Positions 1-64,000 of a DNA stretch of 64,000 nt are shown here, one piece after another (the stretch's first letter is position 1; the number at the start of each line of letters is the position of its first letter). Made by a program: the position numbers and the translations under genes. Under the pieces are notes generated by a model. The model searched no databases. It saw only the letters and a list, made by a program, of their open reading frames with translations, and was not told the origin of the DNA. This DNA is from an uncultured Bacilli bacterium (GTDB lineage: Bacteria; Bacillota_I; Bacilli_A; RF39; UBA660). Where the stretch lies: positions 719-64,718 of the forward strand of contig CALVKO010000001.1 of NCBI GenBank assembly GCA_944332725.1, given 5' to 3'.

Positions 1-374
1 ATATTATCAATGGATTGCCTTATGAAACCGAAGAGATGATGTTAGATACCGTTAAATTTCTAAATAAATTAGATATTCAAGGAATTAAAATTCATATGTT
101 AAGTGTTCTTAAAAATACAAAATTAGAAAAATTGTATAATGAAAAACCTTTTAAAATTTTAACAGAAAAAGAATATATCGAAATTGTTTGTAAACAATTA
201 GAATATTTAAGACCAGAAATTGTGATTCATAGAATAGTTTCCGGACCTAAAATAGAAGACTTAATAGAGCCTAAATGGTTAACCAAAAGAATTACTTTAT
301 TTAATGAAATTGATAAATATATGAAAGAAAAAAACATTGTTCAAGGCGATAAATTATATAATTTTAAAAATTAA
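1..374 (+). CDS. Radical SAM protein, TIGR01212 (YhcC-like) family, C-terminal part. The 5' end lies outside the window.
   Basis: The frame is open from the window edge (frame from nt 3) to TAA at 372-374. The sequence IINGLPYETEEMMLDTVKFL...IHMLSVLKNT is typical of the C-terminal half of TIGR01212 radical SAM proteins. Confidence 0.55.
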   Translation, partial: IINGLPYETEEMMLDTVKFLNKLDIQGIKIHMLSVLKNTKLEKLYNEKPFKILTEKEYIEIVCKQLEYLRPEIVIHRIVSGPKIEDLIEPKWLTKRITLFNEIDKYMKEKNIVQGDKLYNFKN

Positions 375-522
375 TATGTGATTATATTAAATCTTGTATT
401 TAATTTTGAAAATTTGTCTAACCAATTTTTAAAATTAGTTAAAATAATCAATCTAATTTTTAAAATTATTCATTTGATTTTATTTTTTATTTTAAGTATA
501 ATCATATCCAAGGAGGAGTTAT

Positions 523-729
523 ATGGAAAAATTTATTCAAAAGAAAAAAAATTTAAATGAAGAAGAAATTAATGAGTTATTATATTATTATGAACAAGGA
601 ATTAACATTGGAAAAGAAGAAATAAGATTAAAAGTTATTAATAATATGATTAATTCAAAATTTGATATTGATGTTATTTCAAAAATACTAAATATTAATA
701 AAAAGAATATTAAAAAATACATAAATTAA
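523..729 (+). CDS. Small (68 aa) Lys-rich protein, possibly a helix-turn-helix DNA-binding protein.
   Basis: A strong AGGAGG RBS lies 7 nt upstream of the ATG. The C-terminal DIDVISKILNINKKNIKKYI looks HTH-like. It ends in a bidirectional terminator. Confidence 0.5.
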   Translation: MEKFIQKKKNLNEEEINELLYYYEQGINIGKEEIRLKVINNMINSKFDIDVISKILNINKKNIKKYIN

Positions 730-752
730 AAAAGACTTGAATAGTCTTTTTA
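728..752. terminator. Bidirectional rho-independent terminator shared by convergent genes.
   Basis: AAAAAGACT-TGAAT-AGTCTTTTT hairpin with A/T runs on both sides. It overlaps the stop codons of both flanking genes. Confidence 0.6.
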
Positions 753-2519
753 TTGTTTTTTTTCAACAAACCATACACCGCTAATATCGCAACTATTACT
801 AGCAGGAGCAGGATTTGGCATATCTAATTTAATCATTACTGGAACTTTAAACGCCGAACCAAATGCAATACAATTACCAGGTTGTAAAATTCTCAATCTT
901 TTTATTATTTCATTAGTAATATTAGGAACCATCTTTCTTATATATTCGACATCTGTTGGATGCAACATTTTAAATATTAAAAAATTATTACATTGCGATA
1001 AAGAGGTTTCAGATAATTCACTAGGTCTTTGCGAAATTAATCCTAACAACACACCATACTTTCTTCCTTCTTTAGTAATTCTTTCAAAAATATTATATCC
1101 TAATAATTCAACATCAATATCATTTTGAACATATCTATGTGCTTCTTCTAATATTATATGAAATGGCAAAGTTGCTCTTCTATCCATTGCTTTAGCATAG
1201 TCAAATAATAATTTTGAATATATTTTAGTTAATGTTTTAGCAAATCTGTCATCAACATAATTTATATTAAAATTAATTATTTGAGCTTTTCTACCATTAG
1301 GAGCAGTTAATAATTCTTTAATATATTGTTCTTTAGTAACAAATTTATCATATTCAAAATATTTTTTATAATCGCTGTTTACCAAAGAATGAAGTCTTAC
1401 CTTTAAAACATTAGATTCATTATAAACTTTTTCACTGTTAAGTATACCTTCACTTATTAAAGCAAATTCAAAAGCTTTTTCTAAATCTTCTAACCCATAC
1501 ATAAAATCACCTTCAGGTAATTTTAACTCTAAATCATTTTGAACAAATTTTTCTATAAATGTCGTTAACAATTCCATTTCTCTAATCTTACCAGATGCAT
1601 CAATTAACAAGCATTGCTTTAATGGCCTAGTATATCCCGGTTGAAAAATTGGTGTTTCCAAATTTAATTCTGGAGTATTATAAAATGATAGAATAGAAAA
1701 GATTTGATCCCTAATTTGTGCTGGTGGATTTCCACTTGCTAAAATATCTAATAAAGATCTAGCAATAATATCATTTTGATGTTTAACAACATCTGCTCCA
1801 TTTCTAGCAAATATATTAACTAATTTTAAGGCTTTCTCAATAATTGGTAATTGTGAAGAAGATGTAGCATTTAATAATAAGGCTAAATCATCAACTCCTA
1901 ATAACCAAGTCGGTATTCTTAAAACTTCTGTTTCACTAAAATGTGTATTAGTTGTATATGATTTAAATGAAATCTCATTACTAACTATATTCTTAAAGGC
2001 ATTATGATATTCACCATAAGCATCAAATATAAATAAACTAGCACGATATGGAATATATCTTTGCTTATCAAATACATTTTGAATAATTCTTGCTACACCA
2101 CAAGATTTACCAGATCCAGTTGAACCTAATATAGCAAAATGATTGCTAAAAAATTGATTAATATTTGCTCCTATTTTAACTCCTTGATATACAGGGCTAG
2201 TCCCCAAATAAATATCTATATTTTCTCGATAATTTTCAACACCAATTATCATTGGTATCTTTTCTTTTGATATCAATTTGACTACTGAACTAAATGAAGG
2301 CTTTATAATAACACCAAACACAAATTTATTATCAATAATCTCACCTAACAAATTAATATGAGCAACATTATTTTCTATATCAATTATCTCACCTACTAAT
2401 TTTCGATTATTATCCTCCATAATTACATGCACATTAATTAAATTTTCAAATTTATTTATATCGATAGCCAACTTTAATAAAACTTCATTTTCAACTATAC
2501 CTATAATATTACCCAACAT
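750..2519 (-). CDS. HerA/FtsK-like (DUF87) P-loop ATPase.
   Basis: Walker A ILGSTGSGKS and Walker B-like HIILEEAHRY motifs. An N-terminal barrel-like region is followed by an ATPase core typical of bacterial HerA-like DUF87 proteins (~590 aa). Confidence 0.7.
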   Translation of the reverse strand: MLGNIIGIVENEVLLKLAIDINKFENLINVHVIMEDNNRKLVGEIIDIENNVAHINLLGEIIDNKFVFGVIIKPSFSSVVKLISKEKIPMIIGVENYRENIDIYLGTSPVYQGVKIGANINQFFSNHFAILGSTGSGKSCGVARIIQNVFDKQRYIPYRASLFIFDAYGEYHNAFKNIVSNEISFKSYTTNTHFSETEVLRIPTWLLGVDDLALLLNATSSSQLPIIEKALKLVNIFARNGADVVKHQNDIIARSLLDILASGNPPAQIRDQIFSILSFYNTPELNLETPIFQPGYTRPLKQCLLIDASGKIREMELLTTFIEKFVQNDLELKLPEGDFMYGLEDLEKAFEFALISEGILNSEKVYNESNVLKVRLHSLVNSDYKKYFEYDKFVTKEQYIKELLTAPNGRKAQIINFNINYVDDRFAKTLTKIYSKLLFDYAKAMDRRATLPFHIILEEAHRYVQNDIDVELLGYNIFERITKEGRKYGVLLGLISQRPSELSETSLSQCNNFLIFKMLHPTDVEYIRKMVPNITNEIIKRLRILQPGNCIAFGSAFKVPVMIKLDMPNPAPASNSCDISGVWFVEKKQ

Positions 2520-2629
2520 TTTATCCCTCCAATTATAATATAATTATACAATTTTTTTTTTAAAAAGAAAATAGTTTTAATTAATTTGCGTTAGAATTTT
2601 TGTAAAAATATACAAAATAAAAAAGGTAA

Positions 2630-3877
2630 TTATTTTATTACAAAACTAATACCTTTTTTTTCATTGTTAACATTTATTTCATACCCTAATAAATTAAGGG
2701 TTTTTTTTACAATTGACAAACCTAAACCAAATTGTCCTTTTATCCCTTTTTTGTAAGGAGTAAATATATTATTTAGGATATCAGGATCAATATGTGGCCC
2801 ATCATTATATAGTGTAATTTTATTATTTTTAATTGTTATTTTTATTTCTTTTATAGCATATCTCATAAAGTTATTTAATAGATTATCGATTATAGCCTCC
2901 CACATGTCTAAAGTACCATTATAAATTGTTTTACCAGAAATATTAACAATAAATTCGACATCAGGTCGCTGTATTTTAAATTTACTAACACTACTTTCAA
3001 TAACCGGTTTTATATCAATTTTCTCATCTTTTTTTTCAATATCTTTGAGATATACTAATTTATTTAAGTATAAAAGGGAGTGTACTTTTATTTCGAGTTT
3101 ATTTATTTGTTCTTTAATAATACTTCCGCCTGTTTGAGGATCCATAATTCCATCCTCAATAGCTTCCATATGTGATTTTATAACAGTAAGTGGAGTTTTA
3201 AAATCATGAGAAATATTTTGATACATTTGATTTTTATATTCTTCTTGTTTTTTTAAGGTAGATTTCATATCATCGATTGCTTTATTTAAAGTACTTAATT
3301 CATCATCTACCATATATTCGTATTTATCAACATAATCATCATTATCTAAGTTATCAACTTTTTCTTTTAGATGATATATTTTAGTGACTATTTGATTAGC
3401 CCATAATATAATAATACCAATTGTTATCAACAAAGTACCAATTATTACTGGAAGCAAAGTTTTCATAATATCAGCCCTTATTTCCAATAAATAATCGTTA
3501 TTAGTAATAGCAATTTTATTAATATAATCAGTATTAATATTATAATAATAATATGTTTTACCTAAATAAGTAAATTTGCCATATTCATTATCTACTCTAT
3601 CTAATATTTGCTTAGTATCAATATTAATAATATCCTTCAAGTTTTCTGAAACTATTATTTTATCATCAACAACATATAAATAAGCTATATCATCAAATTC
3701 TACTTTATCGACATTACTTTCAATCAATTCTAATGGTTGTTTTAGATATTGATATATATTTTTTTCATAGATAGGGAGTAAAAGTTTTGGGAGGAGTAAG
3801 CCCAAACTTATAAATATAATTCCACATATAATAACTGCTAAAGAAATTAATTGTCTATATAGTGTTGTTTTAATCAT
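2630..3877 (-). CDS. Sensor histidine kinase of a two-component system.
   Basis: Two N-terminal TM segments, an HisKA H-box (ISHDFKTPLT) and a HATPase_c G-box (GQFGLGLSIVKK). Its stop overlaps the response-regulator gene by 4 nt. Confidence 0.85.
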   Translation of the reverse strand: MIKTTLYRQLISLAVIICGIIFISLGLLLPKLLLPIYEKNIYQYLKQPLELIESNVDKVEFDDIAYLYVVDDKIIVSENLKDIINIDTKQILDRVDNEYGKFTYLGKTYYYYNINTDYINKIAITNNDYLLEIRADIMKTLLPVIIGTLLITIGIIILWANQIVTKIYHLKEKVDNLDNDDYVDKYEYMVDDELSTLNKAIDDMKSTLKKQEEYKNQMYQNISHDFKTPLTVIKSHMEAIEDGIMDPQTGGSIIKEQINKLEIKVHSLLYLNKLVYLKDIEKKDEKIDIKPVIESSVSKFKIQRPDVEFIVNISGKTIYNGTLDMWEAIIDNLLNNFMRYAIKEIKITIKNNKITLYNDGPHIDPDILNNIFTPYKKGIKGQFGLGLSIVKKTLNLLGYEINVNNEKKGISFVIK

Positions 3878-4539
3878 GTTAAGCGATAACCATAGCCATA
3901 GATAGTATTAATATTTATCTTGGGCATTTTCTTTCTTAATCTTCTAATTAAATCATCAACTACACGATCACTACCGAAATAGTCTTCCCCCCAAATGATA
4001 TTTAAAATATCATCTCGACTGAATGATTTACCTTTGTTAGATAAAAACATATACAATAAATCAAATTCAAGGGTCGTTAAATTAACTTCTTTGCCATTAT
4101 GTAAAACTATTCTTTTATCAACATCAATTTCATAACATTCATACTTAATTTTATTAGAATTAGTATATACTCTTTTAAGTATGTTGTTGATTCTTAACAT
4201 TAATTCTTTTGGTGAATATGGTTTAGCGATATAATCATCACTTCCTAATTCAAGACCTAATATTTTATCCAAATCTTGATCACGTGCCGAAGTGAATATT
4301 ACAGGAACATTTTTATCTAAACTTTTTATTTTTTTAATTAAATCATATCCACTAATTGAATCACCTAGCATAATATCTAAAACCCAAAGGTCTACTTTTT
4401 CTTTGCCTATATATTCTAAAGCATCATTTCCTTTATAAAATTGGATTACATCATATCCCTCTTTTTCCATATAGGACTTTATTAAATTATTTAATGATAT
4501 TTCATCTTCTACTAAACAAATCTTATACACATTAATCAC
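3874..4539 (-). CDS. OmpR-family response regulator.
   Basis: REC domain (LVEDE...D...K) and a C-terminal winged-helix region (TIYGYGYRL). It is translationally coupled to the kinase gene. Confidence 0.9.
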   Translation of the reverse strand: MINVYKICLVEDEISLNNLIKSYMEKEGYDVIQFYKGNDALEYIGKEKVDLWVLDIMLGDSISGYDLIKKIKSLDKNVPVIFTSARDQDLDKILGLELGSDDYIAKPYSPKELMLRINNILKRVYTNSNKIKYECYEIDVDKRIVLHNGKEVNLTTLEFDLLYMFLSNKGKSFSRDDILNIIWGEDYFGSDRVVDDLIRRLRKKMPKININTIYGYGYRLT

Positions 4540-4687
4540 CTATTTTTAGTATAACATAAATTTCTTCATATACCACCTTCTTTCATCAATATTTTTTATT
4601 TTATATCTTCATCTATCACCTCCGACAAATTAAGTATATAAAATAAATGTGGTAATATTTTGATAAAAAAGTGGGAAAATATGGTAA

Positions 4688-7147
4688 TTAAATATTTTCA
4701 GTATAATTACACCCTTTATCATAATTAGTACAGCCAATAAAATCATAATTTTTCTTTTTACTATGTTTGACAACTAAATAGCCATTACACTTTGGACATT
4801 TTTTAATTTCTTTTTTATATTTTAAATTATTAGTTTTAAAATTACATAATTCTTTATCATTAGTACAAACATATAAATTATTTATTTTAAAACTACTATA
4901 TTTTTTTACTAAAGGATATCCACATTTTGGACATCTTTGTGGTTTTTTAGATAATTTTATACCTGTTTTATTATATAAATATACATTATCATATTTAATT
5001 ATCTCTAAAATAAAATCCGATGGTTTATTAACTGGTGTTAAAATATAAACTTTATTTTTAGTTCTTGTTAAAGCAACATAAAATAATCTTCTTTCTTCTG
5101 CATAAACATAAGAGTTATCAGACACATTAATAATTTTCATAATAGGATCGTCTTTTATTTGTGATGGAAATCCGTAAGTTCCATCATCCCCATTTAATAT
5201 AATTACTTGGTCATATCCTAACCCTTTAGAAGAATGTGCCGACAAAAAATCAATATCAAAATTAGGAAATTTTTTAGATTTTATTTTATCATTACTTATT
5301 TCATAAAAGTCTTCACTTAAAAGTAAAAAATATTTTTCAAAATTATATCGTCCAATAAATAATATTTTTTGCTTATTACCATATTTGTTTTCTATATCTT
5401 TTAAACATTTATTTAACATAGCAATTTTGTTTTTCAACTTGCTATTAGTGTCATCATACGCTATTACCATTACTGGATTTTTAAGTTTTTTTGGAGATAT
5501 TAATTGCTTTTTAAACTGTTTTTTATTAGTCATAACAAATCTACCAGCGATATTTATTAATTGTTGACTATTACGATAAGTATGAGTAATTTTAAGTAAA
5601 GAAGCATAGCCCATCAATTGTTCAAATTCAGTAAATAAAGATATATCACTACCAGCAAATGCAAAAATACTTTGAAAATCATCACCGACAGCAATTATCT
5701 TAGCATCACTTACTTCACTTATTTTTTTAGTTAAATTAAATCGTTGCATTGATATATCTTGATATTCATCGATAATTACATATTTATAATTTAATTTTGT
5801 ATCATCTAATTTATAATATGCTTGATTTATCATATCTTCAAAATCAATATAATTATGTATTTTTAACTGTTCTTGATAATAATCATACACCCCTTCAACA
5901 AAGTTTAAAAACAAATTAGTTCGCTCATCACTATAAATATATTTTAATTTAGCAAAATCTTCTTTTGTATATCCTTTTATTTTAAATCCTTGAATAAATT
6001 TTAAACAAAATATAATAAATCTAGCATAATAAACATCTTTCGATGTCTCAACTAATTTTGTATATATTTCATAATCATTTTTCGGTTTTAAAATAATGTT
6101 ATGTTTTAATAATTGTTCTTTTAAATCATTTAATAAATCTTTAGTCGAATAAGTTTCAATTAAGGTTGTATTATTTAATTTATGAATTTTTCTTTTATTA
6201 TTAATTTGATATTTATATTTTAAACTATTTACATAACCATATAATTTGTTATAACCTTTTTTATCTAAACTATAATGTTCTAAATAAAAAACTCTTTCTC
6301 CCTGATAAATAGTAAAATCCGGTAAATAAGTTTTACTTTTGTCTAACTTAGGGTATGGTTTTTCATATTCATAATCTATATTATTTAAATATAAAAAATT
6401 AGCTATCATAACTTCTTCATTTGACTTTAAAAATTCCCCTAAAATAGTATATCTTTTATTAGTTCTATCATCGATTACTTGTTTATTATAATCATTTAAT
6501 CTTGATTTTAATGTTATATAATCAGTTCTTTTCTTATAATTAAAATAGTCATTTAAACTATTGAAATTTAAAGCAAAAGCAGGTATATCAAAATAAAACA
6601 CAAAAAATCTTAAAAATTCTTTTAATTTTTTATTATCATTACATAATTCTTTATCAAAATAATCTTTAACTAAATTATAAGAACTAGTTAATACTTTTAA
6701 ATGTTCATCGGTATTATTTTTTAATATTTCTACACCAAATTTATGAAATGTACAAACTAAAGCTGGTATTTTAAAATCTTTATTAATTCTTTGCTTTAAT
6801 TCAGATACCGCTTTATTAGTATAAGAAATCAATATTATATCTTTAGGATCAATTTTTTTTATATCAACTAAAAATTTAACTTTAGCAGCCATAGTTGTTG
6901 TTTTACCAGCACCTGCTCCTGCTATAATTAAATTATAATCTTCATCGGTTAATATTGCTATTCTCTGCTCTTCATCTAAAATAATATTATTATCGATTCC
7001 TTTATACATATTATCAAAATAATCCTTATACTTAACTAATGCTTCTTTAATATAATTTTCATTATGTATTTTTACTTTATCATAATCTAAATTATATTTT
7101 TTTATATTCTTTATTGATATATATTCAAAAGGCATAATAATCACCAA
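4688..7147 (-). CDS. UvrD/Rep-like superfamily-1 DNA helicase with an internal insert domain and two C-terminal topoisomerase-type C4 zinc ribbons.
   Basis: Helicase motif I AGAGAGKTTTM, motif II VIIDEYQD, and FPSQIKDD...VALTRTK C-terminal helicase motifs. A ~250-aa insert contains YLPDFTIY...YLEH (REase-like). The C-terminus has CPKCGYPL...C and CPKCNGYL...C zinc ribbons. The annotated start is TTG at 7147; the ATG at 7135 preceded by a GGTGA RBS is the more likely start. Confidence 0.75.
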   Translation of the reverse strand: MVIIMPFEYISIKNIKKYNLDYDKVKIHNENYIKEALVKYKDYFDNMYKGIDNNIILDEEQRIAILTDEDYNLIIAGAGAGKTTTMAAKVKFLVDIKKIDPKDIILISYTNKAVSELKQRINKDFKIPALVCTFHKFGVEILKNNTDEHLKVLTSSYNLVKDYFDKELCNDNKKLKEFLRFFVFYFDIPAFALNFNSLNDYFNYKKRTDYITLKSRLNDYNKQVIDDRTNKRYTILGEFLKSNEEVMIANFLYLNNIDYEYEKPYPKLDKSKTYLPDFTIYQGERVFYLEHYSLDKKGYNKLYGYVNSLKYKYQINNKRKIHKLNNTTLIETYSTKDLLNDLKEQLLKHNIILKPKNDYEIYTKLVETSKDVYYARFIIFCLKFIQGFKIKGYTKEDFAKLKYIYSDERTNLFLNFVEGVYDYYQEQLKIHNYIDFEDMINQAYYKLDDTKLNYKYVIIDEYQDISMQRFNLTKKISEVSDAKIIAVGDDFQSIFAFAGSDISLFTEFEQLMGYASLLKITHTYRNSQQLINIAGRFVMTNKKQFKKQLISPKKLKNPVMVIAYDDTNSKLKNKIAMLNKCLKDIENKYGNKQKILFIGRYNFEKYFLLLSEDFYEISNDKIKSKKFPNFDIDFLSAHSSKGLGYDQVIILNGDDGTYGFPSQIKDDPIMKIINVSDNSYVYAEERRLFYVALTRTKNKVYILTPVNKPSDFILEIIKYDNVYLYNKTGIKLSKKPQRCPKCGYPLVKKYSSFKINNLYVCTNDKELCNFKTNNLKYKKEIKKCPKCNGYLVVKHSKKKNYDFIGCTNYDKGCNYTENI

Positions 7148-7189
7148 AATTATTATATATTAAATGGTTTAAAAAATCAAAACAAATAA

Positions 7190-7265
7190 AAAAATGCACA
7201 ATATTTTCAAAATACTGCGCATTTTTATGTTTTTGAAGTTCCATTTTGCACAATCATTGTGCATT
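7190..7265. promoter_or_regulatory. Operator/promoter module, copy 1, upstream of the helicase gene. It contains a perfect palindrome TGCACAATCATTGTGCA and an imperfect palindrome TGCACAATATTTTCAAAATACTGCGCA.
   Basis: Inverted repeats are visible directly. A ~40-bp block plus a ~20-bp block are repeated almost identically at 8390-8460. Confidence 0.5.
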
Positions 7266-7267
7266 TT

Positions 7268-8350
7268 TTAATTTTTTCCAACAAAAACGTCATATATTTC
7301 TTTATATCGATATCCTAACTTAGCATGAGTTGAATCACTTACTATAATACCTAAATTAATTAATTGATCAATTAAAATGGATATTGTATTTCTTGATACT
7401 CCTGTTTCTTCTTCGATTTCCTTTTTTGTAAATACAATTTGATGCATCATAGCAGGCATTATTCGATAAACAGCATTACTATTTAAAGTCTTAATTTTCT
7501 CCATATCTTTTTTATAGATTTTGTTAATCATATTTATTTTAGCAATATAATTATTACATTGTTCAATTATACATTGTAAGAAAAATTTTATAAAACCAAC
7601 AATATTACCTTTTCTACTTTCATTTAAAAATTTATGATAGCTAGGTTTATATAATTCTAAAACTTCTGACAAGAAAAGAATAGGCTCATCTTCAGTTAAT
7701 TTAGCTAATTGAATAGATATCAAAGCACGACCTAATCTTCCATTTCCATCTCGATATGCATGAATAGTTTCAAATTGATAATGTGATATTGCAAGATTAA
7801 TAAAAATAGGATCTATAAAATTATTATTCATGTATTTAAACAAATTATTAAGTAGAATTGGAACATCTTCTGGAATTGGCGGTACAAAAATTGCTTCATT
7901 GATACTACAACCTGTTGGTCCAATCCAATTTTGAATAGTTCTTATCTTGCCTGGTTCTTTTTCATTTCCTCTTACACTATCTAATAAAATTTTATGGATA
8001 GCATTAACAAAATGAATATTTATATCGTTATTTTCAACTAAATAATCTTTTGCATACTCTATAACTTTTTTTAAATTTTGTATTTCCAAATTATCATCTG
8101 TTTTAGGCATGTACTTTAAATAATACATTTCATCTTGTGAAATTTGTGTCCCTTCTATTTGTGTAGATTTTAAACTTTCACTTAATATAATAGAATCTAA
8201 AAAATATTTTGAATCAAATTCAACATTTCTTAAATATGACTTATATTCACCGTATTTATAATTTGCTTCAGCTATTAAATTTAAAAGTTCTTTATCTATA
8301 TTATATTCGATTGGTAATTCTTTAACTTTCATTGGATTCATCTTTATCAC
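7268..8350 (-). CDS. Fic family protein (Fido domain, probable AMPylase) with a C-terminal winged HTH.
   Basis: Canonical Fic motif HAYRDGNGRLGRAL (HxFx(D/E)GNGR). Confidence 0.85.
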   Translation of the reverse strand: MIKMNPMKVKELPIEYNIDKELLNLIAEANYKYGEYKSYLRNVEFDSKYFLDSIILSESLKSTQIEGTQISQDEMYYLKYMPKTDDNLEIQNLKKVIEYAKDYLVENNDINIHFVNAIHKILLDSVRGNEKEPGKIRTIQNWIGPTGCSINEAIFVPPIPEDVPILLNNLFKYMNNNFIDPIFINLAISHYQFETIHAYRDGNGRLGRALISIQLAKLTEDEPILFLSEVLELYKPSYHKFLNESRKGNIVGFIKFFLQCIIEQCNNYIAKINMINKIYKKDMEKIKTLNSNAVYRIMPAMMHQIVFTKKEIEEETGVSRNTISILIDQLINLGIIVSDSTHAKLGYRYKEIYDVFVGKN

Positions 8351-8389
8351 CTAAACTAATAATAACATATAAATGGTTACTTGTAAACG

Positions 8390-8460
8390 CAAAAATGCAC
8401 AATATTTTTAAAATACTGCACATTTTTTATACTCTACTTTGCACAATCATTATACATTCT
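8390..8460. promoter_or_regulatory. Operator/promoter module, copy 2, upstream of the Fic gene. It is a direct repeat of 7190-7265.
   Basis: AAAAATGCACAATATTTTTAAAATACTGCACATTTTTTAT...TTTGCACAATCATTATACATT matches copy 1 at roughly 37 of 39 positions in the first block. A -35/-10 pair (TTTACA-17-TATTAT) and an AGGTGA RBS follow. Confidence 0.5.
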
Positions 8461-8977
8461 TAAAATAAATGTTATTTTCTTTTTCATATCCTAAATTAGT
8501 TATTTCACCATGCCCCGGATATAATGTTATATCATTTGGATATTTTTTTATTTTATTAATTGACTTAAACATGTCAAATTCATCACTATTATCTAAGTCA
8601 ACTCTTCCTATTGAATCTTTAAATATAAAATCACCAACAAACATTATTTTTTCTTTTTCAAAATAAATTGTTATACAAGTATTATCATGGCCTTTAGTAT
8701 GAATAACTTTAAACTTAAAATTATTTATACTATATTCATTTTCATCTAATTTATAATCGTAGACTTTTATATTGTATTTTTTTATTAATTCATTTAAAGC
8801 ACCAATATGATCAAAATGATAATGAGTAATAATAATTCCAACTGGTTTTAAATTACCAATTTTATTTATTATTTTATCTATTTCATCACCCGGATCAATT
8901 ATTAAACACTCATTTTCAATACTTACAATATAACAATTTGTTTCTAAATATCCCACTTTAACTTTATCTATTTTCAT
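8450..8977 (-). CDS. MBL-fold metallo-hydrolase.
   Basis: THYHFDHIG (HxHxDH) zinc-binding motif. Size is ~175 aa. Confidence 0.8.
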   Translation of the reverse strand: MKIDKVKVGYLETNCYIVSIENECLIIDPGDEIDKIINKIGNLKPVGIIITHYHFDHIGALNELIKKYNIKVYDYKLDENEYSINNFKFKVIHTKGHDNTCITIYFEKEKIMFVGDFIFKDSIGRVDLDNSDEFDMFKSINKIKKYPNDITLYPGHGEITNLGYEKENNIYFKNV

Positions 8978-9445
8978 CTATAACTCCTTTTTCATTTTAT
9001 ATTCTTCTACTTCATATCCTATTTTTTTATATAAATTATAAGCACTAATATTATTTTTAAAAACAGATATTTCTACTATCTTTATATTATTATCTTTACA
9101 CCATTCATAAAATTTATTTATTAAATTTTTTCCTATTCCTTTGTTACGATAATCATCTATTACATATAATGCATCAATTTTAGCTACACTATTAAAAACA
9201 AAATTGCTTGCTTCATATTTTAAATATCCATAAATAAATCCAACTGCTTTTCCATCTTCATATGTTATAAATAAAACATTATTTTTTTTATTATATAAAT
9301 TTATATAGTTATTTAAAACAACAAAATCTTCTTTAATGTTTTTATCAAAATTTCTTTCTGATTGAATTAATTTAGTTAGTAATTCATCACATTCTTTAGC
9401 CATTTGTTCGTTAATTACTTTTTTTATTTCAATCATTATTATCAT
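8978..9445 (-). CDS. GNAT family N-acetyltransferase.
   Basis: Acetyl-CoA binding motif RNKGIGKNLI. Size and fold match the GNAT pattern. Confidence 0.8.
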   Translation of the reverse strand: MIIMIEIKKVINEQMAKECDELLTKLIQSERNFDKNIKEDFVVLNNYINLYNKKNNVLFITYEDGKAVGFIYGYLKYEASNFVFNSVAKIDALYVIDDYRNKGIGKNLINKFYEWCKDNNIKIVEISVFKNNISAYNLYKKIGYEVEEYKMKKEL

Positions 9446-10325
9446 CCTTTATAATAGCATTTTTAAATATTTCTTTAATTATTTTTTCTTTCAAATCAGT
9501 AGGTATTGGACTACCTGATGCATTAAAATGTCCACCACCATTATGTTGTTTTGCTATTACGCTTAAATCAACCTTGTTATTACCACGATAACTAATACTT
9601 TTATCGACATTAATTAAAATTACATAATCTAAATAATCATATTTATTGATTAAATAATTACCTAATTCACTTATATTTCGCTCAGCAAAAACAACACCTA
9701 CTTTTTTATTATCTAAAAATATTTCAATTATTTCTTTTTCTTCAACATATCTTTTTATTCTTAATTTTTCTAATTCAATTAAATTCAAATCTTCCCTACT
9801 ATATAATTCTTTATTATTTATAATTACATTATAAAATTTATCGATAAATAATTCTCGACCATATATTTTAAATAATATTACAATATTACTTGCTTCTTCT
9901 TTACTAGTAATACTGAAATCATAAGTATCCATTGTTCTTACATGTTCAACTAATTTTTTAGTTACATCTTTATTTAATAATTCATTATTATATTTTTCTA
10001 ATAGATATTTATAATATAAAGTTGTTCCCGATTGCTTAATACCATCAATATCAACCACTTTTATAAACGGATATTTATTCATATTGATATTACTTAAATG
10101 ATGATCAAATACCAAAACATTTTTATTGTTATTTAAAATATAATCTGCTGTTTCTTCACTTATATTTAAATCAACTATAATTATTTCTTTATCTATATTA
10201 TCCATTACATATTTATCAACTTCATCTATATCGGCTAAAATATATTCAAAATTATCAAATACTAATTTAGATAATATAATAGGAGTTGCACCATCTGGAT
10301 CGGCTTTATGACTAATTATTAACAT
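9429..10325 (-). CDS. DHH-family phosphoesterase (NrnA-like).
   Basis: DHH motif VFDHHLSN and DHHA1 motif GGGHFNASG. Confidence 0.75.
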   Translation of the reverse strand: MLIISHKADPDGATPIILSKLVFDNFEYILADIDEVDKYVMDNIDKEIIIVDLNISEETADYILNNNKNVLVFDHHLSNINMNKYPFIKVVDIDGIKQSGTTLYYKYLLEKYNNELLNKDVTKKLVEHVRTMDTYDFSITSKEEASNIVILFKIYGRELFIDKFYNVIINNKELYSREDLNLIELEKLRIKRYVEEKEIIEIFLDNKKVGVVFAERNISELGNYLINKYDYLDYVILINVDKSISYRGNNKVDLSVIAKQHNGGGHFNASGSPIPTDLKEKIIKEIFKNAIIKDDNND

Positions 10326-10938
10326 TTAATACCTCCTTAACTGGACCATAAGATTTTCTATATCCATCAATTAATCCATATTTATGAATCGCTTCGATAT
10401 GCTTTTTAGTGGGATATCCTTTATGGGAAGCAAAACCATACATAGGATATTTTTCATCTAATTCATACATCATACTATCACGAGTTACCTTAGCTACAAC
10501 ACTTGCAGCAGCAATAGAAATACTTTTAGCGTCACCTTTAATAATACTAGTAGTTGGAATATCTAAATTAATTGGCATAGCATCAATTAAAACGTGTTCC
10601 AAATTAATTTGTTCTCTCACCTTATTTATAGCTATTATCATTGCTTTCCTACTTGCTTCATAAATATTTATTTCATCTATTTCTTCAGGTGATACAATAC
10701 CTATACCATATGCTACACAATGATTAATTATATAATCATAAAATAAATTTCTTTTTTTCTCAGATAATTTTTTTGAATCAGTTAATCCTTCTAATATAAA
10801 ATCTTTAGGAAGTACAACACAACTAGCAACAACTGGTCCAATTAGAGGACCACGTCCTACTTCATCTACACCACCTATATATTTAATACCTTTACTATAT
10901 AATTCATTTTCGTATTCATATAAATTCATTCTTACCAC
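10312..10938 (-). CDS. rnhB: Ribonuclease HII.
   Basis: GVDEVGRGPLIGPVVASCVVL N-terminal catalytic motif. Length is ~208 aa. Confidence 0.9.
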   Translation of the reverse strand: MVRMNLYEYENELYSKGIKYIGGVDEVGRGPLIGPVVASCVVLPKDFILEGLTDSKKLSEKKRNLFYDYIINHCVAYGIGIVSPEEIDEINIYEASRKAMIIAINKVREQINLEHVLIDAMPINLDIPTTSIIKGDAKSISIAAASVVAKVTRDSMMYELDEKYPMYGFASHKGYPTKKHIEAIHKYGLIDGYRKSYGPVKEVLNVNN

Positions 10939-11092
10939 CTTTTTTATTATATCACCTAAAAATGTTTTTTTATATGTAAAAAAGTTATTTTTTTAAAATT
11001 TGCTATTACACGAAAAATTTTTTTGTGTAGATAATTGATATGATATAAGTAATTATGATATTGCAATTAATGTTGATACATTGAACGTAGAA

Positions 11093-11120
11093 AAAAACTT
11101 ACATTAATTGTAAGTTTTTC
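11093..11120 (-). terminator. Rho-independent terminator hairpin downstream of the DUF1016 pseudogene. It is nearly identical to the hairpin at 12861-12896.
   Basis: AAAAACTTACA-TTAAT-TGTAAGTTTTT. Confidence 0.5.
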
Positions 11121-11150
11121 ACTTTTTTTATTATATAATAAAGCATTACT

Positions 11151-11922
11151 TTAGTTATTTTCTAATATTTTTTCAACTTCACTAATTAATTCTTCTTTAT
11201 TTGGAATATAATATGTGTATGTTGAAGCAAATATATTATTAGATAATCCACCTAAAGCATATTCCATAGTTACACCTTTTTTACCAGTACAAAGAATAAT
11301 TCCTACTGTTTCATTATCAAATTCATCTTTAATTTCTTTATTATAATAATTAACATACATATTCATTTGCCCTGCATATTCTAGTTTCATATCATCCATT
11401 TTTAAATCTATTAAAACATATGATCTTAATATCTTATTATAAAAGCAAAGGCCAACATAATAATGTGTATAATGATGAATCAATTTGTCTTTTTAATTCT
11501 CTTTTAGACCATTTAGAATTAATGCACTCTTTTTCATAAAATTTTCTTTCATCATCATCTTCAATATAAATTAAATAACAATAATGACTCCAACTCAAAT
11601 TTCCAGCCAGTGGTTGGAAATTTTTGTACCTAATATAAAATAGTCTCATATTATATAAACCAGATAAACTAAATCCTGTTCCAAATTTATTAGTTAATTT
11701 TTTAGATAATTTTTTTAATACATCTTTTCCATAATCTGCTCTAATATTTCCGTTTTGTTCATTTTCCACAATAATTTTACCAATCATAAAATTTGTTTCA
11801 ATTAAAGTATTATTTATTTGATAAACCATTTTGGTTTTATTTTCAGTAATTACATTTGATATTTGATTATATATATTAGTTATTATTTTATCACTATTTT
11901 TTTCTACTACATTTGTTTGCAT
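11151..11922 (-). pseudogene. YhcG/DUF1016 PD-(D/E)xK nuclease family gene, decayed by an internal deletion plus frameshift.
   Basis: Two overlapping ORFs (11437-11922 and 11151-11483) align to the N- and C-terminal thirds of the intact paralogs at 36364-37398 and 47327-48382 (LSWSHY..., IDLK..., YVNYY..., GILL... blocks). The central block around the GFxFxGxQ motif, which contains motifs essential for the nuclease fold, is absent. Confidence 0.7.
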
Positions 11923-12125
11923 TTTTATTCCTCCTAAAGTTATAATATTTATTATTTTCTTACACTAATTAACATTTTTTAATGTATTATAATTTTATCA
12001 CAAATTTATAGTTCTAAAACATTTTCTTTACTTATTTTAATATGTCTTTCAATACAATATATAAATATTTTTAGTTGCAATATTGCTTATTTAATGATAA
12101 AATAATGTGCATAGGAGTTGATAAA

Positions 12126-12875
12126 ATGAATGTTTCTTACACTTATATCGATGGTAAAGCAATAATTTTTGATGAAAACGGAAATCAAGTACCAATTAAT
12201 TATTATAATAATTTAGATGATGTATTGATCCAAGAAAATGTAATAGAAACTATTGAAAATAAAATAAAAGAATTAGGCAACATAAAAATTTTACCTAAAA
12301 AGAGATTTATTCCATTTACAACAATTTGTGCCACTATTGTCATATTAGTAGCGCCTTTAATATTAGGTTTAATATTTGGAATAAATATGTATACGACTTC
12401 TGTTAGTACTGCTTTTGGAGAAATGAATTTGTTTAAAATGATAGCGATTATTTGTGGAGTTACAATTGAACCAGTTGCAATAATTACTGATATTTTAAAT
12501 CATTCAATATATAATGATTTTGTTAAACATAACAATGCAAAAGTTAGTGAATTAGAATTTTTAAAAAGTAAATTAATTAAGGAAAAAGAAAAATTAAATT
12601 CTTTAAAAAAGGAAAGCTTTGAATGTGAAGAAAAGAAAGATTTTAAAACAGTAAAAGTAAATGATATAGAAGAATTAAAACAACTTAAAAATATGTTACT
12701 TTTATATTATGATTTAGGATATAATTCTAAAAAATATTATACTTATCAACAACAAGGAAAATTAAGAAAAAAACTAGCTAAAAAATATAGTGAAGAAGAT
12801 ATTAAATTAATTGAACAATATTTAGAAGAAAAAGGACCAACATTAGTAAAAAAACAACTAAAAAACTTACATTGA
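12126..12875 (+). CDS. Hypothetical membrane protein.
   Basis: An AGGAG RBS lies 8 nt upstream of the ATG at 12126; the ORF-track TTG start at 12075 is less likely. A central hydrophobic segment is followed by a K/E-rich C-terminal coiled coil. Confidence 0.55.
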   Translation: MNVSYTYIDGKAIIFDENGNQVPINYYNNLDDVLIQENVIETIENKIKELGNIKILPKKRFIPFTTICATIVILVAPLILGLIFGINMYTTSVSTAFGEMNLFKMIAIICGVTIEPVAIITDILNHSIYNDFVKHNNAKVSELEFLKSKLIKEKEKLNSLKKESFECEEKKDFKTVKVNDIEELKQLKNMLLLYYDLGYNSKKYYTYQQQGKLRKKLAKKYSEEDIKLIEQYLEEKGPTLVKKQLKNLH

Positions 12876-12896
12876 TTTGTAAGTTTTGTTTTTATA
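12861..12896. terminator. Terminator hairpin overlapping the stop of the preceding + gene and lying 3' of tRNA-Cys.
   Basis: AAAACTTACA-TTGATT-TGTAAGTTTT followed by a T-run. Confidence 0.55.
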
Positions 12897-12897
12897 T

Positions 12898-12972
12898 TGG
12901 AGGGCCCAGCCGGACTTGAACCGACGCTCGGGGAGTTGCAGTCCCATGCCTTACCAACTTGGCTATGGACCC
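12898..12972 (-). tRNA. tRNA-Cys (anticodon GCA).
   Basis: On the minus strand: GGGTCCA acceptor stem pairing with TGGGCCC, D-arm GCCAAGTTGGTAAGGC, anticodon loop CTGCAAC (U33-GCA-A37), T-arm GGTTCAAGTCC, and an encoded 3' CCA. Local GC content is much higher than the surroundings. Confidence 0.85.
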
Positions 12973-13033
12973 ATGTAAATAAATTATAGCAAAATATTTT
13001 TACTTAATCAAGTATTTTACTATAATTTATTCA

Positions 13034-14785
13034 TTATTTAAATAAATTATACTTAATTATATTATTTGAAGTTTCAATTAATGATTTAGCATACTCTTCT
13101 TTTTCATTAATATATTCTTTTGTAACTTCACTATATTCTTTATAATCTTCAAGTTGATTATTATAATATATTTTATTAGTAACCCAATTACCATTTGGAA
13201 AAACTACTATATTATCATCCAAATTAAATATATCATTGCCTAAAGCATATTTAGTATCAACGCCAAACATATTACCAATAGTTGGCATTACATCAATAGA
13301 TCCCATTAATGTATCTATTTCTTGATGTTTGATATCTTCTCCCCAAATAATTAAAGGAACTTTTGTTAATTCTTCATATTCATAAAAATCTATTTTTTTG
13401 CCTAAATATTTTTCATATTCTTTTTTTGTAAATTTGGCATCATGATCACCATAAATTACAATTATTATATCATCTTTATTTTCTAACTTATTAATAAATT
13501 CACCTATTGCTTCATCAGCATAATGAACTAATTTAATATAATTACCTATTTTAGTGCCTTCAGCATCACCAACATCAAATTCGATTCCTTCGGTATAAAA
13601 AGGTGTATGATTAGTTAGCATAATTAAAGTACCATAAAATTTATCATATTCTAAATTGTTAATAATGTCGACTGATTGATTAAAGAACGATTTATCGGAT
13701 AATCCTAAACCTATTTTATCACTCAAATCATAGTCATCATAACAATAAAACCTATCATAACCTATTTTTTTATACATTTTATCACGATTCCAATATGAGC
13801 ACAAATTTCCATGCATACTAAATGTATAATATCCTTTTTCCTTAAAAGACTTTATCATTGAATTATATTCATTATTTTCATAATTAACAAATACTGTACC
13901 AGTAGCAATCGGTAATATTGAGTTAGTTATCGTAAATTCAGTATCACTGCTAGTTCCAACGCTTTCTTCTGAATAATAATTAGTAAAATAAATTCCTTCA
14001 TTTTTTAATTTATATAAATTAGGTGTTATAGTTTCATTTATAAACATACTTTGGATACTTTCCGCGTGAATAAATAAAACACTTTTATCTTTAAATATAT
14101 TTGTATATTCATTAGTTTCTGTTTTCTTATTACTATAAAACTGCTCTACTTCTTCTTTAGCATCTTCATAACCACAATATGGACAAATAAATTTAGAAGT
14201 CATATAAAATAAATCATTTAATTGATATGTATAAATTCCCATATTTCTTACAACATATGACTTATTCCAATCGTGTTTTAAACGGTAAATATCATTAGTA
14301 TTAAAAGTTAATAAAGATATCACTAAAATTATAAAATAAATTAAAATATTTTGCTTAAATGATTTTATATCTTTTTTATTAGAAATTTTTTTATATAATA
14401 TTATCATTAAAATTATTTGCCACAAAAATACAAAATCATTTAATTGAATAACCCCTGTTACTGCTTCACTTGGAAGAAGAAACGCTAAATAAAGAGAACT
14501 TAACAAATATATTGAAGCAAAATCACTATAATTATTATAATACATTGAATTAATTATACATAAAGATGTTAATATTATAGATGTGATTAAAAAATATAAA
14601 TTTCTTTTTTTAAATAAAAAAGAAAAAGCATAAATAAACATTAAGAAACTTAAATCAAATAACAAAAATCTTAAATCTTTAAAACCTACTGTTAAATAAA
14701 GTAAAATACAACTATTAATTAAATTTGAAATAATAAAAAATATTCCTAAATCTTTTAATGATGATGGAAGAATAAACTTACGCAT
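13034..14785 (-). CDS. LTA synthase family protein (membrane-anchored sulfatase-like phosphoglycerol transferase).
   Basis: N-terminal multi-TM region followed by an extracellular sulfatase-like domain (YFTNYYSEESVGTSSDTEFT, HTPFY). Confidence 0.8.
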   Translation of the reverse strand: MRKFILPSSLKDLGIFFIISNLINSCILLYLTVGFKDLRFLLFDLSFLMFIYAFSFLFKKRNLYFLITSIILTSLCIINSMYYNNYSDFASIYLLSSLYLAFLLPSEAVTGVIQLNDFVFLWQIILMIILYKKISNKKDIKSFKQNILIYFIILVISLLTFNTNDIYRLKHDWNKSYVVRNMGIYTYQLNDLFYMTSKFICPYCGYEDAKEEVEQFYSNKKTETNEYTNIFKDKSVLFIHAESIQSMFINETITPNLYKLKNEGIYFTNYYSEESVGTSSDTEFTITNSILPIATGTVFVNYENNEYNSMIKSFKEKGYYTFSMHGNLCSYWNRDKMYKKIGYDRFYCYDDYDLSDKIGLGLSDKSFFNQSVDIINNLEYDKFYGTLIMLTNHTPFYTEGIEFDVGDAEGTKIGNYIKLVHYADEAIGEFINKLENKDDIIIVIYGDHDAKFTKKEYEKYLGKKIDFYEYEELTKVPLIIWGEDIKHQEIDTLMGSIDVMPTIGNMFGVDTKYALGNDIFNLDDNIVVFPNGNWVTNKIYYNNQLEDYKEYSEVTKEYINEKEEYAKSLIETSNNIIKYNLFK

Positions 14786-15462
14786 ATTATCAAAGCTCCT
14801 ATTACAAATCCTATTATATTATTATTTTTATCTTGATGTTTTAAATGTTCTAACAATTCAAAAAAAACTATATATACTAACATTCCTAAGGTAATAGCAA
14901 ACATCATTCCTATAAAATACTCACTAATTTCACCTATTAAAAATAATATAAATCCACCAAAGAAAGTAGATAAAGAAATAATAAAACTAATCATAATTAT
15001 TTTTGTTTTATTATATTTTGCATCTTTTAATGTACTACCTATTACCATACCTAATGGAATATTATGTAATCCAATTCCTATTCCTAATAAAATACCTAGA
15101 TTAAAATTTTTATTTAATGTCGAATATAAAATCATTCCTTCTATTAAATTGTGAATAATTAAGGCAATTGAAGACATTAAACCAATATGAAAAACGTGTT
15201 CTTTATGATTAGAATGTTCGTGATCTGGAATAAATAAATCTAATAACTTTAATAAAATAAAACCAATTAAAGCATATATAATCATCTCAAAATAATTAAT
15301 ATGTTCTAATGTATGAGGTATTACTTCTAAAAATATTAAACAAAATAATACACTAAAAGCAATACTGATAGATAATTCAGATATTTTTTTCTTTCTTTTA
15401 AATAATAATATTATAACTGTTCCCAATAAGACAGTTAATCCAAATAAAAATGTAATAAACAT
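14755..15462 (-). CDS. ZIP family metal (zinc) transporter.
   Basis: His-rich loop HDHEHSNHKEH and the conserved HNxxEG / GLHNIPLG TM motifs. Confidence 0.8.
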   Translation of the reverse strand: MFITFLFGLTVLLGTVIILLFKRKKKISELSISIAFSVLFCLIFLEVIPHTLEHINYFEMIIYALIGFILLKLLDLFIPDHEHSNHKEHVFHIGLMSSIALIIHNLIEGMILYSTLNKNFNLGILLGIGIGLHNIPLGMVIGSTLKDAKYNKTKIIMISFIISLSTFFGGFILFLIGEISEYFIGMMFAITLGMLVYIVFFELLEHLKHQDKNNNIIGFVIGALIICVSLFFHHH

Positions 15463-15466
15463 AACA

Positions 15467-17716
15467 TCACTCCTTAAATAGTTTAGGAAATTTTTTTATT
15501 AATTTATCAACTAATAAACTCATCAGACTAAATATTATAATTGAAATGACTATTAAAATCAAGATAAAAATAAACATTTTAAAATTTAAAATAGTTAGTG
15601 AAAAAAATTCTCTAAAACCAATTATAGTTGTAATAAATCCAATTATCAGTAAAATAATTAAAGTTAAGCGCAATTTATTTAAAGGATAACAAATTTTAAA
15701 TAACAATAAAAATCCAGTAAAACCAGTCATTAAAACACATAGTGTAGATATTTGACTATCGGTTAAGTTAATAAAATTTCCTAAAATAGCCAAAACTAAA
15801 ATATTTAAAACAATAGTTAAAGAAGTAGGTAAAGATTTACTAAAAACATTGATTAAAAAATTCCCTTTAATTAAATTATCATTAGGTTCAAGCGCTAAAA
15901 CAAATGATGGAACACCAATAGTAAAGAAATTAGTTAAAGTTAATTGAATAGGCTGAAAAGGATAATTAAAATTTACTATCATAAAAATTAAAACTAACAA
16001 AAAAGCATAAGTAGTCTTAGCCAAAAATAAAGTAGCACTTCTTTCAATATTATTAATTGTTCTTCTCCCCTCTTTAATGATATTAGGAATAGAATTAAAA
16101 TCATCATCTAATAAAATTAATTGACTTACATTTCTAGCAGCATCAGTACCACCTTTAATGGTAATACTACAATCAGCTTGCTTTAAAGCAAGAACATCAT
16201 TTACTCCATCACCAGTCATCGCTACAAAATGATTTTTGCTTTGTAATTCTTCAATTAATTGTTTTTTTTGAACTGGCGTTACTCTAGAAAAAACATTATA
16301 TTTATCGATATCATCTAATTTTTTTTTAGATAAATCAATTCCTATAGGTTTTATACCTACCTCTAACATAACACGAGAAATTGTTTTTAAATTATCTCCC
16401 GAAATAATTTTAATATCAACATTTTGTTTTTGTAAATAATTTAACATTTTTTTAGCATTTTTTCTTATTTCATCTTTTAAAATAATAACACCGATTGGTT
16501 CATCATCTTTAGTTATTAATAAAGTTCTGTTATCTTGATTTTGAATAACTTCATCAATTACTTTATCACTTAAAAATTCAGGTGCTCCAATTAAAAACTT
16601 ACCCTCTTCAAACTTAACGCCACTATATTTATTAATAGGAGAAAATGGTATTTTTTTAATAACATGATAATTATTATATTTTTTAAAATAATTATTTAAA
16701 GCCTCACTAGTAGCATTATCTATATCTAAAGTATTTACTATATTACCCATTATTTCATTTAAATCATAATCTTTTAACTTTATTACATCTACTACTTCCA
16801 TTTTACCACTTGTAATAGTACCTGTTTTATCTAAACAAATTGTATCAACTCTAGCCAACATTTCAATACAATATAGTTCTTGAACTAAAACATTAATTTT
16901 GGATAATCTTATTACGGAAACTGCCAAAACGGTACTAGTTAATAATACTAATCCTTCTGGGATCATTCCTAATAAAGCCGCAACAGTATTGACAATCGAT
17001 ACTTCTAAATTTTTATCTAAATTGTACTGATTAATAAATAATAATATACCTAAAGGAATAATACATATTGAAACTAATTTAATTATTTTATTCAACGAAT
17101 TCATTAAAATAGAATTTAATGGTTTAACATATTTAGCATCTTTACTTATCACATTGACATAATTATCATTACCAACATGTTCTACTCTAGCAATCGCTTT
17201 ACCAACAACTACAAAACTTCCTGATTTTAATGACTCTCCTTCTTTATAATTTATTAAATCTGATTCTCCAGTTATAAAAGATTCATTTACATCGATATTA
17301 CCATCTAATATAACACAATCTGTTACAATTTGGTTTCCTGATTTTAAAATAATTATATCATCTAATACAATATCTTCATTATCAATAGTAAATATTTTAT
17401 TATCTCTAATAACACTAGTTTTTAAAGATGTTATAATTGACAATTTATCAACTACTCTTTTAGATCTTATTTCTTGTATCATACTTATTAAAGTATTACA
17501 TATAACAATTCCCATAAATAATAGATTTTTGTAAGAACTTACTAAAAATACTAATAATGCTAAAACAAAATTTAATAAATTAAACAAAGTAAATATATTA
17601 TCAGTAATTATTTTTAATATACTTTTGGTAGGGACAACTTTATTTTTGTTAGTTAATCCCTTTTTTATTCTTATATTTACTTCTTTACTACTTAATCCTT
17701 TATAATTATGTTCCAT
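15467..17716 (-). CDS. Cation-transporting P-type ATPase (HAD superfamily).
   Basis: DKTGTIT phosphorylation motif and TGDGVNDVLALKQA hinge motif. There are ten predicted TM segments. Confidence 0.9.
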   Translation of the reverse strand: MEHNYKGLSSKEVNIRIKKGLTNKNKVVPTKSILKIITDNIFTLFNLLNFVLALLVFLVSSYKNLLFMGIVICNTLISMIQEIRSKRVVDKLSIITSLKTSVIRDNKIFTIDNEDIVLDDIIILKSGNQIVTDCVILDGNIDVNESFITGESDLINYKEGESLKSGSFVVVGKAIARVEHVGNDNYVNVISKDAKYVKPLNSILMNSLNKIIKLVSICIIPLGILLFINQYNLDKNLEVSIVNTVAALLGMIPEGLVLLTSTVLAVSVIRLSKINVLVQELYCIEMLARVDTICLDKTGTITSGKMEVVDVIKLKDYDLNEIMGNIVNTLDIDNATSEALNNYFKKYNNYHVIKKIPFSPINKYSGVKFEEGKFLIGAPEFLSDKVIDEVIQNQDNRTLLITKDDEPIGVIILKDEIRKNAKKMLNYLQKQNVDIKIISGDNLKTISRVMLEVGIKPIGIDLSKKKLDDIDKYNVFSRVTPVQKKQLIEELQSKNHFVAMTGDGVNDVLALKQADCSITIKGGTDAARNVSQLILLDDDFNSIPNIIKEGRRTINNIERSATLFLAKTTYAFLLVLIFMIVNFNYPFQPIQLTLTNFFTIGVPSFVLALEPNDNLIKGNFLINVFSKSLPTSLTIVLNILVLAILGNFINLTDSQISTLCVLMTGFTGFLLLFKICYPLNKLRLTLIILLIIGFITTIIGFREFFSLTILNFKMFIFILILIVISIIIFSLMSLLVDKLIKKFPKLFKE

Positions 17717-17761
17717 AGTAATTACCTCTTTATTATTTTATCACAACAAACTAATTATATC

Positions 17762-17810
17762 AAAAAAAACTAATATTTTACATGACAATTTTGTAATATT
17801 AGTTTTTTTA
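17762..17810 (-). terminator. Strong rho-independent terminator after the 1261-aa gene.
   Basis: 14-bp stem AAAAAACTAATATT / AATATTAGTTTTTT followed by a T-run. Confidence 0.6.
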
Positions 17811-17812
17811 TT

Positions 17813-20800
17813 TTAATACCTACAATTATCAAAATTATTTGGATCATTATATGATCTATATCTATCATCTACGCATACTCCAGGTTGATTTTTAGCACCT
17901 GTTATATCTATTAAATAAGATAAATAATCGCTTATACAAGTTTTACCAGTTCCTGTATTACATTTAAAATCATATGTTTTTCCACTATAACTTCCATAAT
18001 ATTCAGCATAAGAATTTTCATCATTATAATTTCTTATTTCTTTAATAATCGAAGGCGTTAAGATAAATGTATACATTGGTTCTTCAGAATAAATTTCGTG
18101 TCCTTCTACATCACGATTATTTAATATAAATTCATCAACTACAGGATTAGTATTTGAGCAATTTGTTCTATCACCTAATCCATAACACCAATTTGAACCT
18201 GTTTCTCTACCACTAGCATCTATATCAGGGAATGGATCATATAAATCTATTGGTCTATATATTAAATTAATATCACCTTTATTAGGATTATTAGGATCAT
18301 TTGGATTATCTGGATTATCTGGATCATTTGGATTATCTGGATCATCTTCAGGTATTAATTCTGAAAAAACCTCAAATTGACATTGCCAATTACCATACTT
18401 TTCTTTATCTATCGCATCTAATATGCTATCAACAGCAGTTGATTTATTTGGAACTTTGTAACCTAAATTACTATATGTAATTGACAATTCACCATTACCA
18501 TATTCTTGACCATAAATACCATCTGGGGTTTTATATTCTACTGGAAAATTACTATATCCTAAATAAATGTAATTAAAAGTTTTTCCTTGTGAAATATATT
18601 GTGATTTTAATGTTTCTAGTTGTGATGCATTAAATGATATATTATCGTCTTTATTAATATATTCATATATACCAGCAGGAATATTAAAATCAATATTAGC
18701 ACCTTTGGTCATTTCAACTTTTGTACATTTTTTTATACCTAACATTTGTCTCGTACATTTATTTGTACTTGTATTACAACTTGTAAGTACTTCAATACCA
18801 CCACTTACAGTTTGGCAATCATTTTTATTCACTTTTTCTGTATATTCGATTTTTTTATCCATTTCTTCATTAACACTATATAATCCAGTAGAACCATTAA
18901 TTGTATAATTATATTTAACTATTGCACTAGGTTCGACAATATATAACCATTGATCCCACGATGAGCCTTCACCATCTGCAGTTGACATTGAACTTATCCA
19001 AGTTGCTCCATTATCTTCATTATAACATTTCTTCATTTGATCATATATATATTTAGCATCGTCTTTCATATTATCCCAAGTTTGATACTTTGAATCTCTA
19101 CCAAACCTGTCATCACTAGGATAACCACTACAAGAACAAGCACTACCTGCAGAACCATGTGCATATGTCGCTCCACTTCCATAAGTAGCAGAATCCCATT
19201 TAATACATGTTTCATCCCAGTATCTATGCCTACGACATCCTCCACCACAAGTACCCTTACCATCAGCACATGGATGTGTTGGATACCAAGATACACATTC
19301 GCTGCAACCATTCTTTACAGTATATTGTTTCACACTAGCTTGCTGATCTCTAGCAACTAAATATGTATTAAATGCTTTTTCTATTTCATTATTTTTATTT
19401 TTTAAATCAGTAGTGAATTTATTCCATTCAATTGATTTAGTTTTACATGTTCTACTACCACTAACACTATGTCCATTCCATACAAAATGTTGACCTGCTT
19501 TTACTTTAATTGTATTAGAATTAAATGCTCCAGTTAAGTTTTCTATACAATAAACTTCACAATAATCTGAAGTAATATTTTCATCATAATATGTTAATGG
19601 TTGATTCTTATCAGACCATTTATGTTCATTTATTGTATACATAGCATTTTCATCTGAAAAAACACAATATTTCCAATAATCTTCTTCATTTAATTCCTGT
19701 GATGTATCAGTGTAAAAAACATTTTCTTGATTGATACATGTTCCCACATTATAACTTGGTGTACAATTATATTTTTTCTTAATATCAACCTTTTCATCTT
19801 GAGTTATACAACCGGCAGATTGATAACTAGAAATTGTCCAATTTGTTCCGAATTGTGAATTATACAATTCAAAACATTGCTTATATAATTCTTTATTTTT
19901 ATCTAAATATTCATCAGTAAATGACGTTGAAGGGTATAAAGGTAATTTCTGACAAGATCTTATTATTTTGTTTTTCTCGTTGGTTTGTTCATTATCCGAA
20001 GTACAATTATAAAGACAATTATAAAAACGCCAAGTATTTCCCCATCCTTCTTGAGAACGACATTTTGAATAACATCCATAATATCCTAAAGTACTTTCCT
20101 CATCTAATTTATTAAAATCAACACTTTCGCAGGTTGCTGTTGCAAAACCACAATTTAGATTTTCATATTTTATATAATCCCATTGCGTAACTACACCAAC
20201 AGACGATGGATTCGTTTCCGAAATTTTATTGACTTGTTCTTTTACAGACTCAACAAATGAAACAAAGAAACTTTGTTTCTGTACAAATACACTTTTAATC
20301 TGATTTTTTACTAAATTATATAATTCAATATTATTAGAGTTTTTATATGCATCATAAACACCATAACATGTACATTCATTTATGTACCATACTTTATCAG
20401 CAACATTTGTCTTACCATTAACAGTATATTTTATACCATTGGCAACCTCTGGTAATGCATAAATACCATTTAAACCACTTCTTCTATAGGTAGATTCTAA
20501 TTTACTCATAAAACTAGAGTAATTACTAATACCACTATTTACTTCTTCACATGTCAGACTTAATTTAACAGTATCTTTAAAATACACTAAACCTATTCCT
20601 GCACCTTTATTGCCAGTAACATATTGTTCTGCTAAAATATCACTACTTTTACCACCACTAGTTTTAGCACACACATTTTGAAGCGAAACGCCACCGCTAT
20701 AAGAAGCAGATTCACTTAAATCAACAATATTCAAATTTCCATTAAAATAACTAGTACTTGATGCTCCTGGAACATTTTTATATCTTGTAATTATATCACC

Positions 20801-21598
20801 AGTGGTTAAAGCAGCACAAGGTAAAACTCTACCCATTGCTGAATTTACTGGTTTCCAGTTTACATACCCTAAAAATCCTAATTCATAACTTGTTCCAAGA
20901 TACATTTTGCCATCAAAAGTCAACATCGTAATAGGCTCAACAGTAATCCACAAATTATTAAACAAAGCATCATCAGAATTAGAAGATGGATTAACAGATT
21001 CAGCAATATTTTTTAAATCATCTGCAGATAATCCAAATAATGTTGAATACAAACTAACGATTCTTGAATCATTTATATCCAATTTATCCGTATCAGCCCA
21101 TTCCCATATTCTATCCAAATCCCAATTTTCAATATATGATTGTAATGAAACATTAAAAGGTGAAAATAAACTACTTAAACTTTCGGCAGTATAAATATAA
21201 CCCTTAAAACTTTCCCATGGATTGCCATCACCAGATTTAGTTAATTTATTATAAACATTACACCCAGATGTTCCCATTATATATTGAACTTTACTACATC
21301 CTGTCCCTAATACAACATAATTATCACTACTGCCTAATATATTATAATGTTCGTTATATGCTATTATATTAGACGAATGACCAACTTGGGTACCATCTGT
21401 TTTTAATAATGTAACTCTCATACCCCTAATATATTTTGGACCATCTGAAGTTGCAAAATTTGTCCAATAATTATACTTATCAGTATTACTACCAGAACCT
21501 GAAGGCAAACTCGTAATATCCGTTGCAGCATTAATCTTTACATAACATACTGCTATACTAATCGCTAAAATTAATAAAACAAAATACTTTTTTTTCAT
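17813..21598 (-). CDS. Large (1261 aa) secreted Cys-rich protein of unknown function with a low-complexity DPDNPN repeat.
   Basis: N-terminal signal peptide MKKKYFVLLILAISIAVCYVKINA. Roughly 50 cysteines. Imperfect tandem repeats encode PEDDPDNPNDPDNPDNPNDPNNPN (nt ~18290-18360). The single frame is uninterrupted; internal small ORFs on other frames are spurious. Confidence 0.7.
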   Translation of the reverse strand: MKKKYFVLLILAISIAVCYVKINAATDITSLPSGSGSNTDKYNYWTNFATSDGPKYIRGMRVTLLKTDGTQVGHSSNIIAYNEHYNILGSSDNYVVLGTGCSKVQYIMGTSGCNVYNKLTKSGDGNPWESFKGYIYTAESLSSLFSPFNVSLQSYIENWDLDRIWEWADTDKLDINDSRIVSLYSTLFGLSADDLKNIAESVNPSSNSDDALFNNLWITVEPITMLTFDGKMYLGTSYELGFLGYVNWKPVNSAMGRVLPCAALTTGDIITRYKNVPGASSTSYFNGNLNIVDLSESASYSGGVSLQNVCAKTSGGKSSDILAEQYVTGNKGAGIGLVYFKDTVKLSLTCEEVNSGISNYSSFMSKLESTYRRSGLNGIYALPEVANGIKYTVNGKTNVADKVWYINECTCYGVYDAYKNSNNIELYNLVKNQIKSVFVQKQSFFVSFVESVKEQVNKISETNPSSVGVVTQWDYIKYENLNCGFATATCESVDFNKLDEESTLGYYGCYSKCRSQEGWGNTWRFYNCLYNCTSDNEQTNEKNKIIRSCQKLPLYPSTSFTDEYLDKNKELYKQCFELYNSQFGTNWTISSYQSAGCITQDEKVDIKKKYNCTPSYNVGTCINQENVFYTDTSQELNEEDYWKYCVFSDENAMYTINEHKWSDKNQPLTYYDENITSDYCEVYCIENLTGAFNSNTIKVKAGQHFVWNGHSVSGSRTCKTKSIEWNKFTTDLKNKNNEIEKAFNTYLVARDQQASVKQYTVKNGCSECVSWYPTHPCADGKGTCGGGCRRHRYWDETCIKWDSATYGSGATYAHGSAGSACSCSGYPSDDRFGRDSKYQTWDNMKDDAKYIYDQMKKCYNEDNGATWISSMSTADGEGSSWDQWLYIVEPSAIVKYNYTINGSTGLYSVNEEMDKKIEYTEKVNKNDCQTVSGGIEVLTSCNTSTNKCTRQMLGIKKCTKVEMTKGANIDFNIPAGIYEYINKDDNISFNASQLETLKSQYISQGKTFNYIYLGYSNFPVEYKTPDGIYGQEYGNGELSITYSNLGYKVPNKSTAVDSILDAIDKEKYGNWQCQFEVFSELIPEDDPDNPNDPDNPDNPNDPNNPNKGDINLIYRPIDLYDPFPDIDASGRETGSNWCYGLGDRTNCSNTNPVVDEFILNNRDVEGHEIYSEEPMYTFILTPSIIKEIRNYNDENSYAEYYGSYSGKTYDFKCNTGTGKTCISDYLSYLIDITGAKNQPGVCVDDRYRSYNDPNNFDNCRY

Positions 21599-21762
21599 TT
21601 AATCACACCTAATCAATTAATATTGATTCCTTTCTATTTTATAATTATTCTAGAAATTTAATATCATTAACATGTTATATCGTTTTACCATTCATCTTTA
21701 ATAATTATACCAAATTCAAAATAAATAGTAAATAAATATTTAATATTTTTTAATAGAAAGAT

Positions 21763-22167
21763 TTATCTTATATTATAAAAATTATCTATGTAATAAGGAT
21801 TCAATAAAATAGTATGAGAAGGATTATTTTCATCTATTTCAATATAACCGATTATATTTTCTGATGAAATAATATAATAATCACTTTCTTTTTTCACTAA
21901 ATAAGGTATATCTTCTTTATAACATCCGATAATAACCATTTCATCATTATTTTTTACAAATTGATTGCCTCTTCTAATGATAAATTTATCAACATCATCT
22001 AAATTATCTAAATACAACTGATTTAAAGTGCTCGATAATTTAGAATCTTCCATAAATAAACCATTTTCCATTATATTATTTCCATTCCCCTTACCAGTTA
22101 TATGATAAAAATATGCCATATCATTAAAATCTAAATTTTCAAAAAAATCTTTAGCATCCATTTCCAT
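21763..22167 (-). CDS. Hypothetical protein (134 aa).
   Basis: Clean ORF between the prepilin peptidase gene and the giant secreted-protein gene. No motif recognised. Confidence 0.45.
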   Translation of the reverse strand: MEMDAKDFFENLDFNDMAYFYHITGKGNGNNIMENGLFMEDSKLSSTLNQLYLDNLDDVDKFIIRRGNQFVKNNDEMVIIGCYKEDIPYLVKKESDYYIISSENIIGYIEIDENNPSHTILLNPYYIDNFYNIR

Positions 22168-22182
22168 TTACTTCCACCCCTC

Positions 22183-22995
22183 TCAAAAAATTTCAATTGA
22201 TGTTATTATCGATAAAATAACATCAAAATTAATATGACTATAATATAATATTAGTGCAGCTATACTTAAAAATGGTCCATAAGGTATTTCATGATTTTTA
22301 TTAGTTTTCAATATAAAAATAGAAACAGGTAAAGCAATAAAAGCAGATAAAAATATTGAAATAATTGCTAATTTCCAACCGATTATTAAACCAAATATAG
22401 CCATCAATTTAATATCGCCACCACCCATTGATTCTCTTTTAAATATAAAATCGCCAAACAATTTTAATAGCAACATTACTACAAAAGAGATTAAGGCACT
22501 TAATAAAGAACTTAAAAGAATATCAAATCCATATATAAAATAAATTTCAATTATTAAGAGAACTCCAAATATAATTAAAACACTATCTTCAATAATCATG
22601 TAATAATAATCGCTTAATATAACTATTATCAATAATGAAGTAAAAGTTAAAGCAATTATTAAATCTAGAGAAATACCAAATGATAAATAACAAATAACAA
22701 ATAATAATCCACAAATTATTTCTGATATTGGATAAAATATAGATATTTTACACTTACAATTAAAACATTTACCTTTTTGAAATATGTAAGATAATATAGG
22801 TATTAATTCAAACCAATTTAACACATGATTACAATTTGGGCAATGACTACTTGGATAAACAATTGATTCTCCTTTTGGTAATCTATATGCTACAACATTA
22901 TAGAAGGAACCAAATATGGTTCCTAATATAAATAATCCAATTATAAAACTTATTTCCATAAATATCCCCCTACATTTGTAAAGTACCATAGACAC
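22183..22995 (-). CDS. Prepilin peptidase (A24 family, PilD/ComC-like).
   Basis: N-terminal CxxC...CxxC zinc motif (CPNCNHV...CFNCKC), multi-TM body, and GGGDIKLMAIFG around the catalytic Asp. Confidence 0.85.
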   Translation of the reverse strand: MSMVLYKCRGIFMEISFIIGLFILGTIFGSFYNVVAYRLPKGESIVYPSSHCPNCNHVLNWFELIPILSYIFQKGKCFNCKCKISIFYPISEIICGLLFVICYLSFGISLDLIIALTFTSLLIIVILSDYYYMIIEDSVLIIFGVLLIIEIYFIYGFDILLSSLLSALISFVVMLLLKLFGDFIFKRESMGGGDIKLMAIFGLIIGWKLAIISIFLSAFIALPVSIFILKTNKNHEIPYGPFLSIAALILYYSHINFDVILSIITSIEIF

Positions 22996-24934
22996 TAAAC
23001 ATTGGAATTACTATTGATAACACTATTCCTCCAACTGTAAATGTTAAAAATAAAATTAAGGCTGGTTCTATAAATGTTTTAATTCTAGTAACTGCATTCC
23101 TATGTAATTCTTGATAATAACTAGACACTTTACTCATCATTTCCGCTAATTGACCAGTTCTTTCACCTGTTATTATCATCTCATAAGCAGGTATCGGAAA
23201 TGCCCAATGATCTTTAAATGCTAGGGAAATTTTTTCTCCTTTAGCTAAATTAGTTATCGTATCAAGAATCAACATTTTATATATTTCATTATTAGTTATC
23301 TTATTTAGTATTTCCATACTATCAGTAATAAATACATTATGCGCTAAAAGCGATGCAAACGTCTTAGTAAACATGGTAACTTCATTATATATAATAACAT
23401 TACCAAAAATAGGCATATGCATTAAAAACCATTGTATTGTAGTTTTAAATGCTTTAACATTTTTATATAAGTAAACAAATATTATAATAAATAAACAAAT
23501 TCCAATTATTAAATATAAATAATATTTTTGTAAAAAACTACTTAACGACATAACAAATAAAGTTATATCCGGTATCTTTGCACCATCTATTCCTTCATAG
23601 ATTTCAACAAATTGTGGAACAACCCATACCATTATAAATACTACTGCTGCAATTGCAAAAACAAATATAATTGCAGGATATGTCATAGCGGTAATCATCT
23701 GTTTTCTTGTTTTATCTGATTCTGTAAAATAATTTGCCATATCATCTAATACCTCAGGCAATTCACCAGTCATTTCAGATGCTTTAACCATATTTATAAA
23801 TAATCTTGGAAATGCTTCTCCTTGCTTATCCATTGCTGTAGAAAAGTTATCACCCATTGTTAAATCATATATCATCATTCTAAATATTCTAACATATGAA
23901 CTTTTTTTAAATTGGTGAGATAATATTTTTAAGGCTTCTACTAATGGAATACCTGCTTTTATATAAGTAGATAATTGAGTACAGAAGAAAATCAAATCTC
24001 GTGTCTTTATTCTTTTATGATTAGTAGATGTGCCATTACCATATATTCTTTGAATCCATTTATTAGTTTCAATACTATAAACTTCATTACCTTCACTTAA
24101 TAAAAATGAATGTACTTCTACTTTTGAATAAGCAGGAAAGTATCCTTTTATTATTTTGCCATCTGGATCCTTTGCTACATATTTATACATAACTTTTTCT
24201 TCACTTTTTTCGGCATCGGCGCCTTCAAAATCTAATAAAAGTGCTTCTCTATTAATATCGTTTTTATTTTTCACATCTTTTACAAATCGATTGTTTGAAA
24301 TAGATTCTTTAATTTTTTTAGGTAAATTCCCTATTGCTATAAAAAGCGAATTAATATAATCAGACAATTTCTTTTTCTCTATTACAACATTTTCGTTGAT
24401 ATAAATGTCTGCTTTTCTTTTTTCTTTTAATTCTTCTTTTTTCTTAGCAATTTTTTCTTTTTCTTTCTTTCTATTTTCTGCTAATCTTTTCTTATTTTCT
24501 TCATCAATTTGTCTATTTCTTTCTCTAGCAAGTGCTTTTTTTTCTTGCTCCATTTGTTGTTTTTGAAGCATTTTGTTATTAATATCATTTAATTTGATAA
24601 AGCCTCTTACAATTATTACAAATGGAAAAACAAAACCAAATACTACATATTTTATGAATAAATAAACAAATCTTGATAAAACAATAAAGCCAATAAATAA
24701 ATATTTCAAAAATTTATACCAAAAATATGATAAATATAAAAATATATAACTCATCATTTTTATAAAATATAGTAAAGTTGACATAACAATATCTATAAAA
24801 ATAAATAATGTAATAAAAAATCCAACATTTATATATTTTATTAATTTAATCAAAAAAACAAACAAAAAACGCACCATTTTGTAAACATATATAAATGGCA
24901 TTAAATATACTGGTTTATTCAATAGTATCACCAC
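22970..24934 (-). CDS. Type II secretion / type IV pilus platform protein (GspF/PilC/ComGB family) with a ~235-aa N-terminal membrane plus K/E-rich coiled-coil extension.
   Basis: The canonical PilC start MYKYVAKDPDGKIIKGY and two GspF repeats (GIPLVEALKIL..., ...MPIFGNVI...) occupy the C-terminal ~415 aa. The upstream ~235 aa are in-frame TM hairpins plus a charged coiled coil. An alternative internal start is near 24217. Confidence 0.75.
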   Translation of the reverse strand: MVILLNKPVYLMPFIYVYKMVRFLFVFLIKLIKYINVGFFITLFIFIDIVMSTLLYFIKMMSYIFLYLSYFWYKFLKYLFIGFIVLSRFVYLFIKYVVFGFVFPFVIIVRGFIKLNDINNKMLQKQQMEQEKKALARERNRQIDEENKKRLAENRKKEKEKIAKKKEELKEKRKADIYINENVVIEKKKLSDYINSLFIAIGNLPKKIKESISNNRFVKDVKNKNDINREALLLDFEGADAEKSEEKVMYKYVAKDPDGKIIKGYFPAYSKVEVHSFLLSEGNEVYSIETNKWIQRIYGNGTSTNHKRIKTRDLIFFCTQLSTYIKAGIPLVEALKILSHQFKKSSYVRIFRMMIYDLTMGDNFSTAMDKQGEAFPRLFINMVKASEMTGELPEVLDDMANYFTESDKTRKQMITAMTYPAIIFVFAIAAVVFIMVWVVPQFVEIYEGIDGAKIPDITLFVMSLSSFLQKYYLYLIIGICLFIIIFVYLYKNVKAFKTTIQWFLMHMPIFGNVIIYNEVTMFTKTFASLLAHNVFITDSMEILNKITNNEIYKMLILDTITNLAKGEKISLAFKDHWAFPIPAYEMIITGERTGQLAEMMSKVSSYYQELHRNAVTRIKTFIEPALILFLTFTVGGIVLSIVIPMFSVYGTLQM

Positions 24935-25039
24935 GCATTCCCTTTTGTTATTCTTACACTATTATGATTATACCATATTTTTCTAAAAAGTAAAACTTTT
25001 TTTGTAAAATTCATATAATATTTTGAAAGGAGGAAAATC

Positions 25040-25372
25040 ATGAATTTTTATCCATATTATAATTTTCCTTACGCTTCTTTTTCTCAAATACCTAAGGCTG
25101 GAGGATTAAAATCATTATTTGGGGGTATCAAATGGAGTTCTATTTTAAGCGGAACACAAAAAACTTTAAATGTTGTTAATCAAGCAATTCCCATTATTAA
25201 ACAAGCAGGGCCTGTTATTAATAATGCTAAAACTATGTTTAGGGTTATGAATGAATTTAAAAAAGTTGATGTTCCTCAGAATAATATAATTGAAAACCCT
25301 GCTTCTCAAATTAATAGTCCCGAAACAAAAACAGAAAAAAATAATACAATTGGTCCTACTTTTTTCCAATAA
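25040..25372 (+). CDS. Hypothetical small protein (110 aa).
   Basis: A strong AAGGAGG RBS precedes the ATG. It is transcribed divergently from the PilC-like gene. No recognised motif. Confidence 0.5.
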   Translation: MNFYPYYNFPYASFSQIPKAGGLKSLFGGIKWSSILSGTQKTLNVVNQAIPIIKQAGPVINNAKTMFRVMNEFKKVDVPQNNIIENPASQINSPETKTEKNNTIGPTFFQ

Positions 25373-25398
25373 AAAAGTCGAATTTAATCGGCTTTTTT
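25372..25398. terminator. Bidirectional terminator between the 110-aa gene and typA.
   Basis: AAAAAA-GTCGA-ATTTAA-TCGGC-TTTTTT. Confidence 0.5.
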
Positions 25399-27195
25399 AC
25401 TATCTTGTTTTTTTCTTAATTCAGTATTTAAAATTTTTTTTCTTAACCTATAACTTATTGGTGTCACTTCAACTAACTCATCATTGTTAATGTAATCTAA
25501 ACATACTTCTAAACTTAACAATCTTGGTCTTTTTAAAACAACTGTATGATCACTACCACTTGCTCTAGTATTAGTTAATTTTTTACCTTTTACAACATTT
25601 ACCGCTAAATCATTATCATGATTATTTTCACCTACTATCATACCTTCATATACTTCAGCACCTGGTTCAATAAACATAACTCCTCTATCTTCTAATTGTC
25701 CTAAAGCATAAGCAGTTGCTTTACCATTTTCCATAGAAACCAATACACCTTGTTTTCTTTGCCCTACTTTAGATCCTGCTAATTTACGATATTCTTTAAA
25801 TGTATGATTAATAATACCGTAACCTTTAGTCATCGTCATAAATTCCGTCATAAAACCAATTAATCCTCGTGAAGGAACAATATAACTTAATCTTACTTGA
25901 TTATCATGACTTGTCATATTAACCATTTCCCCATCACGATTTCCTAATGCTTCTATTACTGGACCAACATATTCTTCTGGTACTTCAACTAAAACATCTT
26001 CAAAAGGTTCACATTTAATTCCGTCTATTTCTTTAATAATTACTTGTGGTTTAGATACTTGAAGTTCAAAACCTTCTCTTCGCATATTTTCAATTAAAAT
26101 AGATAAATGAAGTTCTCCTCTACCAGATACTATAAATGATTCACTATCATTAGGTTCTACTTTTAAAGATACATCTCTTTCAGTCTCTTTATATAATCTT
26201 TCTTCTATTTTTCTAGCAGTTAATAATTTTCCCTCTCTTCCACAAAATGGACTAGTATTAACCCCAAATGTCATCTGTAATGTTGGTTCATCTATTCTAA
26301 GTAAAGGCAAAGCATCTTCTTTACCTTGCGTACATACAGTTTCACCAACTTCAATATCAGGTAATCCTGCTATCGCAACTATTTCACCGGCTTTAGCTTC
26401 ATTTATTTCAATTCTTTTTAATCCTAAATATCCATACATTTTTTGAATTCTAAATTGTTTAATTGTTCCATCTCTTCTTACACAAGAAACTAATTCATTT
26501 ACTTTTGCTTTACCTCTTTTAACTCTACCAATACCAATTCTCCCAACAAAATCATTATAATCTAATAAGGCTGGTTGAAACTGAAATCCACCTTCTAAAT
26601 CGACATTAGGTGCAGGTATATAATTTACAATCGCTTCTAATATTGGTTGCATAGTGTGTTCTTGTGTTTCAATTTCTGGATGAATACTAGATGTACCATT
26701 AATAGCAGATGCATAAATTATTGGAAAATCCAATTGATCTATATCTGCACCTAAATCAATAAATAAATCTAATACCTCATCAATTACTTCTTTAGGACGA
26801 GCAGTAGGTTTATCTATTTTATTAACTACAACTATTGGCGTTACTCCTGCTTCTAAGGCTTTCTTTAAAACAAATCTAGTTTGTGGCATAGTTCCTTCAT
26901 AAGCATCAACTACTAATAAAACACCATCAACCATATTCATAATTCTTTCTACTTCACCGCCAAAATCAGCGTGTCCAGGTGTATCTAATATATTTATTCT
27001 ATAACCATCATAATTTATAGCCGTAGTTTTAGCTAAAATAGTAATTCCTCTTTCTTTTTCAATATCATTAGAATCCATAGAATATGTATTTTCATTTTCT
27101 CTAAAAGTTCCTGACATTTCTAACAATTTATCTACTAATGTTGTTTTTCCATGATCAACATGAGCAATAATTGCAATATTTCTTATTTTCTCCAT
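25384..27195 (-). CDS. typA: Translational GTPase TypA/BipA.
   Basis: G-domain motifs [15 protein letters not shown] and NKID. Length is 603 aa with an EF-G-like domain order. Confidence 0.95.
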
Positions 27196-27276
27196 AGAAT
27201 CAACTCCCTAATCAACTGTGTAATTATAACACGTTTTAAATTATTTGTAAAGAAAAATAAAAGTGTTTAACTTTTA

Positions 27277-27993
27277 TTAAAATTCTTCTTTTTTTCTAAA
27301 TTTCAAAACAATAACTACAGTAACAATTACAGCAACTACTGCAACACCAACACCAATTAATAACATATTGTTGTTTTTTTCTTCAACTACTGTTTTTTCA
27401 TTTTCAAAATCAAAACTAAATTTTATTTCACCATCATCTGGTGTTACAAGATTCCAAGTCAAAGTTTTTTTATCCTCAGATATACTAGTTGCATTGCTAC
27501 TATTAGGTACAACTGGTAATGTTACAATAAATTTAGTATCATTTTCGAAATCATCCCTTATATTTATACCTGAATATTTAAAATTAGCTATATAGGTATT
27601 TTCTTCTTTTTTAAATATTTTAAAATCTAATATACTATATGTATCGGCAATTTCAAAATTAGCATCATCACCCGTTACATTTTCTATATTATCTATTTTT
27701 GTAATAAACTTAAATCCTTTGTAATCTCCTTCTTCATATCTTTCATAAGTATAGTATGATTCAAGCTCTGAAATTCCCAATTCTTCTTCTAAAGCTTTCC
27801 ACCTTTCATCATCAGAATAAGTTTTATCAGTATTATTTTTTTCATTTAAAAATGCATCAATAAATTCATTATCATAAGATACTAACATCGAGATATCAAT
27901 TGATTTATCATCATTAATAACAAAATTAAAATTTTGCTTAGTACCACACCCAGTTACTAATAAGACTAATAAAATTACTAATATTTTTTTCAT
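27277..27993 (-). CDS. Lipoprotein with a C-terminal TM anchor (unknown function).
   Basis: Lipobox LLVTGC after a signal peptide. The C-terminus has the hydrophobic stretch LLIGVGVAVVAVIVTVVIVL followed by KFRKK. Confidence 0.6.
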   Translation of the reverse strand: MKKILVILLVLLVTGCGTKQNFNFVINDDKSIDISMLVSYDNEFIDAFLNEKNNTDKTYSDDERWKALEEELGISELESYYTYERYEEGDYKGFKFITKIDNIENVTGDDANFEIADTYSILDFKIFKKEENTYIANFKYSGINIRDDFENDTKFIVTLPVVPNSSNATSISEDKKTLTWNLVTPDDGEIKFSFDFENEKTVVEEKNNNMLLIGVGVAVVAVIVTVVIVLKFRKKEEF

Positions 27994-29642
27994 AAATCTC
28001 TTCCCTTCTTAAATCTATTAATTATTTTATTTACAAATTTATCACCAAATACTACATTAAATAAATTATTTTTGTATGATAAATAAAAATATATTATTGC
28101 TCCGATACTAGCATATATAACAATTTCAACAAATGACCATAATCTCGTTGTTGGAAAACTTCCCAAAAATAACCTTATTATCATTAAAGATAACATCATT
28201 ATCCCATTTATTAATATAATTTTTATACTTGGCTCTAAACTACTTTTATAACTTAAACTATATATTTTTCTTAATTTATATAATAAATAGATAACTGCTA
28301 ATAATTGAACAACCATTGTAGTTAATATAGTTCCATAATATGCTTCAAAGCCAATAAACTTCACAAAATACATAGATGGAATATTTAATATTGCTTTTAA
28401 AATAAAACTACCTAATAATGTGCCTAACGCTAACTTAGGATTATTTAATGCATTAGTCGTATCGACTAAAATATAGAAAAACGAGTTAATTATAGTTTGT
28501 AAAATAAAGAAACTAAATACTTTTACACTTAAACTATCATAACCATAAAATATTGTCCAAACACTACTAGATAAAAAACATAATCCTAAAGTCATCGGTA
28601 AAGAAATAAATAAAATCATTTTTAATGTTTGATTTATTTTTAACGATACATCATTATAATTTTTCAATGTTGCACTTCTTACAATATTAGGTATTATACT
28701 AACTGTTAAACCAAAAGTAACCGCTAAAATAATCATATTTAATTTAGATCCCCAAGTAGTTACAATACTTAAAACATTTTCTGCTGTATTAATATCATAT
28801 CCTAATGGAACTAATCCTCTTACAATTGTAAATACATCAACTGTATTATATACTGATCTTATTAATTCAATTAAGATAAATGGTAAAGAATATAAAACTA
28901 TTCTCTTAAAAATTATTTTATTAGTTAATTTTCTTTCTTCTTTTTTTGGTAATTCATCTCTTTTTAATATTTCTCTATTTTTATTTATTTTATTGATTAC
29001 ATATAGATACGCTGTTAAAGCACCTGCTGTTGCTCCAAAGGTTGCAACACCAACTGTTGTAGCAATTGATAAATGAAATACTTTTAAAGTTAAATAGCTA
29101 CCACCTACAATCACTATTACTCTTACTAACTGTTCAATTACATTTGCTATAGCAGGAACAACCATCATTCTATGTCCTTGAACATAACCCTTGCTTACGC
29201 TTAAAATAGGTATAAATAATAAAGCAGTTGATATAACTCTAATTACAAACGTTATATCTTCTATACTATTACCGCCTTCGATATCTCCTATTATTAAATA
29301 AGATATTTGTGGTGCGAAAACAAATAAAATGATAAAACTTATTAATCCTAAAATAACTATTAAATATTTGCCTATTTTGTATGCTCTTTCCTGTGCATCA
29401 TAGTAACCTAAAGTGTTATATTCACTAACAGTTTTAGCCATCGCACTAGGTATTCCCGTTGATGATAATGATGCGAAAACTGAATAAATTGTATAAGCAT
29501 AACTATATAAAATAGCACCCTGTGTTCCTATTATTGCTCTAAAAGGAATAACATAAATTATACCTAATACTTTACATAAAACTATTCCAATAGTTGATAT
29601 TAATGCTCCTTCAACAAAGCTGTTTTTTTTCAATATAATCAC
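27990..29642 (-). CDS. MOP-superfamily flippase / polysaccharide biosynthesis protein.
   Basis: About 14 TM helices and an N-terminal region typical of Wzx/MurJ/SpoVB-type exporters. It overlaps the upstream Fic gene and the downstream lipoprotein gene by 4 nt each. Confidence 0.7.
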   Translation of the reverse strand: MIILKKNSFVEGALISTIGIVLCKVLGIIYVIPFRAIIGTQGAILYSYAYTIYSVFASLSSTGIPSAMAKTVSEYNTLGYYDAQERAYKIGKYLIVILGLISFIILFVFAPQISYLIIGDIEGGNSIEDITFVIRVISTALLFIPILSVSKGYVQGHRMMVVPAIANVIEQLVRVIVIVGGSYLTLKVFHLSIATTVGVATFGATAGALTAYLYVINKINKNREILKRDELPKKEERKLTNKIIFKRIVLYSLPFILIELIRSVYNTVDVFTIVRGLVPLGYDINTAENVLSIVTTWGSKLNMIILAVTFGLTVSIIPNIVRSATLKNYNDVSLKINQTLKMILFISLPMTLGLCFLSSSVWTIFYGYDSLSVKVFSFFILQTIINSFFYILVDTTNALNNPKLALGTLLGSFILKAILNIPSMYFVKFIGFEAYYGTILTTMVVQLLAVIYLLYKLRKIYSLSYKSSLEPSIKIILINGIMMLSLMIIRLFLGSFPTTRLWSFVEIVIYASIGAIIYFYLSYKNNLFNVVFGDKFVNKIINRFKKGRDL

Positions 29643-30604
29643 TTCCTTATGTTCCAGTAACCACCATTATCTGAACCGATTCTTTCTATAAAATTATTAT
29701 CGATTAATTTTTTTAAATTGTACTTAACTCCATCTGGTGTAATATTTAGTTTTTTAGCTAATTCATTTCTAGTAATACTAGGATTTTCATTTATATACTC
29801 TAATATTTTAATTTGATTTTTATTTAATTTCTGGGTAGTTTTCTGGGTAGTTTTTTCTAATGAAGAATTAATAATTTTCAACATAAAACTAATAAATATA
29901 TTAGCATTTCCATTAATATGACATTGAGCAATAGAATTATAATATTCTTCTTGATTTATATAAATTTCTTCTTCGATTGGAATATATTTAAAATTTTTAT
30001 TCCAATCAGTTAAAATTAAAGTTATCCAAAACCTTGCTAATCTTCCATTTCCATCACTAAATGGATGAATAGTTATAAAATAATAATGAAAAATAGAAGC
30101 AAGTATAATTGGATGAAGATCATTACCATTGATATATTCAAATAAACTTTCCATAAGAGATGGTACAACTAAAGAATTTGGTGCCATATAAATTATTTCA
30201 TCATCTTTCTTTGTTCCTTCACCGTGATTCCGATAGTAACCATTGTCATCATCAAAATATCTCATAAGCACTGTGTGTGCTTTTAAAAAATCTTCTTCAC
30301 TTTTCCAATTATAATCATCAATATGCTCATATAATTCATTAGCATTTTTTACTTCTTGAATTTCTTTTCTACTTCCTAATACTAATTTGTTTTCGATAAT
30401 ATTTTCAATTGAATTTAATGATAAGGTATTTTCTTCAATTGCAAGTGAAGAATAAATAGACCTTACCCTAGACTTAATTTGTAAATTTTTTTTTATACTA
30501 TTTTCTATTTTTATTAAAGATAAATTTTTTTCAATGTTTTTGATAATATTTTTATTATCTTCACTTATATAAAATATTGGATTTATTTTATCAAAATCTT
30601 TCAC
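29639..30604 (-). CDS. Fic family protein with a C-terminal wHTH.
   Basis: Fic motif HPFSDGNGRLARF. GTG start. Contains a 12-bp tandem duplication encoding KTTQKTTQK. Confidence 0.85.
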   Translation of the reverse strand: MKDFDKINPIFYISEDNKNIIKNIEKNLSLIKIENSIKKNLQIKSRVRSIYSSLAIEENTLSLNSIENIIENKLVLGSRKEIQEVKNANELYEHIDDYNWKSEEDFLKAHTVLMRYFDDDNGYYRNHGEGTKKDDEIIYMAPNSLVVPSLMESLFEYINGNDLHPIILASIFHYYFITIHPFSDGNGRLARFWITLILTDWNKNFKYIPIEEEIYINQEEYYNSIAQCHINGNANIFISFMLKIINSSLEKTTQKTTQKLNKNQIKILEYINENPSITRNELAKKLNITPDGVKYNLKKLIDNNFIERIGSDNGGYWNIRK

Positions 30605-30616
30605 TGCTTCACCTCA

Positions 30617-30784
30617 TTATTTTCTATATACTATCATCGCTGAAAAACAATATAATTGTTCTTCTCCTACTATACTAATAGCCACTTGATATTTAATATC
30701 AATAATTTCTTTATCTTTAATAAATTCGTTAACACTATCTTCTAAATCTTTTTCATGTCCTTCATCAAATATTTTAACATTCAT
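30617..30784 (-). CDS. Small (55 aa) Cse60-like protein.
   Basis: ORF below the track threshold with an AGGTGA RBS. MNVKIFDEGHEKDLEDSVNEFI...IKYQVA...YCFSAMIVYRK recalls the Cse60 small-protein family. This rests on memory of the family consensus. Confidence 0.4.
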   Translation of the reverse strand: MNVKIFDEGHEKDLEDSVNEFIKDKEIIDIKYQVAISIVGEEQLYCFSAMIVYRK

Positions 30785-30830
30785 TTTTATTCACCTAAAT
30801 AATAATAACACATTAAAATATCTAAAATTG

Positions 30831-31454
30831 TCATTTTAATGATTTCCTTATTTCTTTATAATTTTTACAATATTTATTAACTAAATTCCAAAAATCTTTC
30901 GAATGATCAAAATGAATAAAATGACTTAATTCATGAATAATTACATAATCAATTTGCTCATATCCATATTTAATTAATTCACTATTTAAAGTAATACTAT
31001 TATTTTTATTACAAACACCCCATCTAGTTTTCATTTTTCTTATTTTTAACTTAGGATAAGGAATATTTTCTTCAAACAAATTATATATATAATCTAATCT
31101 TTCTTTAAATATTATTTCAGTATTCTTCTTTAACCATTTATTTAAATAATCTTCACTTTTAACAAATATTTTATTATCGTTTATTTCAATATCACAATAA
31201 TTAACAAATATAATGTCATACTCTTTATTTAAATAATAAAACTTATTACTTCTTTCTAATCTTTGATTATTCTTTTCAATCATTTTTTTTATAACATCAT
31301 AATTTTTATCTAATAAATTTTTAATATAACTTTTACTTACAAAATAATTAGTTGTTATATATATTTTATTATCTCTTATTCTAATATAAGTATTTTTATT
31401 ATTCTTTTTTTCTATTATCACTTCATATTCAATATCATTAACTACATATTTCAT
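30831..31454 (-). CDS. M48/YgjP-family zinc metallopeptidase (DUF45).
   Basis: HELSH zinc-binding motif near the C-terminus. Size is ~200 aa. Confidence 0.75.
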   Translation of the reverse strand: MKYVVNDIEYEVIIEKKNNKNTYIRIRDNKIYITTNYFVSKSYIKNLLDKNYDVIKKMIEKNNQRLERSNKFYYLNKEYDIIFVNYCDIEINDNKIFVKSEDYLNKWLKKNTEIIFKERLDYIYNLFEENIPYPKLKIRKMKTRWGVCNKNNSITLNSELIKYGYEQIDYVIIHELSHFIHFDHSKDFWNLVNKYCKNYKEIRKSLK

Positions 31455-31489
31455 AGATAAATTATATCATTTATTGATATTTTTATCAA

Positions 31490-32830
31490 CTATTCACATA
31501 AAACTGCACGGGCGGAATAGGTGGAATAACCACCACCTGCGCCGTAGTAGAAGTGGAACAAACCGGCATTCGAACCATAGATGAAGTAGCCGCCCCGAAT
31601 GAACCAGGAAGTACTAGAGTACGGAAAGTTCGCGTTATCACTATACCATCCACCATATTCATTTCCAAAAGTCTTTAATATTTCTTTTGTTGCATCTCCT
31701 AGTTTTCCTCGTCCATGAGTAGTCCAAGATGTCCCATAGGTATAACTATCGTAATATTTTGAATCTGGTGGGGTACTAAACCCTGCACTAGCTGAATAAA
31801 AATTTCCACTACTATTTACCATATTGCCCATTACATACTCCCAAGCTCCTCCACTCATATCATATACGCCATAGATATTTCCAGTTGTACTTGCTAACAT
31901 TCCTGTCGTTGTATTATATGCATTACAACTACTTGATGATGAGCTTCCAGCAGTTGCTCCACATCCTGTTACAAAATTACTATTATTATTTATATATACT
32001 TCTTCATTTATTCCATATTTACTATGGGATAGGTATGCTACTGCCCCCCATTCCATATTTTTCATCATATGGCTATCGCCGTTTAAACTATAACTTGTAT
32101 TTATATTTTGAATTGCTGTGAAAAATGACGATACTGTTTGACTTCTTAAACTTGTTACATTTGGTTTTATTGTTATCTTGCTTGTACTTCCACTTACCTC
32201 AAATTTTCCTACCCAAAATCCAGTTAATTCTTGCGTTCCTAAAGTAAATGCTGGATGTGTATACCAATTGCCATTTGTTGCATTTGTACAAGTTTCACTT
32301 GAAGTTGTTCCATCAGTTCCGCTTATATTATCAGTACAACTTACTGTTCCTGTTAAAGAAGTCCCACTTTCAAATTGTATTTGAATTTCTTGTTCGTTTA
32401 CACTTCCATTATCAGCGTTAAATAATTGATATTTATATCTTGGTATCCATACATACCATAAATCTATATCATCTTCAGTTACTACTTCACCTACGTTTTT
32501 TGTTGTATTCAAAACAACTGCATTGGCCCATTCTTTTGCATCATAATCATACCATTCTTGCAATACATCTGCTACTACCCAATTATTATTTTCATATTTA
32601 ATCGGTACCATATTATCTAATAATTCAGGCATATTGGCCCCACTATTATCCGCGTATTGTTTATTTGTATCACTATTCTCGCCATTCAATTCTTCCATTA
32701 CTTCATTTTTAAGTTTATCTAAAATCATTTTTCTAGCACCCATAATACTTAAAATACCGAATAGTAACAATAAAAATAAAATTAATAATGAATAAATAAT
32801 CCCTGATACAGCAAAACCTTTCTTATTCAA
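31490..32830 (-). CDS. Large pilin-like / prepilin-signal protein (446 aa) with a Gly/Ser/Thr-rich extracellular region.
   Basis: Probable TTG start at 32828-32830 preceded by a GAGGGTG RBS. This gives N-terminus MNKKGFAVSGIIYSLLILFLLLL, a class-III signal-like leader followed by F and a hydrophobic helix, with Gly at +5. The track start at 32884 is the TTG of a TTGATA -35 box. The last ~60 codons are GC-rich. Confidence 0.55.
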   Translation of the reverse strand: MNKKGFAVSGIIYSLLILFLLLLFGILSIMGARKMILDKLKNEVMEELNGENSDTNKQYADNSGANMPELLDNMVPIKYENNNWVVADVLQEWYDYDAKEWANAVVLNTTKNVGEVVTEDDIDLWYVWIPRYKYQLFNADNGSVNEQEIQIQFESGTSLTGTVSCTDNISGTDGTTSSETCTNATNGNWYTHPAFTLGTQELTGFWVGKFEVSGSTSKITIKPNVTSLRSQTVSSFFTAIQNINTSYSLNGDSHMMKNMEWGAVAYLSHSKYGINEEVYINNNSNFVTGCGATAGSSSSSSCNAYNTTTGMLASTTGNIYGVYDMSGGAWEYVMGNMVNSSGNFYSASAGFSTPPDSKYYDSYTYGTSWTTHGRGKLGDATKEILKTFGNEYGGWYSDNANFPYSSTSWFIRGGYFIYGSNAGLFHFYYGAGGGYSTYSARAVLCE

Positions 32831-32855
32831 TTTAAACACCCTCTTTACTATACAA

Positions 32856-32884
32856 ATTATATCAAATAAAAAATAATTTATCAA
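32856..32884 (-). promoter_or_regulatory. Sigma-70-type promoter for the pilin-like gene.
   Basis: TTGATA-17 nt-TATAAT sits ~30 nt upstream of the RBS/TTG start. Confidence 0.4.
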
Positions 32885-33006
32885 TAAAAAACAGCTAAAA
32901 ATTAGCTGTCACACATTAATACTTATAAGTTTAAAAATGAAACTTCATCGGTACTAAATGTAGTCTATGTATTTGAATATATATATTCATAATTATTATA
33001 TACATT

Positions 33007-33810
33007 TTATTCTTTATTATTCATTTCATAATAATTATGATTAATAGCAATACCTAAAACAATAATATATGAAATAAAATAAATTAATAACATTAAAATT
33101 GCAATATTGGCTAAACTACCATAAATAATGTCATAATGAGCAATATTATTTACATAAAACGAATAAAAAGTACTAACTAATATAATTGAAATAGTAGCAA
33201 ATAAACTACCATAATTTACATATTTACTTTTGATTTTTTGATCGGGCGCTAAAGTATAAAGCATTTTAATAATTAAAAATATTATAACAAATGCTACTAA
33301 AGTTTTAACTATTAAAATAATTAGATAATTAGTAGCAATAAACTCACCTAATATACCAAATTCAGATAATTTAGTTAAAATAAATGAACCAAATGCTAAA
33401 ACAATTAAAGTTACAACAAATAAAATTAATAACCAAAATGTCATAAATAAAGACTTAATCCTACGATATATATAATTTTTACTTTTAATTTTATATAACA
33501 TATTAGAGGCTGTTATTAAACTATCAGAAGCATTACTTGCCACATATAAACCGATTACAACAAACAATATATTAGTAACATTAACACCATCAAAGAAAGG
33601 TAAAATAATTTCTACTGTCTCTTCAGGAAGAACATTACTTACATAATTAATTACACTTGTAATTGATAAGGAAAATAATGACGCCACCATTCCAAATAAT
33701 GATACAAGTGGCGCTAGAGAAAGGATTAAAAAAAAGGCAAGATTACCAGGTAATATTTGCATTTCTGGTAATCTTATTACATGCCATAACCTTTTTATAA
33801 ATTTTTTCAA
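33007..33810 (-). CDS. YihY/BrkB family membrane protein.
   Basis: Six TM segments and an N-terminal region matching the YihY (formerly RNase BN) pattern. Confidence 0.7.
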   Translation of the reverse strand: MKKFIKRLWHVIRLPEMQILPGNLAFFLILSLAPLVSLFGMVASLFSLSITSVINYVSNVLPEETVEIILPFFDGVNVTNILFVVIGLYVASNASDSLITASNMLYKIKSKNYIYRRIKSLFMTFWLLILFVVTLIVLAFGSFILTKLSEFGILGEFIATNYLIILIVKTLVAFVIIFLIIKMLYTLAPDQKIKSKYVNYGSLFATISIILVSTFYSFYVNNIAHYDIIYGSLANIAILMLLIYFISYIIVLGIAINHNYYEMNNKE

Positions 33811-35840
33811 TCTTTTATTTCCTCTTTATTATTCTTCATATCTAATGTTGCTTCATTAATAGCATCATCAACTGTTTTAATTGCATCATTTATCATACTA
33901 TAACCGATAGCAGCACCAAATCCATGTTTTAAATCTTTTAATTCTTTACCTAATTTACGCATATAAGTAATTACTTGCTTTTCTTCATAACCAATTAAAT
34001 AAATTAAAAATTCATTGCCATTTGTTCTTATTATTTCACTATGTTCTATTTGATTAACAATCAATATATTAGCGGCTTGTCTAATTACGTCATCGCCTTC
34101 AGCATGGCCATAATTATCATTAATATATGCAACATTATTTAAGTCGACGATAATTATTGTTTGTGGATATGTATCACTATTATCCCATCTTTCAATTGAA
34201 TCGTTTAAATATGTTCTATTTTTTAATGAAGTTAAAGCATCAATATATCTAATTTTATCTTCTTTTGATAAAGTTTTAATTTTTTTCTTTGGTTTGATTT
34301 TTATTATAGCCAAAACTACTAACAATATACCAACTACAGTACCTAAAATTACCGCAATATTTTTTAAAATAATTGGTGTTTTATTAACTAACAACAATTC
34401 ACTTAAGCCATTAGTAATAAATGTTTTAGTATCATTAAATCTAATGTAAAAATCAAAAAATTCATTAAATATTTTATTATCAGAAATATCACGACTAATG
34501 AATGAATTATTAGTTGTGTCATATTGATAAGCAATAATAAAATCTTTTAATTTACTAGCATAATAGTTATAATTATATGTATCTAAAACAATTATACTAT
34601 TATCATCAATATTATTAATTAAATCTTCCATATTAGCATATGCAGTAACTGTAATATTATTATTTACTAAGTTTTCAGTTAAATAAGTATTTTCAATAGC
34701 TACTACATTATCTAATGATTTAATAGAATTAATAATTTTATTATTTGAAGAATGTTTTAAAACAATAACTGAATTTTCATAAACTGGTACCGTTTTATAA
34801 ACATCTAAATTATATTCTGTTGTTCCATTAATTCCATAAAATAAATCAATTTGATTAGAATTAAATGCTTCTAATAAACTAGTCATATTATTATATTTTT
34901 TATAACTTATTTCAGCATTAGTTAATTTAGAAAAACTAGACAATAATTGATAATTTATTCCTGCTAATTTATTATCTAATAAAGTATCAAAAGGAGCATT
35001 TTCAACAAATCCATAAACATATCTTTTACTTCTAAATTTAACTGTTTCTTCATCATTGATATTTTTAAAATTTAAATAATTTTTAGATAAATATTTATTA
35101 TATAATTCTTCATAATTATTACTAGCCCATTTTTTATAATATTTTATTAAAATAGTATTTAATTTTTCTGTTTCTCCTAAATCTAAAACATAATATTTTT
35201 TATAATCACTAATGTTATAAGCAATTTTATAATTATTATCGATTAATTGTTTTAAATTAGTTGTTTTAAGTAAGACTATTGCATCTAATTCAGTTTCATC
35301 ATCATTAAAATCATTTATTAAATCTGTTTCTGTTTCAAATGTTTTATATGTAACATCGGCTTTATATAAATAATTATTAATATTATTTAAATTTTCATTT
35401 AAAACACCTATTGTTAAACCAGATAATTCTTCAATAGTTAAAAATGTTTCTTTTTTAGTTACTAAAGCATAGTTATCTTCATAAATTAAAATATTATTAT
35501 CAAGAACATTATCAACTAATTTAAAAGCATAATCTGATTTTACTTCATCACCTAATTTATAAGATATTTTATTAAAAGATAAACCCGTTTCTTTATTTAA
35601 TGAGTTTAAAAAATCAACGATTATTCCTTCACCATTATAACTTAGCACAGGTATTCCATCAATTATTGACATATCAATAACATTATTTTTATTATTTTCT
35701 ATCCATTGCTTTTCAAATAAATTTAAAGTTGTTATCTTATCTTCTTTAGTTAAAAAATTATATATTAAAAATCCAATTATTAAAACTAAAACAACAATAA
35801 TACTAATTATAATTACTTTTTTATTCTTCATCAGTCTCAC
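33807..35840 (-). CDS. Membrane protein with a large extracytoplasmic domain and a C-terminal GGDEF domain whose signature is degenerate (NGNEF).
   Basis: DALTSLKNRTYL precedes the RTNGNEF site and the domain ends ...HAEGDD. There is one TM at the N-terminus and one before the GGDEF domain. Confidence 0.7.
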   Translation of the reverse strand: MRLMKNKKVIIISIIVVLVLIIGFLIYNFLTKEDKITTLNLFEKQWIENNKNNVIDMSIIDGIPVLSYNGEGIIVDFLNSLNKETGLSFNKISYKLGDEVKSDYAFKLVDNVLDNNILIYEDNYALVTKKETFLTIEELSGLTIGVLNENLNNINNYLYKADVTYKTFETETDLINDFNDDETELDAIVLLKTTNLKQLIDNNYKIAYNISDYKKYYVLDLGETEKLNTILIKYYKKWASNNYEELYNKYLSKNYLNFKNINDEETVKFRSKRYVYGFVENAPFDTLLDNKLAGINYQLLSSFSKLTNAEISYKKYNNMTSLLEAFNSNQIDLFYGINGTTEYNLDVYKTVPVYENSVIVLKHSSNNKIINSIKSLDNVVAIENTYLTENLVNNNITVTAYANMEDLINNIDDNSIIVLDTYNYNYYASKLKDFIIAYQYDTTNNSFISRDISDNKIFNEFFDFYIRFNDTKTFITNGLSELLLVNKTPIILKNIAVILGTVVGILLVVLAIIKIKPKKKIKTLSKEDKIRYIDALTSLKNRTYLNDSIERWDNSDTYPQTIIIVDLNNVAYINDNYGHAEGDDVIRQAANILIVNQIEHSEIIRTNGNEFLIYLIGYEEKQVITYMRKLGKELKDLKHGFGAAIGYSMINDAIKTVDDAINEATLDMKNNKEEIKD

Positions 35841-36282
35841 CTACATTGTTAGTCCAACTAAATGCTTCAGCATTTTTAGAATGATATCCAATTGATGGAT
35901 AAGATGTATTATTTTCATTAGTTAAATATATTTCAATATCATAAAAACTAACAATTTTTGTACTTAATGTATCTAAAATAATATCACTTAGTGCTTGAAC
36001 TTTTTCTAGTTTTGCTGAATCTTTAACTTTAATAAAAAATTTCATAGTCGTTACATTTGTATTATAATCTATCTCTTCAACTAAATCGGAATCCATTATT
36101 TTATTTTTTATTTGTTCAATTACAGCATTATCTATTTCTGGAGCATTCTCTAATCTATCACCATAAACACTTCCATTACTTGGATAAAACATTCGATAAA
36201 CTGCCACTCCCATTAATATTACTAAAACTAAACAAATTATAGCAACAATAACAATTGTCTTATTTTTCTTAATAAATTTCAT
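35821..36282 (-). CDS. Hypothetical membrane-anchored protein (153 aa).
   Basis: N-terminal TM. It overlaps the GGDEF gene by 20 nt, which suggests an operon. Confidence 0.5.
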   Translation of the reverse strand: MKFIKKNKTIVIVAIICLVLVILMGVAVYRMFYPSNGSVYGDRLENAPEIDNAVIEQIKNKIMDSDLVEEIDYNTNVTTMKFFIKVKDSAKLEKVQALSDIILDTLSTKIVSFYDIEIYLTNENNTSYPSIGYHSKNAEAFSWTNNVGETDEE

Positions 36283-36349
36283 ATCTTCACTCCTAACAAT
36301 AACATTATACTATAAATATATGATTTAATCAATATTAAAATAATTAATA

Positions 36350-36377
36350 AAAAATCCTAACAACTAGGATTTTTCAA
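36350..36377. repeat. Direct repeat copy A (about 28-30 bp) containing the stop and terminator hairpin. It is identical to 37453-37482.
   Basis: AAAAATCCTAACAACTAGGATTTTTCAA. The TAG stop of the DUF1016 gene lies inside the hairpin at the same position as the gatB TAG in copy B. Confidence 0.7.
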
Positions 36378-37398
36378 TTAAATTTAAATTTTTCTTTTCT
36401 TCTTCAATAATTTCAATTAATTGTTCTTCGGTAGGAAAATTTAATCTATATTGTGATGCAAAAATAGTTTTATTATCTTTTGGTAAAGTATATTTTACAA
36501 CTGTTTTATTTTTATCAGTTGATAATAAAATACCAATAGTTGAATTTTCATCATCTTCCTTAATTACTCGATCATAATAATTAACGTATAATTGCATTTG
36601 TCCAATATCTTGCGGAGTTATTTTAGCAGTTTTTAAATCTATTATCACAAAACATTTCATAATTCTATTATAAAATACTAAATCCGGATAAAAATGATCT
36701 TCTTCGATTGTTATTCTAACTTGAGAACCAACAAACATAAAACCACGACCTAATTCAAGTAAAAACTCTTTTAAATGTTTTAAAATGTTTTTTTCTAAAT
36801 CCGACTCTAAATAAATTGTATTTTCTTTAATGTCTAAAAATTCTAATATAAAAGGATCTTTGACCAAATCTTCTAATTTATTTATAATATGTCCTTTATT
36901 AGCCAGCTCCAAAACTTTTTCTTTATCCTTTGACAATTTTAAACGTTCATATAATAAAGAGCATATTTGCCTTTGTAATTCTCTTACACTCCACATAGAA
37001 TTAATTGCTTCATGCAAATAAAAATTTCTTTTATCATTATCATTTATTTTTAATATTTCTAAATAATGAGACCAACTTAATTTGGAAGACACTGTTGTCC
37101 AAATTGGATATGTTAAATAAAATTTTCTCATTGTTCTTAAATTTCTAGATGAAAAACCTTTCCCAAATTCTTTAGTTAATTTTAATGACAATTTTTCTAA
37201 AACTGCTTCACCATAAGTTGCCCGTTCATCACCTTTTTGAATAGTCATTATAATTTTACCGATATTCCAATAAAGATTTAACATTTCTGTATTAACGGTT
37301 GTATATAATTTCTTACGACTATTAATTACTAAGCTTTTTATTTCATTAAACGTTAATTCAAATACTTGATTATCTATTTCTTGTAACATTTTAATCAC
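36364..37398 (-). CDS. YhcG/DUF1016 family PD-(D/E)xK nuclease, intact.
   Basis: N-terminal YhcG_N-like region (LYWNIGK, KLSWSHY) and a C-terminal nuclease core (ELGRGFMFVGSQ, IDLK). It is a paralog of 47327-48382. Confidence 0.8.
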   Translation of the reverse strand: MIKMLQEIDNQVFELTFNEIKSLVINSRKKLYTTVNTEMLNLYWNIGKIIMTIQKGDERATYGEAVLEKLSLKLTKEFGKGFSSRNLRTMRKFYLTYPIWTTVSSKLSWSHYLEILKINDNDKRNFYLHEAINSMWSVRELQRQICSLLYERLKLSKDKEKVLELANKGHIINKLEDLVKDPFILEFLDIKENTIYLESDLEKNILKHLKEFLLELGRGFMFVGSQVRITIEEDHFYPDLVFYNRIMKCFVIIDLKTAKITPQDIGQMQLYVNYYDRVIKEDDENSTIGILLSTDKNKTVVKYTLPKDNKTIFASQYRLNFPTEEQLIEIIEEEKKNLNLIEKS

Positions 37399-37452
37399 CT
37401 TATATTAAGCATTATACTAAACTTATAATTAATTGTCAATTATAAATTAACA

Positions 37453-37482
37453 AAAAAATCCTAACAACTAGGATTTTTTCAA
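37453..37482. repeat. Direct repeat copy B, the native gatB stop plus terminator hairpin.
   Basis: AAAAAATCCTAACAACTAGGATTTTTTCAA. The gatB TAG stop lies within the stem. Confidence 0.7.
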
Positions 37483-38862
37483 AACATCAATCAATAATTG
37501 ATTAGCTAAACTAGGATTAACTTTTCCTTTACTTTCCTTCATTACTTGACCCATTAAATATTTAATTGCTCGATCTTTTCCTTCTTTAAAATCTTTAACA
37601 GAATCGGGATTAGAACTAACTACTTTATTAATAATTTCAATAACAAAATTATCATCACTTATTTGTTCCATATTATTTTCTTTAATAATTAAATCAACAT
37701 CTTTATCACTTTCTAAGATTATATTAATAATTTCTTTACCTTGTTTACTAGATATACTTTTAATATCTAATTTATTTACTAATTTAATAAAATTTTCTTG
37801 ATTTAATTTAGTATCTTCTATTTTAATAATATTTTTATTTAAATAAGATAATACGTCACCAGTTAATAAATTACTAGCAATAATAGGATTACATTTATCG
37901 ATTACTGATTCTAAGAAATTACAAATATTTTTGTTAGAAATAATTGTTTTAATATTATTATTATTTATGCCTAAAGAAATATATTTATTTTTAAGTTCAT
38001 CAGTTAAAATAGGCATTGAATCACTTATTTCTTTTAACCATTCATCATCAATATAAACATAAGGAATATCTGGTTCTGGAAAATATCTATAATCATTACC
38101 AGTTTCTTTATAACGCATTAAAATAGTAGTTTTAGTCTTATCATCGAATCTTCTTGTTTGTTCTACTATTTTTTCACCTTTTTTAATTAATTCTTCTTGC
38201 CTTTTAACTTCATAATCGATAGCAAGTCCAACAGCAGATATCGAACCGATATTTTTTACTTCACATTTTGTGCCTAATGTATCACTATCACTTACAGATA
38301 CATTAACGTCACATCGCATACTTCCTTCTTCCATTTTAACGTCACTTATACCTAAATATAATAATGTTTCTCTTAATTTTTCTAGATATTCCATTGCTTC
38401 TTGGCCACTATTTATACAAGGTTTAGTAACTATTTCAATTAAAGGGACTCCTGCTCTATTAAAATTTAATAAAGTATCAGTTGTATGAATACTTTTACAA
38501 GTATCTTCTTCTATATGCATTCTTTCTAAATATATTTTTTTATTAGATATAGGAATATAACCATCATAACCAATTGGTGTATCTTGCTGGGTAATTTGAT
38601 AACCTTTTGGTAAATCAGGATAAAAATAGTTTTTACGATCAAAATGCATTAATCTATTTATTTTACAATTAAATGCTAGGCAAGCCTTTAAAGCAAAATC
38701 AATAATTCCTTTATTTAATCTTGGAAGTACACCAGGATAACCCAAATCTATTACATTAATATTTGTATTAACTTCATCATTAAAATTATTTTTACTTAAG
38801 GAAAAAGCTTTAGCCATTGTTTTTAATTCTACATGGACTTCAATTCCAATTGTTGGTTTCAT
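37468..38862 (-). CDS. gatB: Asp-tRNA(Asn)/Glu-tRNA(Gln) amidotransferase subunit B.
   Basis: N-terminus IGIEVHVEL and the conserved GatB/YqeY C-terminal domain. It sits in the gatC-gatA-gatB order. Confidence 0.95.
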   Translation of the reverse strand: MKPTIGIEVHVELKTMAKAFSLSKNNFNDEVNTNINVIDLGYPGVLPRLNKGIIDFALKACLAFNCKINRLMHFDRKNYFYPDLPKGYQITQQDTPIGYDGYIPISNKKIYLERMHIEEDTCKSIHTTDTLLNFNRAGVPLIEIVTKPCINSGQEAMEYLEKLRETLLYLGISDVKMEEGSMRCDVNVSVSDSDTLGTKCEVKNIGSISAVGLAIDYEVKRQEELIKKGEKIVEQTRRFDDKTKTTILMRYKETGNDYRYFPEPDIPYVYIDDEWLKEISDSMPILTDELKNKYISLGINNNNIKTIISNKNICNFLESVIDKCNPIIASNLLTGDVLSYLNKNIIKIEDTKLNQENFIKLVNKLDIKSISSKQGKEIINIILESDKDVDLIIKENNMEQISDDNFVIEIINKVVSSNPDSVKDFKEGKDRAIKYLMGQVMKESKGKVNPSLANQLLIDVLKKS

Positions 38863-40286
38863 TATACTTCCTCCTTTAATTTATTTTCAATAAAATACGC
38901 TAATTGATAAATTTTATCTTCTTCAAAATAATTTCCGATAATATGCATACCAACTGGCAAATTGTTTTTATAACCAACTGGCAAACTTAATGCAGGAAGC
39001 CCCGCCATATTAACAGGTATAGTTAATAAATCATCATAAAAACTTTTTAATGCATCATCTTGTTTAGTTCCCAATTTATAAGCAACATCAGTATTAGTTG
39101 GTCCAATAATCAAATCATATTTACTTAAGATATTTTTAAAACTATCAGTCATTTCTTTTCTTAATTTCAATGCTTTATAATAATATGTATCAGCATTTTC
39201 ACCACTTAAAATATAAGAACCAATCATTATTCTTCTTTTTACTTCATTACCAAAACCAATAGTTCGAGTATTTTTATATAATTCATCAATATTTTTAAAA
39301 TTGTCAATTTTTAATCCATATCTAATACCATCATACCTAGCCAAATTACTACTTGCTTCACCTAAAGCAATAACTTGATATAAAGGTATAGCATATTCTA
39401 AATAATCAATATCTACATAATCAACTTGACAACCTTTTTCTTTCAATAAATTGATTATATTAGTTACTTTTTCTCGAACTATTTTATCAATTACTTCACT
39501 CATATAATAGTTAGGAACAGCAATTTTTAAATTATTTACATCTTGTCCCATTAAAGAAGTATAATCTTTAACTTCATTTAAAGAAGAAGTTAAATCATTT
39601 TTATCATAACCACTTATAACATTCAATAATAAAGCATTTTCATAGACATTTCTTGTAATTGGTCCCACTTGGTCTAGACTTGAAGCAAATGCAATAACAC
39701 CATATCTTGAAACTCTACCATATGTTGGTTTTAACCCGACTAAACCGCAAAAACTAGATGGTTGTCTAATAGATCCACCTGTATCAGTTCCTAAAGAAAA
39801 TGGCGTAATACCAGCAGCAACACAAGAAGCAGAACCAGAAGAAGAACCACCTGGAACTAAAGTTTTATCGATAGGATTTAAAGTATTACCAAAATAACTA
39901 GTTTCACCAGTAGACCCCATAGCAAATTCATCCATATTAGTTTTACCGATAATAATCATATTTTTTTCTTTTATTTTTTTAATAACTGTAGCATCATAAA
40001 TTGGAATAAAATCTTCTAAAATATGACTAGCAGCAGTTGTTCTTAAATCTTTAGTTACAATATTATCTTTAATAGCAATTGGTAATCCAAATAAAATATT
40101 ATCTACTTCTTTTTCTTCTAATTCTTTAGCCTTTTTAATAGCCTCTTCTTTATTTAAAGTTATAAAACAATTTAAATTAGTTTCATCTATTCTAGCAAAT
40201 GCTTCATTAACTAAATCAATTGGCTTTATTTCTTTATTTTTTAATTTTTCATTTATTGTTTTTATATCTAAATCTAAGTATCTCAT
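38862..40286 (-). CDS. gatA: Glutamyl-tRNA(Gln) amidotransferase subunit A (amidase signature).
   Basis: Amidase signature GGSSSGSA. Length is 474 aa. Confidence 0.95.
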   Translation of the reverse strand: MRYLDLDIKTINEKLKNKEIKPIDLVNEAFARIDETNLNCFITLNKEEAIKKAKELEEKEVDNILFGLPIAIKDNIVTKDLRTTAASHILEDFIPIYDATVIKKIKEKNMIIIGKTNMDEFAMGSTGETSYFGNTLNPIDKTLVPGGSSSGSASCVAAGITPFSLGTDTGGSIRQPSSFCGLVGLKPTYGRVSRYGVIAFASSLDQVGPITRNVYENALLLNVISGYDKNDLTSSLNEVKDYTSLMGQDVNNLKIAVPNYYMSEVIDKIVREKVTNIINLLKEKGCQVDYVDIDYLEYAIPLYQVIALGEASSNLARYDGIRYGLKIDNFKNIDELYKNTRTIGFGNEVKRRIMIGSYILSGENADTYYYKALKLRKEMTDSFKNILSKYDLIIGPTNTDVAYKLGTKQDDALKSFYDDLLTIPVNMAGLPALSLPVGYKNNLPVGMHIIGNYFEEDKIYQLAYFIENKLKEEV

Positions 40287-40567
40287 TCTATCACCTTTGG
40301 AACTACAATATAATCACCTTTTACTCTTTTAGCATTTTTGAAAGCATCATTTTTACTAATATGATTTTCAATAACATCTAAAGAATAAACATTTCTATTA
40401 TCACTTGGACTAATCATTATGTCTTCATTTTTAATATCAACTTTAAGTATTTTATCAATTTCGGTCAAAATATCTGTTAATTGTTTCTGATATTTACTCA
40501 TTTCATCATCTTCGATATTTAATTTTGCTAAATCAGCAATATGTCTTACTTTTCCTTCATCTATCAT
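40283..40567 (-). CDS. gatC: Amidotransferase subunit C.
   Basis: 94 aa. HIADLAKLNI..DE motif. Position upstream of gatA. Confidence 0.9.
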   Translation of the reverse strand: MIDEGKVRHIADLAKLNIEDDEMSKYQKQLTDILTEIDKILKVDIKNEDIMISPSDNRNVYSLDVIENHISKNDAFKNAKRVKGDYIVVPKVIE

Positions 40568-40569
40568 AT

Positions 40570-41544
40570 TTAATCCTCCAATATATATGTTTCTATTTTT
40601 GTTGCATTTCTATTTTTAGTTATAAATGCTTTGGTTATATTATTACTTTTAAAATAAACTTTAATATCAATATTATTAAAATTATTTAAATTAGTTGTTA
40701 AAATTTTACTGATATCTAATATTTCTGCTTGTTTAAAATAACTTTTGTTTAAAGTAATACTTACTTCATTTAATGTTTTATTTTGATATAAGCCATAAGC
40801 ATTCAAATATAAATTATAATCACTTAAACTATTTTTAATAGCTAATATTGTGTTATAAGTTTTATTGTCAATTTTACTGACATAATTACTTTCTAATAAT
40901 TGATAATTATAATTAACATAATTCATTTTAATATTATCATTATTAGTATAGCCTAAATATTTAAAACTACCTTTATAATCACTTTCTAAATAGATGCCAA
41001 TAACCACATCAACTTTTTTTAATTCTTCTTTACTTCTTATAAATTTAAGTAATTCCTCTACTTTATCTAATGCGTAATCTAAAACTATTTTTTCATCGAT
41101 TGTTTTATAATTATTATCATAATATTGTTTGTTATCGACAATAACAGCTAAAGAAATACCTTTTAAAACATTATTATTAGTTAAATAATTTTGCTCATAT
41201 ATTGAAGTTATATAAGTTGGTTTAATTTTTACATCATCAACTTCAATTTCTTCTGTTTCATTAAATTGATTAACTAAATTTTTAATTTCTTCACTTGTTA
41301 AATATTGTCCTTCTTGATAAAATGAATTATTAGTTTTAAAATATTCTGTCGATAAACGCATCAACATTGACTCTACTTCTTCTTTATCATAATCTGCGAT
41401 ACTATAACTACCAATACTTTCTTTATAAGGATTTGCTACTTGATAATAAGAATTATCATAATTTATTTCAATTATCTCTTCCTTTTTACCACAACCTACT
41501 AATAATATTAATAAAATTAAAAATAATTTTTTCATACACATCAC
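40570..41544 (-). CDS. camS: CamS family sex-pheromone lipoprotein.
   Basis: Lipobox LLVGC. Conserved position immediately upstream of gatCAB, as in Bacillus and Staphylococcus. Confidence 0.75.
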   Translation of the reverse strand: MMCMKKLFLILLILLVGCGKKEEIIEINYDNSYYQVANPYKESIGSYSIADYDKEEVESMLMRLSTEYFKTNNSFYQEGQYLTSEEIKNLVNQFNETEEIEVDDVKIKPTYITSIYEQNYLTNNNVLKGISLAVIVDNKQYYDNNYKTIDEKIVLDYALDKVEELLKFIRSKEELKKVDVVIGIYLESDYKGSFKYLGYTNNDNIKMNYVNYNYQLLESNYVSKIDNKTYNTILAIKNSLSDYNLYLNAYGLYQNKTLNEVSITLNKSYFKQAEILDISKILTTNLNNFNNIDIKVYFKSNNITKAFITKNRNATKIETYILED

Positions 41545-41690
41545 TAACTAATTATATCATATTTTATAAAAACTTATTGCTTTTTTTAATCAAATATGAT
41601 ATTATTTATTCGTATAAGATGTTACCTTTCGAAAAAAATACGCTAATAATTCAAGTAAAACGTTTTTTATACATATATCTTATACAAAAT

Positions 41691-41730
41691 AAAAACTAAT
41701 CAATATGGTGTTGCGTTGATTAGTTTTTTT
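41691..41730 (-). terminator. Terminator after recX.
   Basis: AAAAACTAATCAA-12 nt loop-TTGATTAGTTTTT. Confidence 0.55.
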
Positions 41731-42469
41731 GTATATTATCAATTTCTTCTTTAGTAAAACCTTTATTATATAATTTTGTATTTATTTTGTATTCTAATTC
41801 CTTACCAGAATATTTTTTACTTAATTGTCTATATAATTTATCATATTCATTAACAATTAAGTTATCATTTTTTATATCTAAACTATCATATATTTCTATT
41901 ATTGTATATTTATCATACCCTAAATTAATTAATTCATTAACAACTTTATATTTTAATTTATATCCCGTATACTTACTGTTCTTTATTTTTTTATTAATTA
42001 ATTTTTCTATTTTTTTATTAATTAAATCATTATCTATTTTAGATAGTTCTTCTTCAATTATATTTAAATCAATATTATGTTTTAATAAATCATTTTTAAT
42101 TTTATCGATACCTTCATTTGATAAATTAATTTTATCTGAAATATATGCTTTAGCAAATAATTTATCATTTATTAAATTAATACTTTTTAATTTATTAATT
42201 ATTTTATTTTTATCGACATCATACTTATCTAAAAATTCATTTATTTCCTTTTCACTTCTTATTTTTTTAGATATTAAATTTAAAACTTTATTATATACTT
42301 CATAATAAGCATTATCTTTGATTATTTTATTTAATAATATATCATCGATGTCTTTATGATAAAGTAAATTATAATTTATAATGACATCATCAAATGTTTT
42401 TATTTCAGTACCATCTTCCAAAACAATTTTATATTTTTTCCCACTTTTTTTGATTTTATCAATTTTCAA
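41720..42469 (-). CDS. recX: Recombination regulator RecX-like protein.
   Basis: N-terminus MKIDKIKKSGKKYKIVLEDGTEIKTFDDVIINYNL and a repetitive helical architecture of ~250 aa. Assigned from pattern recall, at moderate confidence. Confidence 0.55.
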   Translation of the reverse strand: MKIDKIKKSGKKYKIVLEDGTEIKTFDDVIINYNLLYHKDIDDILLNKIIKDNAYYEVYNKVLNLISKKIRSEKEINEFLDKYDVDKNKIINKLKSINLINDKLFAKAYISDKINLSNEGIDKIKNDLLKHNIDLNIIEEELSKIDNDLINKKIEKLINKKIKNSKYTGYKLKYKVVNELINLGYDKYTIIEIYDSLDIKNDNLIVNEYDKLYRQLSKKYSGKELEYKINTKLYNKGFTKEEIDNIQKN

Positions 42470-42956
42470 TTATTAAAACCTCTTCTAAATTTAATCTTGG
42501 TCTAGCAACAGGATTCTCGTTTTTATTTCCAATCGCTAAGGCGGAAACTAATTCATAATCAACATTAGCTAATTCTTTTACATAATCTTCTATTTTTTTT
42601 ATATAGCCTATCCATAAAGTACCTAATCCAATACTCTCTGCTTCTAATATCATATTTTCCATACAAGCACCAATTGATAAATGATTAAAATATCCATCAT
42701 CTTTATTATATATTAATATTAAATAAGGTACTGTTTTAATAACTTCTGCAGTTTTATTAGGGCCATATAATTCAACCATTTTATTACTTATTTTATTTTT
42801 AATTTCTTCATTTACTATAACAAAACGCCAAGGTTGATTATTTTTAGCAGAAGGTGCTTGGATACCAGATTTTAAAATATCTATTATTTTTTCTTTGGAA
42901 ACATTTTCACTTTTATAATTTCTTATACTTCTTCTATTTTGAATTTCTTTTAACAT
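42459..42956 (-). CDS. Nitroreductase family protein.
   Basis: RRSIRNY N-terminal FMN-binding motif. 165 aa. Confidence 0.8.
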   Translation of the reverse strand: MLKEIQNRRSIRNYKSENVSKEKIIDILKSGIQAPSAKNNQPWRFVIVNEEIKNKISNKMVELYGPNKTAEVIKTVPYLILIYNKDDGYFNHLSIGACMENMILEAESIGLGTLWIGYIKKIEDYVKELANVDYELVSALAIGNKNENPVARPRLNLEEVLIIEN

Positions 42957-43980
42957 TTATTTCACCTCGAAAATATTTAATTGTTGTAATAATAATTATT
43001 GAAAGTGGTAAAGATATAACAATACCAATAAATCCTAGTAATATACCGCCACCAAATACAGCAGCAATTACTATTATTGGATGAACTTGATTACTTTTTC
43101 CATATACTAATGGATTTAAAACATATGAATCTATTAATGAAGATATCAATGTTACAATTATAACTGTAATACCTAATGAAGTACTTAGAGCAAAACCTGT
43201 TAATACCCCAATTACTTGAACTAGTATTCCGCCAAAATAAGGAATAAAGTTACCTAATCCTGATAAGAAACCTAATAATAAAGCATTAGGATGACCAATT
43301 ATATAGTAAATTAAAGTATATTCAAAAAAACTGATGCATACAAGAATTAAGAATCCTTTAATATAATTTTTTATTTCATGGTCTAATAAAGCAACATAAT
43401 TATATACTTTAGTAGATTTATGAGATAAATATTTTTTTATACCATTTCTTATTTTATCCATATCTAATAAAAAGTAAATACCAGATGCTAGAGCAATAAA
43501 AACATTTGTAATAACACTTATTGAAGCATTTATAGTTTTAACTGCTCCATCAGATACATATTTTCCAACATTACTAATTATTTCATTAAATGTTTTAAAT
43601 AAAGTATCACCTAAAGTACCTAAATCAATATTAAAATCAGTTGTTATATCTTTAATAAAAATAATTAATGAGTCAATTAAACTAACTATTTGTGTTGACA
43701 AAAGTGGTATTAATAAAGTTATTAAAGTAGCAATTATACCAATTAAAATAGCAACTATTATCCCAACTCCTAAACCTTTTGGTATTTTTTTACTTTCTAA
43801 AAACTCTAATAAAGGATATAAAGCATAAGCAATAACAAACCCAGCAAATAAAGGTAATATTATTTTTAATATTTTATTTAAGATGCCCATCCACAATGGA
43901 TTAGCCTGATAAATAAAAAAACAAATTACTGCTATTAAAGCAATATTAATTAATTTAAAATCTAATTTATTTTTTATCAT
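42934..43980 (-). CDS. AI-2E family transporter (PerM-like).
   Basis: Eight TM segments. The size (~350 aa) and topology are characteristic of this family. Confidence 0.75.
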   Translation of the reverse strand: MIKNKLDFKLINIALIAVICFFIYQANPLWMGILNKILKIILPLFAGFVIAYALYPLLEFLESKKIPKGLGVGIIVAILIGIIATLITLLIPLLSTQIVSLIDSLIIFIKDITTDFNIDLGTLGDTLFKTFNEIISNVGKYVSDGAVKTINASISVITNVFIALASGIYFLLDMDKIRNGIKKYLSHKSTKVYNYVALLDHEIKNYIKGFLILVCISFFEYTLIYYIIGHPNALLLGFLSGLGNFIPYFGGILVQVIGVLTGFALSTSLGITVIIVTLISSLIDSYVLNPLVYGKSNQVHPIIVIAAVFGGGILLGFIGIVISLPLSIIIITTIKYFRGEINVKRNSK

Positions 43981-43993
43981 AAATCCTCACTTT

Positions 43994-44413
43994 CTAATTA
44001 AGTAATTTTTCTTTATTTTCAATTTTGTTTATTCCAACAATATTTTTATCATTGGATAATAATTTTAATTCTTTTATGGCAACATTATTTAATTTTTCTA
44101 ATCGTTCTTTTTGCGAAATTCCACTTTCAATCATATTGATGGACTCATAGTAAAAGATTGGTTAGCAGAATCATTTTTAAACTCGCGAGATTCCGCTAGT
44201 TTAAAATTTTCATTAAATAGTTCTTCCCATAAGCAATAAAATTCAAATGAACTTTTATTACTCATCCATTTAATTATAACATCACCAGGATTATTTGAAT
44301 TTTTATAACGTGCCAAATCAGTTAAAGATATATAATCTATTTCATTAATTCTTATAACACTTACTAAACTATCATTTACTTTTAATTCTGTTTTTATAAT
44401 TTTATTTTCGATA
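43994..44413 (-). pseudogene. KilA-N domain gene remnant. The N-terminal domain ORF has no canonical start, and a separate 46-aa C-terminal ORF overlaps it by ATGA.
   Basis: IRINEIDYISLTDLARYKNSNNPGDVIIKWMSNKSSFEFYCLWEELFNENF matches the KilA-N domain consensus. A GGAGGTG RBS lies 9 nt after the dtd stop but is followed only by ATT/ATC codons. The fragment stops at TGA at 44131-44133, overlapping the ATG of a second short ORF. Confidence 0.45.
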
Positions 44414-44434
44414 ATTTACACCTCCAATTTATAA

Positions 44435-44872
44435 TTAATCTTCCAATATGATTGTTACAGGTCCATCATTACTTATTTCAACTAACATATCTGCTTGAAA
44501 AATACCAGTTTCTAAATTAATATTATATTTTTTTATTTCTTCATTAAATAATTCATATAATTTTTTTGCTTCATCGGCTTTCATCGAATTAATATAACTA
44601 GGACGATTGCCTTTTTTACAATCGGCATATAAAGTAAATTGTGATATTGACAAAATAGAACCATTTACATCTAAAATTGATTTATTCATAATATGGTTTT
44701 CATCATCAAAAATTCTTAAATTAACTAATTTTTTAGTTAATTTTTTTATTTCTTCTATCGTATCATTATGAGTAAATCCAACTAAAACAACTAATCCATC
44801 ATCTATTTTACCAACTATCTTGTTATCTACTGTAACTTTTGATTTTTTACTTCTTTGAACCACTAATTTCAT
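44435..44872 (-). CDS. dtd: D-aminoacyl-tRNA deacylase.
   Basis: 145 aa. N-terminus MKLVVQRS and the GP motif. Conserved position downstream of relA. Confidence 0.9.
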   Translation of the reverse strand: MKLVVQRSKKSKVTVDNKIVGKIDDGLVVLVGFTHNDTIEEIKKLTKKLVNLRIFDDENHIMNKSILDVNGSILSISQFTLYADCKKGNRPSYINSMKADEAKKLYELFNEEIKKYNINLETGIFQADMLVEISNDGPVTIILED

Positions 44873-47007
44873 TTTATCAACCTTTCTACAGATAAAACAT
44901 TTGGTATCATGTTTAAATCATTCATATATTTTGTTAATCTTTCTTTATTTTCTACTAAAACAGTTATCTGATATATATAATCATTACCACTTGATAATGA
45001 TTTAATACTTTCAATTGTTATATCTGTATTAGATGTCTTAGCAACTATATTCATTAATATATTATTATCTAAAGATTTAATTAATAAACTAGTCGGATAT
45101 TTTTTATTAGTATCATTCCATTTTACTTCAATTAATCTTTCGTTTAATTCACTAACATTAGGGCAAACCATTCTGTGAACAGTTATACCATTACCTTTAG
45201 TTATATATCCCACTATTCTATCACCTTTAATTGGTTTACAGCATGATGCTATGTTTACTTTAATATCATCAATACCCTCTACTTTAATATCATTTTTAAT
45301 ATTAGGTAAAATTACTTCCTTATCTTTTGTTTTATTTAAAATTATTTCTTCTTTAGTTATATTATCATCAGTAATAATATTTACTACTTGAATAGGTGTA
45401 TATTTATTATTTCCAATATTAATATATAACTCATTAATATCTGCACATTTTAATTCTTCTAATATTTTATCGATGTTTTCTGTAAATATTGCATTAGATA
45501 GTTTTCTTTTTCTTAATTCTTTATTTAGTAAATCTTCACCTTTATTATGATTATCTTCTTTAGTAGTTTTATTAAAAAATGCTTTAATTTTATTTTTGGC
45601 TTGTGATGTTTTAACAAAATTTAACCATTCTTGACTAGGCGTAGAACTTTTATTTGTATTAATTTTAACTATATCATTATCTTTCAATTTGTAATCTAAT
45701 GGAACAATATTATTATTTACAATCGCTCCTATTGTCGTATCTCCCACTTTAGAGTGGACACGATACGCAAAATCAATCGGAGTTGAACCATTTGGTAATT
45801 CAATTACATCACCCATTGGCGTAAAAACATAAATTGTATCCTTTAAAACATCCTCTTTAACCGAATCAACAAATTGATCTTCACTTTCCTCATTTTTTAA
45901 TTCCATAATAACTCTAAAGAACTGTAATTTTTGTTCCATCTCACTTTGCATATTTGATTTGCCTTCTTTATATGACCAGTGAGATGCGATACCACATTCA
46001 GCCACCTTATCCATTTCATAAGTTCTTATTTGAATTTCAAATAATTGTCCATCTATCCCAAATACCGTTGTATGCAATGATTGATACATATTTGTTTTAG
46101 GCATTGCAATATAATCTTTAAATCGCTTAGGAATTGGTCTAAATTTCGAATGAATTAATCCTAAAGTTTGATAACACTCTGCTTCTGTGTCAACAAAAAC
46201 TCTTAGAGCTAATAAATCATATATTTCATTAAATGATTTACCTTTATCTAATTTTTTATAAATACTATAAATACTTTTACTTCTTCCTTTTATTTCATGT
46301 TTAATATTATGTTCGTTTAATAGTTTAGAAACACTTTCAATCATTTCAACAACATAATTATCTCTCTCTACTTTAGTTTTATTTAACTTTTCTACAATTT
46401 GATAATAAGCATCTGGTTTTAAATATCTTAACGATAAATCTTCTAATTCTGATTTAATACTATTAATACCTAATCTATGTGCAATTGGTGTAAATATATC
46501 TAAAGTTTCCTTAGCATTAGCCTTTTGTCTTTTTTCTGATAAAGCCCATAATGTACGCATATTATGAAGTCTATCTGCTAATTTTAAGATAATAACCCTT
46601 ACATCTTCGGTCATTCCAACTAATATTTTTCTTTGATTTGCAATCATAGCCTCTGTATCGCCACTAAAATTTAATTTATTTATTTTAGTTATACTTTCAA
46701 CTAATTTTGCAACTTCAACACCAAATAAATTTTCAATTTCTTCATAAGAAACTTCACAATCTTCAATGGTATCATGAAGAAGTGCTGCTTCTATTGTTTT
46801 ACTATCAGCATGAATGCCCGCTAAAATAAAAGCAACATTTAAAGGATGGATTATATAATCTTCTCCACTATTTCTCTTTTGACCATTATGTTTTATATTA
46901 GCAAATTCAAAAGATTTCTTTATTTCATTTAATTCTTCTTCATTTTTTATATATTTTTTTAATTTTTCTTCTAACTGTATATATTTACTTATTTTTATTA
47001 CTTTCAT
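44869..47007 (-). CDS. relA: Bifunctional (p)ppGpp synthetase/hydrolase RelA/SpoT.
   Basis: HD domain (HxxxHD...), synthetase domain, TGS and ACT regions. Length is 712 aa. Confidence 0.95.
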   Translation of the reverse strand: MKVIKISKYIQLEEKLKKYIKNEEELNEIKKSFEFANIKHNGQKRNSGEDYIIHPLNVAFILAGIHADSKTIEAALLHDTIEDCEVSYEEIENLFGVEVAKLVESITKINKLNFSGDTEAMIANQRKILVGMTEDVRVIILKLADRLHNMRTLWALSEKRQKANAKETLDIFTPIAHRLGINSIKSELEDLSLRYLKPDAYYQIVEKLNKTKVERDNYVVEMIESVSKLLNEHNIKHEIKGRSKSIYSIYKKLDKGKSFNEIYDLLALRVFVDTEAECYQTLGLIHSKFRPIPKRFKDYIAMPKTNMYQSLHTTVFGIDGQLFEIQIRTYEMDKVAECGIASHWSYKEGKSNMQSEMEQKLQFFRVIMELKNEESEDQFVDSVKEDVLKDTIYVFTPMGDVIELPNGSTPIDFAYRVHSKVGDTTIGAIVNNNIVPLDYKLKDNDIVKINTNKSSTPSQEWLNFVKTSQAKNKIKAFFNKTTKEDNHNKGEDLLNKELRKRKLSNAIFTENIDKILEELKCADINELYINIGNNKYTPIQVVNIITDDNITKEEIILNKTKDKEVILPNIKNDIKVEGIDDIKVNIASCCKPIKGDRIVGYITKGNGITVHRMVCPNVSELNERLIEVKWNDTNKKYPTSLLIKSLDNNILMNIVAKTSNTDITIESIKSLSSGNDYIYQITVLVENKERLTKYMNDLNMIPNVLSVERLIK

Positions 47008-47011
47008 TTTA

Positions 47012-47287
47012 TCACTCTTCTTTAAAATAAATTTCTCTTTTTCTTAAATTTAATTTACTTTTTAAATAATCATCAATTAATAAATCATCGACATTCAAAA
47101 CATCACTAACCATTTCGTATAATGATAAATCCTTAGCCTTTTTCCATTTAATCTCTTTTAAATAATTCCATATATCTTCTATTTCAATATATTTATAACC
47201 ACTTCGATGCATTTCTCCTTTTTTAGTTATCAACGCTGGTTTTAATCTATTATATAATTCTTCTAAACTATTAAATTCTATTTCCAT
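47012..47287 (-). CDS. comN: Post-transcriptional regulator ComN-like protein.
   Basis: 91 aa. The LKPAL...GY..I..EDIW..L....WKK pattern resembles ComN/YrzD. Lying between relA and a spoVB-like gene matches Bacillus synteny. Confidence 0.5.
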   Translation of the reverse strand: MEIEFNSLEELYNRLKPALITKKGEMHRSGYKYIEIEDIWNYLKEIKWKKAKDLSLYEMVSDVLNVDDLLIDDYLKSKLNLRKREIYFKEE

Positions 47288-47326
47288 TTTACTTCATTCC
47301 TTTTTTTACAATTATTTTAAAGAAAA

Positions 47327-48382
47327 CTATAAAAAATCATTTTCTAATCTTTTTTCGATATCTTCAATACTAGGTAATGTATTTTCTAGAAATTCTGGTA
47401 TTTCTGATAAAATTTTATATTCACTCACACCAATTGGTTTATTAATATCTTTTAGTGCTAATTCAGCAGTTACTTTCTTTTTGTCTTTACATAACAAAAT
47501 ACCAAAAGTAGGATTATCTTTTTCATCTTTAATATACTTATCTACAGCACTTAAATAAAAATTAAGTTTTCCTGCATATTCTGGTTTAAATTCAGTTGTT
47601 TTTAGTTCAATTACAACATAACTTCTAACCTTTAAATTATAAAATAATAAATCAATATAATAATCTTCATTATCTATCTCTAAATGATATTGTCTACCTA
47701 TGAATGCAAAGCCATTACCTAATTCTAATAATAATTTGGTAATATTGGATATTAATTGTCGCTCAATATCTAATTCTTTTAAATCTTTATTATTTATTAT
47801 AAAATCAAATATATAAGGATCTTTTAATAAATATGCAACTTGTTCATTATTTGGACTTGGTAGCGTATTATCAAAATTTGTAGTTTTATTCTCTAATAAT
47901 GCTTGTCTTTCATATAATTTACTTGCTATTTGATGGATTATTATAGGTCTAGACCAACCATTTTTAACAGTTTCTTCAATATACCAATTTCTAATATTTT
48001 TTTCTTTTACTTGATCCATTATCGTTGTAATAGATGACCAAGGAATTTTTGCAACATAATGTTGCAAAAATTCATCATTGTCAAATTCAGTTGCAAATTT
48101 TTGCATATACCTTAAATTCCTAGCAGACATTCCTTTAATATTAGGAAATTCTATTTTTAAATCTTTTGCTAAAGTATCTATAAATGATAATCCCCATTTA
48201 TTATTCTCTATTAATTTTAAACCAATTTTATAATACATTAATATCAAATCTTTATTAGCATTGTCAATTATTTTATTTCTTGTAGTTATTAAAGTATTTT
48301 TTATATCATTTAAAACTTCAAAATATTGATTATTATTTTCTAGCATTATTACACTTCCTTTTAAATATTTTTTAAAACTCAT
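47327..48382 (-). CDS. YhcG/DUF1016 family PD-(D/E)xK nuclease, intact (third paralog).
   Basis: ELGNGFAFIGRQ and VVIELK motifs. The N-terminal region is homologous to the other copies. Confidence 0.8.
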   Translation of the reverse strand: MSFKKYLKGSVIMLENNNQYFEVLNDIKNTLITTRNKIIDNANKDLILMYYKIGLKLIENNKWGLSFIDTLAKDLKIEFPNIKGMSARNLRYMQKFATEFDNDEFLQHYVAKIPWSSITTIMDQVKEKNIRNWYIEETVKNGWSRPIIIHQIASKLYERQALLENKTTNFDNTLPSPNNEQVAYLLKDPYIFDFIINNKDLKELDIERQLISNITKLLLELGNGFAFIGRQYHLEIDNEDYYIDLLFYNLKVRSYVVIELKTTEFKPEYAGKLNFYLSAVDKYIKDEKDNPTFGILLCKDKKKVTAELALKDINKPIGVSEYKILSEIPEFLENTLPSIEDIEKRLENDFL

Positions 48383-48425
48383 ACATATATTATATAAGAA
48401 AAATCAATATTTTTAAAGGTGATAT

Positions 48426-49715
48426 ATGAAAAAAAATAAATTTATTATGTCTACTATTATTTTAATTATTGGGGGCTTTATAACAAAAATACTAAGTATG
48501 ATAATAAAAATAGTAATGACTAGACTAGTAGGTACTGAAGGTATTGGATTATATATGTTAGTTAATCCTACATTTATGTTATTTATTGCCATATGTACTT
48601 TAGGGCTACCTACCGCCATATCAAAATTAGTATCTGAAGATAAAAGAAACAATAAAAAATTAATTTTTTCTAGTTTGTTTTTAATAATTATTATTAATTT
48701 AATAGTTATGTTGTTTATATTTTTATCTGCTAAATTTATATCTAATAATTTATTACATGAAAGTAGAACCTATTATTCCATTATTGCTATAGCATTAGTA
48801 TTACCTTTTATATCCATATCAGGTATTTTAAGGGGATATTTTTTTGGTAAACAAAGAATGTTTCCTCACGTTTTATCTAATGTTTTAGAAGATGTAACAA
48901 GATTAATAAGTATTATTTTATTTACACCTTTCTTTTTGCTTAAAGGATTAGAATTTGCAGTTTCATTTTTAATATTATCCAATATTATTAGTGAATTAAC
49001 ATCAATATTAATATTATTTTTCTTCTTACCTAAAAACTTTAAACTATATAAAAAAGATATTACTCCATCTATGAGTAATATCAAAGATATATTAGAAATA
49101 AGTCTACCTACAACTGGATCTCGCTTAATAGGTACAATTGGTATGTTTTTTGAACCAATTATATTAACTTATTTTTTAATTAAATCAGGATTTTCTAACC
49201 AATATATTTTAAATGAATATGGTATTTTAAATGGTTATGTTATGCCATTAATATTACTTCCTTCTTTTTTTACAGGAGCCATATCTCAAGCATTATTACC
49301 TATAGTAAGTAATGGTTATTCAAATAAACATTATAAATATACTAAAAATAAAATTAAACAAGCCATATTTATTTCTTTATTAATTGGTATTCCCGCAACT
49401 ATTATATTTGTTTTAATACCAGAAATACCTTTAAAATTAATATTTAATACTAATCAAGGTATTACTTATATTAAAATACTAGCCCCTATTTGTTTATTAC
49501 ATTATATTCAATCACCATTAACTGCTTCTTTACAAGCAATGGGTAAAAGTAATTCTGCTATGTTTGGAACATTTTTAGGTATGATATTAAGAACTATTGT
49601 TTTAATAATCTGTTGTTTGTTTAAATTTGGTATTTATAGTTTAATAATAGCAAGTAGTATTAATATTATATATGTTACAATACATCATATAATAAAAGTT
49701 AAAAATTTAATATAA
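48426..49715 (+). CDS. SpoVB-like MOP-superfamily flippase (polysaccharide biosynthesis protein).
   Basis: Twelve or more TM helices and an N-terminal region similar to SpoVB/MurJ-type exporters. At 429 aa it is shorter than typical SpoVB and may be C-terminally truncated. Confidence 0.65.
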   Translation: MKKNKFIMSTIILIIGGFITKILSMIIKIVMTRLVGTEGIGLYMLVNPTFMLFIAICTLGLPTAISKLVSEDKRNNKKLIFSSLFLIIIINLIVMLFIFLSAKFISNNLLHESRTYYSIIAIALVLPFISISGILRGYFFGKQRMFPHVLSNVLEDVTRLISIILFTPFFLLKGLEFAVSFLILSNIISELTSILILFFFLPKNFKLYKKDITPSMSNIKDILEISLPTTGSRLIGTIGMFFEPIILTYFLIKSGFSNQYILNEYGILNGYVMPLILLPSFFTGAISQALLPIVSNGYSNKHYKYTKNKIKQAIFISLLIGIPATIIFVLIPEIPLKLIFNTNQGITYIKILAPICLLHYIQSPLTASLQAMGKSNSAMFGTFLGMILRTIVLIICCLFKFGIYSLIIASSINIIYVTIHHIIKVKNLI

Positions 49716-49763
49716 TTTTTTTAAAATAATATTTATATTAAATTTTTTTATATATATAAATTT

Positions 49764-49808
49764 AACACCAGTATTAGATATTCAATCGTATACTGGTGTC
49801 TTTATTTG
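49764..49808 (+). terminator. Rho-independent terminator of the flippase gene.
   Basis: AACACCAGTAT-15 nt loop-ATACTGGTGT followed by CTTTATTTG. Confidence 0.6.
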
Positions 49809-50039
49809 TTTTACTTTCTTTTAGCCTTATATCACCACAAGTGTTTACTATACTATCTTACCCCTCTTTGGCCACACGACTTCGCGTGCGGCTTATAAAT
49901 CCCTTCGGGATTTTACGCAATTAGTATCCTTTACTATCTTTCTCCCACTACATCGTCTGGGGTTACGTACTCTGGCGCCTCTAATTTAGAAAGGATGTTA
50001 GATTCATAGATATGGATAACTGGGCGCACGCCAACGTAG

Positions 50040-51089
50040 TCAGAGCGAGACGGCGAAGCCGTAGCTGAGGGCGCCGACGTCATGGACATCCCACGCGAGA
50101 TCAGGAATAGACACAACACTCAAGTTTGCTGGTGTTTTTGTCCAATAACCTTTACCTGCGTTACTATCTCCTGTGGTTTCTAAATTTATTGCTGCCCATT
50201 CTGGCAGTATATACTTTTCTCCTCCTGCTGCTATTATTGCTTCTCGACATTCGCTTCCACTACTACAATTCATTACACTTTCATTTGATTGCAAAAATCC
50301 ATAAAAATCTGTAAAATATTTACTTTCCCAATTCGATGTCTCTCCGCTTGACTCTAATTCTTTGTAATATTCTGTTAACTTCAATATTTCTTCGGCTTCT
50401 GGTAAATATTTCTTTGTTACTTTGTTCCAACTACTTGTTCTTTCATTCATTGCTGCTAGGGCTGTTATTGGGCCAAATTCATATAAATTTTGATTTTTTA
50501 CTTCATCTGAATCACTAGCCCAATTTCCTCCAGCACTGCTATAATCACGTATACTTATCCACGCTACTGTTCCTCCTGGTAAATTTCTATCTAATATTCC
50601 TACTATTTCATCACCATTTACTTCTAATACATAGATATTTTGGGTTTCACTATCACTTACTTGAACTTTTAATAAATCTCCTACTGCATATTTTGCTTCA
50701 GGTTTTTCTAAATCTCCTTCTACCATTGCATTATCTTGTAAACTATATGTATGACCATTACTTTCTACTTTTAGCCAAGTTAATTTATCGCTATATTCAA
50801 TTTCTAATACTTCAGCATTTCCTAAGTTTACCATTGTTGGTACATTTTCTTTTGTCATACTTGATGTACATATTCTAGTATAATTATTATCCAATTGATA
50901 TTTTACATCCTCTGTTGCACAATAGTTATTTATTCCACTATATATCATATTTGCCTCGGATAATCCTGCACTCTTTCTTGCATCTTCTACTACATCTAAT
51001 ATTATAGGTGTGGCAATAAGGGCTACTATTGCCAAAATGATAATAACTGCTAATAACTCAATTAGCGTAAAACCACGTTTTAAATTCAT
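50040..51089 (-). CDS. Type IV pilin / pseudopilin (large, 349 aa) with a canonical prepilin N-terminus.
   Basis: MNLKRGFTLIELLAVIIILAIVALIA prepilin cleavage/methylation motif (G|FTLIE). An AAGGAGG RBS is present. The last ~30 codons are GC-rich. Confidence 0.8.
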   Translation of the reverse strand: MNLKRGFTLIELLAVIIILAIVALIATPIILDVVEDARKSAGLSEANMIYSGINNYCATEDVKYQLDNNYTRICTSSMTKENVPTMVNLGNAEVLEIEYSDKLTWLKVESNGHTYSLQDNAMVEGDLEKPEAKYAVGDLLKVQVSDSETQNIYVLEVNGDEIVGILDRNLPGGTVAWISIRDYSSAGGNWASDSDEVKNQNLYEFGPITALAAMNERTSSWNKVTKKYLPEAEEILKLTEYYKELESSGETSNWESKYFTDFYGFLQSNESVMNCSSGSECREAIIAAGGEKYILPEWAAINLETTGDSNAGKGYWTKTPANLSVVSIPDLAWDVHDVGALSYGFAVSL

Positions 51090-51173
51090 TATAATTCCTC
51101 CTTATATTTAAAACTTACCTTGTTATATATATTGTACCATAATTTTTAAAAAATAAATTTTTTTTTGTAAATT

Positions 51174-51806
51174 TTAAATAGAATCAATACAATTATTTAC
51201 AATCCATTCCTTTAATTTATTCATATTATTTGTTTCATAATAATCGATTAACAAAGTAAAATATTCGCCTATTTTTTCAACTGGAACTGATATAATACCT
51301 TGACCATTTTTTATCATTTCCTTATTTGCAACTAAGTTTGCTACTCTTTTATTACCATCTAAAAACATTTGACTTCTTTGAATCCAACAAAATAAATTTA
51401 TACATCTATCTAATTTATTAGTAATGTTTAATATTTCTTTTAATTCTTGTTCATAATTACATTCACTAGGTAGTTTAGGAAGCCAAGAAGTACCTGTTAT
51501 ACCTACAACTTTTGTTCTAAAATCACCTAAAGGATAAATATTTTGTCCTTTACATATTTCAAAATGAATTTTTTTAATATAATCAATTGTCAAATCTTCA
51601 TCTATGGTATTAAATACATATTCCCAAGCATCTTTTAAGCCCTTTAATTTAAGCATATCATCTATTGAAATTTTCCCTGTATTAACATTATTCATAAATG
51701 AATAGGTATCTGCAAATGTTACTGCTATCCCTTCTAAATTTGCACTTTTATAGATGTTATCTACTAATTTTCTTTTTGCAAAAAATATATTATCTTCTTT
51801 AGTCAT
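51174..51806 (-). CDS. Fido (Fic/Doc-like) domain protein with a non-canonical motif.
   Basis: QMFLDGNKRVANL aligns to the Fic/Doc core FxDGNKR, but the conserved His is replaced by Gln. The gene start overlaps the metG stop by 8 nt. Confidence 0.55.
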   Translation of the reverse strand: MTKEDNIFFAKRKLVDNIYKSANLEGIAVTFADTYSFMNNVNTGKISIDDMLKLKGLKDAWEYVFNTIDEDLTIDYIKKIHFEICKGQNIYPLGDFRTKVVGITGTSWLPKLPSECNYEQELKEILNITNKLDRCINLFCWIQRSQMFLDGNKRVANLVANKEMIKNGQGIISVPVEKIGEYFTLLIDYYETNNMNKLKEWIVNNCIDSI

Positions 51807-53400
51807 TATCTATCCTATTGAATAATAATTCAACATTATTTATTTTCATATCACCATTTAATTTATATTCTTCCCATTTAAATGGTTCTAAGGATAGCAT
51901 TTTTTTTATTTTATCAGCACTACTAGGTATAAATGGATTTAATAAATTAGATAAGTTAGCCATTATATAAACACAAGTATAAGTAGTTTCATTAAATAAA
52001 TTAATATCTTCTTTAACTTGGACCCAAGGTTGTCTTTCATCATAATATTTATTACCTAATGTAGCATATTCAATAACTTTATTTAATGCTTCTTTTAATT
52101 CGCCATCAGTTATCAATTTACCTACTTCATCATAGATAGCCTTAGTTCTAGCCATAATATCTTCATCAATTTCAGATTTTTTAATAATTCCATCAAATTT
52201 TTTATTAATAAATGATAAATTACGATTAATAAAATTACCAATTACACCTACTAAAAATTTATTATGGGCTAAAATTAAATCTTCAGAAGAAAAGTTAACA
52301 TCTTTTTTTTCTGGGCCATTAAATATCATATAAAATCTAACTGTATCTTTACCATACAAACTAACTAATTCATCCATTGTGATTAAATTACCTTTAGATT
52401 TACTCATTTTTTCATCATTCATATTAACATATTCACAAGATATAATTTTTTTAGGTAATTGATATTTTGGATTGATTGCTGATAAAAGTGCAGGATAAAT
52501 AATTGTATGAAAAGTAATATTATCTTTACCATGAACAAAATAAGTTATTAAATCTTTATGATCGGTTACAAATGATTCAAAATCGATATTTCTATCTTTA
52601 CATACTTTCATTGTTGCTGTTAAATAACCTAATACTGCTTCAATCCAAACATAGATTTTTTTATCTTCATAGCCACTAACTGGAACATCTACTCCCCATG
52701 TTAATTGTCTAGTAGTAGCCCTATCAATTAAACCTAAATTAAGGTATTTCATAGTTTCATTATAAGCATTTTTGCGCCAATCATCTTTATGTGATTCAAC
52801 ATATTTAGTTAATATATCTTGAAAACTAGATAATTTAAAATACAAATGTTTATTATTTTTAACTATTGTACTAGTTCCACACATTTTACATTTTTTATCT
52901 TTTAATTCTTTAGGATTAATAGGACTTAAACAATCATCACATTGTTCCCCCATTGCATGACCACCACATATAGGACAAGTACCTATTATTTCTCTATCTG
53001 ATAAATATTCATTACATTTAGGACAAAAATCTTGTTCTTCCTCTTTTTCATAAATATAGCCATTATCTAAAATAATTTTATAAAATTCTTGGACATGTTT
53101 TTTGTGTTCGTTTGTCATAGTAGCAGTATAAAAATCATAAGAAAAATCTAAAGATTTAAAAGAATTAGTAAATTCATTATGGTATTTATTTGCTATATCA
53201 ATTGGATTTATTCCTTCTTTTTTAGCCCTTACTGTAATTGGCGTACCATGACAATCAGTTCCTGATACATAAATTACATTATTACCACAACCTCTATGAT
53301 AACGAGCAATTATGTCACCAGGAAGTAATGCTGCTAAATGACCGATGTGTAATGAATTATTAGCGTATGGCCAAGCTCCACCTATTAATATATCTTTCAT
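51799..53400 (-). CDS. metG: Methionyl-tRNA synthetase (short form without the C-terminal tRNA-binding domain).
   Basis: Class I HIGH (LHIGHLA) and KMSKS motifs. Zinc knuckle CPKC...CPICG. Confidence 0.95.
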   Translation of the reverse strand: MKDILIGGAWPYANNSLHIGHLAALLPGDIIARYHRGCGNNVIYVSGTDCHGTPITVRAKKEGINPIDIANKYHNEFTNSFKSLDFSYDFYTATMTNEHKKHVQEFYKIILDNGYIYEKEEEQDFCPKCNEYLSDREIIGTCPICGGHAMGEQCDDCLSPINPKELKDKKCKMCGTSTIVKNNKHLYFKLSSFQDILTKYVESHKDDWRKNAYNETMKYLNLGLIDRATTRQLTWGVDVPVSGYEDKKIYVWIEAVLGYLTATMKVCKDRNIDFESFVTDHKDLITYFVHGKDNITFHTIIYPALLSAINPKYQLPKKIISCEYVNMNDEKMSKSKGNLITMDELVSLYGKDTVRFYMIFNGPEKKDVNFSSEDLILAHNKFLVGVIGNFINRNLSFINKKFDGIIKKSEIDEDIMARTKAIYDEVGKLITDGELKEALNKVIEYATLGNKYYDERQPWVQVKEDINLFNETTYTCVYIMANLSNLLNPFIPSSADKIKKMLSLEPFKWEEYKLNGDMKINNVELLFNRIDND

Positions 53401-53468
53401 ATTTCATCTCCTTTTTACTTATAACTCCAAAAAAGTCAATAAATTATTGATTAATTTGGAGTTATAGT

Positions 53469-55838
53469 TTATTTTATTACAATATTAACTAATTTTTTAG
53501 GTACTGTTATTACTTTAATTATCTCTTTATTTTCAATATATTTTTGAACATTTTCTAATTCTTTAGCTAACTTTTCCATTTCTTCTTTAGAAGTTTCCAT
53601 ACTAACAACTATTTTTCCTCTTACTTTACCATTTACTTGGACAACCATTTCAAATTCTTCTTCTTTAGTTTTTTCTTCATCATAAGTTGGCCATAATTCA
53701 TAAGCAATAGTTTTATCGTGACCTAACATTTGCCAAATTTCTTCGGTCATAAATGGTGCAATAGGATTTAATAATTTAACAAAATTAATTGCATATTCTA
53801 AAGGAAAAACATCTTCTTTATAAACTGCATTTATAAATATCATCATTTGTGATATAGCAGTATTAAAGTTTAAAGTTTCATAATCTAAAGTTACTTTTTT
53901 AACTGTTTGATGATATATTTTTTCTAGATTTTTATTTTCTACATCACTAACTTTTTCTTCATATAATCTATATACTCTATCTAAAAATCTTCTTGCCCCT
54001 TCAACACCTTTTTTACTCCAAGGTTTATCTGCTTCTAAAGGTCCCATAAACATTTCATATAATCTTAATGTATCTGCCCCATATTCACTAACAACATCAT
54101 TAGGATTAATAGCATATTCGGGATATCTTTTACCCATTTTTATACCATTTTCACCTAAAATCATACCTTGATGAACTAACTTTTTAAATGGCTCTTTAAC
54201 ACTTACAATTCCTTTATCATATAAATAATTATTCCACATCCTAGAATATAATAAATGCCCTACAGCGTGTTCTGGGCCACCAATATATAAATCAACTGGC
54301 ATCCAGTGTTCAATTAATTTTTTATCGGCTAATTCTTTATCATTATGTAGATCAATATATCTTAAGAAATACCAACTAGAACCAGCTGAACCAGGCATAG
54401 TTGAAGTTTCTCTTTTTCCTTTTATTCCATTAACAGTAACATTTACCCAATCAGTTGCTTTATCAAGTGGTGATGCTCCAGTTTTAGAAGGACTATAATC
54501 TTCTAATTCTGGTAAAACTAAAGGTAAATTTTCATCTAATATATCCTTACCATTTTCCAAATGAATAATTGGAATTGGTTCTCCCCAATATCTTTGACGA
54601 GCAAAAATCCACTCTCTTAAACGATAATTAATATGTTTACTACCTAATTTATTTTTTTCTAACCATTCAATCATTTTATTAATGGCATCTTCTTTGTTTA
54701 ATCCGTTTAAAAATTCTGAATTAATATGTAATCCATCACCAGTATAGGCTTCACAAGATATATCGCCACCTTCAATTACTGGAATAATATCAATATTAAA
54801 CTTTTTAGCAAATTCATAATCTCTTTCATCATGAGCAGGAACAGCCATAATAGCGCCTGTGCCATAGCTTGCTAAAACATAATCAGAAATCCAAATAGGA
54901 ATTTTTTTATTGTTAACTGGATTAATAGCGTAAGCACCTGTAAACACACCAGTTTTTTCTTTATTTAATTCTGTTCTTTCTAAATCAGATTTAGAAGCAC
55001 ATATTTTTTTATATTCTTCTACTTCTTTTTTATTAGTAGATATCTTATCTACTAATTCATGTTCTGGAGCAAGTACACAATAAGTAGCCCCAAATAAAGT
55101 ATCACATCTTGTTGTAAATACGGTAAATTCATAATCATCAACTTTAAATTTAACGTGAGCTCCAATTGATTTACCAATCCAATTTCTTTGCATTTCCTTA
55201 GTTGATTCTGGCCAATCTACTTCATTTAATCCGTCTAATAATTTTTCTGCATATTTAGGAATATCGATAACCCATTGTTTCATATTTTTTCTAATTACTG
55301 GGTATCCTCCTCTTTCACTTTTACCATCAATAACTTCATCGTTAGCCAAAACTGTTCCTAATTCTGGACACCAATTAACAGGCATATCAATTTGTTTAGC
55401 AAGTCCATCTTCATATAACCTACTAAATATCCATTGTGTCCATTTATAATAATTAGGATCACTAGTTGAAATACATAAATCCCAGTCAAAAGAAAAACCT
55501 ATTCTTTTTAATTGTTCTTTAAATGTTTCAATATTTTTATTTGTGAAAATAGCAGGATGATTACCTGTTTGGATTGCATATTGTTCCGCTGGTAATCCAA
55601 AAGAATCAAATCCCATTGGATGTAATACATTATATCCTTGCATTCGTTTCATACGACAAACAATATCAGTTGCTGTATAACCTTCTGGATGGCCTGCATG
55701 TAATCCAACTCCAGATGGATACGGAAACATATCTAAAGCATAAAATTTTGGCTTGCTAAAATCCCAAACATCAGTTTTAAAAGTATTATTATCTTCCCAA
55801 TACTTACGCCATTTTCTTTCAATATAATCTGTATTCAT
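53469..55838 (-). CDS. leuS: Leucyl-tRNA synthetase.
   Basis: HAGHPEGY (HIGH-type) and KMGKR (KMSKS-type) motifs. 789 aa. Confidence 0.95.
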
Positions 55839-56173
55839 TATTTACACTCCTTTTTTAAATAATTACCTATTAAACCATAAAATATAAAAATTAGAGGTAT
55901 TAAAACAATTAATCCAATTAATAATTGCAATATTAAATTTTCAACTAAAAATGTTGTTGTAAAAGCAATACTTATAATCAAAGAATTAGTTAATCCTAAA
56001 ATATTTGTAAATTTTTTCATATTTATTTTATTTATATTTATTTTATATCTATTAACAAAATACATAACTTGATTACTTTTTTTAAATTTATCATACCTTT
56101 TTGTTTGTAATATTACAGTAAACAAATAAAATAAATAAACAATTACAAACGATATTATAAAACCTAATAACAT
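55838..56173 (-). CDS. Hypothetical small membrane protein (111 aa).
   Basis: Three TM segments. Its stop overlaps the leuS start. Confidence 0.5.
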
Positions 56174-56241
56174 AAAATACCTCCAAACTATTTAATATTA
56201 TATTATAAAATAAGATTAATTACAAGAACAAAATAAAAAGT

Positions 56242-57114
56242 TTAATTTCTTAAACTTTCAATTTCTTCTTTAGATAAGCCAGTAACTTTACCTATCGTTT
56301 CTAAATCCATTTTTAATTCTAACATTTTCTTTGCATTAGCTATTTTATTTTGTTCGATACCTTGTGCAATTCCTTCTTGTTTGCCTTGTGCAATTCCTTC
56401 AGATAAGCCTTGTTGCTTGCCTTGGTTAAGTCCTTTTTCATACATTACTTCTTCGTATTGTTTTTGTTCTTCTTCACGACTTATCCAATCTACTACAAAC
56501 TCATCATTATTTGCTTTTATTACTTCTTCTTTAAAATTATTCACTATCTCACTCTTTTCCGATAATTCTTCTAATTCTTGTTTACCCATATCTAGCATTA
56601 TTAAAGCTTCTTCACCTTGAGTAAACTTCTTATCATTATTATAATAGTTTTTTATATATTTGTCTATACCTACATTATATATTTTGATATAATCCGTTAA
56701 TTCTATTTTATTTATCTTATCATATAATGTGTAGATACTTCTTGTATATTTACTATTATAAAAATTTAAATTTACTTGAATTATCGAATAACCTATTTTA
56801 TATTTATTTCCTCTTTCTGTATTTTCACTAGCTATTTTAAAAATATAGTGTAGATTTCTTATCTTTACTTCTTCACTATAATTAGTATTTAATTCCACAT
56901 TAATTATTTCATCTTTAGTTTTAACTAATAAATCTAATCTTTGACCACGTAATCTAAAATAATCTTGAATTAAATTTGGATTTAATATTTCTAGTTCAAT
57001 TATTTCTTTTTCTAAAATAGGCCCTAAAATAGCTTTTAAGAATTCTTTTTTAACTGCGGCATACATAAAAACGGGTTCATGTTTAGCAGTATAAAACTTT
57101 TTTATTTTTATCAC
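56242..57114 (-). CDS. Rpn-family recombination-promoting nuclease / putative transposase (PD-(D/E)xK).
   Basis: N-terminal region with LDLLVKTKDEIINVEL...IGYSIIQVNL matches the Rpn/YhgA-like pattern. The C-terminus carries repeated (Q/E)G(I/L)(A/S)QGK units. Confidence 0.7.
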   Translation of the reverse strand: MIKIKKFYTAKHEPVFMYAAVKKEFLKAILGPILEKEIIELEILNPNLIQDYFRLRGQRLDLLVKTKDEIINVELNTNYSEEVKIRNLHYIFKIASENTERGNKYKIGYSIIQVNLNFYNSKYTRSIYTLYDKINKIELTDYIKIYNVGIDKYIKNYYNNDKKFTQGEEALIMLDMGKQELEELSEKSEIVNNFKEEVIKANNDEFVVDWISREEEQKQYEEVMYEKGLNQGKQQGLSEGIAQGKQEGIAQGIEQNKIANAKKMLELKMDLETIGKVTGLSKEEIESLRN

Positions 57115-57182
57115 CTCCTATTAGTTATATTAGCCAAAAGTTGGTGATTTCCTTTTTATTTTATAAATTTTAAAAAAATACA

Positions 57183-59570
57183 TTAGACTGTACTAATGTA
57201 TTCTAATAATCTTAAGAATAATTTAATAAATTTCTTTTCTAATTTATATCTTCCTAATTTTCTTATAGCAATTCTTTTTTTCTTAATTGGTAAATCACTA
57301 AATATAATTGAGTCTATCTTTTCTTTCATCAATGTTTCAATTTGTAAATCATCTAATATACCAGCAATATCATCGTTGATTAATCTAGTTGGGTCAAATT
57401 CAATATCTTTACCTTTACAGTTTACTGTTAATTGGCTAATTGATTTTACATTATTAATTTCTACTACAAAGTCAGGACCTGATACATATGATTTACAATC
57501 AATTTGTTCTCTATTTTCATAAACAATAACATCAGTTGCTTTTTTAGCATTTCTAAATATTAATTTATAATTACGATATTCAGGAACGATACCACTTTTA
57601 CCTTCTAACGCTCTAATTATAACAGTATAATTACTTGGCATATAATTATATTCTATTTTAGTTAATAAGTAAAATCCTTTTTGATATAAACTTGATATAC
57701 CATCATCTTCATATAATAAATATTCATTACTTATACCAGGGAAAAAATGTATTTCCATATTTTTAGGAGGCGTTGTATCGTTTAAATTATCATTTGATCC
57801 TAATGGAATAATACTACCTGCTTTAGCAAATACAGGATAATTTTGATCTTTATAAAATGTAACATAATTATTATTACCCGGATATTTTTGGCCAGTAAAG
57901 AAATCATACCAAATACCTTCAGGCATATAAAATCTATGTACCACTCGATTCATAACATAATCTTTTCTTTTAGTAATAGGACAGACAAACAATTGACTAC
58001 CAAAATAGTATTCATCACTATATAATAAATCATCGTACATTTCTTTAGCAACATAATAAATTGGTTTAATTAAAGGAACGCCATCTTTAGAATATTTATA
58101 TGCTTCACTATATAAATAAGGTAATAACTTATGTCTTAATTGTAAATAATCTCTTACAATTCCTAATGTTTTAACACTCCAACGCCAAGGCTCCCTTTTA
58201 TAATATTTACCACAATCAGCACCGAATTTAAATATTGGAGAAAACACCCCTAGTTGAACATATCGAGTATATAATTCATTATCCTCAATTCCTTTAAAAT
58301 ATCCTCCAATATCATGACTAAAGAAACTAACACCTATATTAGTAGCAGCACTATTAAATTTAGGAATTTGCCTTAAAGATTCCCAACTTACTTTTGTTTT
58401 ACCTGAATATAAAACTGGATAACGATGTTGCGCCAATTGAGAACTATATGATAACATCATTGGTCTTCTTTTATAATTTCTATTCATATCATAAAATTGA
58501 TAATGTTTAAGTAAAAAGTCTTTAAGAATATTTTTTTTATCGTAATGATCTAACCAATAAAAATCAACACCTAAAGCATCTAATGGATGAATATATAGTT
58601 TTAAATAAACATCGATCCATTTAGGATCCAGAACATTATATGGTATCACACCATTTTCATCGACAGCTAAATATTTTTTTGCTTGTTCAAAATATTCATC
58701 AATATCATAAAATCCTTCAGTTGGATTAATATTTAACCCTACTCTAATACCTTGATTATGTAAATAAGATATCATTTCATATGGTGCTTTAAATAAGTCT
58801 TTATTAAATGTAAATCCTGTTTTTAAATGTTCCTTATCTTTATATGTTCTTATGTGCCAATCCTTATCTAACAAAATAACAGAAATAGGAATTTGGTATT
58901 TGTTAAAATCGTCAACTAATTCTTTTAAAGAAGAATCATTATATTCATTATTTCTACTCCACCAATTTCCTAAAGCAAATCTTGGTATTAAAGAAGGAAA
59001 ACCAGTTAAAGTAAAATAATCTTTTAAACACAAATCAAAATCATTCAAATAAACAAATAAATATATATCTATACCATCGTTATTATTATCTTTTATTGTA
59101 CCATCTTCACTAACTATTTTACTTTTAGAATCGTCGATTGAAACAAATCCATCTAATGAATATAAACTTTTAATATTTTCAATTTTACCTTTTTCAATTA
59201 AAACAGGTGTTTCATAGTTTTTAGCCTCGACATGTTTATAATACCAAACTTTATCCGTATTTAAAATTTCAACTTTAAAGTTATTATTATTTGTTATTTT
59301 TTTTTCTTTCTCGTAATATATTCTAAAATAAGGAGTTATAATTTCTAAATAATTCTTGTCTTGTTTAACTTGAAAATCCACTTTTGGAAAATTTCTATTT
59401 TTTACTAATAAAGTCGGCTCATCAGAAAATGTACCACTTTCACTATATTGAATTCTTATTAATCTATCCGATAAAACTGTAAATCGATATTTATTACCCT
59501 GTAATATACTAGCAGGATTAGGTTTGATTTTTTCATAATCAATTTTAAAGTGCTCACCTAAATCATACAT
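57183..59570 (-). CDS. Glycoside hydrolase family 31 (YicI-like alpha-xylosidase/alpha-glucosidase).
   Basis: GVDFYWLDHYD (nucleophile region) and FFSHDIGGY (acid/base region WSHDIGGF of YicI-like GH31). Confidence 0.7.
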   Translation of the reverse strand: MYDLGEHFKIDYEKIKPNPASILQGNKYRFTVLSDRLIRIQYSESGTFSDEPTLLVKNRNFPKVDFQVKQDKNYLEIITPYFRIYYEKEKKITNNNNFKVEILNTDKVWYYKHVEAKNYETPVLIEKGKIENIKSLYSLDGFVSIDDSKSKIVSEDGTIKDNNNDGIDIYLFVYLNDFDLCLKDYFTLTGFPSLIPRFALGNWWSRNNEYNDSSLKELVDDFNKYQIPISVILLDKDWHIRTYKDKEHLKTGFTFNKDLFKAPYEMISYLHNQGIRVGLNINPTEGFYDIDEYFEQAKKYLAVDENGVIPYNVLDPKWIDVYLKLYIHPLDALGVDFYWLDHYDKKNILKDFLLKHYQFYDMNRNYKRRPMMLSYSSQLAQHRYPVLYSGKTKVSWESLRQIPKFNSAATNIGVSFFSHDIGGYFKGIEDNELYTRYVQLGVFSPIFKFGADCGKYYKREPWRWSVKTLGIVRDYLQLRHKLLPYLYSEAYKYSKDGVPLIKPIYYVAKEMYDDLLYSDEYYFGSQLFVCPITKRKDYVMNRVVHRFYMPEGIWYDFFTGQKYPGNNNYVTFYKDQNYPVFAKAGSIIPLGSNDNLNDTTPPKNMEIHFFPGISNEYLLYEDDGISSLYQKGFYLLTKIEYNYMPSNYTVIIRALEGKSGIVPEYRNYKLIFRNAKKATDVIVYENREQIDCKSYVSGPDFVVEINNVKSISQLTVNCKGKDIEFDPTRLINDDIAGILDDLQIETLMKEKIDSIIFSDLPIKKKRIAIRKLGRYKLEKKFIKLFLRLLEYISTV

Positions 59571-59582
59571 ATATACCCCTCC

Positions 59583-60995
59583 TTATATTTCTTCTATCTT
59601 CATAAAATTAGTATATTTTATTTTTTTAAATGGATAGCCACCAGTAATAATAATATTATCTTTTTCTTTCAATTGTAAAACATCTTTAGCAAGTTTTTTA
59701 CTTTTTTCAATGATTGAATCTAAATTTTGTAAATCATCAATTAATATTGGATATACCCCAAAATTCAATGCTAAAGATTTAGTTGTTAACTCATTAGGAC
59801 TTGGTGCGATAATAGGACAAATTGGTCTAAATCTACTTATTTTTTTAGCAGTATAACCACTCATAGTTGGAGTAAATATTGCTTTGCAATTAAGTCTTAA
59901 AGCGCACCCTGCTACACTATATGCCAAAGATCCTGTTGCATCTCTTTTTTCAGTTTTAATCGCTTTTTCTAGCATATATTCATAGTCAATATCTTGCTCG
60001 ACAGTATTTAATATATTTTCTAATAATTTAACTGTTTCTACCGGATTTTTACCAATTGTTGTTTCATCAGATAACATAATACAGTCAGTTCCATCTAAAA
60101 CAGCGTTAGCCACATCTGACACTTCTGCTCTAGTTGGATAATCAAAACTATTTACACTCGATAATAAATCAGTAGCAATTACACTAATAATACCGCTAGC
60201 GTGACATTTAGAAATAATTCTTTTTTGAATTCCTGGAATTTTTTCTAATGGAACTTCTATTCCTAAATCTTTTCTATCAATAATAATTCCATCACTTACT
60301 TTAATAATATTATCAATATCATCAATAGCAAAATCATTTTCTATTTTAGAAATAATCTGTAAATGTTCGTTACCTATATTAATTAACAAATCATTTACTT
60401 CTAAGACATCTTCAGAACTAGAGATAAAAGATAAGGCTAAAAAATCAACATCATTATCACTAGCAAATTTAATAATTTCTTTATCTTGTAAAGACAAATA
60501 ATTTCTATTTAATTTTACATTTGGCAAACGTAACGAGAAATTATCTTTAATCTCACCTGGTTTAATAACTTTACATAATAAGCAATCATCATATTTTTCT
60601 AGTATTTTTAATTCAATATTACCGTCTATAACTAATTTTGAATTTAAAGGGATATCCTCTATTAAATTTTTATAATCGACACTAAATTTAGTACAATCAC
60701 CTAAAACAGCATCACGATAAATTCTTATTTTATCATCTTTTTTTAAATATGCTTTCCCATTTAAAATACGATTTATTTTAATCGTTGGACCTTTTATATC
60801 TAATATAATAGCAGCATGTGATTTTAATTCAATATTTAATTCATTTATTATTTTTATAATTCCACGACAAAAAGTTGGTGTTGAATAACTCATATTTATT
60901 CTAAAGGCGTCGACACCATTTTCAATTATTTGTTTTAATATATTTTTATCAGCAGTAGCCGGACCTACTGTAGCAATAATCTTAGTTTTATTCAT
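59583..60995 (-). CDS. Pyruvate kinase paralog with substitutions in conserved catalytic motifs.
   Basis: PK fold throughout, but RINMSYSTP replaces NFSHG, DIKGPTIK replaces DTKGPEIR, DRKDLGIE replaces ARGDLGVE, and ATDLLSSV replaces ATQMLESM. Confidence 0.75.
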   Translation of the reverse strand: MNKTKIIATVGPATADKNILKQIIENGVDAFRINMSYSTPTFCRGIIKIINELNIELKSHAAIILDIKGPTIKINRILNGKAYLKKDDKIRIYRDAVLGDCTKFSVDYKNLIEDIPLNSKLVIDGNIELKILEKYDDCLLCKVIKPGEIKDNFSLRLPNVKLNRNYLSLQDKEIIKFASDNDVDFLALSFISSSEDVLEVNDLLINIGNEHLQIISKIENDFAIDDIDNIIKVSDGIIIDRKDLGIEVPLEKIPGIQKRIISKCHASGIISVIATDLLSSVNSFDYPTRAEVSDVANAVLDGTDCIMLSDETTIGKNPVETVKLLENILNTVEQDIDYEYMLEKAIKTEKRDATGSLAYSVAGCALRLNCKAIFTPTMSGYTAKKISRFRPICPIIAPSPNELTTKSLALNFGVYPILIDDLQNLDSIIEKSKKLAKDVLQLKEKDNIIITGGYPFKKIKYTNFMKIEEI

Positions 60996-61062
60996 TTTAT
61001 CCCTTCTATTCTTAATAATAATTATAAATTAAATATTAATTTTAGTCAAGAAAAAAAGGAAC

Positions 61063-62469
61063 TTATATCCTTTCAATTTTCATAAAATTTGTTTTACCTT
61101 TTTTATTTTCATCATAAAATCCGCCAGTTATCAAAATTATATCATTCTTTTCTAAATTCATAAATTCTGTTGCTTTTATTTTTGCATCTTTTACTATTTC
61201 GTCTGTTGAATTAAATAATTTAGTAACTACTGGATATACCCCAAAATTTAAAGTTAACGAACGAGCAACATTATCTGTTGGACAAGTTGCTAAAACCAAA
61301 GATTTAGGTCTTAAATTGCTAACTAATGAAGCAGTCTCACCACTTATAGTAGTTGCTACAATTAATTTCACATCTAATAAATTATCAGTTTCAACAACAT
61401 TAGTAGCAATTATTCCTTCTATAGTTCTATTTACATAATTTTGATTAATAGAACATTCTAAATACTTTTCAATATTTTCACAAATTTTAGCCATACATCT
61501 AACAGTTTCAATAGGATATTTGCCAGTTGTAGTTTCTCCTGATAACATAACTGCATCCGTACCGTTTAAAACGGCATTTGCTACATCTGATACTTCGGCT
61601 CTAGTTGGTCGCATATTTTTTTTCATTGATTCTAACATTTCAGTAGCAACTATACAAAATTTACCATGTCTACGACAACATTCAATTATTTTTCTTTGTA
61701 ATATTGGTAAATCTTCCATTGCTGCTTCTACACCTAAATCTCCTCTAGCCACCATAATTCCATCTACTGCTTCTGCTATAGCATCTAGATTTTTAATACC
61801 AGTTGTACTTTCTATTTTAGCAATTATTTTCATATCTTCACGATTATGTTTTTTTAATATTTCTTTTACACTTAAAACATCTTCTTTAGTAGATACAAAA
61901 GACAATGCTAAAAAATCACCTTCATGTTCACAGGCATAAATGATATCCTCTTCATCTTGTTTACTAATAAATGGCATATTTAAGTGAACTCCTGGTACAC
62001 TCAAACTTTTTTTATTACCAAGAATTCCTCCACTTATAATTTTGCAAGTTAATCCATCATTTTCTTTTGATATAACTTCCATACTCATTAATCCGTTTTC
62101 TAATAAAATAGTGTTTCCTACATCTATTGAATCAAGTGAATCAGGATAATTTACAGTAATTCTTTTTTCATTACCTAATACATCATCTTTTACAACTCTA
62201 ATAGTATTTCCTTCAATTAATTTTATTTCATCATTTTCTAATAATCCACTTCTAAATTCAGGGCCTTTTGTATCATATAATATTGCTACATTAATTCCTG
62301 TTATACTTCTTACTTTTTTTACTGATTCAACAACTTCTTTTCTTTCTTCTAAAGTAGCATGAGAAAAGTTAATTCTTGCTACATTCATTCCATTTTTTAC
62401 CATTTCAGCCATTACATTATAATCACTACTTGCAGGTCCTATACTACAAATTATTTTTGTTTTTTTCAA
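61063..62469 (-). CDS. pyk: Pyruvate kinase (canonical).
   Basis: RINFSHA, DTKGPEFR, MVARGDLGVE and VATEMLESM motifs are all intact. Confidence 0.9.
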   Translation of the reverse strand: MKKTKIICSIGPASSDYNVMAEMVKNGMNVARINFSHATLEERKEVVESVKKVRSITGINVAILYDTKGPEFRSGLLENDEIKLIEGNTIRVVKDDVLGNEKRITVNYPDSLDSIDVGNTILLENGLMSMEVISKENDGLTCKIISGGILGNKKSLSVPGVHLNMPFISKQDEEDIIYACEHEGDFLALSFVSTKEDVLSVKEILKKHNREDMKIIAKIESTTGIKNLDAIAEAVDGIMVARGDLGVEAAMEDLPILQRKIIECCRRHGKFCIVATEMLESMKKNMRPTRAEVSDVANAVLNGTDAVMLSGETTTGKYPIETVRCMAKICENIEKYLECSINQNYVNRTIEGIIATNVVETDNLLDVKLIVATTISGETASLVSNLRPKSLVLATCPTDNVARSLTLNFGVYPVVTKLFNSTDEIVKDAKIKATEFMNLEKNDIILITGGFYDENKKGKTNFMKIERI

Positions 62470-62524
62470 ATTACATCACTCCCAACTAAATAATTATATC
62501 AAAAATATAATTAAACTCAAAATT

Positions 62525-63445
62525 TTAATTGAAAATCCTATCTAATAAATCATCAATTAATTTTTTTGATTCCATTTCATTAATGGCAAAGCATTTTTTG
62601 CCTAAATCTTTAAAAGATGCTCCACAAGAGTATAATTTTTTTCTATCTATAATTAAAAACCTATCGTGAAATATATCGATATTTTTGAATTCTATATTAG
62701 AGTATTCAATATTGTATTTTTTTACCAAAGTATCATCAATGTTTTTAGAAATAATAATTATTTTCTTATTTATATTTTTTAAAATTTTCAATAACTCTTT
62801 TCCAGCATAATTATCAATAATAATTATTTCTTCTTTTGCAGTATCGAATATATCTAATAAAAGTACATAAGCATCAAATATTTGACCATCAAAAAATATG
62901 GTGTTAATTTTTTCTTTCTCCTGCATTTTATTAAAAGTGTGTTCTAGTTTTAATATTCTATTCTCGTGATTTATTAACATTTCACTATTCATTAAACTAT
63001 TTGAAACATATCTTCTTAATTTTACAAACGCATCAATAATTTGAACATTTACTTTTACTGCTATATCACTTTTAAGTAATCCAGACAACATCATTATTCC
63101 TTGTTCTGTTAAAACATACGGCAAATATCTTACACCACCATGGTTATTTTCACTTGAGATCGCAAATTGCGACCTCAAGTTATTAAATTCATTTTCTGTT
63201 AATTGAAAACAAAAAGTATCAGGGAATCTTTTAATATTCCTTTTAATAACTTCATTAATTCTTCTTGTTTCCACTTGATAAAGCCTTGACACATCTGATG
63301 ATAGCATTACTTGAACTCCTCTTATTTCATATATCATATTTTCTACAATATTGTTCACATTAACAATATTATTTTCTTTTTCTAAAACATTGATACTTCC
63401 CATTGTTACCTCGCTTTCTAAAAAATAAATTAGTTGATTTATCAA
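62525..63445 (-). CDS. ORF6N-domain protein (phage anti-repressor-like DNA-binding family).
   Basis: IRGVQVMLSSDVSRLYQVETRRINEVIKRNIKRFPDTFCFQLT...GGVRYLPYVLTEQGIMMLSGLLKS matches the ORF6N domain consensus. Confidence 0.7.
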   Translation of the reverse strand: MINQLIYFLESEVTMGSINVLEKENNIVNVNNIVENMIYEIRGVQVMLSSDVSRLYQVETRRINEVIKRNIKRFPDTFCFQLTENEFNNLRSQFAISSENNHGGVRYLPYVLTEQGIMMLSGLLKSDIAVKVNVQIIDAFVKLRRYVSNSLMNSEMLINHENRILKLEHTFNKMQEKEKINTIFFDGQIFDAYVLLLDIFDTAKEEIIIIDNYAGKELLKILKNINKKIIIISKNIDDTLVKKYNIEYSNIEFKNIDIFHDRFLIIDRKKLYSCGASFKDLGKKCFAINEMESKKLIDDLLDRIFN

Positions 63446-63469
63446 TGAAATAATTATAACACTTCTAAT

Positions 63470-64000
63470 CTATAATTCAAAGTCATCATGATCTTTGTGT
63501 TTATCATTTTCTTTATTCCAATCATAGTCATCTTTTATGTCAGTAATTGTTTTATCACTAAATATTCCATGTTCGTATAAGTCCTTTGAAAATTCCCAAT
63601 AGTCTTCACGTTCTTTGTCTTTTCCGAGTATTTTATGTTTAATAAAATTGACTAATCTATTGAATAAATCTTTAAAATAATCTACTAATTCTTCAAGATG
63701 TTTATTATCTTTTTTTAATTCTTTAATCTCTTTATTTTTATTTTCAATATTTTTTGATAAAGTATCTACTTTAAGAAATAATGCCTCATTATTTTCAGTT
63801 AGTATTTTAATTTTTTCTCTATTTTCCTCTAGTTCAGTATCAACATTATTTAGGGTAACTGATAGTTTTTCAGTTCGTTTAAAATCAGAGTTTGTTTTAT
63901 CAACTTTATCAATATATTCTAAAATTTTATTTTTATCATCTTCGGAAATAGTATAGGTATTTTTTACTATTGGTGCTTTTTTTAGATTATTGACTGTGTC
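63470..64000 (-). CDS. Partial CDS (C-terminal 176 aa) of a K/E-rich coiled-coil protein. The 5' end lies beyond the window.
   Basis: The frame is open from the window edge to TAG at 63470-63472 (...DKHKDHDDFEL*). It is missing from the ORF track because no start codon falls inside the window. Confidence 0.5.
   Translation of the reverse strand, partial: DTVNNLKKAPIVKNTYTISEDDKNKILEYIDKVDKTNSDFKRTEKLSVTLNNVDTELEENREKIKILTENNEALFLKVDTLSKNIENKNKEIKELKKDNKHLEELVDYFKDLFNRLVNFIKHKILGKDKEREDYWEFSKDLYEHGIFSDKTITDIKDDYDWNKENDKHKDHDDFEL

What the first reader, a model, noticed from the sequence alone, without database searches (positions are those of the whole stretch)
7186..8462. A duplicated ~75-bp palindromic operator module upstream of both a Fic gene and an adjacent UvrD-like helicase gene
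The block AAAAATGCACAATATTTT(C/T)AAAATACTGC(G/A)CATTTTT(T)AT plus TTTGCACAATCATT(G/A)T(G/A)CATT occurs upstream of the helicase (7190-7265) and again upstream of Fic (8390-8460). Copy 1 contains the perfect 17-bp palindrome TGCACAATCATTGTGCA, a typical dimeric repressor site. Both genes also carry their own TTGNNN-17-TATAAT-like core promoters downstream of the module. This implies co-regulation of a Fic AMPylase and an SF1 helicase by one DNA-binding factor, or a transposed regulatory cassette. The palindrome is not a Bacillus-type LexA box (CGAACN4GTTCG).
Basis: seen in the sequence. Interest (0 to 1): 0.6.

Follow-up and report, generated by a model that had tools for sequence, protein, structure and literature searches.

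The report
Repeat element bracketing a mobile Fic gene
The duplicated 75-bp block is real, but rather than a switch shared by the Fic and helicase genes it is a conserved, portable ~80-bp "bracket" (terminator hairpin plus protein-site-like palindromes) that flanks a movable anti-phage Fic gene, and some other small gene cassettes, in many uncultured gut bacteria.

Summary
Two direct copies of an ~80-bp module (7186-7271 and 8387-8464) flank the Fic gene, and chance does not explain them.

All genes here are on the minus strand. On that strand each module reads: upstream stop codon, 17-bp palindrome TGCACAATSATTGTGCA, ~25-nt variable spacer, 37-bp palindrome A5-TGCACARTATTTT-N-AAAATATTGTGCA-T5, then the next gene's own promoter.

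The same module occurs in more than 100 public loci from about 50 low-GC uncultured gut Bacilli/"Tenericutes" species, at 1-3 copies per genome, and in a few phage contigs.

The Fic protein is a full-length SoFic-type anti-phage protein. Sibling species have MBL-module-helicase without Fic. More distant relatives have no module at all, only an ordinary terminator or a 14-nt operon junction. In another species, strain-level alleles (solo module, Fic, ORFan cargo) break exactly at the module edges.

So the helicase link is incidental.

Best reading: a portable cassette bracket. The long palindrome is an intrinsic terminator. The four TGCACAAT arms are probably sites for the Fic protein's own wHTH domain, by analogy with CccR and SoFic autoregulation. 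The repeats are the breakpoints of cassette gain and loss. No recombinase was found.

The parts
7186..7271 (-). Module copy B, downstream of the Fic stop codon and upstream of the helicase promoter. It contains the box, the spacer and the long palindrome.
   Evidence: nhmmer hit 7271-7186 on the minus strand, E = 4e-20, with a profile built from 47 modules. Alignment with empty and filled sites.
7247..7263 (.). Perfect 17-bp palindrome ('box'): TGCACAATGATTGTGCA on the minus strand. It starts 5 nt after the Fic stop codon.
   Evidence: The box lies at a fixed distance of ~25 nt from the long palindrome in most loci.
7190..7226 (-). 37-bp palindrome that forms a 17-pair hairpin followed by a T-run on the minus (coding) strand. 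Predicted intrinsic terminator of Fic.
   Evidence: Terminator scan hit. RNA fold of the minus strand: -31.3 kcal/mol, z = -3.95, against z = -2.68 for the plus strand. Its mismatches are G.U pairs on the minus strand only.
7152..7180 (-). The helicase's own promoter, TTGATT-17-TATAAT. It is homologous to the promoter of module-less relatives.
   Evidence: L081 has the same promoter behind an ordinary terminator.
4688..7135 (-). Helicase IV-like SF1 helicase with a C-terminal Top1-type zinc ribbon. It is a conserved chromosomal gene followed by a response regulator and histidine kinase, and is not part of the cassette.
   Evidence: Pfam and NCBIfam. Synteny in L005, L009, L055, L058 and L079-L084.
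7268..8341 (-). SoFic-type class II Fic gene, the cargo of the cassette. It has the catalytic motif HAYRDGNGRLGR, the inhibitory motif STQIEG and a C-terminal wHTH region.
   Evidence: PADLOC SoFic model, E = 4e-84 over residues 6-353. NCBIfam SoFic and PDB SoFic hits reaching residue 334. Pfam Fic_N plus Fic. Invariant residues in alignment A2.
8359..8387 (-). Fic promoter, TTTACA-17-(TG)TATTAT. It starts 3-8 nt after the upstream module and is conserved in 27 distinct Fic loci.
8387..8464 (-). Module copy A, between the MBL-fold gene and the Fic promoter. It has an 8-nt deletion in the spacer and a degenerate box.
   Evidence: nhmmer hit 8464-8387, E = 6e-13. Alignments.
8440..8456 (.). Degenerate box, TGTATAATGATTGTGCA on the minus strand. 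It contains the MBL stop codon.
   Evidence: In sibling species the MBL ORF ends ..KNAQ* at the central TGA of a perfect box.
8391..8427 (-). 37-bp palindrome of copy A. It forms a 17-pair hairpin (three G.U pairs) followed by T5 on the minus strand. Predicted terminator of the MBL operon that insulates Fic.
   Evidence: (minus strand -24.1 kcal/mol against -9.2 for the plus strand).
8450..8977 (-). MBL-fold hydrolase gene, the upstream neighbour. Its last codons were remodelled by the module.

Best explanation
The two blocks are direct copies of a conserved, portable ~80-bp module that brackets a mobile SoFic-type (Fic plus wHTH) anti-phage gene cassette. The helicase simply lies next to the cassette's 3' bracket.

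**Module layout (coding strand).** Box palindrome TGCACAATSATTGTGCA, then a ~25-nt spacer of variable sequence but fixed length, then the long palindrome A5-TGCACARTATTTT-N-AAAATATTGTGCA-T5.

**Shown.**
1. The unit 'Fic promoter + Fic + one module' is present or absent between sibling species and between strains. The breakpoints fall exactly at the module edges.
2. Other small ORFan genes are bracketed in the same way.
3. At the MBL-helicase junction the module occupies the position that an ordinary terminator holds in one group of module-less relatives (L081-L084).

**Inferred, strong.** The long palindrome works in the transcript as an intrinsic terminator. It insulates the toxic Fic gene from read-through and ends its mRNA. 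The box plus its T-run would do the same for antisense transcription.

**Inferred, moderate.** The four identical TGCACAAT arms are binding sites for the dimeric wHTH domain of the Fic protein itself, which would autoregulate the promoter that starts 5-8 nt after the module. This rests on analogy with CccR (two inverted 10-bp arms separated by 26 bp) and with SoFic binding its own promoter.

**Inferred, mechanism open.** Recombination between or at modules inserts and deletes cassettes. This could be homologous (Campbell-type) recombination or an unidentified site-specific enzyme.
For: **Distribution.**
- Exact-pattern scans found the long palindrome in 57 stretches from about 50 species genomes, 45 metagenome stretches and 5 viral stretches.
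- Of 76 distinct module sequences, 27 lie upstream of Fic, 16 lie downstream of Fic and 33 are solo or other. All have the same orientation relative to Fic.
- The box sits at a fixed ~25-nt distance from the long palindrome, while the spacer sequence varies.

**Insertion/deletion evidence.**
- MBL-module-helicase in L005, L009, L014, L055 and L058, against MBL-module-Fic-module-helicase in the window, L011 and L024.
- Strains with a 100% identical ABC ATPase carry four alleles: up263-M-ABC, up263-M-Fic-M-ABC, c117-M-ABC and c117-M-c177-M-c135-ABC. Flanks are 96-99% identical and homology breaks at the module edges.
- Contigs of ~1.2 kb consisting of Fic plus one module close on themselves.

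**Module-less ancestors.**: L079 has a 14-nt junction. L081 has the ordinary hairpin CTAATCTTGTTGATTAG-T6 in front of the same helicase promoter.

**Terminator.**
- Hairpin plus T-run on the coding strand.
- The box starts within about 25 nt after the upstream stop codon, or overlaps it, in most loci where the upstream gene is codirectional.
- In the 13-bp core stem, 47 G.U pairs fall on the sense strand against 9 on the antisense strand. There are three compensatory double changes (L010, and two in L050). A further T-A to C-G change in L006 was read by eye from the output.

**Fic identity.** PADLOC SoFic model, E = 4e-84.

**Operator analogy.**
- CccR footprint AGATAATCAT-N26-ATGATAATCT with autorepression (PMC9755527).
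- Dimeric SoFic binds its own promoter (bioRxiv 10.64898/2026.07.09.737422).
- Here ATTGTGCA-N25-TGCACAAT has similar geometry.
- The arm sequence is almost invariant while the spacer drifts, and compensatory changes are rare. This points to sequence-specific recognition rather than structure alone.
- The Fic promoter abuts the module in 27 loci.
Against: - No binding or termination data exist for this organism.
- The module ends upstream of the -35 hexamer, whereas the CccR operator overlaps -35/-10.
- Five species keep a well-conserved solo module at MBL-helicase, and no second exact-pattern module was found in their assemblies. These are incomplete MAGs, and whether they carry a Fic gene elsewhere was not checked. 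If they lack Fic, a factor other than Fic, or repeated re-insertion, is needed to explain that conservation.
- Phage contigs carry the long palindrome without Fic. In some it has no T-run and lies 20 nt before a gene, which neither the terminator role nor the Fic operator role explains.
- About half of the Fic genes have an ordinary terminator downstream instead of a second module.
- The G.U asymmetry counts sequences, not independent events.
- No recombinase is recurrently linked to the module.
Confidence: 0.65

Rival explanations
1. The module is an operator through which a single repressor co-regulates Fic and the SF1 helicase as members of a shared regulon.
For: Both genes have a module upstream of their promoter. 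The palindromes look like sites for a dimeric protein. If the Fic wHTH domain binds the module, the neighbouring helicase promoter could be affected as a side effect.
Against: - Helicase orthologues at 73-84% identity have no module.
- Sibling species keep one module there without an adjacent Fic gene.
- Downstream genes elsewhere are unrelated (rubrerythrin-like, ABC ATPase, HtpG and others) or convergent.
- The spacing to -35 is not conserved between the two promoters.
- There are only 1-3 copies per genome and none elsewhere in the window.
Confidence: 0.08
2. The module is an att-type site of a dedicated site-specific recombination system. This would be an integron-like cassette platform in Bacillota. 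Circular cassettes (gene plus one module) would be integrated at, and excised from, resident modules by a trans-encoded recombinase that reads the TGCACAAT arms, possibly in folded single-stranded form.
For: - The unit of insertion/deletion is gene plus one module, and breakpoints fall at the module edges.
- Alternative cargos occupy one site, and arrays of the form M-cargo-M-cargo occur.
- The same 8-bp stem appears in both hairpins.
- The arm sequence is conserved while the spacer is not.
- Solo modules are conserved at loci with no adjacent Fic gene.
- Contigs of unit length close on themselves.
Against: - No recombinase gene recurs within 4-10 kb of modules.
- The one integrase fragment found (L028) belongs to an IS91-like element whose own loci lack modules.
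- Copy number per genome is very low.
- Cassettes carry their own promoters, unlike integron cassettes.
- The same patterns arise from homologous recombination between 80-bp repeats.
- The self-closing contigs can be collapsed repeats.
Confidence: 0.2
3. The module is a MITE-like non-autonomous transposable element with terminal inverted repeats AAAAATGCACAAT / ATTGTGCATTTTT. It inserts just after genes. Two copies flanking a gene would form a composite unit, and solo copies would be independent insertions or deletion scars.
For: - The outer ends of the module are inverted repeats (pair I3: 22 nt, 91% complementary).
- Homology between alleles ends exactly at these ends.
- Solo modules, or the hairpin alone, occur in many unrelated intergenic sites and in phage contigs of several types.
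- The MBL C-terminus was remodelled by the insertion.
Against: - No target-site duplication could be defined because the flanks are A/T runs.
- The 1-3 copies per genome are far below typical MITE numbers.
- No cognate transposase was identified.
- The internal repeats of the arm and the fixed spacer length are not explained.
Confidence: 0.12
4. The blocks are only ordinary terminators or a simple local duplication with no sequence-specific role. They look alike because of a recent tandem duplication in this genome.
For: Each long palindrome is a good terminator-like hairpin. The two copies flank a single gene.
Against: The same sequence is conserved in more than 100 loci from about 50 species and in phage contigs, in different genomic contexts. 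The arms are nearly invariant while the spacer and flanks diverge. Orthologous terminators would be expected to drift with compensatory changes, and only 3-4 such changes were seen.
Confidence: 0.02

Closest known systems
CccR / SoFic autoregulatory operators of wHTH-containing class II Fic proteins (PMC9755527; bioRxiv 10.64898/2026.07.09.737422)
   Same: The gene product has the same architecture: N-terminal helix, Fic domain and C-terminal wHTH. It matches the SoFic model over its full length. Identical inverted arms lie upstream of its own gene, and one pair is separated by ~25 bp, compared with 26 bp in the CccR operator.
   Different: There are four arms in two palindromes (spacings 1, 25 and 11 nt), not two. 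The module ends 5-8 nt upstream of -35 instead of overlapping -35/-10. A second copy lies downstream of the gene. The module also occurs without Fic. Binding is untested.
Integron gene cassettes and attC sites, including attC clusters and solo attC sites that lack an integrase (from general knowledge)
   Same: The unit of gain and loss is one gene plus one imperfectly palindromic ~60-140-bp site. Sites lie in direct orientation between cassettes. Alternative cargos occupy one locus. Solo sites exist.
   Different: There is no IntI-type integrase nearby. There is no R''/L''-L'/R' organisation or GTTRRRY core. The sequence (not only the structure) is conserved. Cassettes carry their own promoter. 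There are very few sites per genome. The host is low-GC Bacillota.
Intrinsic (Rho-independent) terminators, including bidirectional ones
   Same: A hairpin is followed by a T-run directly after stop codons. An A-tract upstream makes it symmetric. In one group of module-less relatives (L081-L084) an ordinary terminator occupies the same position. Substitutions are strand-specific and preserve G.U pairs.
   Different: The stem sequence is conserved across about 50 species and many contexts. The same 8-bp stem is repeated in a second small hairpin at a fixed distance. Ordinary terminators show neither feature.
CIRCE / HrcA-type inverted repeats (from general knowledge)
   Same: It is a long inverted repeat with a fixed spacer that could act both as a DNA operator and as an mRNA hairpin.
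   Different: The sequence is different (TTAGCACTC-N9-GAGTGCTAA against TGCACAAT-N11-ATTGTGCA). It is not linked to chaperone operons. It is an accessory, mobile element rather than a core regulon element.
MITE-flanked composite units and pdif (Xer) modules on plasmids (from general knowledge)
   Same: Short palindromic elements bracket single accessory genes and allow them to move between contexts without an element-encoded recombinase.
   Different: pdif sites are 11-6-11 XerC/D sites, usually in alternating orientation. MITEs are multicopy and have target duplications. Neither feature was found here.

Membership tests
SoFic-type class II Fic protein (anti-phage SoFic) | Fic catalytic motif HxFx(D/E)GNGRxxR | tested here: met
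   HAYRDGNGRLGR (Tyr in place of Phe). H194, Y196, R197, D198, G199, N200, G201, R202, G204 and R205 are invariant in 8 homologues. Pfam Fic hit, E = 3e-17.
SoFic-type class II Fic protein (anti-phage SoFic) | N-terminal inhibitory helix motif (S/T)xxxE(G/N) | tested here: met
   S59-T-Q-I-E63-G64 is invariant. Pfam Fic_N hit.
SoFic-type class II Fic protein (anti-phage SoFic) | Full-length match including the C-terminal wHTH domain | tested here: met
   PADLOC SoFic model, E = 4e-84, residues 6-353 against profile positions 11-358 of 361. PDB SoFic chains align over residues 143-334. Close homologues carry Pfam HTH_IclR or TrmB hits. The NCBIfam equivalog score (86.8) is below its cut-off of 550, so this is a relative, not an equivalog.
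SoFic-type class II Fic protein (anti-phage SoFic) | Protects against phage / AMPylates a target such as EF-Tu | not testable with these tools
   Known only from the literature for other members.
wHTH-Fic autoregulatory operator (CccR type) | Inverted repeats of one arm sequence upstream of the regulator's own gene | tested here: met
   Four TGCACAAT/ATTGTGCA arms lie 45-125 nt upstream of the Fic start codon in 27 distinct loci.
wHTH-Fic autoregulatory operator (CccR type) | Arms separated by about 26 bp, matching the widely spaced DNA-binding helices of the dimer | tested here: inconclusive
   ATTGTGCA-N25-TGCACAAT has a fixed spacer length and a variable spacer sequence. Pairs with 1-nt and 11-nt spacing also exist, and which pair (if any) is bound is unknown.
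wHTH-Fic autoregulatory operator (CccR type) | Operator overlaps the -35/-10 region | tested here: not met
   The module ends 5-8 nt upstream of the predicted -35 hexamer.
wHTH-Fic autoregulatory operator (CccR type) | Specific binding by the Fic protein and repression in vivo | not testable with these tools
   Needs EMSA or footprinting and reporter assays.
Intrinsic terminator | Stable hairpin followed by a U-run on the transcribed strand, just after a stop codon | tested here: met
   The distance from stop codon to box is within about 25 nt, or overlapping, in most loci with a codirectional upstream gene.
Intrinsic terminator | Selection for pairing on the RNA strand | tested here: met
   47 G.U pairs on the sense strand against 9 on the antisense strand, plus 3 compensatory changes in the core stem. 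The sequences are not phylogenetically independent.
Intrinsic terminator | Termination observed | not testable with these tools
   Needs Term-seq or in-vitro transcription.
Integron attC / cassette array | Integron integrase (IntI) and attI next to the array | tested here: not met
   No tyrosine recombinase recurs in the 3-15-kb loci held around modules. The L028 fragment is linked to an IS91-like element.
Integron attC / cassette array | R''-L''...L'-R' structure with a GTTRRRY core | tested here: not met
   The module consensus has no such core.
Integron attC / cassette array | Gene plus one site as the unit of insertion; alternative cargos at one locus | tested here: met
MITE | Terminal inverted repeats | tested here: met
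   AAAAATGCACAAT ... ATTGTGCATTTTT (pair I3).
MITE | Target-site duplication | tested here: inconclusive
   Occupied and empty MBL-helicase sites were compared. The flanks are A/T runs and the MBL C-terminus differs in length, so no duplication could be defined.
MITE | Many copies per genome | tested here: not met
   1-3 exact matches per species genome, including a complete 1.5-Mb chromosome (L044, OZ006970.1).
Rfam RNA families | Match to a curated covariance model | tested here: not met
   Only chance-level hits (E = 0.5-0.7, far below gathering scores).

The most novel reading that the evidence does not exclude
The module is the recombination site of a previously unrecognised, integrase-less (trans-acting) cassette-exchange system in reduced-genome gut Bacillota. 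The system would shuffle a SoFic defence gene and ORFan cargos between chromosomal landing pads and phages.

A related possibility is that the shared TGCACAAT palindrome in phages and at the defence gene couples Fic expression or activation to phage DNA or a phage factor. In that case the bracket would also act as an infection sensor.
Probability: 0.2. Interest if true: 0.85.

Novelty: new variant of a known kind. Interest (0 to 1): 0.62.

Why it matters
- SoFic is catalogued as a one-gene anti-phage system, and little is known about how this toxic enzyme is kept silent or how it spreads.
- This locus gives a defined ~80-bp element that travels with the gene. It is conserved in about 50 uncultured species and marks strain-level gain and loss.
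- It provides a concrete candidate operator for testing wHTH-Fic autoregulation outside Proteobacteria.
- It provides a natural insulated cassette, terminator-promoter-gene-terminator.
- It provides a tractable case of single-gene defence mobility with no recombinase in the cassette.
- If a dedicated recombination system reads the module, it would be an integron-like platform in a phylum where, to my knowledge, integrons are not known.

Tried and rejected
- **Rfam scan of the region.** Nothing above chance.
- **LexA, CodY, Fur/PerR, CIRCE and dif-like consensus sequences.** Compared by eye only and none fits. The central AATNATT resembles Fur-family 7-1-7 boxes, but the arms differ and the distribution is that of an accessory element.
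- **Search for a linked recombinase.** The Y1 transposase and IS21 genes near Fic in Ca. Onthousia are strain-variable IS insertions. The integrase N-terminus fused to a truncated Fic in L028 belongs to an IS91-like element (integrase plus Y2 transposase) whose own loci have no module.
- **Helicase as a defence partner (GajB-like hits).** Rejected because the helicase is a syntenic core gene in relatives with and without Fic.
- **Reaching distant Fic relatives to look for co-varying operators.**
  - The homologue search listed only hits of at least 78% identity.
  - The alignment-based viral scan found only hits of 79-81% identity.
  - Plasmid homologues at 28-36% identity do show repeated inverted arms upstream, for example ATGAAATTTCAT copies in [Eubacterium] eligens and TGTGATAC copies in Thermus. 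This is anecdotal in AT-rich DNA.
- **L047's third module.** It contains an assembly gap, so that 'ORF107 cassette' is treated as tentative.
- **L106's '51% Fic'.** It is a truncated remnant, not a divergent homologue.
- **Literature search for the motif.** Nothing relevant.
Full report
**1. What is in the window**

The window is very AT-rich (20-29% G+C). The genes around the finding all lie on the minus strand:
- an MBL-fold hydrolase (8450-8977);
- a Fic protein (7268-8341);
- a helicase IV-like SF1 helicase with a C-terminal zinc ribbon (4688-7135), followed by a response regulator and a histidine kinase.

The reported blocks are real (full numbers in the observation check).

On the coding (minus) strand each intergenic region has the same order:
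1. the stop codon of the previous gene;
2. a 17-bp palindrome, TGCACAATGATTGTGCA (the 'box');
3. about 25 nt of spacer;
4. a 37-bp palindrome, AAAAATGCRCAGTATTTT-N-AAAATATTGTGCATTTTT;
5. the next gene's own -35/-10 promoter, ribosome-binding site and start codon.

The two modules are therefore direct repeats that flank Fic. All four palindrome arms carry the same octamer, TGCACAAT.

**2. The long palindrome behaves like a terminator on the coding strand**

- The terminator scan flags 7226-7190 on the minus strand: 17 pairs followed by a T-run.
- As RNA, the minus strand of both intergenic regions folds into a 17-pair hairpin. The energies are -31.3 kcal/mol (z = -3.95) and -24.1 kcal/mol (z = -2.13). 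The plus strand folds markedly worse (-22.5 and -9.2 kcal/mol), because its mismatches are G.U pairs only on the minus strand.
- No Rfam family matches.

**3. The module is widespread and tied to Fic**

An exact-pattern scan for the long palindrome (transitions allowed at three positions per arm) found:
- 57 stretches in one-genome-per-species data, nearly all from uncultured low-GC Bacilli/'Tenericutes' MAGs such as Ca. Faecisoma, Ca. Onthousia and Clostridium sp. CAG:628;
- 45 stretches in metagenome contigs;
- 5 stretches in viral contigs.

Genomes carry one to three copies, including a complete 1.5-Mb chromosome (L044).

In most loci the 17-bp box lies at the same ~25-nt distance from the long palindrome. 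The spacer keeps its length but not its sequence.

A profile search collected 76 distinct modules: 27 directly upstream of a Fic homologue, 16 directly downstream and 33 solo or other. Orientation relative to Fic is always the same.

In 27 distinct loci the Fic promoter (TTTAC(A/T), 17-18 nt, extended -10 TGnTAnnnT) begins 5-8 nt after the module.

In most loci where the upstream gene is codirectional, the box begins within about 25 nt after its stop codon, or overlaps it.

**4. Fic is a SoFic-type defence gene**

- The protein matches the PADLOC SoFic model over its whole length (E = 4e-84).
- It aligns with solved SoFic structures into the C-terminal wHTH region.
- It has the catalytic motif HAYRDGNGRLGR and the class II inhibitory motif STQIEG.
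- SoFic-type proteins are reported as toxic, abortive-infection effectors (PMC12249575).

**5. The helicase link is incidental, and the module marks insertion/deletion breakpoints**

*Sibling species.* Five sibling species (helicase 85-96% identical) have MBL-module-helicase with no Fic. Two others, like the window, have MBL-module-Fic-module-helicase. The difference is exactly 'Fic promoter + Fic + one module'.

*Module copies.* In L011 the two copies are identical, including the spacer. In the window and L024 the left copy has the spacer type of the empty sites, and the right copy is a diverged variant.

*More distant relatives.* These have no module. In L079 the MBL stop codon and the helicase start codon are 14 nt apart. 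In L081-L084 an ordinary small terminator (CTAATCTTGTTGATTAG followed by T6) precedes the same helicase promoter. In L081-L084, therefore, an ordinary terminator holds the position the module occupies here. The module's arrival also remodelled the MBL C-terminus..YFKNAQ* ends at the central TGA of the box.

*A second, strain-level case.* Contigs with a 100% identical ABC ATPase and 96-99% identical flanks carry four alleles upstream of that gene:
- up263-M-ABC;
- up263-M-Fic-M-ABC;
- c117-M-ABC;
- c117-M-c177-M-c135(reverse)-ABC.

Homology breaks exactly at the left edge of the box or just after the hairpin's T-run.

*A third case.* At a locus upstream of a rubrerythrin-like gene, L038 and L043 carry a solo module, while L004, L028 and L034 carry Fic followed by a module.

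*Cargo other than Fic.*
- In Ca. Onthousia the bracket encloses Fic plus a 169-aa ORF, inside a variable island next to smpB.
- The non-Fic cargos have no significant Pfam match (the 186-aa ORF has one match below the gathering cut-off) and no PADLOC match.

*Short contigs.* Many metagenome contigs of ~1.2 kb consist of Fic plus one module and close on themselves. This is expected from identical flanking repeats or from circles.

*Variety of neighbours.* Genes flanking modules elsewhere are unrelated housekeeping genes, sometimes convergent.

*Variable second bracket.* About half of the Fic genes have an ordinary terminator instead of a second module.

**6. What constrains the sequence**

Across the 76 modules, the 13-bp core stem of the long palindrome has 47 G.U pairs on the coding strand against 9 on the other strand. 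It also has three compensatory double changes: one in L010 and two in L050. A further T-A to C-G change in L006 was read by eye from the output. This fits selection for an RNA hairpin on the coding strand. The counts are not phylogenetically independent.

Structure alone does not explain the rest:
- TGCAC is almost invariant in about 50 species, while the spacer and flanks drift.
- Compensatory changes are rare.
- The same 8-bp arm is used in a second small palindrome at a fixed distance. That palindrome shows uncompensated changes and no strand asymmetry (20 against 13).

This pattern points to sequence-specific recognition.

**7. Which factor?**

Published work gives a direct precedent:
- CccR is a Fic+wHTH protein structurally like SoFic. 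It represses its own promoter by binding two inverted 10-bp arms separated by 26 bp. The dimer's DNA-binding helices are about 70 Å apart (PMC9755527).
- Dimeric SoFic binds the 100 bp upstream of its own gene specifically (bioRxiv 10.64898/2026.07.09.737422).

In the module, ATTGTGCA-N25-TGCACAAT has that geometry, which would explain a spacer of fixed length and free sequence.

Distant plasmid-borne homologues also show repeated inverted arms upstream, but this is anecdotal.

Points against this reading:
- The module lies upstream of -35 rather than over the promoter.
- Solo modules stay conserved at loci with no adjacent Fic gene.
- Phage contigs of several types carry the long palindrome. 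These include collar/connector genes in L061, a scaffold gene in L063 and a phrog_20016 gene in L062 and L065. In some of them it has no T-run and lies 20 nt before a gene.

I therefore rate the Fic operator role as plausible (about 0.45), not established.

**8. How cassettes move**

The data fit recombination at or between modules. A circle of 'gene + module' integrating at a resident module, and the reverse deletion, give exactly the observed alleles.

Homologous recombination over about 80 bp and an unidentified site-specific enzyme predict the same products.

- No recombinase recurs near modules.
- The integrase fragment fused to a truncated Fic in L028 belongs to an IS91-like element whose own loci lack modules.
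- The module's outer ends are inverted repeats (pair I3), so a MITE-like origin is possible. However, copy number is low and no target duplication could be defined.

**9. Verdict**

The regulon reading (Fic and helicase under one repressor) is not supported. The block is a conserved, portable bracket of a mobile SoFic defence cassette. It combines an intrinsic terminator with protein-site-like palindromes, and it serves as the breakpoint of gene gain and loss.

Compared with known systems, it works like a terminator-insulated, probably autoregulated toxin gene, with integron-like cassette logic. It fails the defining tests for integron attC sites, for MITEs and for a CccR-type promoter-overlapping operator. 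I file it as a new variant of known kinds.

I found no description of this motif in the searched literature.

Noticed in passing
window 8450-8977 (minus); also L079-L084: The MBL-fold protein upstream of Fic carries weak or faint precomputed Pfam hits to Anti-Pycsar Apyc1 (PF23023) in addition to Lactamase_B. It is a syntenic core gene in the order RNase HII-DHH-(GNAT)-MBL-helicase-RR-HK, so it is probably a housekeeping relative rather than an anti-defence gene.
   Followed up: partly
window 11151-11922 (minus): Two overlapping ORFs (161 aa with DUF1016_N and 110 aa with YhcG_C) look like one PD-(D/E)XK-type YhcG/DUF1016 gene split by a frameshift. The same split is called in contigs L001 and L002.
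   Followed up: no
L113, L114, L116, L118, L124, L131, L134, L040, L104, L127 (upstream of an ABC ATPase): This is a strain-level hypervariable site in a Clostridium sp. CAG:628-like species. Four alleles occur (solo module, Fic, ORFan c177 plus c135, and a different upstream gene), with 96-99% identical flanks and breakpoints at the module edges.
   Followed up: yes
L062 10140-10216 (same as L064), L065 4169-4206, L021 5350-5426, L061 12863-12911, L063 965-1002: Phage or prophage contigs carry the long palindrome. L062 also has a degenerate box and a spacer like the MBL-type spacer. In L062, L065 and L021 the palindrome lacks a T-run and lies ~20 nt before a ~150-aa gene (phrog_20016 in L062 and L065), which follows a Gly-rich phrog_16490-like gene.
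   Followed up: partly
L028 2547-3749: A Fic gene truncated at residue ~97 is fused in frame to the N-terminal SAM-like domain of a tyrosine recombinase. Intact relatives of that recombinase sit next to IS91-type Zn_Tnp_IS91/Y2_Tnp genes (L137-L142), beside KAP NTPase and PemK toxin genes.
   Followed up: yes
L036 1469-1597; L040 5776-5821: The module shows micro-rearrangements. L036 has a tandem duplication of box plus spacer. L040 has a deletion of box plus spacer between short TTTTAAAAA repeats, which leaves a solo hairpin.
   Followed up: partly
L066-L075 (Ca. Onthousia, downstream of smpB): Here Fic plus a 169-aa ORFan lie between two modules, inside a variable island. The island carries a strain-variable IS200-like Y1 transposase, an IS21 element, a zeta-toxin-like kinase and a NUDIX gene.
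   Followed up: partly
L020, about 30-110 nt after the Fic stop codon (locus coordinates ~6100-6180, minus strand): Downstream of this Fic gene there is an ordinary terminator followed by a second copy of the Fic-type promoter (TTTACT-N17-TATGATAAAAT). In this locus the repeat flanking Fic is therefore the promoter rather than the module.
   Followed up: no
L091 367-474 ([Eubacterium] eligens plasmid) and L090 444-516 (Thermus plasmid): Distant Fic+wHTH homologues (28-32% identity) have several copies of a short inverted arm upstream: ATGAAATTTCAT-like in L091 and TGTGATAC/GTATCA in L090. These may be their own operators.
   Followed up: partly
window 50916-50923: This is the only TGCACAAT octamer in the window outside the two modules. 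It stands alone, with no partner arm, and is consistent with chance.
   Followed up: partly

What the first reader, a model, noticed from the sequence alone, without database searches (positions are those of the whole stretch)
11093..12975. A second DUF1016 locus shows the same architecture: near-identical terminator hairpins bracket a decayed DUF1016 gene and a membrane-protein gene next to tRNA-Cys
AAAAACTTACA-TTAAT-TGTAAGTTTTT at 11093-11119 and AAAACTTACA-TTGATT-TGTAAGTTTT at 12861-12887 are near-identical hairpins. They flank 11151-12875, which holds the DUF1016 pseudogene and the 12126-12875 gene. The second hairpin abuts the 3' end of tRNA-Cys, and tRNA genes are common integration sites. 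Together with the gatB locus this suggests DUF1016 cassettes repeatedly integrate by duplicating a terminator hairpin, and that this copy has since decayed.
Basis: partly seen in the sequence, partly recalled or inferred. Interest (0 to 1): 0.55.

Follow-up and report, generated by a model that had tools for sequence, protein, structure and literature searches.

The report
Defence-gene cassette inserted by copying a terminator
A small two-gene accessory cassette (a now-dead DUF1016 nuclease and a membrane protein) sits behind tRNA-Cys between two copies of that tRNA's terminator hairpin; related genomes have a single hairpin and no cassette, and the same insertion-with-duplication pattern recurs around other single defence genes.

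Summary
Two hairpins with the same 11-12-nt stem, at 11091-11119 and 12860-12889, are the only two of their kind in the window. They bracket a DUF1016 pseudogene and a 249-aa membrane-protein gene. A related species (L021) has tRNA-Cys, one hairpin, then rnhB, so the cassette is an insertion or deletion bounded by a duplicated terminator. Another species (L022) carries the intact DUF1016 ortholog, and the window copy has lost 263 nt.

The pattern is not specific to DUF1016. A SoFic gene in the window (7268-8350) sits between about 80-nt repeats of a terminator unit, with a single unit in six relatives. Two genes of unknown function in relatives show the same pattern. One relative keeps both hairpins without DUF1016.

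Across metagenomes, DUF1016 genes in 8 of 35 independent contexts are flanked by 26-150-nt direct repeats of local sequence; 0 of 96 neighbouring genes are. tRNA-directed integration is not supported: there is no integrase and no tRNA sequence in the repeat.

The closest known phenomenon is 'insertion with long target duplication', described for restriction-modification genes, whose mechanism is unknown. I file this as a new member of that kind. It extends the kind to single-gene defence candidates, with intrinsic terminators as the duplicated target. The mechanism proposed here is inferred, not shown.

The parts
12898..12972 (-). tRNA-Cys (GCA), the upstream gene whose terminator is duplicated
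   Evidence: ARAGORN; Rfam tRNA 60 bits
12860..12898 (-). Repeat copy A2: terminator module directly behind tRNA-Cys (hairpin 12860-12889). It also holds the last codons and the stop of the convergent membrane-protein gene.
   Evidence: orthologous single copy in L019 and L021
12126..12875 (+). 249-aa membrane / coiled-coil protein ('TM249'), function unknown, a real conserved family; part of the cassette
   Evidence: ORF. No Pfam, PADLOC or NCBIfam hit. 490 cluster representatives with full-length matches. Orthologs in L022, L026 and L035 at the same site.
11923..12125 (.). Divergent promoter region between TM249 and DUF1016; conserved in L022, and partly kept in L026 after loss of the DUF1016 coding sequence
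   Evidence: alignment
11151..11922 (-). DUF1016 / YhcG (PADLOC PDC-S02) pseudogene: one 263-nt deletion at about 11471 removes the N-terminal half of the PD-(D/E)XK domain and shifts the frame
   Evidence: Pfam; alignment to intact L022 8071-9105, 93% nt identity; PADLOC hit for the intact ortholog
11092..11132 (-). Repeat copy A1: duplicated terminator module (hairpin 11091-11119) that now ends the DUF1016 transcript and precedes the rnhB promoter
10312..10929 (-). rnhB (RNase HII), the conserved downstream flank of the hotspot
   Evidence: Pfam; synteny in 16 related species
37453..37482 (-). gatB locus, upstream repeat copy: hairpin containing the gatB stop codon TAG, followed by a TTGACA-17-TATAAT promoter
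36364..37389 (-). Intact DUF1016 / PDC-S02 gene (341 aa from the ATG). Its last codons (..EKS*) are encoded by the downstream repeat copy, mirroring gatB's ..KKS*.
   Evidence: absent between gatB and the next gene in L041-L048
36349..36377 (-). gatB locus, downstream repeat copy (26 nt identical to the upstream copy)
8391..8479 (-). SoFic locus, upstream copy of the terminator unit; overlaps the last codons and stop of the MBL-fold gene 8450-8977
7268..8350 (-). Fic/DOC gene (PADLOC SoFic) inserted between the MBL-fold gene and the UvrD-like helicase
   Evidence: Pfam; PADLOC E 3e-84; absent in L019, L020, L021, L023, L025 and L028, present in L024 and L026
7190..7278 (-). SoFic locus, downstream copy of the terminator unit (two hairpins, outer ends complementary)

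Best explanation
The region 11092-12898 is an accessory cassette. It holds the membrane-protein gene TM249 and, divergently transcribed, a DUF1016/YhcG nuclease that is a phage-defence candidate (PDC-S02). It was placed immediately behind the intrinsic terminator of tRNA-Cys by a duplicative insertion. The terminator module (the few bases after the tRNA, the A-tract, the hairpin and the T-tract) now exists twice. One copy still ends the tRNA-Cys transcript and, from the other side, the TM249 transcript. The other copy ends the DUF1016 transcript and shields rnhB.

This is the phenomenon described for restriction-modification genes as 'insertion with long target duplication'. In this lineage it is a general route by which promoter-plus-ORF cassettes, mostly defence candidates, enter gaps between core genes.

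Shown: the presence or absence of the cassette with one versus two terminator copies; recurrence at other loci and with other genes; and the decay of DUF1016.

Inferred: (a) The duplication arises de novo when the two ends of the incoming DNA are joined at staggered positions on either side of the terminator, in the A-rich and T-rich microhomologies that border it. This could happen through break repair or through template switching at a hairpin-stalled fork. (b) Once made, the two copies act as handles for homologous recombination. That recombination deletes the cassette, leaving one copy; can re-insert an excised circle; and homogenises the copies. (c) Cassettes whose last gene runs in the same direction as the upstream gene are kept because the copied terminator then serves them. 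I find no evidence that DUF1016 itself catalyses the step.
For: Empty and filled sites. L021 has tRNA-Cys, one hairpin and rnhB within 244 nt. L019 has one hairpin followed by the rnhB-proximal flank. The window, L022 and L035 have the cassette between two copies.

Second, cleaner case. The SoFic gene lies between two copies of a 79-nt unit. That unit is single in six relatives and contains the upstream gene's stop codon. In L026 the copies are 79/79 identical.

Third and fourth cases. A 297-aa gene in L020 lies between two copies of the same tRNA-Cys hairpin. A 161-aa gene in L035 lies between about 60-nt repeats made of the last 15 nt of the upstream gene plus its hairpin, with a single copy in L021 and L023.

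gatB locus. DUF1016 is absent between gatB and the next gene in eight contigs of relatives.

An unbiased scan of 295 ORFs in the window and its relatives singles out only these cassettes.

Across metagenomes, 7 of 63 DUF1016 ORFs against 0 of 96 neighbouring ORFs have significant flanking repeats (Fisher p 0.0012). This corresponds to 8 of 35 independent contexts, each repeat made of local sequence. Examples are YceG|RuvA, GAPDH and upstream of hsdS.

Junction pattern. The left copy's T-tract is followed within 3-11 nt by the cassette's -35 box. The right junction lies in or just after the last codons of the cassette ORF, in A-rich microhomology shared with the upstream gene's end: SoFic GGAAAAAAT against MBL TTTAAAAAT, and DUF1016 TTGAAAAA against gatB TTGAAAAA.

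Exchange between copies. In the sibling species L052, both gatB-locus hairpins carry the loop AATTT/AAATT, whereas both window copies carry GTTGT.

No transposase or integrase domain was found in the cassette genes that were scanned.

Precedent: Furuta et al. 2010 (PMC2853133) report repeats of 46 bp and more that overlap the 3' end of the upstream gene, are unique in the genome, and come with no mobility genes.
Against: No donor sequence is known, so microhomology at the left junctions cannot be assessed. In a genome with 24% G+C, A- and T-runs are everywhere. For the gatB locus, no relative with a single copy of that hairpin was found; relatives lacking DUF1016 also lack the hairpin. There, both copies could have arrived with the cassette. 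L021 could be a secondary deletion rather than the ancestral state, so the direction of change is not established. Cassette divergence between species (DUF1016 93% nt, SoFic 90-92%) resembles that of core genes (88-92%). The events are therefore old, and fresh junctions are not available. Many insertions in the same hotspots carry no duplication. Examples are the PDC-S01 gene between DHH and GNAT, the three-gene insert in L035, and the third DUF1016 at 47327-48382. Most DUF1016 loci elsewhere (27 of 35 contexts) show none either. The control genes in the enrichment test are mostly core genes, not other accessory genes.
Confidence: 0.7

Rival explanations
1. Campbell-type traffic only. The cassette plus one terminator copy is excised as a small circle by recombination between the two copies. 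It passes to a related cell and re-enters by a single homologous crossover at the resident terminator, which regenerates the two copies. On this view no special duplicating step exists. The first arrangement arose from an ordinary insertion next to a terminator, followed by imprecise circle formation.
For: Empty sites hold exactly one copy. The same cassette always sits at the same locus in several species, while the window's closest relatives (L019, L020) lack it. The two copies change in concert between the window and L052. The repeats include non-palindromic parts, namely the last codons of the upstream gene, as expected for a stretch of homology. In the window, the tRNA-side loop matches L019 and the rnhB-side loop matches L022, as a crossover between a recipient and a donor copy would give. 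Insertions directly adjacent to a terminator without duplication exist as possible precursors (L035). There is a phage precedent with demonstrated mini-circles (PeSL, PMC2839356).
Against: It cannot create repeats of local sequence at a new locus. Yet DUF1016 genes sit between local repeats in at least 8 unrelated contexts in different organisms. Homology of 26-40 nt is a poor substrate for RecA-dependent crossover. No circles have been observed.
Confidence: 0.3
2. Nuclease-driven homing-like insertion. The DUF1016 PD-(D/E)XK nuclease, in cis or in trans from one of the three copies in this genome, cuts both strands at the base of the extruded terminator hairpin or cruciform. This gives a staggered break as long as the palindrome. 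Fill-in and joining to a cassette then duplicate the terminator.
For: DUF1016 belongs to the restriction-endonuclease-like superfamily (PMC1189080 listed). Flanking repeats are enriched around DUF1016 genes in many genomes. Long target duplications were first seen with restriction genes, and a double-strand break was suggested as the common cause. The repeats end at the T-tract. The outer ends of the 79-nt unit are complementary to each other. Hairpin loops are found flipped between copies and between species, as expected if hairpin intermediates are processed.
Against: The same architecture surrounds SoFic, a 161-aa gene and a 297-aa gene, none with a nuclease domain. The repeats extend beyond the palindrome into the upstream gene's last codons or the post-tRNA spacer. 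Several repeats elsewhere have no hairpin (L112, L118, L065). No biochemical data exist for any DUF1016 protein, and there is no solved structure. Most DUF1016 genes have no repeats.
Confidence: 0.1
3. Site-specific integration at the tRNA gene by an integrase, leaving att repeats, as for genomic islands.
For: The cassette lies next to tRNA-Cys. The gap between tRNA-Cys and rnhB is a hotspot that ranges from 244 nt to 7.8 kb in 16 species. The hairpins have the 11-6-11 geometry of tyrosine-recombinase core sites (read from the sequence).
Against: No integrase is present in the cassette or nearby. The repeat does not include any tRNA sequence. The three loci in the window use three unrelated repeats, one of them 79 nt long with two hairpins. 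The other targets are protein-gene terminators.
Confidence: 0.03
4. Coincidence: two independent terminators that happen to look alike in an AT-rich genome.
For: The stems are short (6 specific base pairs plus A:T runs) and the genome has 24% G+C.
Against: 0 matches in 100 shuffles against 2 observed. The alignment score exceeds all 3000 random pairs. The one-copy versus two-copy states correlate with absence or presence of the cassette across species, and the pattern recurs at four other loci.
Confidence: 0.01

Closest known systems
Insertion with long target duplication of restriction-modification genes (Nobusato et al. 2000, as cited in Furuta, Abe & Kobayashi 2010, NAR 38:2428, PMC2853133)
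   Same: A gene or few genes with no transposase or integrase is absent from a colinear related genome. It is flanked by direct repeats tens to hundreds of bp long. The repeat is single in the empty genome, unique to the locus, variable in length, and often overlaps the 3' end of the upstream gene. The cargo is defence-related and nuclease-encoding. The mechanism was unknown in that work as well.
   Different: The cargo here is not a restriction-modification pair. It is a set of solitary genes: DUF1016/PDC-S02, SoFic and unknowns. The duplicated target is typically an intrinsic terminator module. The repeats can be shorter than their 30-bp criterion (26-40 nt at two loci). The host is an uncultured low-G+C Bacilli lineage. 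Evidence of concerted change and loop flipping of the copies is added here.
PeSL (promoter-early stem-loop) cassettes of T4-type phages (Arbiol et al. 2010, PMC2839356; Comeau et al. 2014, PMC4122927)
   Same: Non-essential single ORFs in variable regions are bracketed by copies of a small terminator (plus promoter) motif. Recombination between the copies explains gain, loss and replacement, and can release mini-circles.
   Different: PeSLs are a family of similar motifs repeated many times in one phage genome. Here each locus has its own unrelated terminator, present in just two copies, so the copies are local duplications and not a dispersed motif. The setting is a bacterial chromosome rather than a phage genome. 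No circles have been demonstrated.
Chromosomal hotspots / minimal mobile elements between conserved genes (concept recalled from memory: Saunders & Snyder, Neisseria; Oliveira, Touchon & Rocha, hotspots)
   Same: The same gap between two core genes (tRNA-Cys|rnhB, MBL|UvrD, DHH|GNAT) holds different whole-gene cassettes in different species, which fits exchange by flanking homology.
   Different: That concept does not involve or explain duplication of the target. These sources were not checked in the paper library.
Integron gene cassettes with attC hairpins
   Same: Compact single-gene units whose 3' end overlaps an imperfect palindrome; arrays of cassettes separated by hairpins (L020, L090).
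   Different: No integron integrase was seen. The hairpins lack the R''/R' core sites (GTTRRRY). The cassettes carry their own promoters. The two flanking hairpins are copies of the resident site rather than cassette-specific attC sites.

Membership tests
Insertion with long target duplication (criteria of Furuta et al. 2010) | The inserted segment is absent from a related genome that is colinear on both sides | tested here: met
   tRNA-Cys|rnhB: L021 is empty. SoFic: six empty relatives. gatB: L041-L048 lack DUF1016.
Insertion with long target duplication (criteria of Furuta et al. 2010) | Direct repeats flank the insert and align with a single copy in the empty genome | tested here: met
   Met for the tRNA-Cys locus and the SoFic locus. 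Inconclusive for gatB, where no single-copy hairpin was found.
Insertion with long target duplication (criteria of Furuta et al. 2010) | The repeat is longer than 30 bp | tested here: inconclusive
   SoFic: 79-89 nt (met). tRNA-Cys locus: about 40 nt with gaps, 28-30 nt core. gatB: 26 nt exact, 29-54 nt with gaps.
Insertion with long target duplication (criteria of Furuta et al. 2010) | No transposase, integrase or other mobility gene in or beside the insert | tested here: met
   Pfam scans of cassette and neighbouring genes
Insertion with long target duplication (criteria of Furuta et al. 2010) | The repeat sequence does not occur elsewhere in the genome | tested here: inconclusive
   Unique within the 64-kb window and within about 330 kb of related loci. 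The whole genome is not available.
Insertion with long target duplication (criteria of Furuta et al. 2010) | The cargo includes restriction and modification genes | tested here: not met
   The cargo is a solitary PD-(D/E)XK protein without a methyltransferase, or SoFic, or unknown genes. For this reason it is filed as a new member extending the kind, not as a restriction-modification case.
DUF1016 / YhcG family (Pfam PF17761 + PF06250; PADLOC PDC-S02) | N-terminal DUF1016_N domain plus C-terminal YhcG PD-(D/E)XK domain above the curated thresholds | tested here: met
   Pseudogene halves score 146 and 105 bits. The intact copies at 36364-37398 and 47327-48382 match both domains. PDC-S02 E-values are 1e-126 to 1e-136.
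DUF1016 / YhcG family (Pfam PF17761 + PF06250; PADLOC PDC-S02) | Nuclease or anti-phage activity | not testable with these tools
   No solved structure by sequence search. The papers found give only predictions.
tRNA-targeting integrative island | An integrase gene, and att repeats that contain the 3' part of the tRNA | tested here: not met
   No integrase. The repeat begins after the tRNA 3' end.
Integron cassette | An attC site with R''/R' core sites, a promoterless cassette, and IntI nearby | tested here: not met
   The hairpins are simple perfect palindromes without GTTRRRY boxes. The cassettes have sigma-70-like promoters (TTGACA-17-TATAAT at 37399-37450). No integrase-like hit among the ORFs that were scanned; not every ORF of the window was scanned.
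IS / transposon with target-site duplication | A transposase, terminal inverted repeats, and a short duplication of fixed length | tested here: not met
   No transposase. The cassette ends are a promoter and an ORF end. The repeats range from 26 to 150 nt and vary in length.
PeSL-type regulatory cassettes | A conserved terminator-promoter motif dispersed in many copies across the genome | tested here: not met
   Each locus has its own sequence in two copies only. It works like a PeSL pair but is not a member of that family.

The most novel reading that the evidence does not exclude
DUF1016/YhcG proteins, like the restriction enzymes for which long target duplications were first seen, are the active agents of a transposase-less form of gene mobility. 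On this reading they are structure-specific nucleases that make staggered breaks at the base of terminator hairpins. This lets promoter-plus-ORF cassettes, their own and others' in trans, be joined in with a copy of the terminator on each side. It would give a mechanism for 'insertion with long target duplication' and would explain why solitary defence genes are found wedged between core genes and inside restriction operons.
Probability: 0.08. Interest if true: 0.9.

Novelty: new member of a known kind. Interest (0 to 1): 0.58.

Why it matters
How solitary defence genes with no mobility genes (DUF1016/PDC-S02, SoFic, PDC-S01, RhuM-Fic) come to sit between housekeeping genes is not explained by classical mobile elements. 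'Insertion with long target duplication' has been known descriptively since 2000, and its mechanism is unsolved. This lineage offers a compact set of natural examples with filled, empty and decayed states at several loci. The junctions are sharply defined by intrinsic terminators: the T-tract on one side and the last codons of the cassette ORF on the other. Together with the enrichment of such repeats around DUF1016 genes across metagenomes, this makes the question testable through circle detection, recA dependence and nuclease assays on hairpins. It also has a practical use for annotation. Paired terminator copies mark recently inserted genes, and they explain odd C-termini that are borrowed from the upstream gene.

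Tried and rejected
(1) Exact-protein look-up of rnhB from the GTG start found nothing. The ATG start gave only two same-species contigs, both with the cassette, and one of them (L002) looks chimeric.

(2) Same-species look-up with the 153-aa gene next to the gatB cassette gave no strain without DUF1016.

(3) Relatives with gatB 92-93% identical (L037-L040, L049-L050) and L051 have different genes after gatB. They could not serve as empty sites, and no single-copy gatB hairpin was found anywhere.

(4) The first two DUF1016 homolog contexts examined (L003 lexA|clpX; L011 after spoIIIAH and a tRNA) show no flanking repeats. This at first suggested a lineage-specific effect. The 80-locus metagenome scan then showed repeats in 8 of 35 contexts.

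(5) The simple terminator scan misses these hairpins because it demands at least 3 G-C pairs.

(6) Rfam finds nothing but the tRNA.

(7) Pfam, PADLOC and NCBIfam give nothing for TM249.

(8) The identity of the two 79-nt copies in L026 cannot be used as evidence of gene conversion, because the same 79 nt are also identical in L020 and in the left copy of L024.

(9) Resemblance of the hairpin arms to Firmicute dif/Xer sites (recalled from memory) was considered and dropped. There are three different sequences within 30 kb, GC skew shows no terminus, and one repeat is 79 nt long.

(10) The idea that repeat boundaries equal the palindrome boundaries, as a pure cruciform-cut model requires, fails. 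The repeats extend into the upstream gene's last codons.
Full report
WHAT IS THERE. The window has about 24% G+C and nearly all genes are on the - strand. Read in the direction of transcription (- strand), the region is ordered as follows. It starts with an LtaS-like gene (13034-14785) and tRNA-Cys (12898-12972). Hairpin A2 (12860-12889) follows. Next, on the opposite strand, is a 249-aa membrane / coiled-coil gene, here called TM249 (12126-12875). A 200-nt divergent promoter region comes next. Then come two overlapping ORFs that match DUF1016_N (11437-11922) and the last two thirds of the YhcG PD-(D/E)XK domain (11151-11483). Hairpin A1 (11091-11119) follows, then the rnhB promoter and rnhB (10312-10929).

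The two hairpins share the stem AAAAACTTACA/TGTAAGTTTTT. The pattern occurs twice in the window against zero times in 100 shuffles. The aligned repeat (11092-11132 against 12860-12898) scores above all 3000 random window pairs. Both fold as stable stem-loops followed by U-runs on the transcribed strand, with A-runs on the other side. That is the form of bidirectional intrinsic terminators.

THE EMPTY SITE. A scan of one genome per species, using the neighbouring DHH gene as query, returned 17 related species. They are uncultured Bacilli MAGs and include Candidatus Faecisoma merdavium. Mapping the window's genes on them shows conserved order: LtaS, tRNA-Cys, rnhB, DHH, (GNAT), MBL, UvrD.

The gap between tRNA-Cys and rnhB ranges from 244 nt to 7.8 kb. 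In L021 the gap is 244 nt. It holds one hairpin (AAAAACTTACATTAATTTGTAAGTTTTTTT) directly after the tRNA, followed by the rnhB upstream region. L019, one of the window's two closest relatives (the other is L020), also has a single hairpin followed by that flank.

L022 has TM249 plus an intact 344-aa DUF1016. A good hairpin lies on the rnhB side and a degenerate copy lies next to the TM249 3' end. L035 has two copies, the second degenerate, around a frameshifted TM249 only. There the DUF1016 gene and its promoter are cleanly missing. L026 has lost the DUF1016 coding sequence but keeps its promoter region.

The hairpin is found nowhere else in the window or in about 330 kb of related loci. So the cassette is an insertion or deletion polymorphism bounded by a duplicated terminator, and the hairpin is not a generic repeated terminator.

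THE PSEUDOGENE. Against L022 8071-9105, the window copy is 93% identical in nucleotides. It carries one 263-nt deletion at about 11471, which removes residues about 151-238 and shifts the frame. DUF1016 copies at this hotspot have decayed repeatedly. The window has the deletion. L026 has lost the coding sequence. L035 has lost the gene and its promoter. L034, which holds a different DUF1016 on the other strand, has one in-frame stop.

The three DUF1016 genes of the window are only 33-45% identical to one another. They are therefore separate acquisitions and not copies of one another.

TM249 has no match in Pfam, PADLOC or NCBIfam. It is nevertheless a real family, with 490 cluster representatives giving full-length matches.

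NOT ONLY DUF1016. A search for direct repeats in the window revealed a third locus. A Fic/DOC gene (7268-8350) matches PADLOC SoFic with E 3e-84. It is bracketed by 80-90-nt repeats at 7190-7278 and 8391-8479.

In six relatives the MBL-fold gene and the UvrD-like helicase are separated by a single 79-nt unit with two hairpins. The MBL stop codon lies inside the first hairpin. In L024 and L026 the Fic gene is present between two copies of the unit, and in L026 the copies are 79/79 identical. There the Fic ORF ends ..KNAQ*, using the duplicated last codons of MBL.

In L020 two copies of the tRNA-Cys hairpin bracket an unrelated 297-aa gene. In L035 a 161-aa gene is bracketed by about 60-nt repeats made of the last 15 nt of the upstream gene plus its terminator; the unit is single in L021 and L023.

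An unbiased scan of 295 ORFs in the window and its relatives singles out exactly these cassettes and the gatB DUF1016.

Other cassettes in the same hotspots are also defence candidates. One is PDC-S01 (AAA_14 + DUF4143), inserted between DHH and GNAT. Another is a Schlafen/AlbA_2 protein. Several of these carry no duplication.

THE gatB LOCUS. Identical 26-nt hairpins at 36349-36374 and 37453-37478 flank an intact DUF1016. Both gatB and DUF1016 end in ..KS* and use the TAG inside their hairpin copy. A consensus TTGACA-17-TATAAT promoter follows the upstream copy.

In eight contigs of relatives (gatB 85-86% identical), gatB is followed after 46 nt by the same next gene, without DUF1016. There is no hairpin in those contigs either. 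No single-copy version of the hairpin was found.

In the sibling species L052 (DUF1016 94% identical, same locus), both copies carry a different loop: AATTT and its complement AAATT, against GTTGT in both window copies. The two copies therefore change together, which indicates exchange between them or re-insertion.

BEYOND THIS LINEAGE. DUF1016 proteins 74-78% identical to the gatB-locus copy are very common and lie in unrelated contexts. For 80 metagenomic loci, I aligned the 300 nt upstream of each DUF1016 ORF with the region around its stop codon.

Ten of 68 loci, including the window, exceed the 99th percentile of a cross-locus null. This corresponds to 8 of 35 independent contexts. With full flanks, 7 of 63 DUF1016 ORFs against 0 of 96 neighbouring ORFs are positive (Fisher p 0.0012).

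The repeats are local sequence of 26-150 nt:
- L066/L056: a 32-nt hairpin that starts at the last base of the stop codon, between YceG and RuvA.
- L080: 148 nt after GAPDH.
- L112: a perfect 33-nt repeat hugging the ORF, just upstream of hsdS.
- L090: an array in which successive defence-candidate genes are separated by copies of a 112-nt unit and by another hairpin pair.

Some repeats contain no hairpin (L112, L118, L065). The control genes are mostly core genes. The test therefore shows that DUF1016 genes are often recent duplicative insertions. It does not show that they cause the duplication.

ANATOMY OF THE JUNCTIONS (read from the sequence). The repeated segment runs from a few nucleotides or codons before the end of the upstream gene, through the hairpin, to the end of the T-tract. 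The cassette begins within 3-11 nt of that T-tract with its own -35 box. It ends in or just after the last codons of its ORF.

The right junction lies in A-rich microhomology shared by the cassette's end and the upstream gene's end. The gene next to the downstream copy always runs in the same direction as the upstream gene, so the copied terminator serves it.

Hairpin loops are found inverted between species and between copies (L021 against L023, L035, L052).

HOW IT MOST LIKELY WORKS. Shown: a one-copy state without the cassette and a two-copy state with it, at several loci and with several genes.

Inferred, step 1: a duplicating insertion. The two ends of incoming promoter-ORF DNA are joined at staggered positions on either side of a terminator. 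This could occur by microhomology-mediated break repair or by template switching at a hairpin-stalled fork.

Inferred, step 2: the repeats then allow recombinational loss, leaving one copy; possible re-entry of excised circles; and homogenisation of the copies.

A pure Campbell/mini-circle model explains the traffic among relatives. It does not explain how local repeats appear at new loci in unrelated genomes. A DUF1016-catalysed cut at the hairpin base is attractive, but it is contradicted by non-nuclease cargo, by repeats that extend beyond the palindrome, and by repeats without hairpins. tRNA-directed integration and coincidence are rejected.

COMPARISON WITH WHAT IS KNOWN. The closest description is 'insertion with long target duplication' of restriction-modification genes (Furuta et al. 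2010, PMC2853133). That work reported repeats of 46 bp and more that are unique to the locus, overlap the 3' end of the upstream gene, come with no mobility genes, and occur mostly in competent species. Its mechanism is unknown, and a double-strand break was suggested.

The PeSL cassettes of T4-type phages (PMC2839356, PMC4122927) are a functional analogue for shuffling and mini-circles. They are, however, a dispersed motif family rather than local duplications.

The papers found on DUF1016 describe it only as a predicted PD-(D/E)XK nuclease that rides on mobile elements and sits inside restriction and BREX loci. No paper in the library links it to target duplications.

VERDICT. The insertion-with-duplication reading is right. 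The attribution to DUF1016 and to the tRNA is too narrow. I file it as a new member of a known kind: solitary defence-candidate genes inserted with long target duplication, with intrinsic terminators as the preferred target. The mechanism remains open.

Noticed in passing
window 7190-8479: A SoFic-type Fic/DOC gene (7268-8350) lies between about 80-nt direct repeats of a two-hairpin terminator unit. The unit is single in six related species, and the upstream copy overlaps the stop of the MBL-fold gene.
   Followed up: yes
window 47327-48382: A third, intact DUF1016/PDC-S02 gene, 33% identical to the gatB-locus copy, lies next to a divergent polysaccharide-flippase gene. It has no flanking direct repeat or hairpin pair.
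   Followed up: partly
L035 2042-2330 and L025 5447-5740: A variant tRNA-Cys (about 85% identical to the canonical one) is followed after about 165 nt by a 5'-truncated copy (positions 29-75) of the canonical tRNA-Cys and its hairpin. Upstream synteny (LtaS/ZIP) is lost. This looks like a separate replacement or integration event at the tRNA itself.
   Followed up: no
L037 5427-6184; L027 241-1055: Tandem duplicates of a unit of about 400 nt (consensus promoter, structured region with terminator-like hairpins, small antisense ORF) lie downstream of gatB in some relatives. It could be a small toxin-antitoxin or regulatory RNA module. Neither locus was searched against Rfam; only the window and L090 were.
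   Followed up: no
L020 6869-8129, L022/L025 10876-12152, L026 10876-11819: A PDC-S01 (AAA_14 + DUF4143) gene is inserted between the normally overlapping DHH and GNAT genes. It brings its own hairpin (GTTATTTC..GAAATAAC), immediately followed by a TTGACA -35 box. There is no target duplication.
   Followed up: partly
L090 170-5090: An array of defence-candidate genes: a 346-aa PD-Lambda-2_B-like gene, two DUF1016 genes and a RhuM-Fic gene. They are separated by repeated units: a hairpin pair at 174/1709 and 112-nt units at 2753/3974.
   Followed up: partly
L021 9169, L023 9137, L035 2344/3150, L052 2912/4019: The loop of the terminator palindrome is found in both orientations (TTAATT against AATTAA; AATTT against AAATT), between species and between the two copies in one genome. 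The hairpins are therefore flipped as units.
   Followed up: partly
L002 2760-3218: In one same-species contig, the start of the MBL-fold gene is fused to a TyrRS C-terminal S4 domain. This is probably an assembly chimera.
   Followed up: no
window 59583-62469: Two adjacent paralogous genes (470 and 468 aa) share 72-85% identical stretches at a spacing of 1471-1483 nt, which indicates a tandem gene duplication.
   Followed up: no
window 18279-18341: A run of 9-nt tandem repeats (TTATTAGGA-like) lies inside the 1261-aa ORF 17813-21598, giving a repetitive peptide segment.
   Followed up: no
WIN 37415-37430, L080 ~890, L084 upstream of the DUF1016 start: A short motif, ATTAATTATAAGT, lies 10-45 nt upstream of the DUF1016 start codon in three unrelated genomic contexts. 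This suggests that the leader travels with the gene.
   Followed up: no

Follow-up and report, generated by a model that had tools for sequence, protein, structure and literature searches.

Three genes of the DUF1016/YhcG nuclease family lie between core genes in the window, the whole stretch of 64,000 nucleotides analysed here, and they are accessory, probably defence-type cargo exchanged between relatives rather than a gene copying itself around the genome. The family is already known, and the window holds three old, divergent members of it. The explanation that we favour as moderately probable is that three anciently separated DUF1016/YhcG lineages occupy intergenic hot spots as accessory cassettes, are exchanged by recombination and encode stand-alone, defence-type endonucleases. 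Read in this way, a reduced, low-GC gut bacterium would keep its probable defence genes as one-gene cassettes instead of large islands. The cassettes would sit at a small number of intergenic hot spots, whose content changes from one close relative to the next by recombination in the flanking core genes.

Three divergent genes, one of them decayed

Pfam searches matched all three genes to the family (COG4804, defined as Pfam PF17761 plus PF06250), two of them intact and one a pseudogene. This agrees with the first-pass annotation, which had placed three homologous DUF1016 genes at these positions and had called the one at copy 1 decayed. Copy 2 gave E values of 7.9e-48 for DUF1016_N and 2.5e-55 for YhcG_C, and copy 3 gave 1.7e-35 and 9e-60; on the YhcG_C profile of 157 positions the two cover 2-148 and 3-157, respectively. 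The longest open reading frame of copy 2 (36364-37398) starts with a GTG at 37398 that falls inside the ribosome-binding site (RBS), and the likely true start is the ATG at 37389; for copy 3, whose frame was listed as 47327-48382, it is likely at 48346. Coordinates are collected in Table 1.

Table 1. Features of the three DUF1016/YhcG loci, with positions counted from the first letter of the window
Feature	Position	Strand	Remark
RNase HII gene (rnhB)	10312-10938		copy 1 neighbour
Right repeat, hairpin directly downstream of copy 1	11094-11118	-	AAAACTTACAattaaTGTAAGTTTT; dG -10.8
Copy 1, DUF1016 pseudogene	11151-11922	-	N domain intact, internal deletion, Asp codon changed
orf266, protein without assigned family	12075-12875	+	divergent from copy 1, part of its inserted islet
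Left repeat, terminator-like hairpin after tRNA-Cys	12862-12887	-	AAAACTTACAaatcaaTGTAAGTTTT; dG -8.5
tRNA-Cys(GCA)	12898-12972	-	upstream boundary of the variable site of copy 1
Right 26-nt repeat	36349-36374	-	gives copy 2 its last codons, stop codon and terminator
Copy 2, intact DUF1016 gene	36364-37389	-	341 aa from the ATG, as in P0001
Copy 2's own promoter-like site	37411-37439	-	TTGACA-17-TATAAT, 12/12 consensus positions
Left repeat, gatB last codons and terminator hairpin	37453-37478	-	exact 26-nt direct repeat
gatB	37468-38862		copy 2 neighbourhood
gatA	38862-40286		copy 2 neighbourhood
gatC	40283-40567		copy 2 neighbourhood
RelA gene	44869-47007		copy 3 neighbourhood
High-identity tract, window versus L010	46706-49578		2.9 kb at 97-99.7%, centred on copy 3; flanks 76-95%
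ComN-type Post_transc_reg gene	47012-47287		copy 3 neighbour
Right junction of copy 3 with comN	47288-47326	-	
Copy 3, intact DUF1016 gene	47327-48346	-	339-aa product, ATG at 48346; same sequence as database protein P0121
spoVB-comN intergenic promoter segment	48347-48425	-	now driving copy 3
Polysacc_synt/spoVB-like gene	48426-49715		copy 3 neighbour

Copy 1 consists of two overlapping frames on the minus strand, one (11437-11922) with a DUF1016_N domain (E 1.3e-42) and the other (11151-11483) with only positions 57-152 of the YhcG_C profile (E 3.7e-30). The curtailed coverage is due to the internal loss of 263 bp (junction at 11471/11470), which also shifts the reading frame, and the gene is therefore a pseudogene. 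Apart from this one deletion, copy 1 is ~98% identical in nucleotides to its intact orthologs; its catalytic Asp is lost, the codon having changed from GAT to GGC (Gly) at 11453-11451. Intact 344-aa orthologs with 93-97% amino-acid identity occupy the same locus in relatives (L103-L110), where they are accompanied by a homolog of orf266 of 244-246 aa; for orf266 itself, no Pfam or PADLOC family match was found. Scanning metagenomes for the copy 1 site gave three loci, and better relatives came from look-ups of the copy 1 orthologs.

Amino-acid identity between the copies is 33-45%, and they are therefore not recent intragenomic duplicates. Each represents a separate, widespread subfamily. Other gut contigs carry orthologs of each, and those at the matching site in relatives are 90-100% identical. 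The proposal in the first-pass annotation that a single element had spread into several copies is thus not supported; strong divergence between the paralogs is what the annotation itself had named as speaking against it. We also rejected an autonomous IS or transposon, given this low identity and the lack of the expected parts: the inserts contain the DUF1016 frame alone (plus orf266 at copy 1), with no transposase or integrase, and no terminal inverted repeats occur at them except the palindromic hairpins described below.

Turnover and exchange at three intergenic sites

The neighbours previously named for the three copies (rnhB/tRNA-Cys, gatCAB and comN/spoVB-like) are all present, and insertion into syntenic core blocks, also claimed before, is borne out: close relatives differ in whether the genes are present. 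Each of the three intergenic sites is a variable hot spot, in sister genomes either empty (77-100 bp), filled by an ortholog or filled by unrelated accessory genes; most sister genomes have these sites empty or filled by other accessory genes. Of 80 related genomes, 77 have no DUF1016 gene in the syntenic region, and the cassettes are patchily distributed on a relA tree. The unrelated cargo includes RhuM, Fic/VbhA remnants and ORFs without assigned function. Since such cargo uses the same hot spots, the come-and-go pattern is a property of the sites and not of the nuclease in particular.

At the tRNA-Cys/rnhB site, other genes are found in L090 and L091, while L103 carries its copy 1 ortholog within a 4.7-kb islet of four genes. 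L011, L012 and L023 have nothing at the gatB/tm153 site, and in L014 an unrelated ORF of 239 aa lies there. The spoVB-like gene and comN are adjacent, with a gap of 77-79 bp, in at least nine related genomes lacking the insert; copy 3 occupies this site in L010, L017 and L093-96, RhuM, intact or decayed, does so in L011, L015, L016 and L023, and both genes are present in L010 and L111-115. We tried to derive the empty site of L014 by deleting RhuM between short flanking repeats. The L014 sequence was not reproduced, so more than simple excision between repeats must be involved.

The dS of copy 3 is 0.072, compared with 0.27-0.34 for relA, gatB and copy 2; together with the 2.9-kb tract shared with L010 (Table 1), this low value shows exchange between lineages by homologous recombination. 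In addition, an 87%-identical DUF1016 protein was found in a wholly different gene context, the position of DUF1016 differs between taxa, and the family is carried by plasmids and a few phages. Of the earlier suggestion of a selfish or mobile gene family, horizontal movement thus stands, while the transposase, integrase and terminal inverted repeats of a mobile element are missing. As to the selfish part, purifying selection acts on the intact copies (dN/dS 0.06-0.18 for copy 2 and 0.08-0.09 for copy 3), which sets them apart from decaying selfish elements.

Cryptic repeats had been suggested as a check on the flanks of copy 3. There is an RBS-region likeness between 47292-47318 and 48352-48371, the latter before the start of copy 3, but the repeat search of the flanks found no significant repeat bracketing this gene in the window. 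The promoter segment between spoVB and comN recurs before each cassette in L010 and L111, as 74-nt promoter repeats.

We propose that copies 2 and 3 are single-gene accessory cassettes, and copy 1 a two-gene islet, placed between core genes, and that DUF1016 genes do not transpose themselves within the genome. Homologous recombination exchanges the cassettes between related lineages along with core DNA on their flanks, and deletion removes them, with copy 1 caught midway; the intact copies have a promoter of their own (copy 2) or a captured one (copy 3). One lineage thus offers three natural states of DUF1016, with one copy intact, one intact and exchanged not long ago, and one newly inactivated, and the matched empty sites for each copy make useful material for probing the function of the nuclease.

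Palindromic terminator repeats at copies 1 and 2

Direct repeats of 25-26 nt flank the inserts at copies 1 and 2, and in both cases the repeat is the palindromic terminator of the upstream gene. At copy 1, a 25/26-nt hairpin with a variant loop brackets the islet, and it is present once in L091, a relative without the islet. At the copy 2 site, the 26-nt repeat occurs twice in filled genomes and once in empty sites. Folding shows the hairpins to be stable (dG -8.5 to -11.2, z -3.3 to -4.6); a terminator scan returned none at the three loci, because each has fewer than three G-C pairs. We rejected dispersed REP/MITE repeats as their origin, since each hairpin is confined to its own locus, once when empty and twice when filled. 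A duplication of the whole gatB-tm153 intergenic region (terminator and promoter) around copy 2 was likewise rejected: beyond the 26-nt hairpin the likeness is 45/69 positions, a level reached by 137 of 2000 shuffles.

Judged as target duplications, these repeats are atypical for transposases in both length and palindromy. A partial target duplication was also seen at the L014 insert with the 239-aa ORF, and homologs in different surroundings, L002 and L097, showed no duplicated hairpin nearby. Simple exchange through flanking homology predicts neither these palindrome-length duplications, a small side observation, nor the 74-nt promoter repeats of L010 and L111.

One reading of the repeats is that they are att-like traces of larger islands, prophages or conjugative elements, which integrated, for example at the tRNA-Cys flank, and eroded until the nuclease was left. 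Copy 1 indeed adjoins a tRNA gene, a classic island site, its direct repeats bracket it, and its ortholog in L103 is part of the four-gene islet. DUF1016 is also known cargo of conjugative elements (ICEs) and phage WO (PMC4316617) and of plasmids. However, the versions of the three sites that we examined all lack integrase, relaxase and phage genes, the inserts of copies 2 and 3 are only ~1.1 kb long with clean junctions, and the repeats are local sequences that differ by site and share no common att core. We therefore regard such an origin as quite unlikely.

In phage T4, free-standing homing endonuclease genes are copied into cut alleles by recombinational repair, and the seg and mob homing genes of T-even phages lie between conserved genes, occur sporadically in relatives and co-convert flanking DNA. 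The window copies are likewise sporadic in close relatives and sit between conserved genes, and copy 3 lies at the centre of a co-conversion tract. A homing-type selfish nuclease, which would cut the empty allele or a cruciform formed by the palindromic terminator and be copied in by recombinational repair, would also give the sporadic distribution and the conversion tract. The decay of copy 1 fits a cycle of invasion, decay and loss, and if a cruciform were cut in staggered fashion at its base, the target duplications would consist of the hairpin itself, as they do at copies 1 and 2. Moreover, a published prediction likens the DUF1016/YhcG nuclease domain to archaeal Holliday-junction resolvases and to YraN (PMC1189080).

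Against homing, cargo that is not a nuclease (RhuM, the 239-aa ORF, Fic/VbhA) comes and goes at the same sites, behaving there as the DUF1016 genes do and setting these loci apart from those of seg and mob. The partial duplication in L014 likewise belongs to a non-nuclease insert, and the homologs in L002 and L097 lack a duplicated hairpin. The intact copies are under strong purifying selection, with 85-88% identity across many genomes. Finally, DUF1016 is not known to act as a homing enzyme and is, to our knowledge, not among the recognised families of such enzymes. On balance, homing appears unlikely. A bolder form, in which DUF1016 proteins are structure-specific nucleases that cut cruciform terminators or empty sites and insert their own genes, leaving a palindrome-length target duplication, seems very unlikely to us; if true, it would define a new class of transposase-free, self-propagating single-gene element.

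Predicted nuclease function and relation to known systems

In 51 sequences, residues E208, D232 and K249 of the E...D...(D/E)xK motif and Y264 (numbered as in copy 3) show no variation. A structure model of moderate quality (pLDDT 65.8) has an all-helical N domain, for which Foldseek gave no structural match in the PDB, and its best PDB matches are the nuclease domains of NucS/EndoMS, XisH, Bax1 and Can2. By sequence, no PDB entry was found for the family.

This resemblance could mean that the genes are paralogs of a host repair or recombination nuclease (NucS/EndoMS-like) that is dispensable in some lineages. The C domain is weakly NucS-like (sequence E 0.007, fold E 1.2e-3), and solo genes under purifying selection amid housekeeping genes would suit such a role. 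Yet the Foldseek match to NucS is limited to the ~100-aa nuclease core, the all-helical N domain is unlike NucS, and the score on the NCBIfam NucS model reaches 15.5 bits where the cut-off is 216. The absence from the syntenic region in all but three of the 80 related genomes and the differing position between taxa also speak against a repair function, which we consider highly improbable.

A defence-type role, as in our preferred explanation, is suggested by PADLOC, in which the family is entered as the candidate one-gene defence system PDC-S02. The PDC-S02 profile HMM matches copy 2 (E 3.3e-136) and copy 3 (E 2.2e-128), and both halves of copy 1 match the PDC-S02 HMMs. The proteins may thus act alone as DNA endonucleases of the kind found in defence islands. 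Target choice would then fall to the all-helical N-terminal domain, and cleavage to the NucS-like PD-(D/E)xK domain at the C terminus, which has the E...D...(D/E)xK motif and a conserved Tyr downstream of it; several divergent paralogs might provide different specificities. The RhuM at the hot spot matches PADLOC PDC-S05, and both DUF1016 and RhuM are enriched beside restriction-modification loci (PMC9881135). In E. coli B, the PDC-S02 representative tested gave no protection against T4, T5 or T7, and a RhuM representative protected against phage in the same study (preprint 10.1101/2024.09.26.614923). In the literature we found neither a biochemically characterised DUF1016/YhcG member nor anti-phage activity for any DUF1016 protein.

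The window copies share with the PDC-S02/YhcG family the two-domain architecture, the E-D-(D/E)xK motif and the habit of stand-alone accessory cargo. They differ from it in standing singly between core genes and not within large defence islands or restriction-modification operons. In the window they adjoin no established defence system, restriction-modification included, and the only defence-type neighbours there are Fic genes several kb away. RhuM (PF13310), known from type I restriction-modification loci, shares the spoVB/comN hot spot with copy 3, sometimes in tandem, and is similarly gained, decayed and lost there, although its protein fold is unrelated to that of DUF1016.

Rickettsia also has several divergent YhcG paralogs in a small genome, whose phylogeny departs from that of the host (PMC1189080). 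DUF1016 is carried by the RAGE conjugative element of Rickettsia and by phage WO of Wolbachia (PMC4316617), mobile carriage being a further point in common. In contrast to these cases, no conjugative element or prophage surrounds the window copies, and the host is a gut bacterium with a free-living rather than an intracellular way of life. Its genome is low in GC (~24%), and it is related to Candidatus Faecisoma and other uncultured Bacilli.

DUF1016/YhcG genes and their protein family

In the window, where G+C is about 24% and nearly all genes lie on the minus strand, both DUF1016/YhcG Pfam domains are matched by three genes. Their positions and neighbours agree with the first-pass annotation, made from sequence alone: RNase HII and tRNA-Cys for copy 1, gatC, gatA and gatB for copy 2, and ComN, RelA and a spoVB-like gene for copy 3. 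Homology searches place the real starts of copies 2 and 3 at 37389 and 48346, giving products of 341 and 339 aa; database protein P0121 is identical to the latter. Copy 1, annotated as decayed, is a recently inactivated pseudogene, since it aligns to intact 344-aa orthologs at ~98% nucleotide identity, has one internal 263-bp deletion (junction 11471/11470) that causes a frameshift, and has its catalytic Asp codon changed from GAT to GGC. Elsewhere, at 17813-21598 (-), an ORF of 1261 aa matches no Pfam family at E 1e-5.

The PADLOC profiles PDC-S02, a candidate single-gene defence system, match at E 1e-128 to 1e-136, and PHROG 22762 (function unknown) was also matched; no NCBIfam model reached its cut-off, and a sequence search returned no solved structure. 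The AlphaFold model of copy 3 has a mean pLDDT of 65.8 (helical N domain ~85, nuclease domain 56-78). With Foldseek, only the nuclease core found matches, NucS/EndoMS (2vld, E 1.2e-3) followed by XisH, Bax1 and Can2, and the N domain had none. An earlier prediction made DUF1016/YhcG an E-D-E(I/L/V)K nuclease near DUF91/NucS and Holliday-junction-resolvase-like nucleases, with five paralogs in Rickettsia (PMC1189080); the family is carried by a Rickettsia conjugative element and Wolbachia phages (PMC4316617). Both DUF1016 and RhuM are strongly enriched beside invertible restriction-modification genes (PMC9881135). When one PDC-S02 gene was tried in E. coli B, it did not protect against T4, T5 or T7, unlike a RhuM gene (PDC-S05), which protected (preprint 10.1101/2024.09.26.614923).

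The best-supported reading is that the DUF1016 genes are defence-island-type nuclease cargo in small intergenic hot spots; we infer the defence function from family association only. The intact copies are maintained by selection. For copies 2 and 3, dN/dS is 0.06-0.09 in close comparisons and 0.09-0.18 in distant ones, where dS nears saturation, and the catalytic residues are invariant in 51 sequences from the three subfamilies. A sequence scan predicts a copy 2 promoter matching the consensus at 12/12 positions, and copy 3 lies directly 3' of the spoVB-comN intergenic promoter segment.

Occupancy of the three sites in relatives

A RelA scan of species-representative genomes yielded 80 loci with RelA identity from 99% to 64%. 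They come from MAGs of related uncultured Bacilli and Mycoplasmatota, and the window proteins were mapped onto them. Only 3 of the 80 loci (1.38 Mb in total) hold a DUF1016 gene of any kind. All three sites are variable hot spots, and unrelated genes use them too; the filled, empty and other-cargo states found among relatives confirm that the genes are accessory.

Occupants of the three sites in the window and in related loci and contigs (L numbers)
Site	Occupant	Genome or contig	Coordinates	Remarks
tRNA-Cys/rnhB	copy 1	window	11151-11922	split into two overlapping ORFs
tRNA-Cys/rnhB	intact copy-1 ortholog + orf266 homolog	L103-L110		two extra genes in L103-L106
tRNA-Cys/rnhB	one unrelated 370-aa ORF	L091		
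tRNA-Cys/rnhB	~4 kb of other genes	L090		
gatB/tm153	copy 2	window	36364-37398	intact
gatB/tm153	copy 2	L010, L001		
gatB/tm153	unrelated 239-aa ORF	L014	18958-19894	no Pfam or PADLOC family
gatB/tm153	empty	L011, L012, L023		85-100 bp
spoVB/comN	copy 3	window	47327-48382	intact
spoVB/comN	copy 3 ortholog	L010 (99%), L017 (90%), contigs L093-L096		
spoVB/comN	copy 3, then RhuM	L010, independent assemblies L111-L115		RhuM fragmented or truncated
spoVB/comN	RhuM gene	L011, L015, L016, L023		intact in L011, decayed in the others
spoVB/comN	empty	L012, L014, L018-L021, L024, L025, L027		genes 77-79 bp apart

On the relA tree, copy 3 occurs in the pair formed by the window and L010 and again in L017, which is nested among empty-site genomes. 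L014, empty at the spoVB/comN site, and L015, with a RhuM pseudogene there, are almost the same in relA.

Beside copy 1 lies orf266 (12075-12875, +), the sole plus-strand gene of its stretch, with no family match in Pfam or PADLOC. In L103-L110 its homolog (244-246 aa) and the intact copy-1-type DUF1016 gene form a divergent pair, and orf266 may be a functional partner.

Divergence of the copies and exchange between lineages

Copies 2 and 3 are 33% identical and copies 1 and 2 ~44%; for copies 1 and 3 the figure is 43% over the C domain but 24% over the N domain. Copy 2 has one relative at 97% (P0001), followed by thousands at 74-78%; for copy 3, relatives at 99-100% and 90-93% are followed by a very large number at 84-88%; intact copy 1 relatives reach 93-97%. 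Taken as a whole, the family falls into 17,042 clusters (50% identity; E up to 1e-3). The copies are thus old paralogs, each in a separate large subfamily, and such low identity together with separate subfamilies rules out proliferation of one element within the genome, the multi-copy spread originally proposed. The subfamilies also sit at different positions in different organisms, since the gene for P0175 (87% identity to copy 3) has a sortase gene on one side and glycosyltransferase genes on the other in other 26%-GC gut contigs, and that for P0009 (77% identity to copy 2) lies between lexA and clpX. Of 72,556 plasmids 528 carry a homolog, as do 15 of 50,697 phage records, in every case below 60% identity. 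A distant relative, L045 (RelA 66%), has two more DUF1016 genes (1400-2281 and 13747-14613) with 30-37% identity to the window copies, one directly 3' of an AI-2E transporter gene.

The window and L010 share 97-99.7% nucleotide identity over ~49578 to 46706, a stretch that runs from the 5' part of spoVB through copy 3 and comN into the start of relA; outside it they share 76-95%. Synonymous divergence is 0.072 for copy 3 and 0.27-0.34 for relA, gatB and copy 2. This stretch is a recombination tract: copy 3 and its flanks were swapped between the two lineages more recently than the surrounding DNA diverged. The comparison with L017 gives 88% nucleotide identity for copy 3 and 78-84% for the genes beside it (comN, relA, dtd and AI-2E), a mild hint of the same process. 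Since the genes are accessory, horizontally exchanged and in one case decaying, that part of the first-pass annotation's selfish or mobile reading stands; they are not copies of one spreading element and carry no mobility machinery. On the best-supported reading, cassettes turn over via recombination in flanking core genes and also through deletion.

Cassette junctions and neighbouring accessory genes

Copy 2 is flanked by an exact 26-nt direct repeat (37453-37478 and 36349-36374), the palindromic terminator 3' of gatB, and the right copy of the repeat encodes the last codons and stop codon of copy 2; similarity past the hairpin was not significant. Filled-site genomes have two gatB hairpins and empty sites one, and L001 retains the local loop variant in the left copy. 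The copy-1 islet (orf266 and copy 1) is likewise flanked by the tRNA-Cys 3' hairpin (12862-12887 and 11094-11118); L091, lacking the islet, has one hairpin and then the same downstream sequence. These palindrome-length duplications are the main hint that the nucleases could be homing-like and promote their own spread, a reading of low probability. The terminator region is also partly duplicated at the unrelated ORF of L014, so the duplication is not specific to DUF1016.

The check for cryptic repeats that the first-pass annotation proposed for the copy 3 flanks gives no significant repeat in the window. In L010, a 74-nt segment comprising the first eight spoVB codons and the intergenic promoter occurs three times (2716-2789, 3092-3165, 4562-4635), 5' of each of three tandem cassettes (a VbhA-like ORF; copy 3 with a Fic fragment; a RhuM pseudogene), so every cassette is separately supplied with this promoter. 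The independent assembly L111, with two segments (1394 and 2860), confirms this arrangement. In L112, a comN 3' coding fragment (VDDLLIDDYLKHKLNLK) at ~5040-5095 between copy 3 and RhuM is a trace of earlier local tandem duplication. The duplications could stem from local tandem duplication before insertion, rendering insertion tolerable, from circles bearing a target copy and integrated by single crossover, from homology-facilitated illegitimate recombination, or from breaks at palindromes.

These neighbourhoods seem to hold a second accessory family in several copies, Fic. The window has two Fic-domain genes, at 7268-8350 (-; 360 aa, Fic_N+Fic) and 51174-51806 (-; 210 aa, directly downstream of metG), and L010 and L111 have Fic-N and VbhA-like remnants in their spoVB/comN hot spot. 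The 3' side of spoVB, one gene away, is a further variable spot: a 340-aa RVT_1 reverse-transcriptase gene (L112 1614-2636, L114 1279-2301) takes the position held by metG-Fic in the window and L113. In L103, an AAA_14/DUF4143 gene (8874-10085) is inserted, relative to the window, between DHH and acetyltransferase genes.
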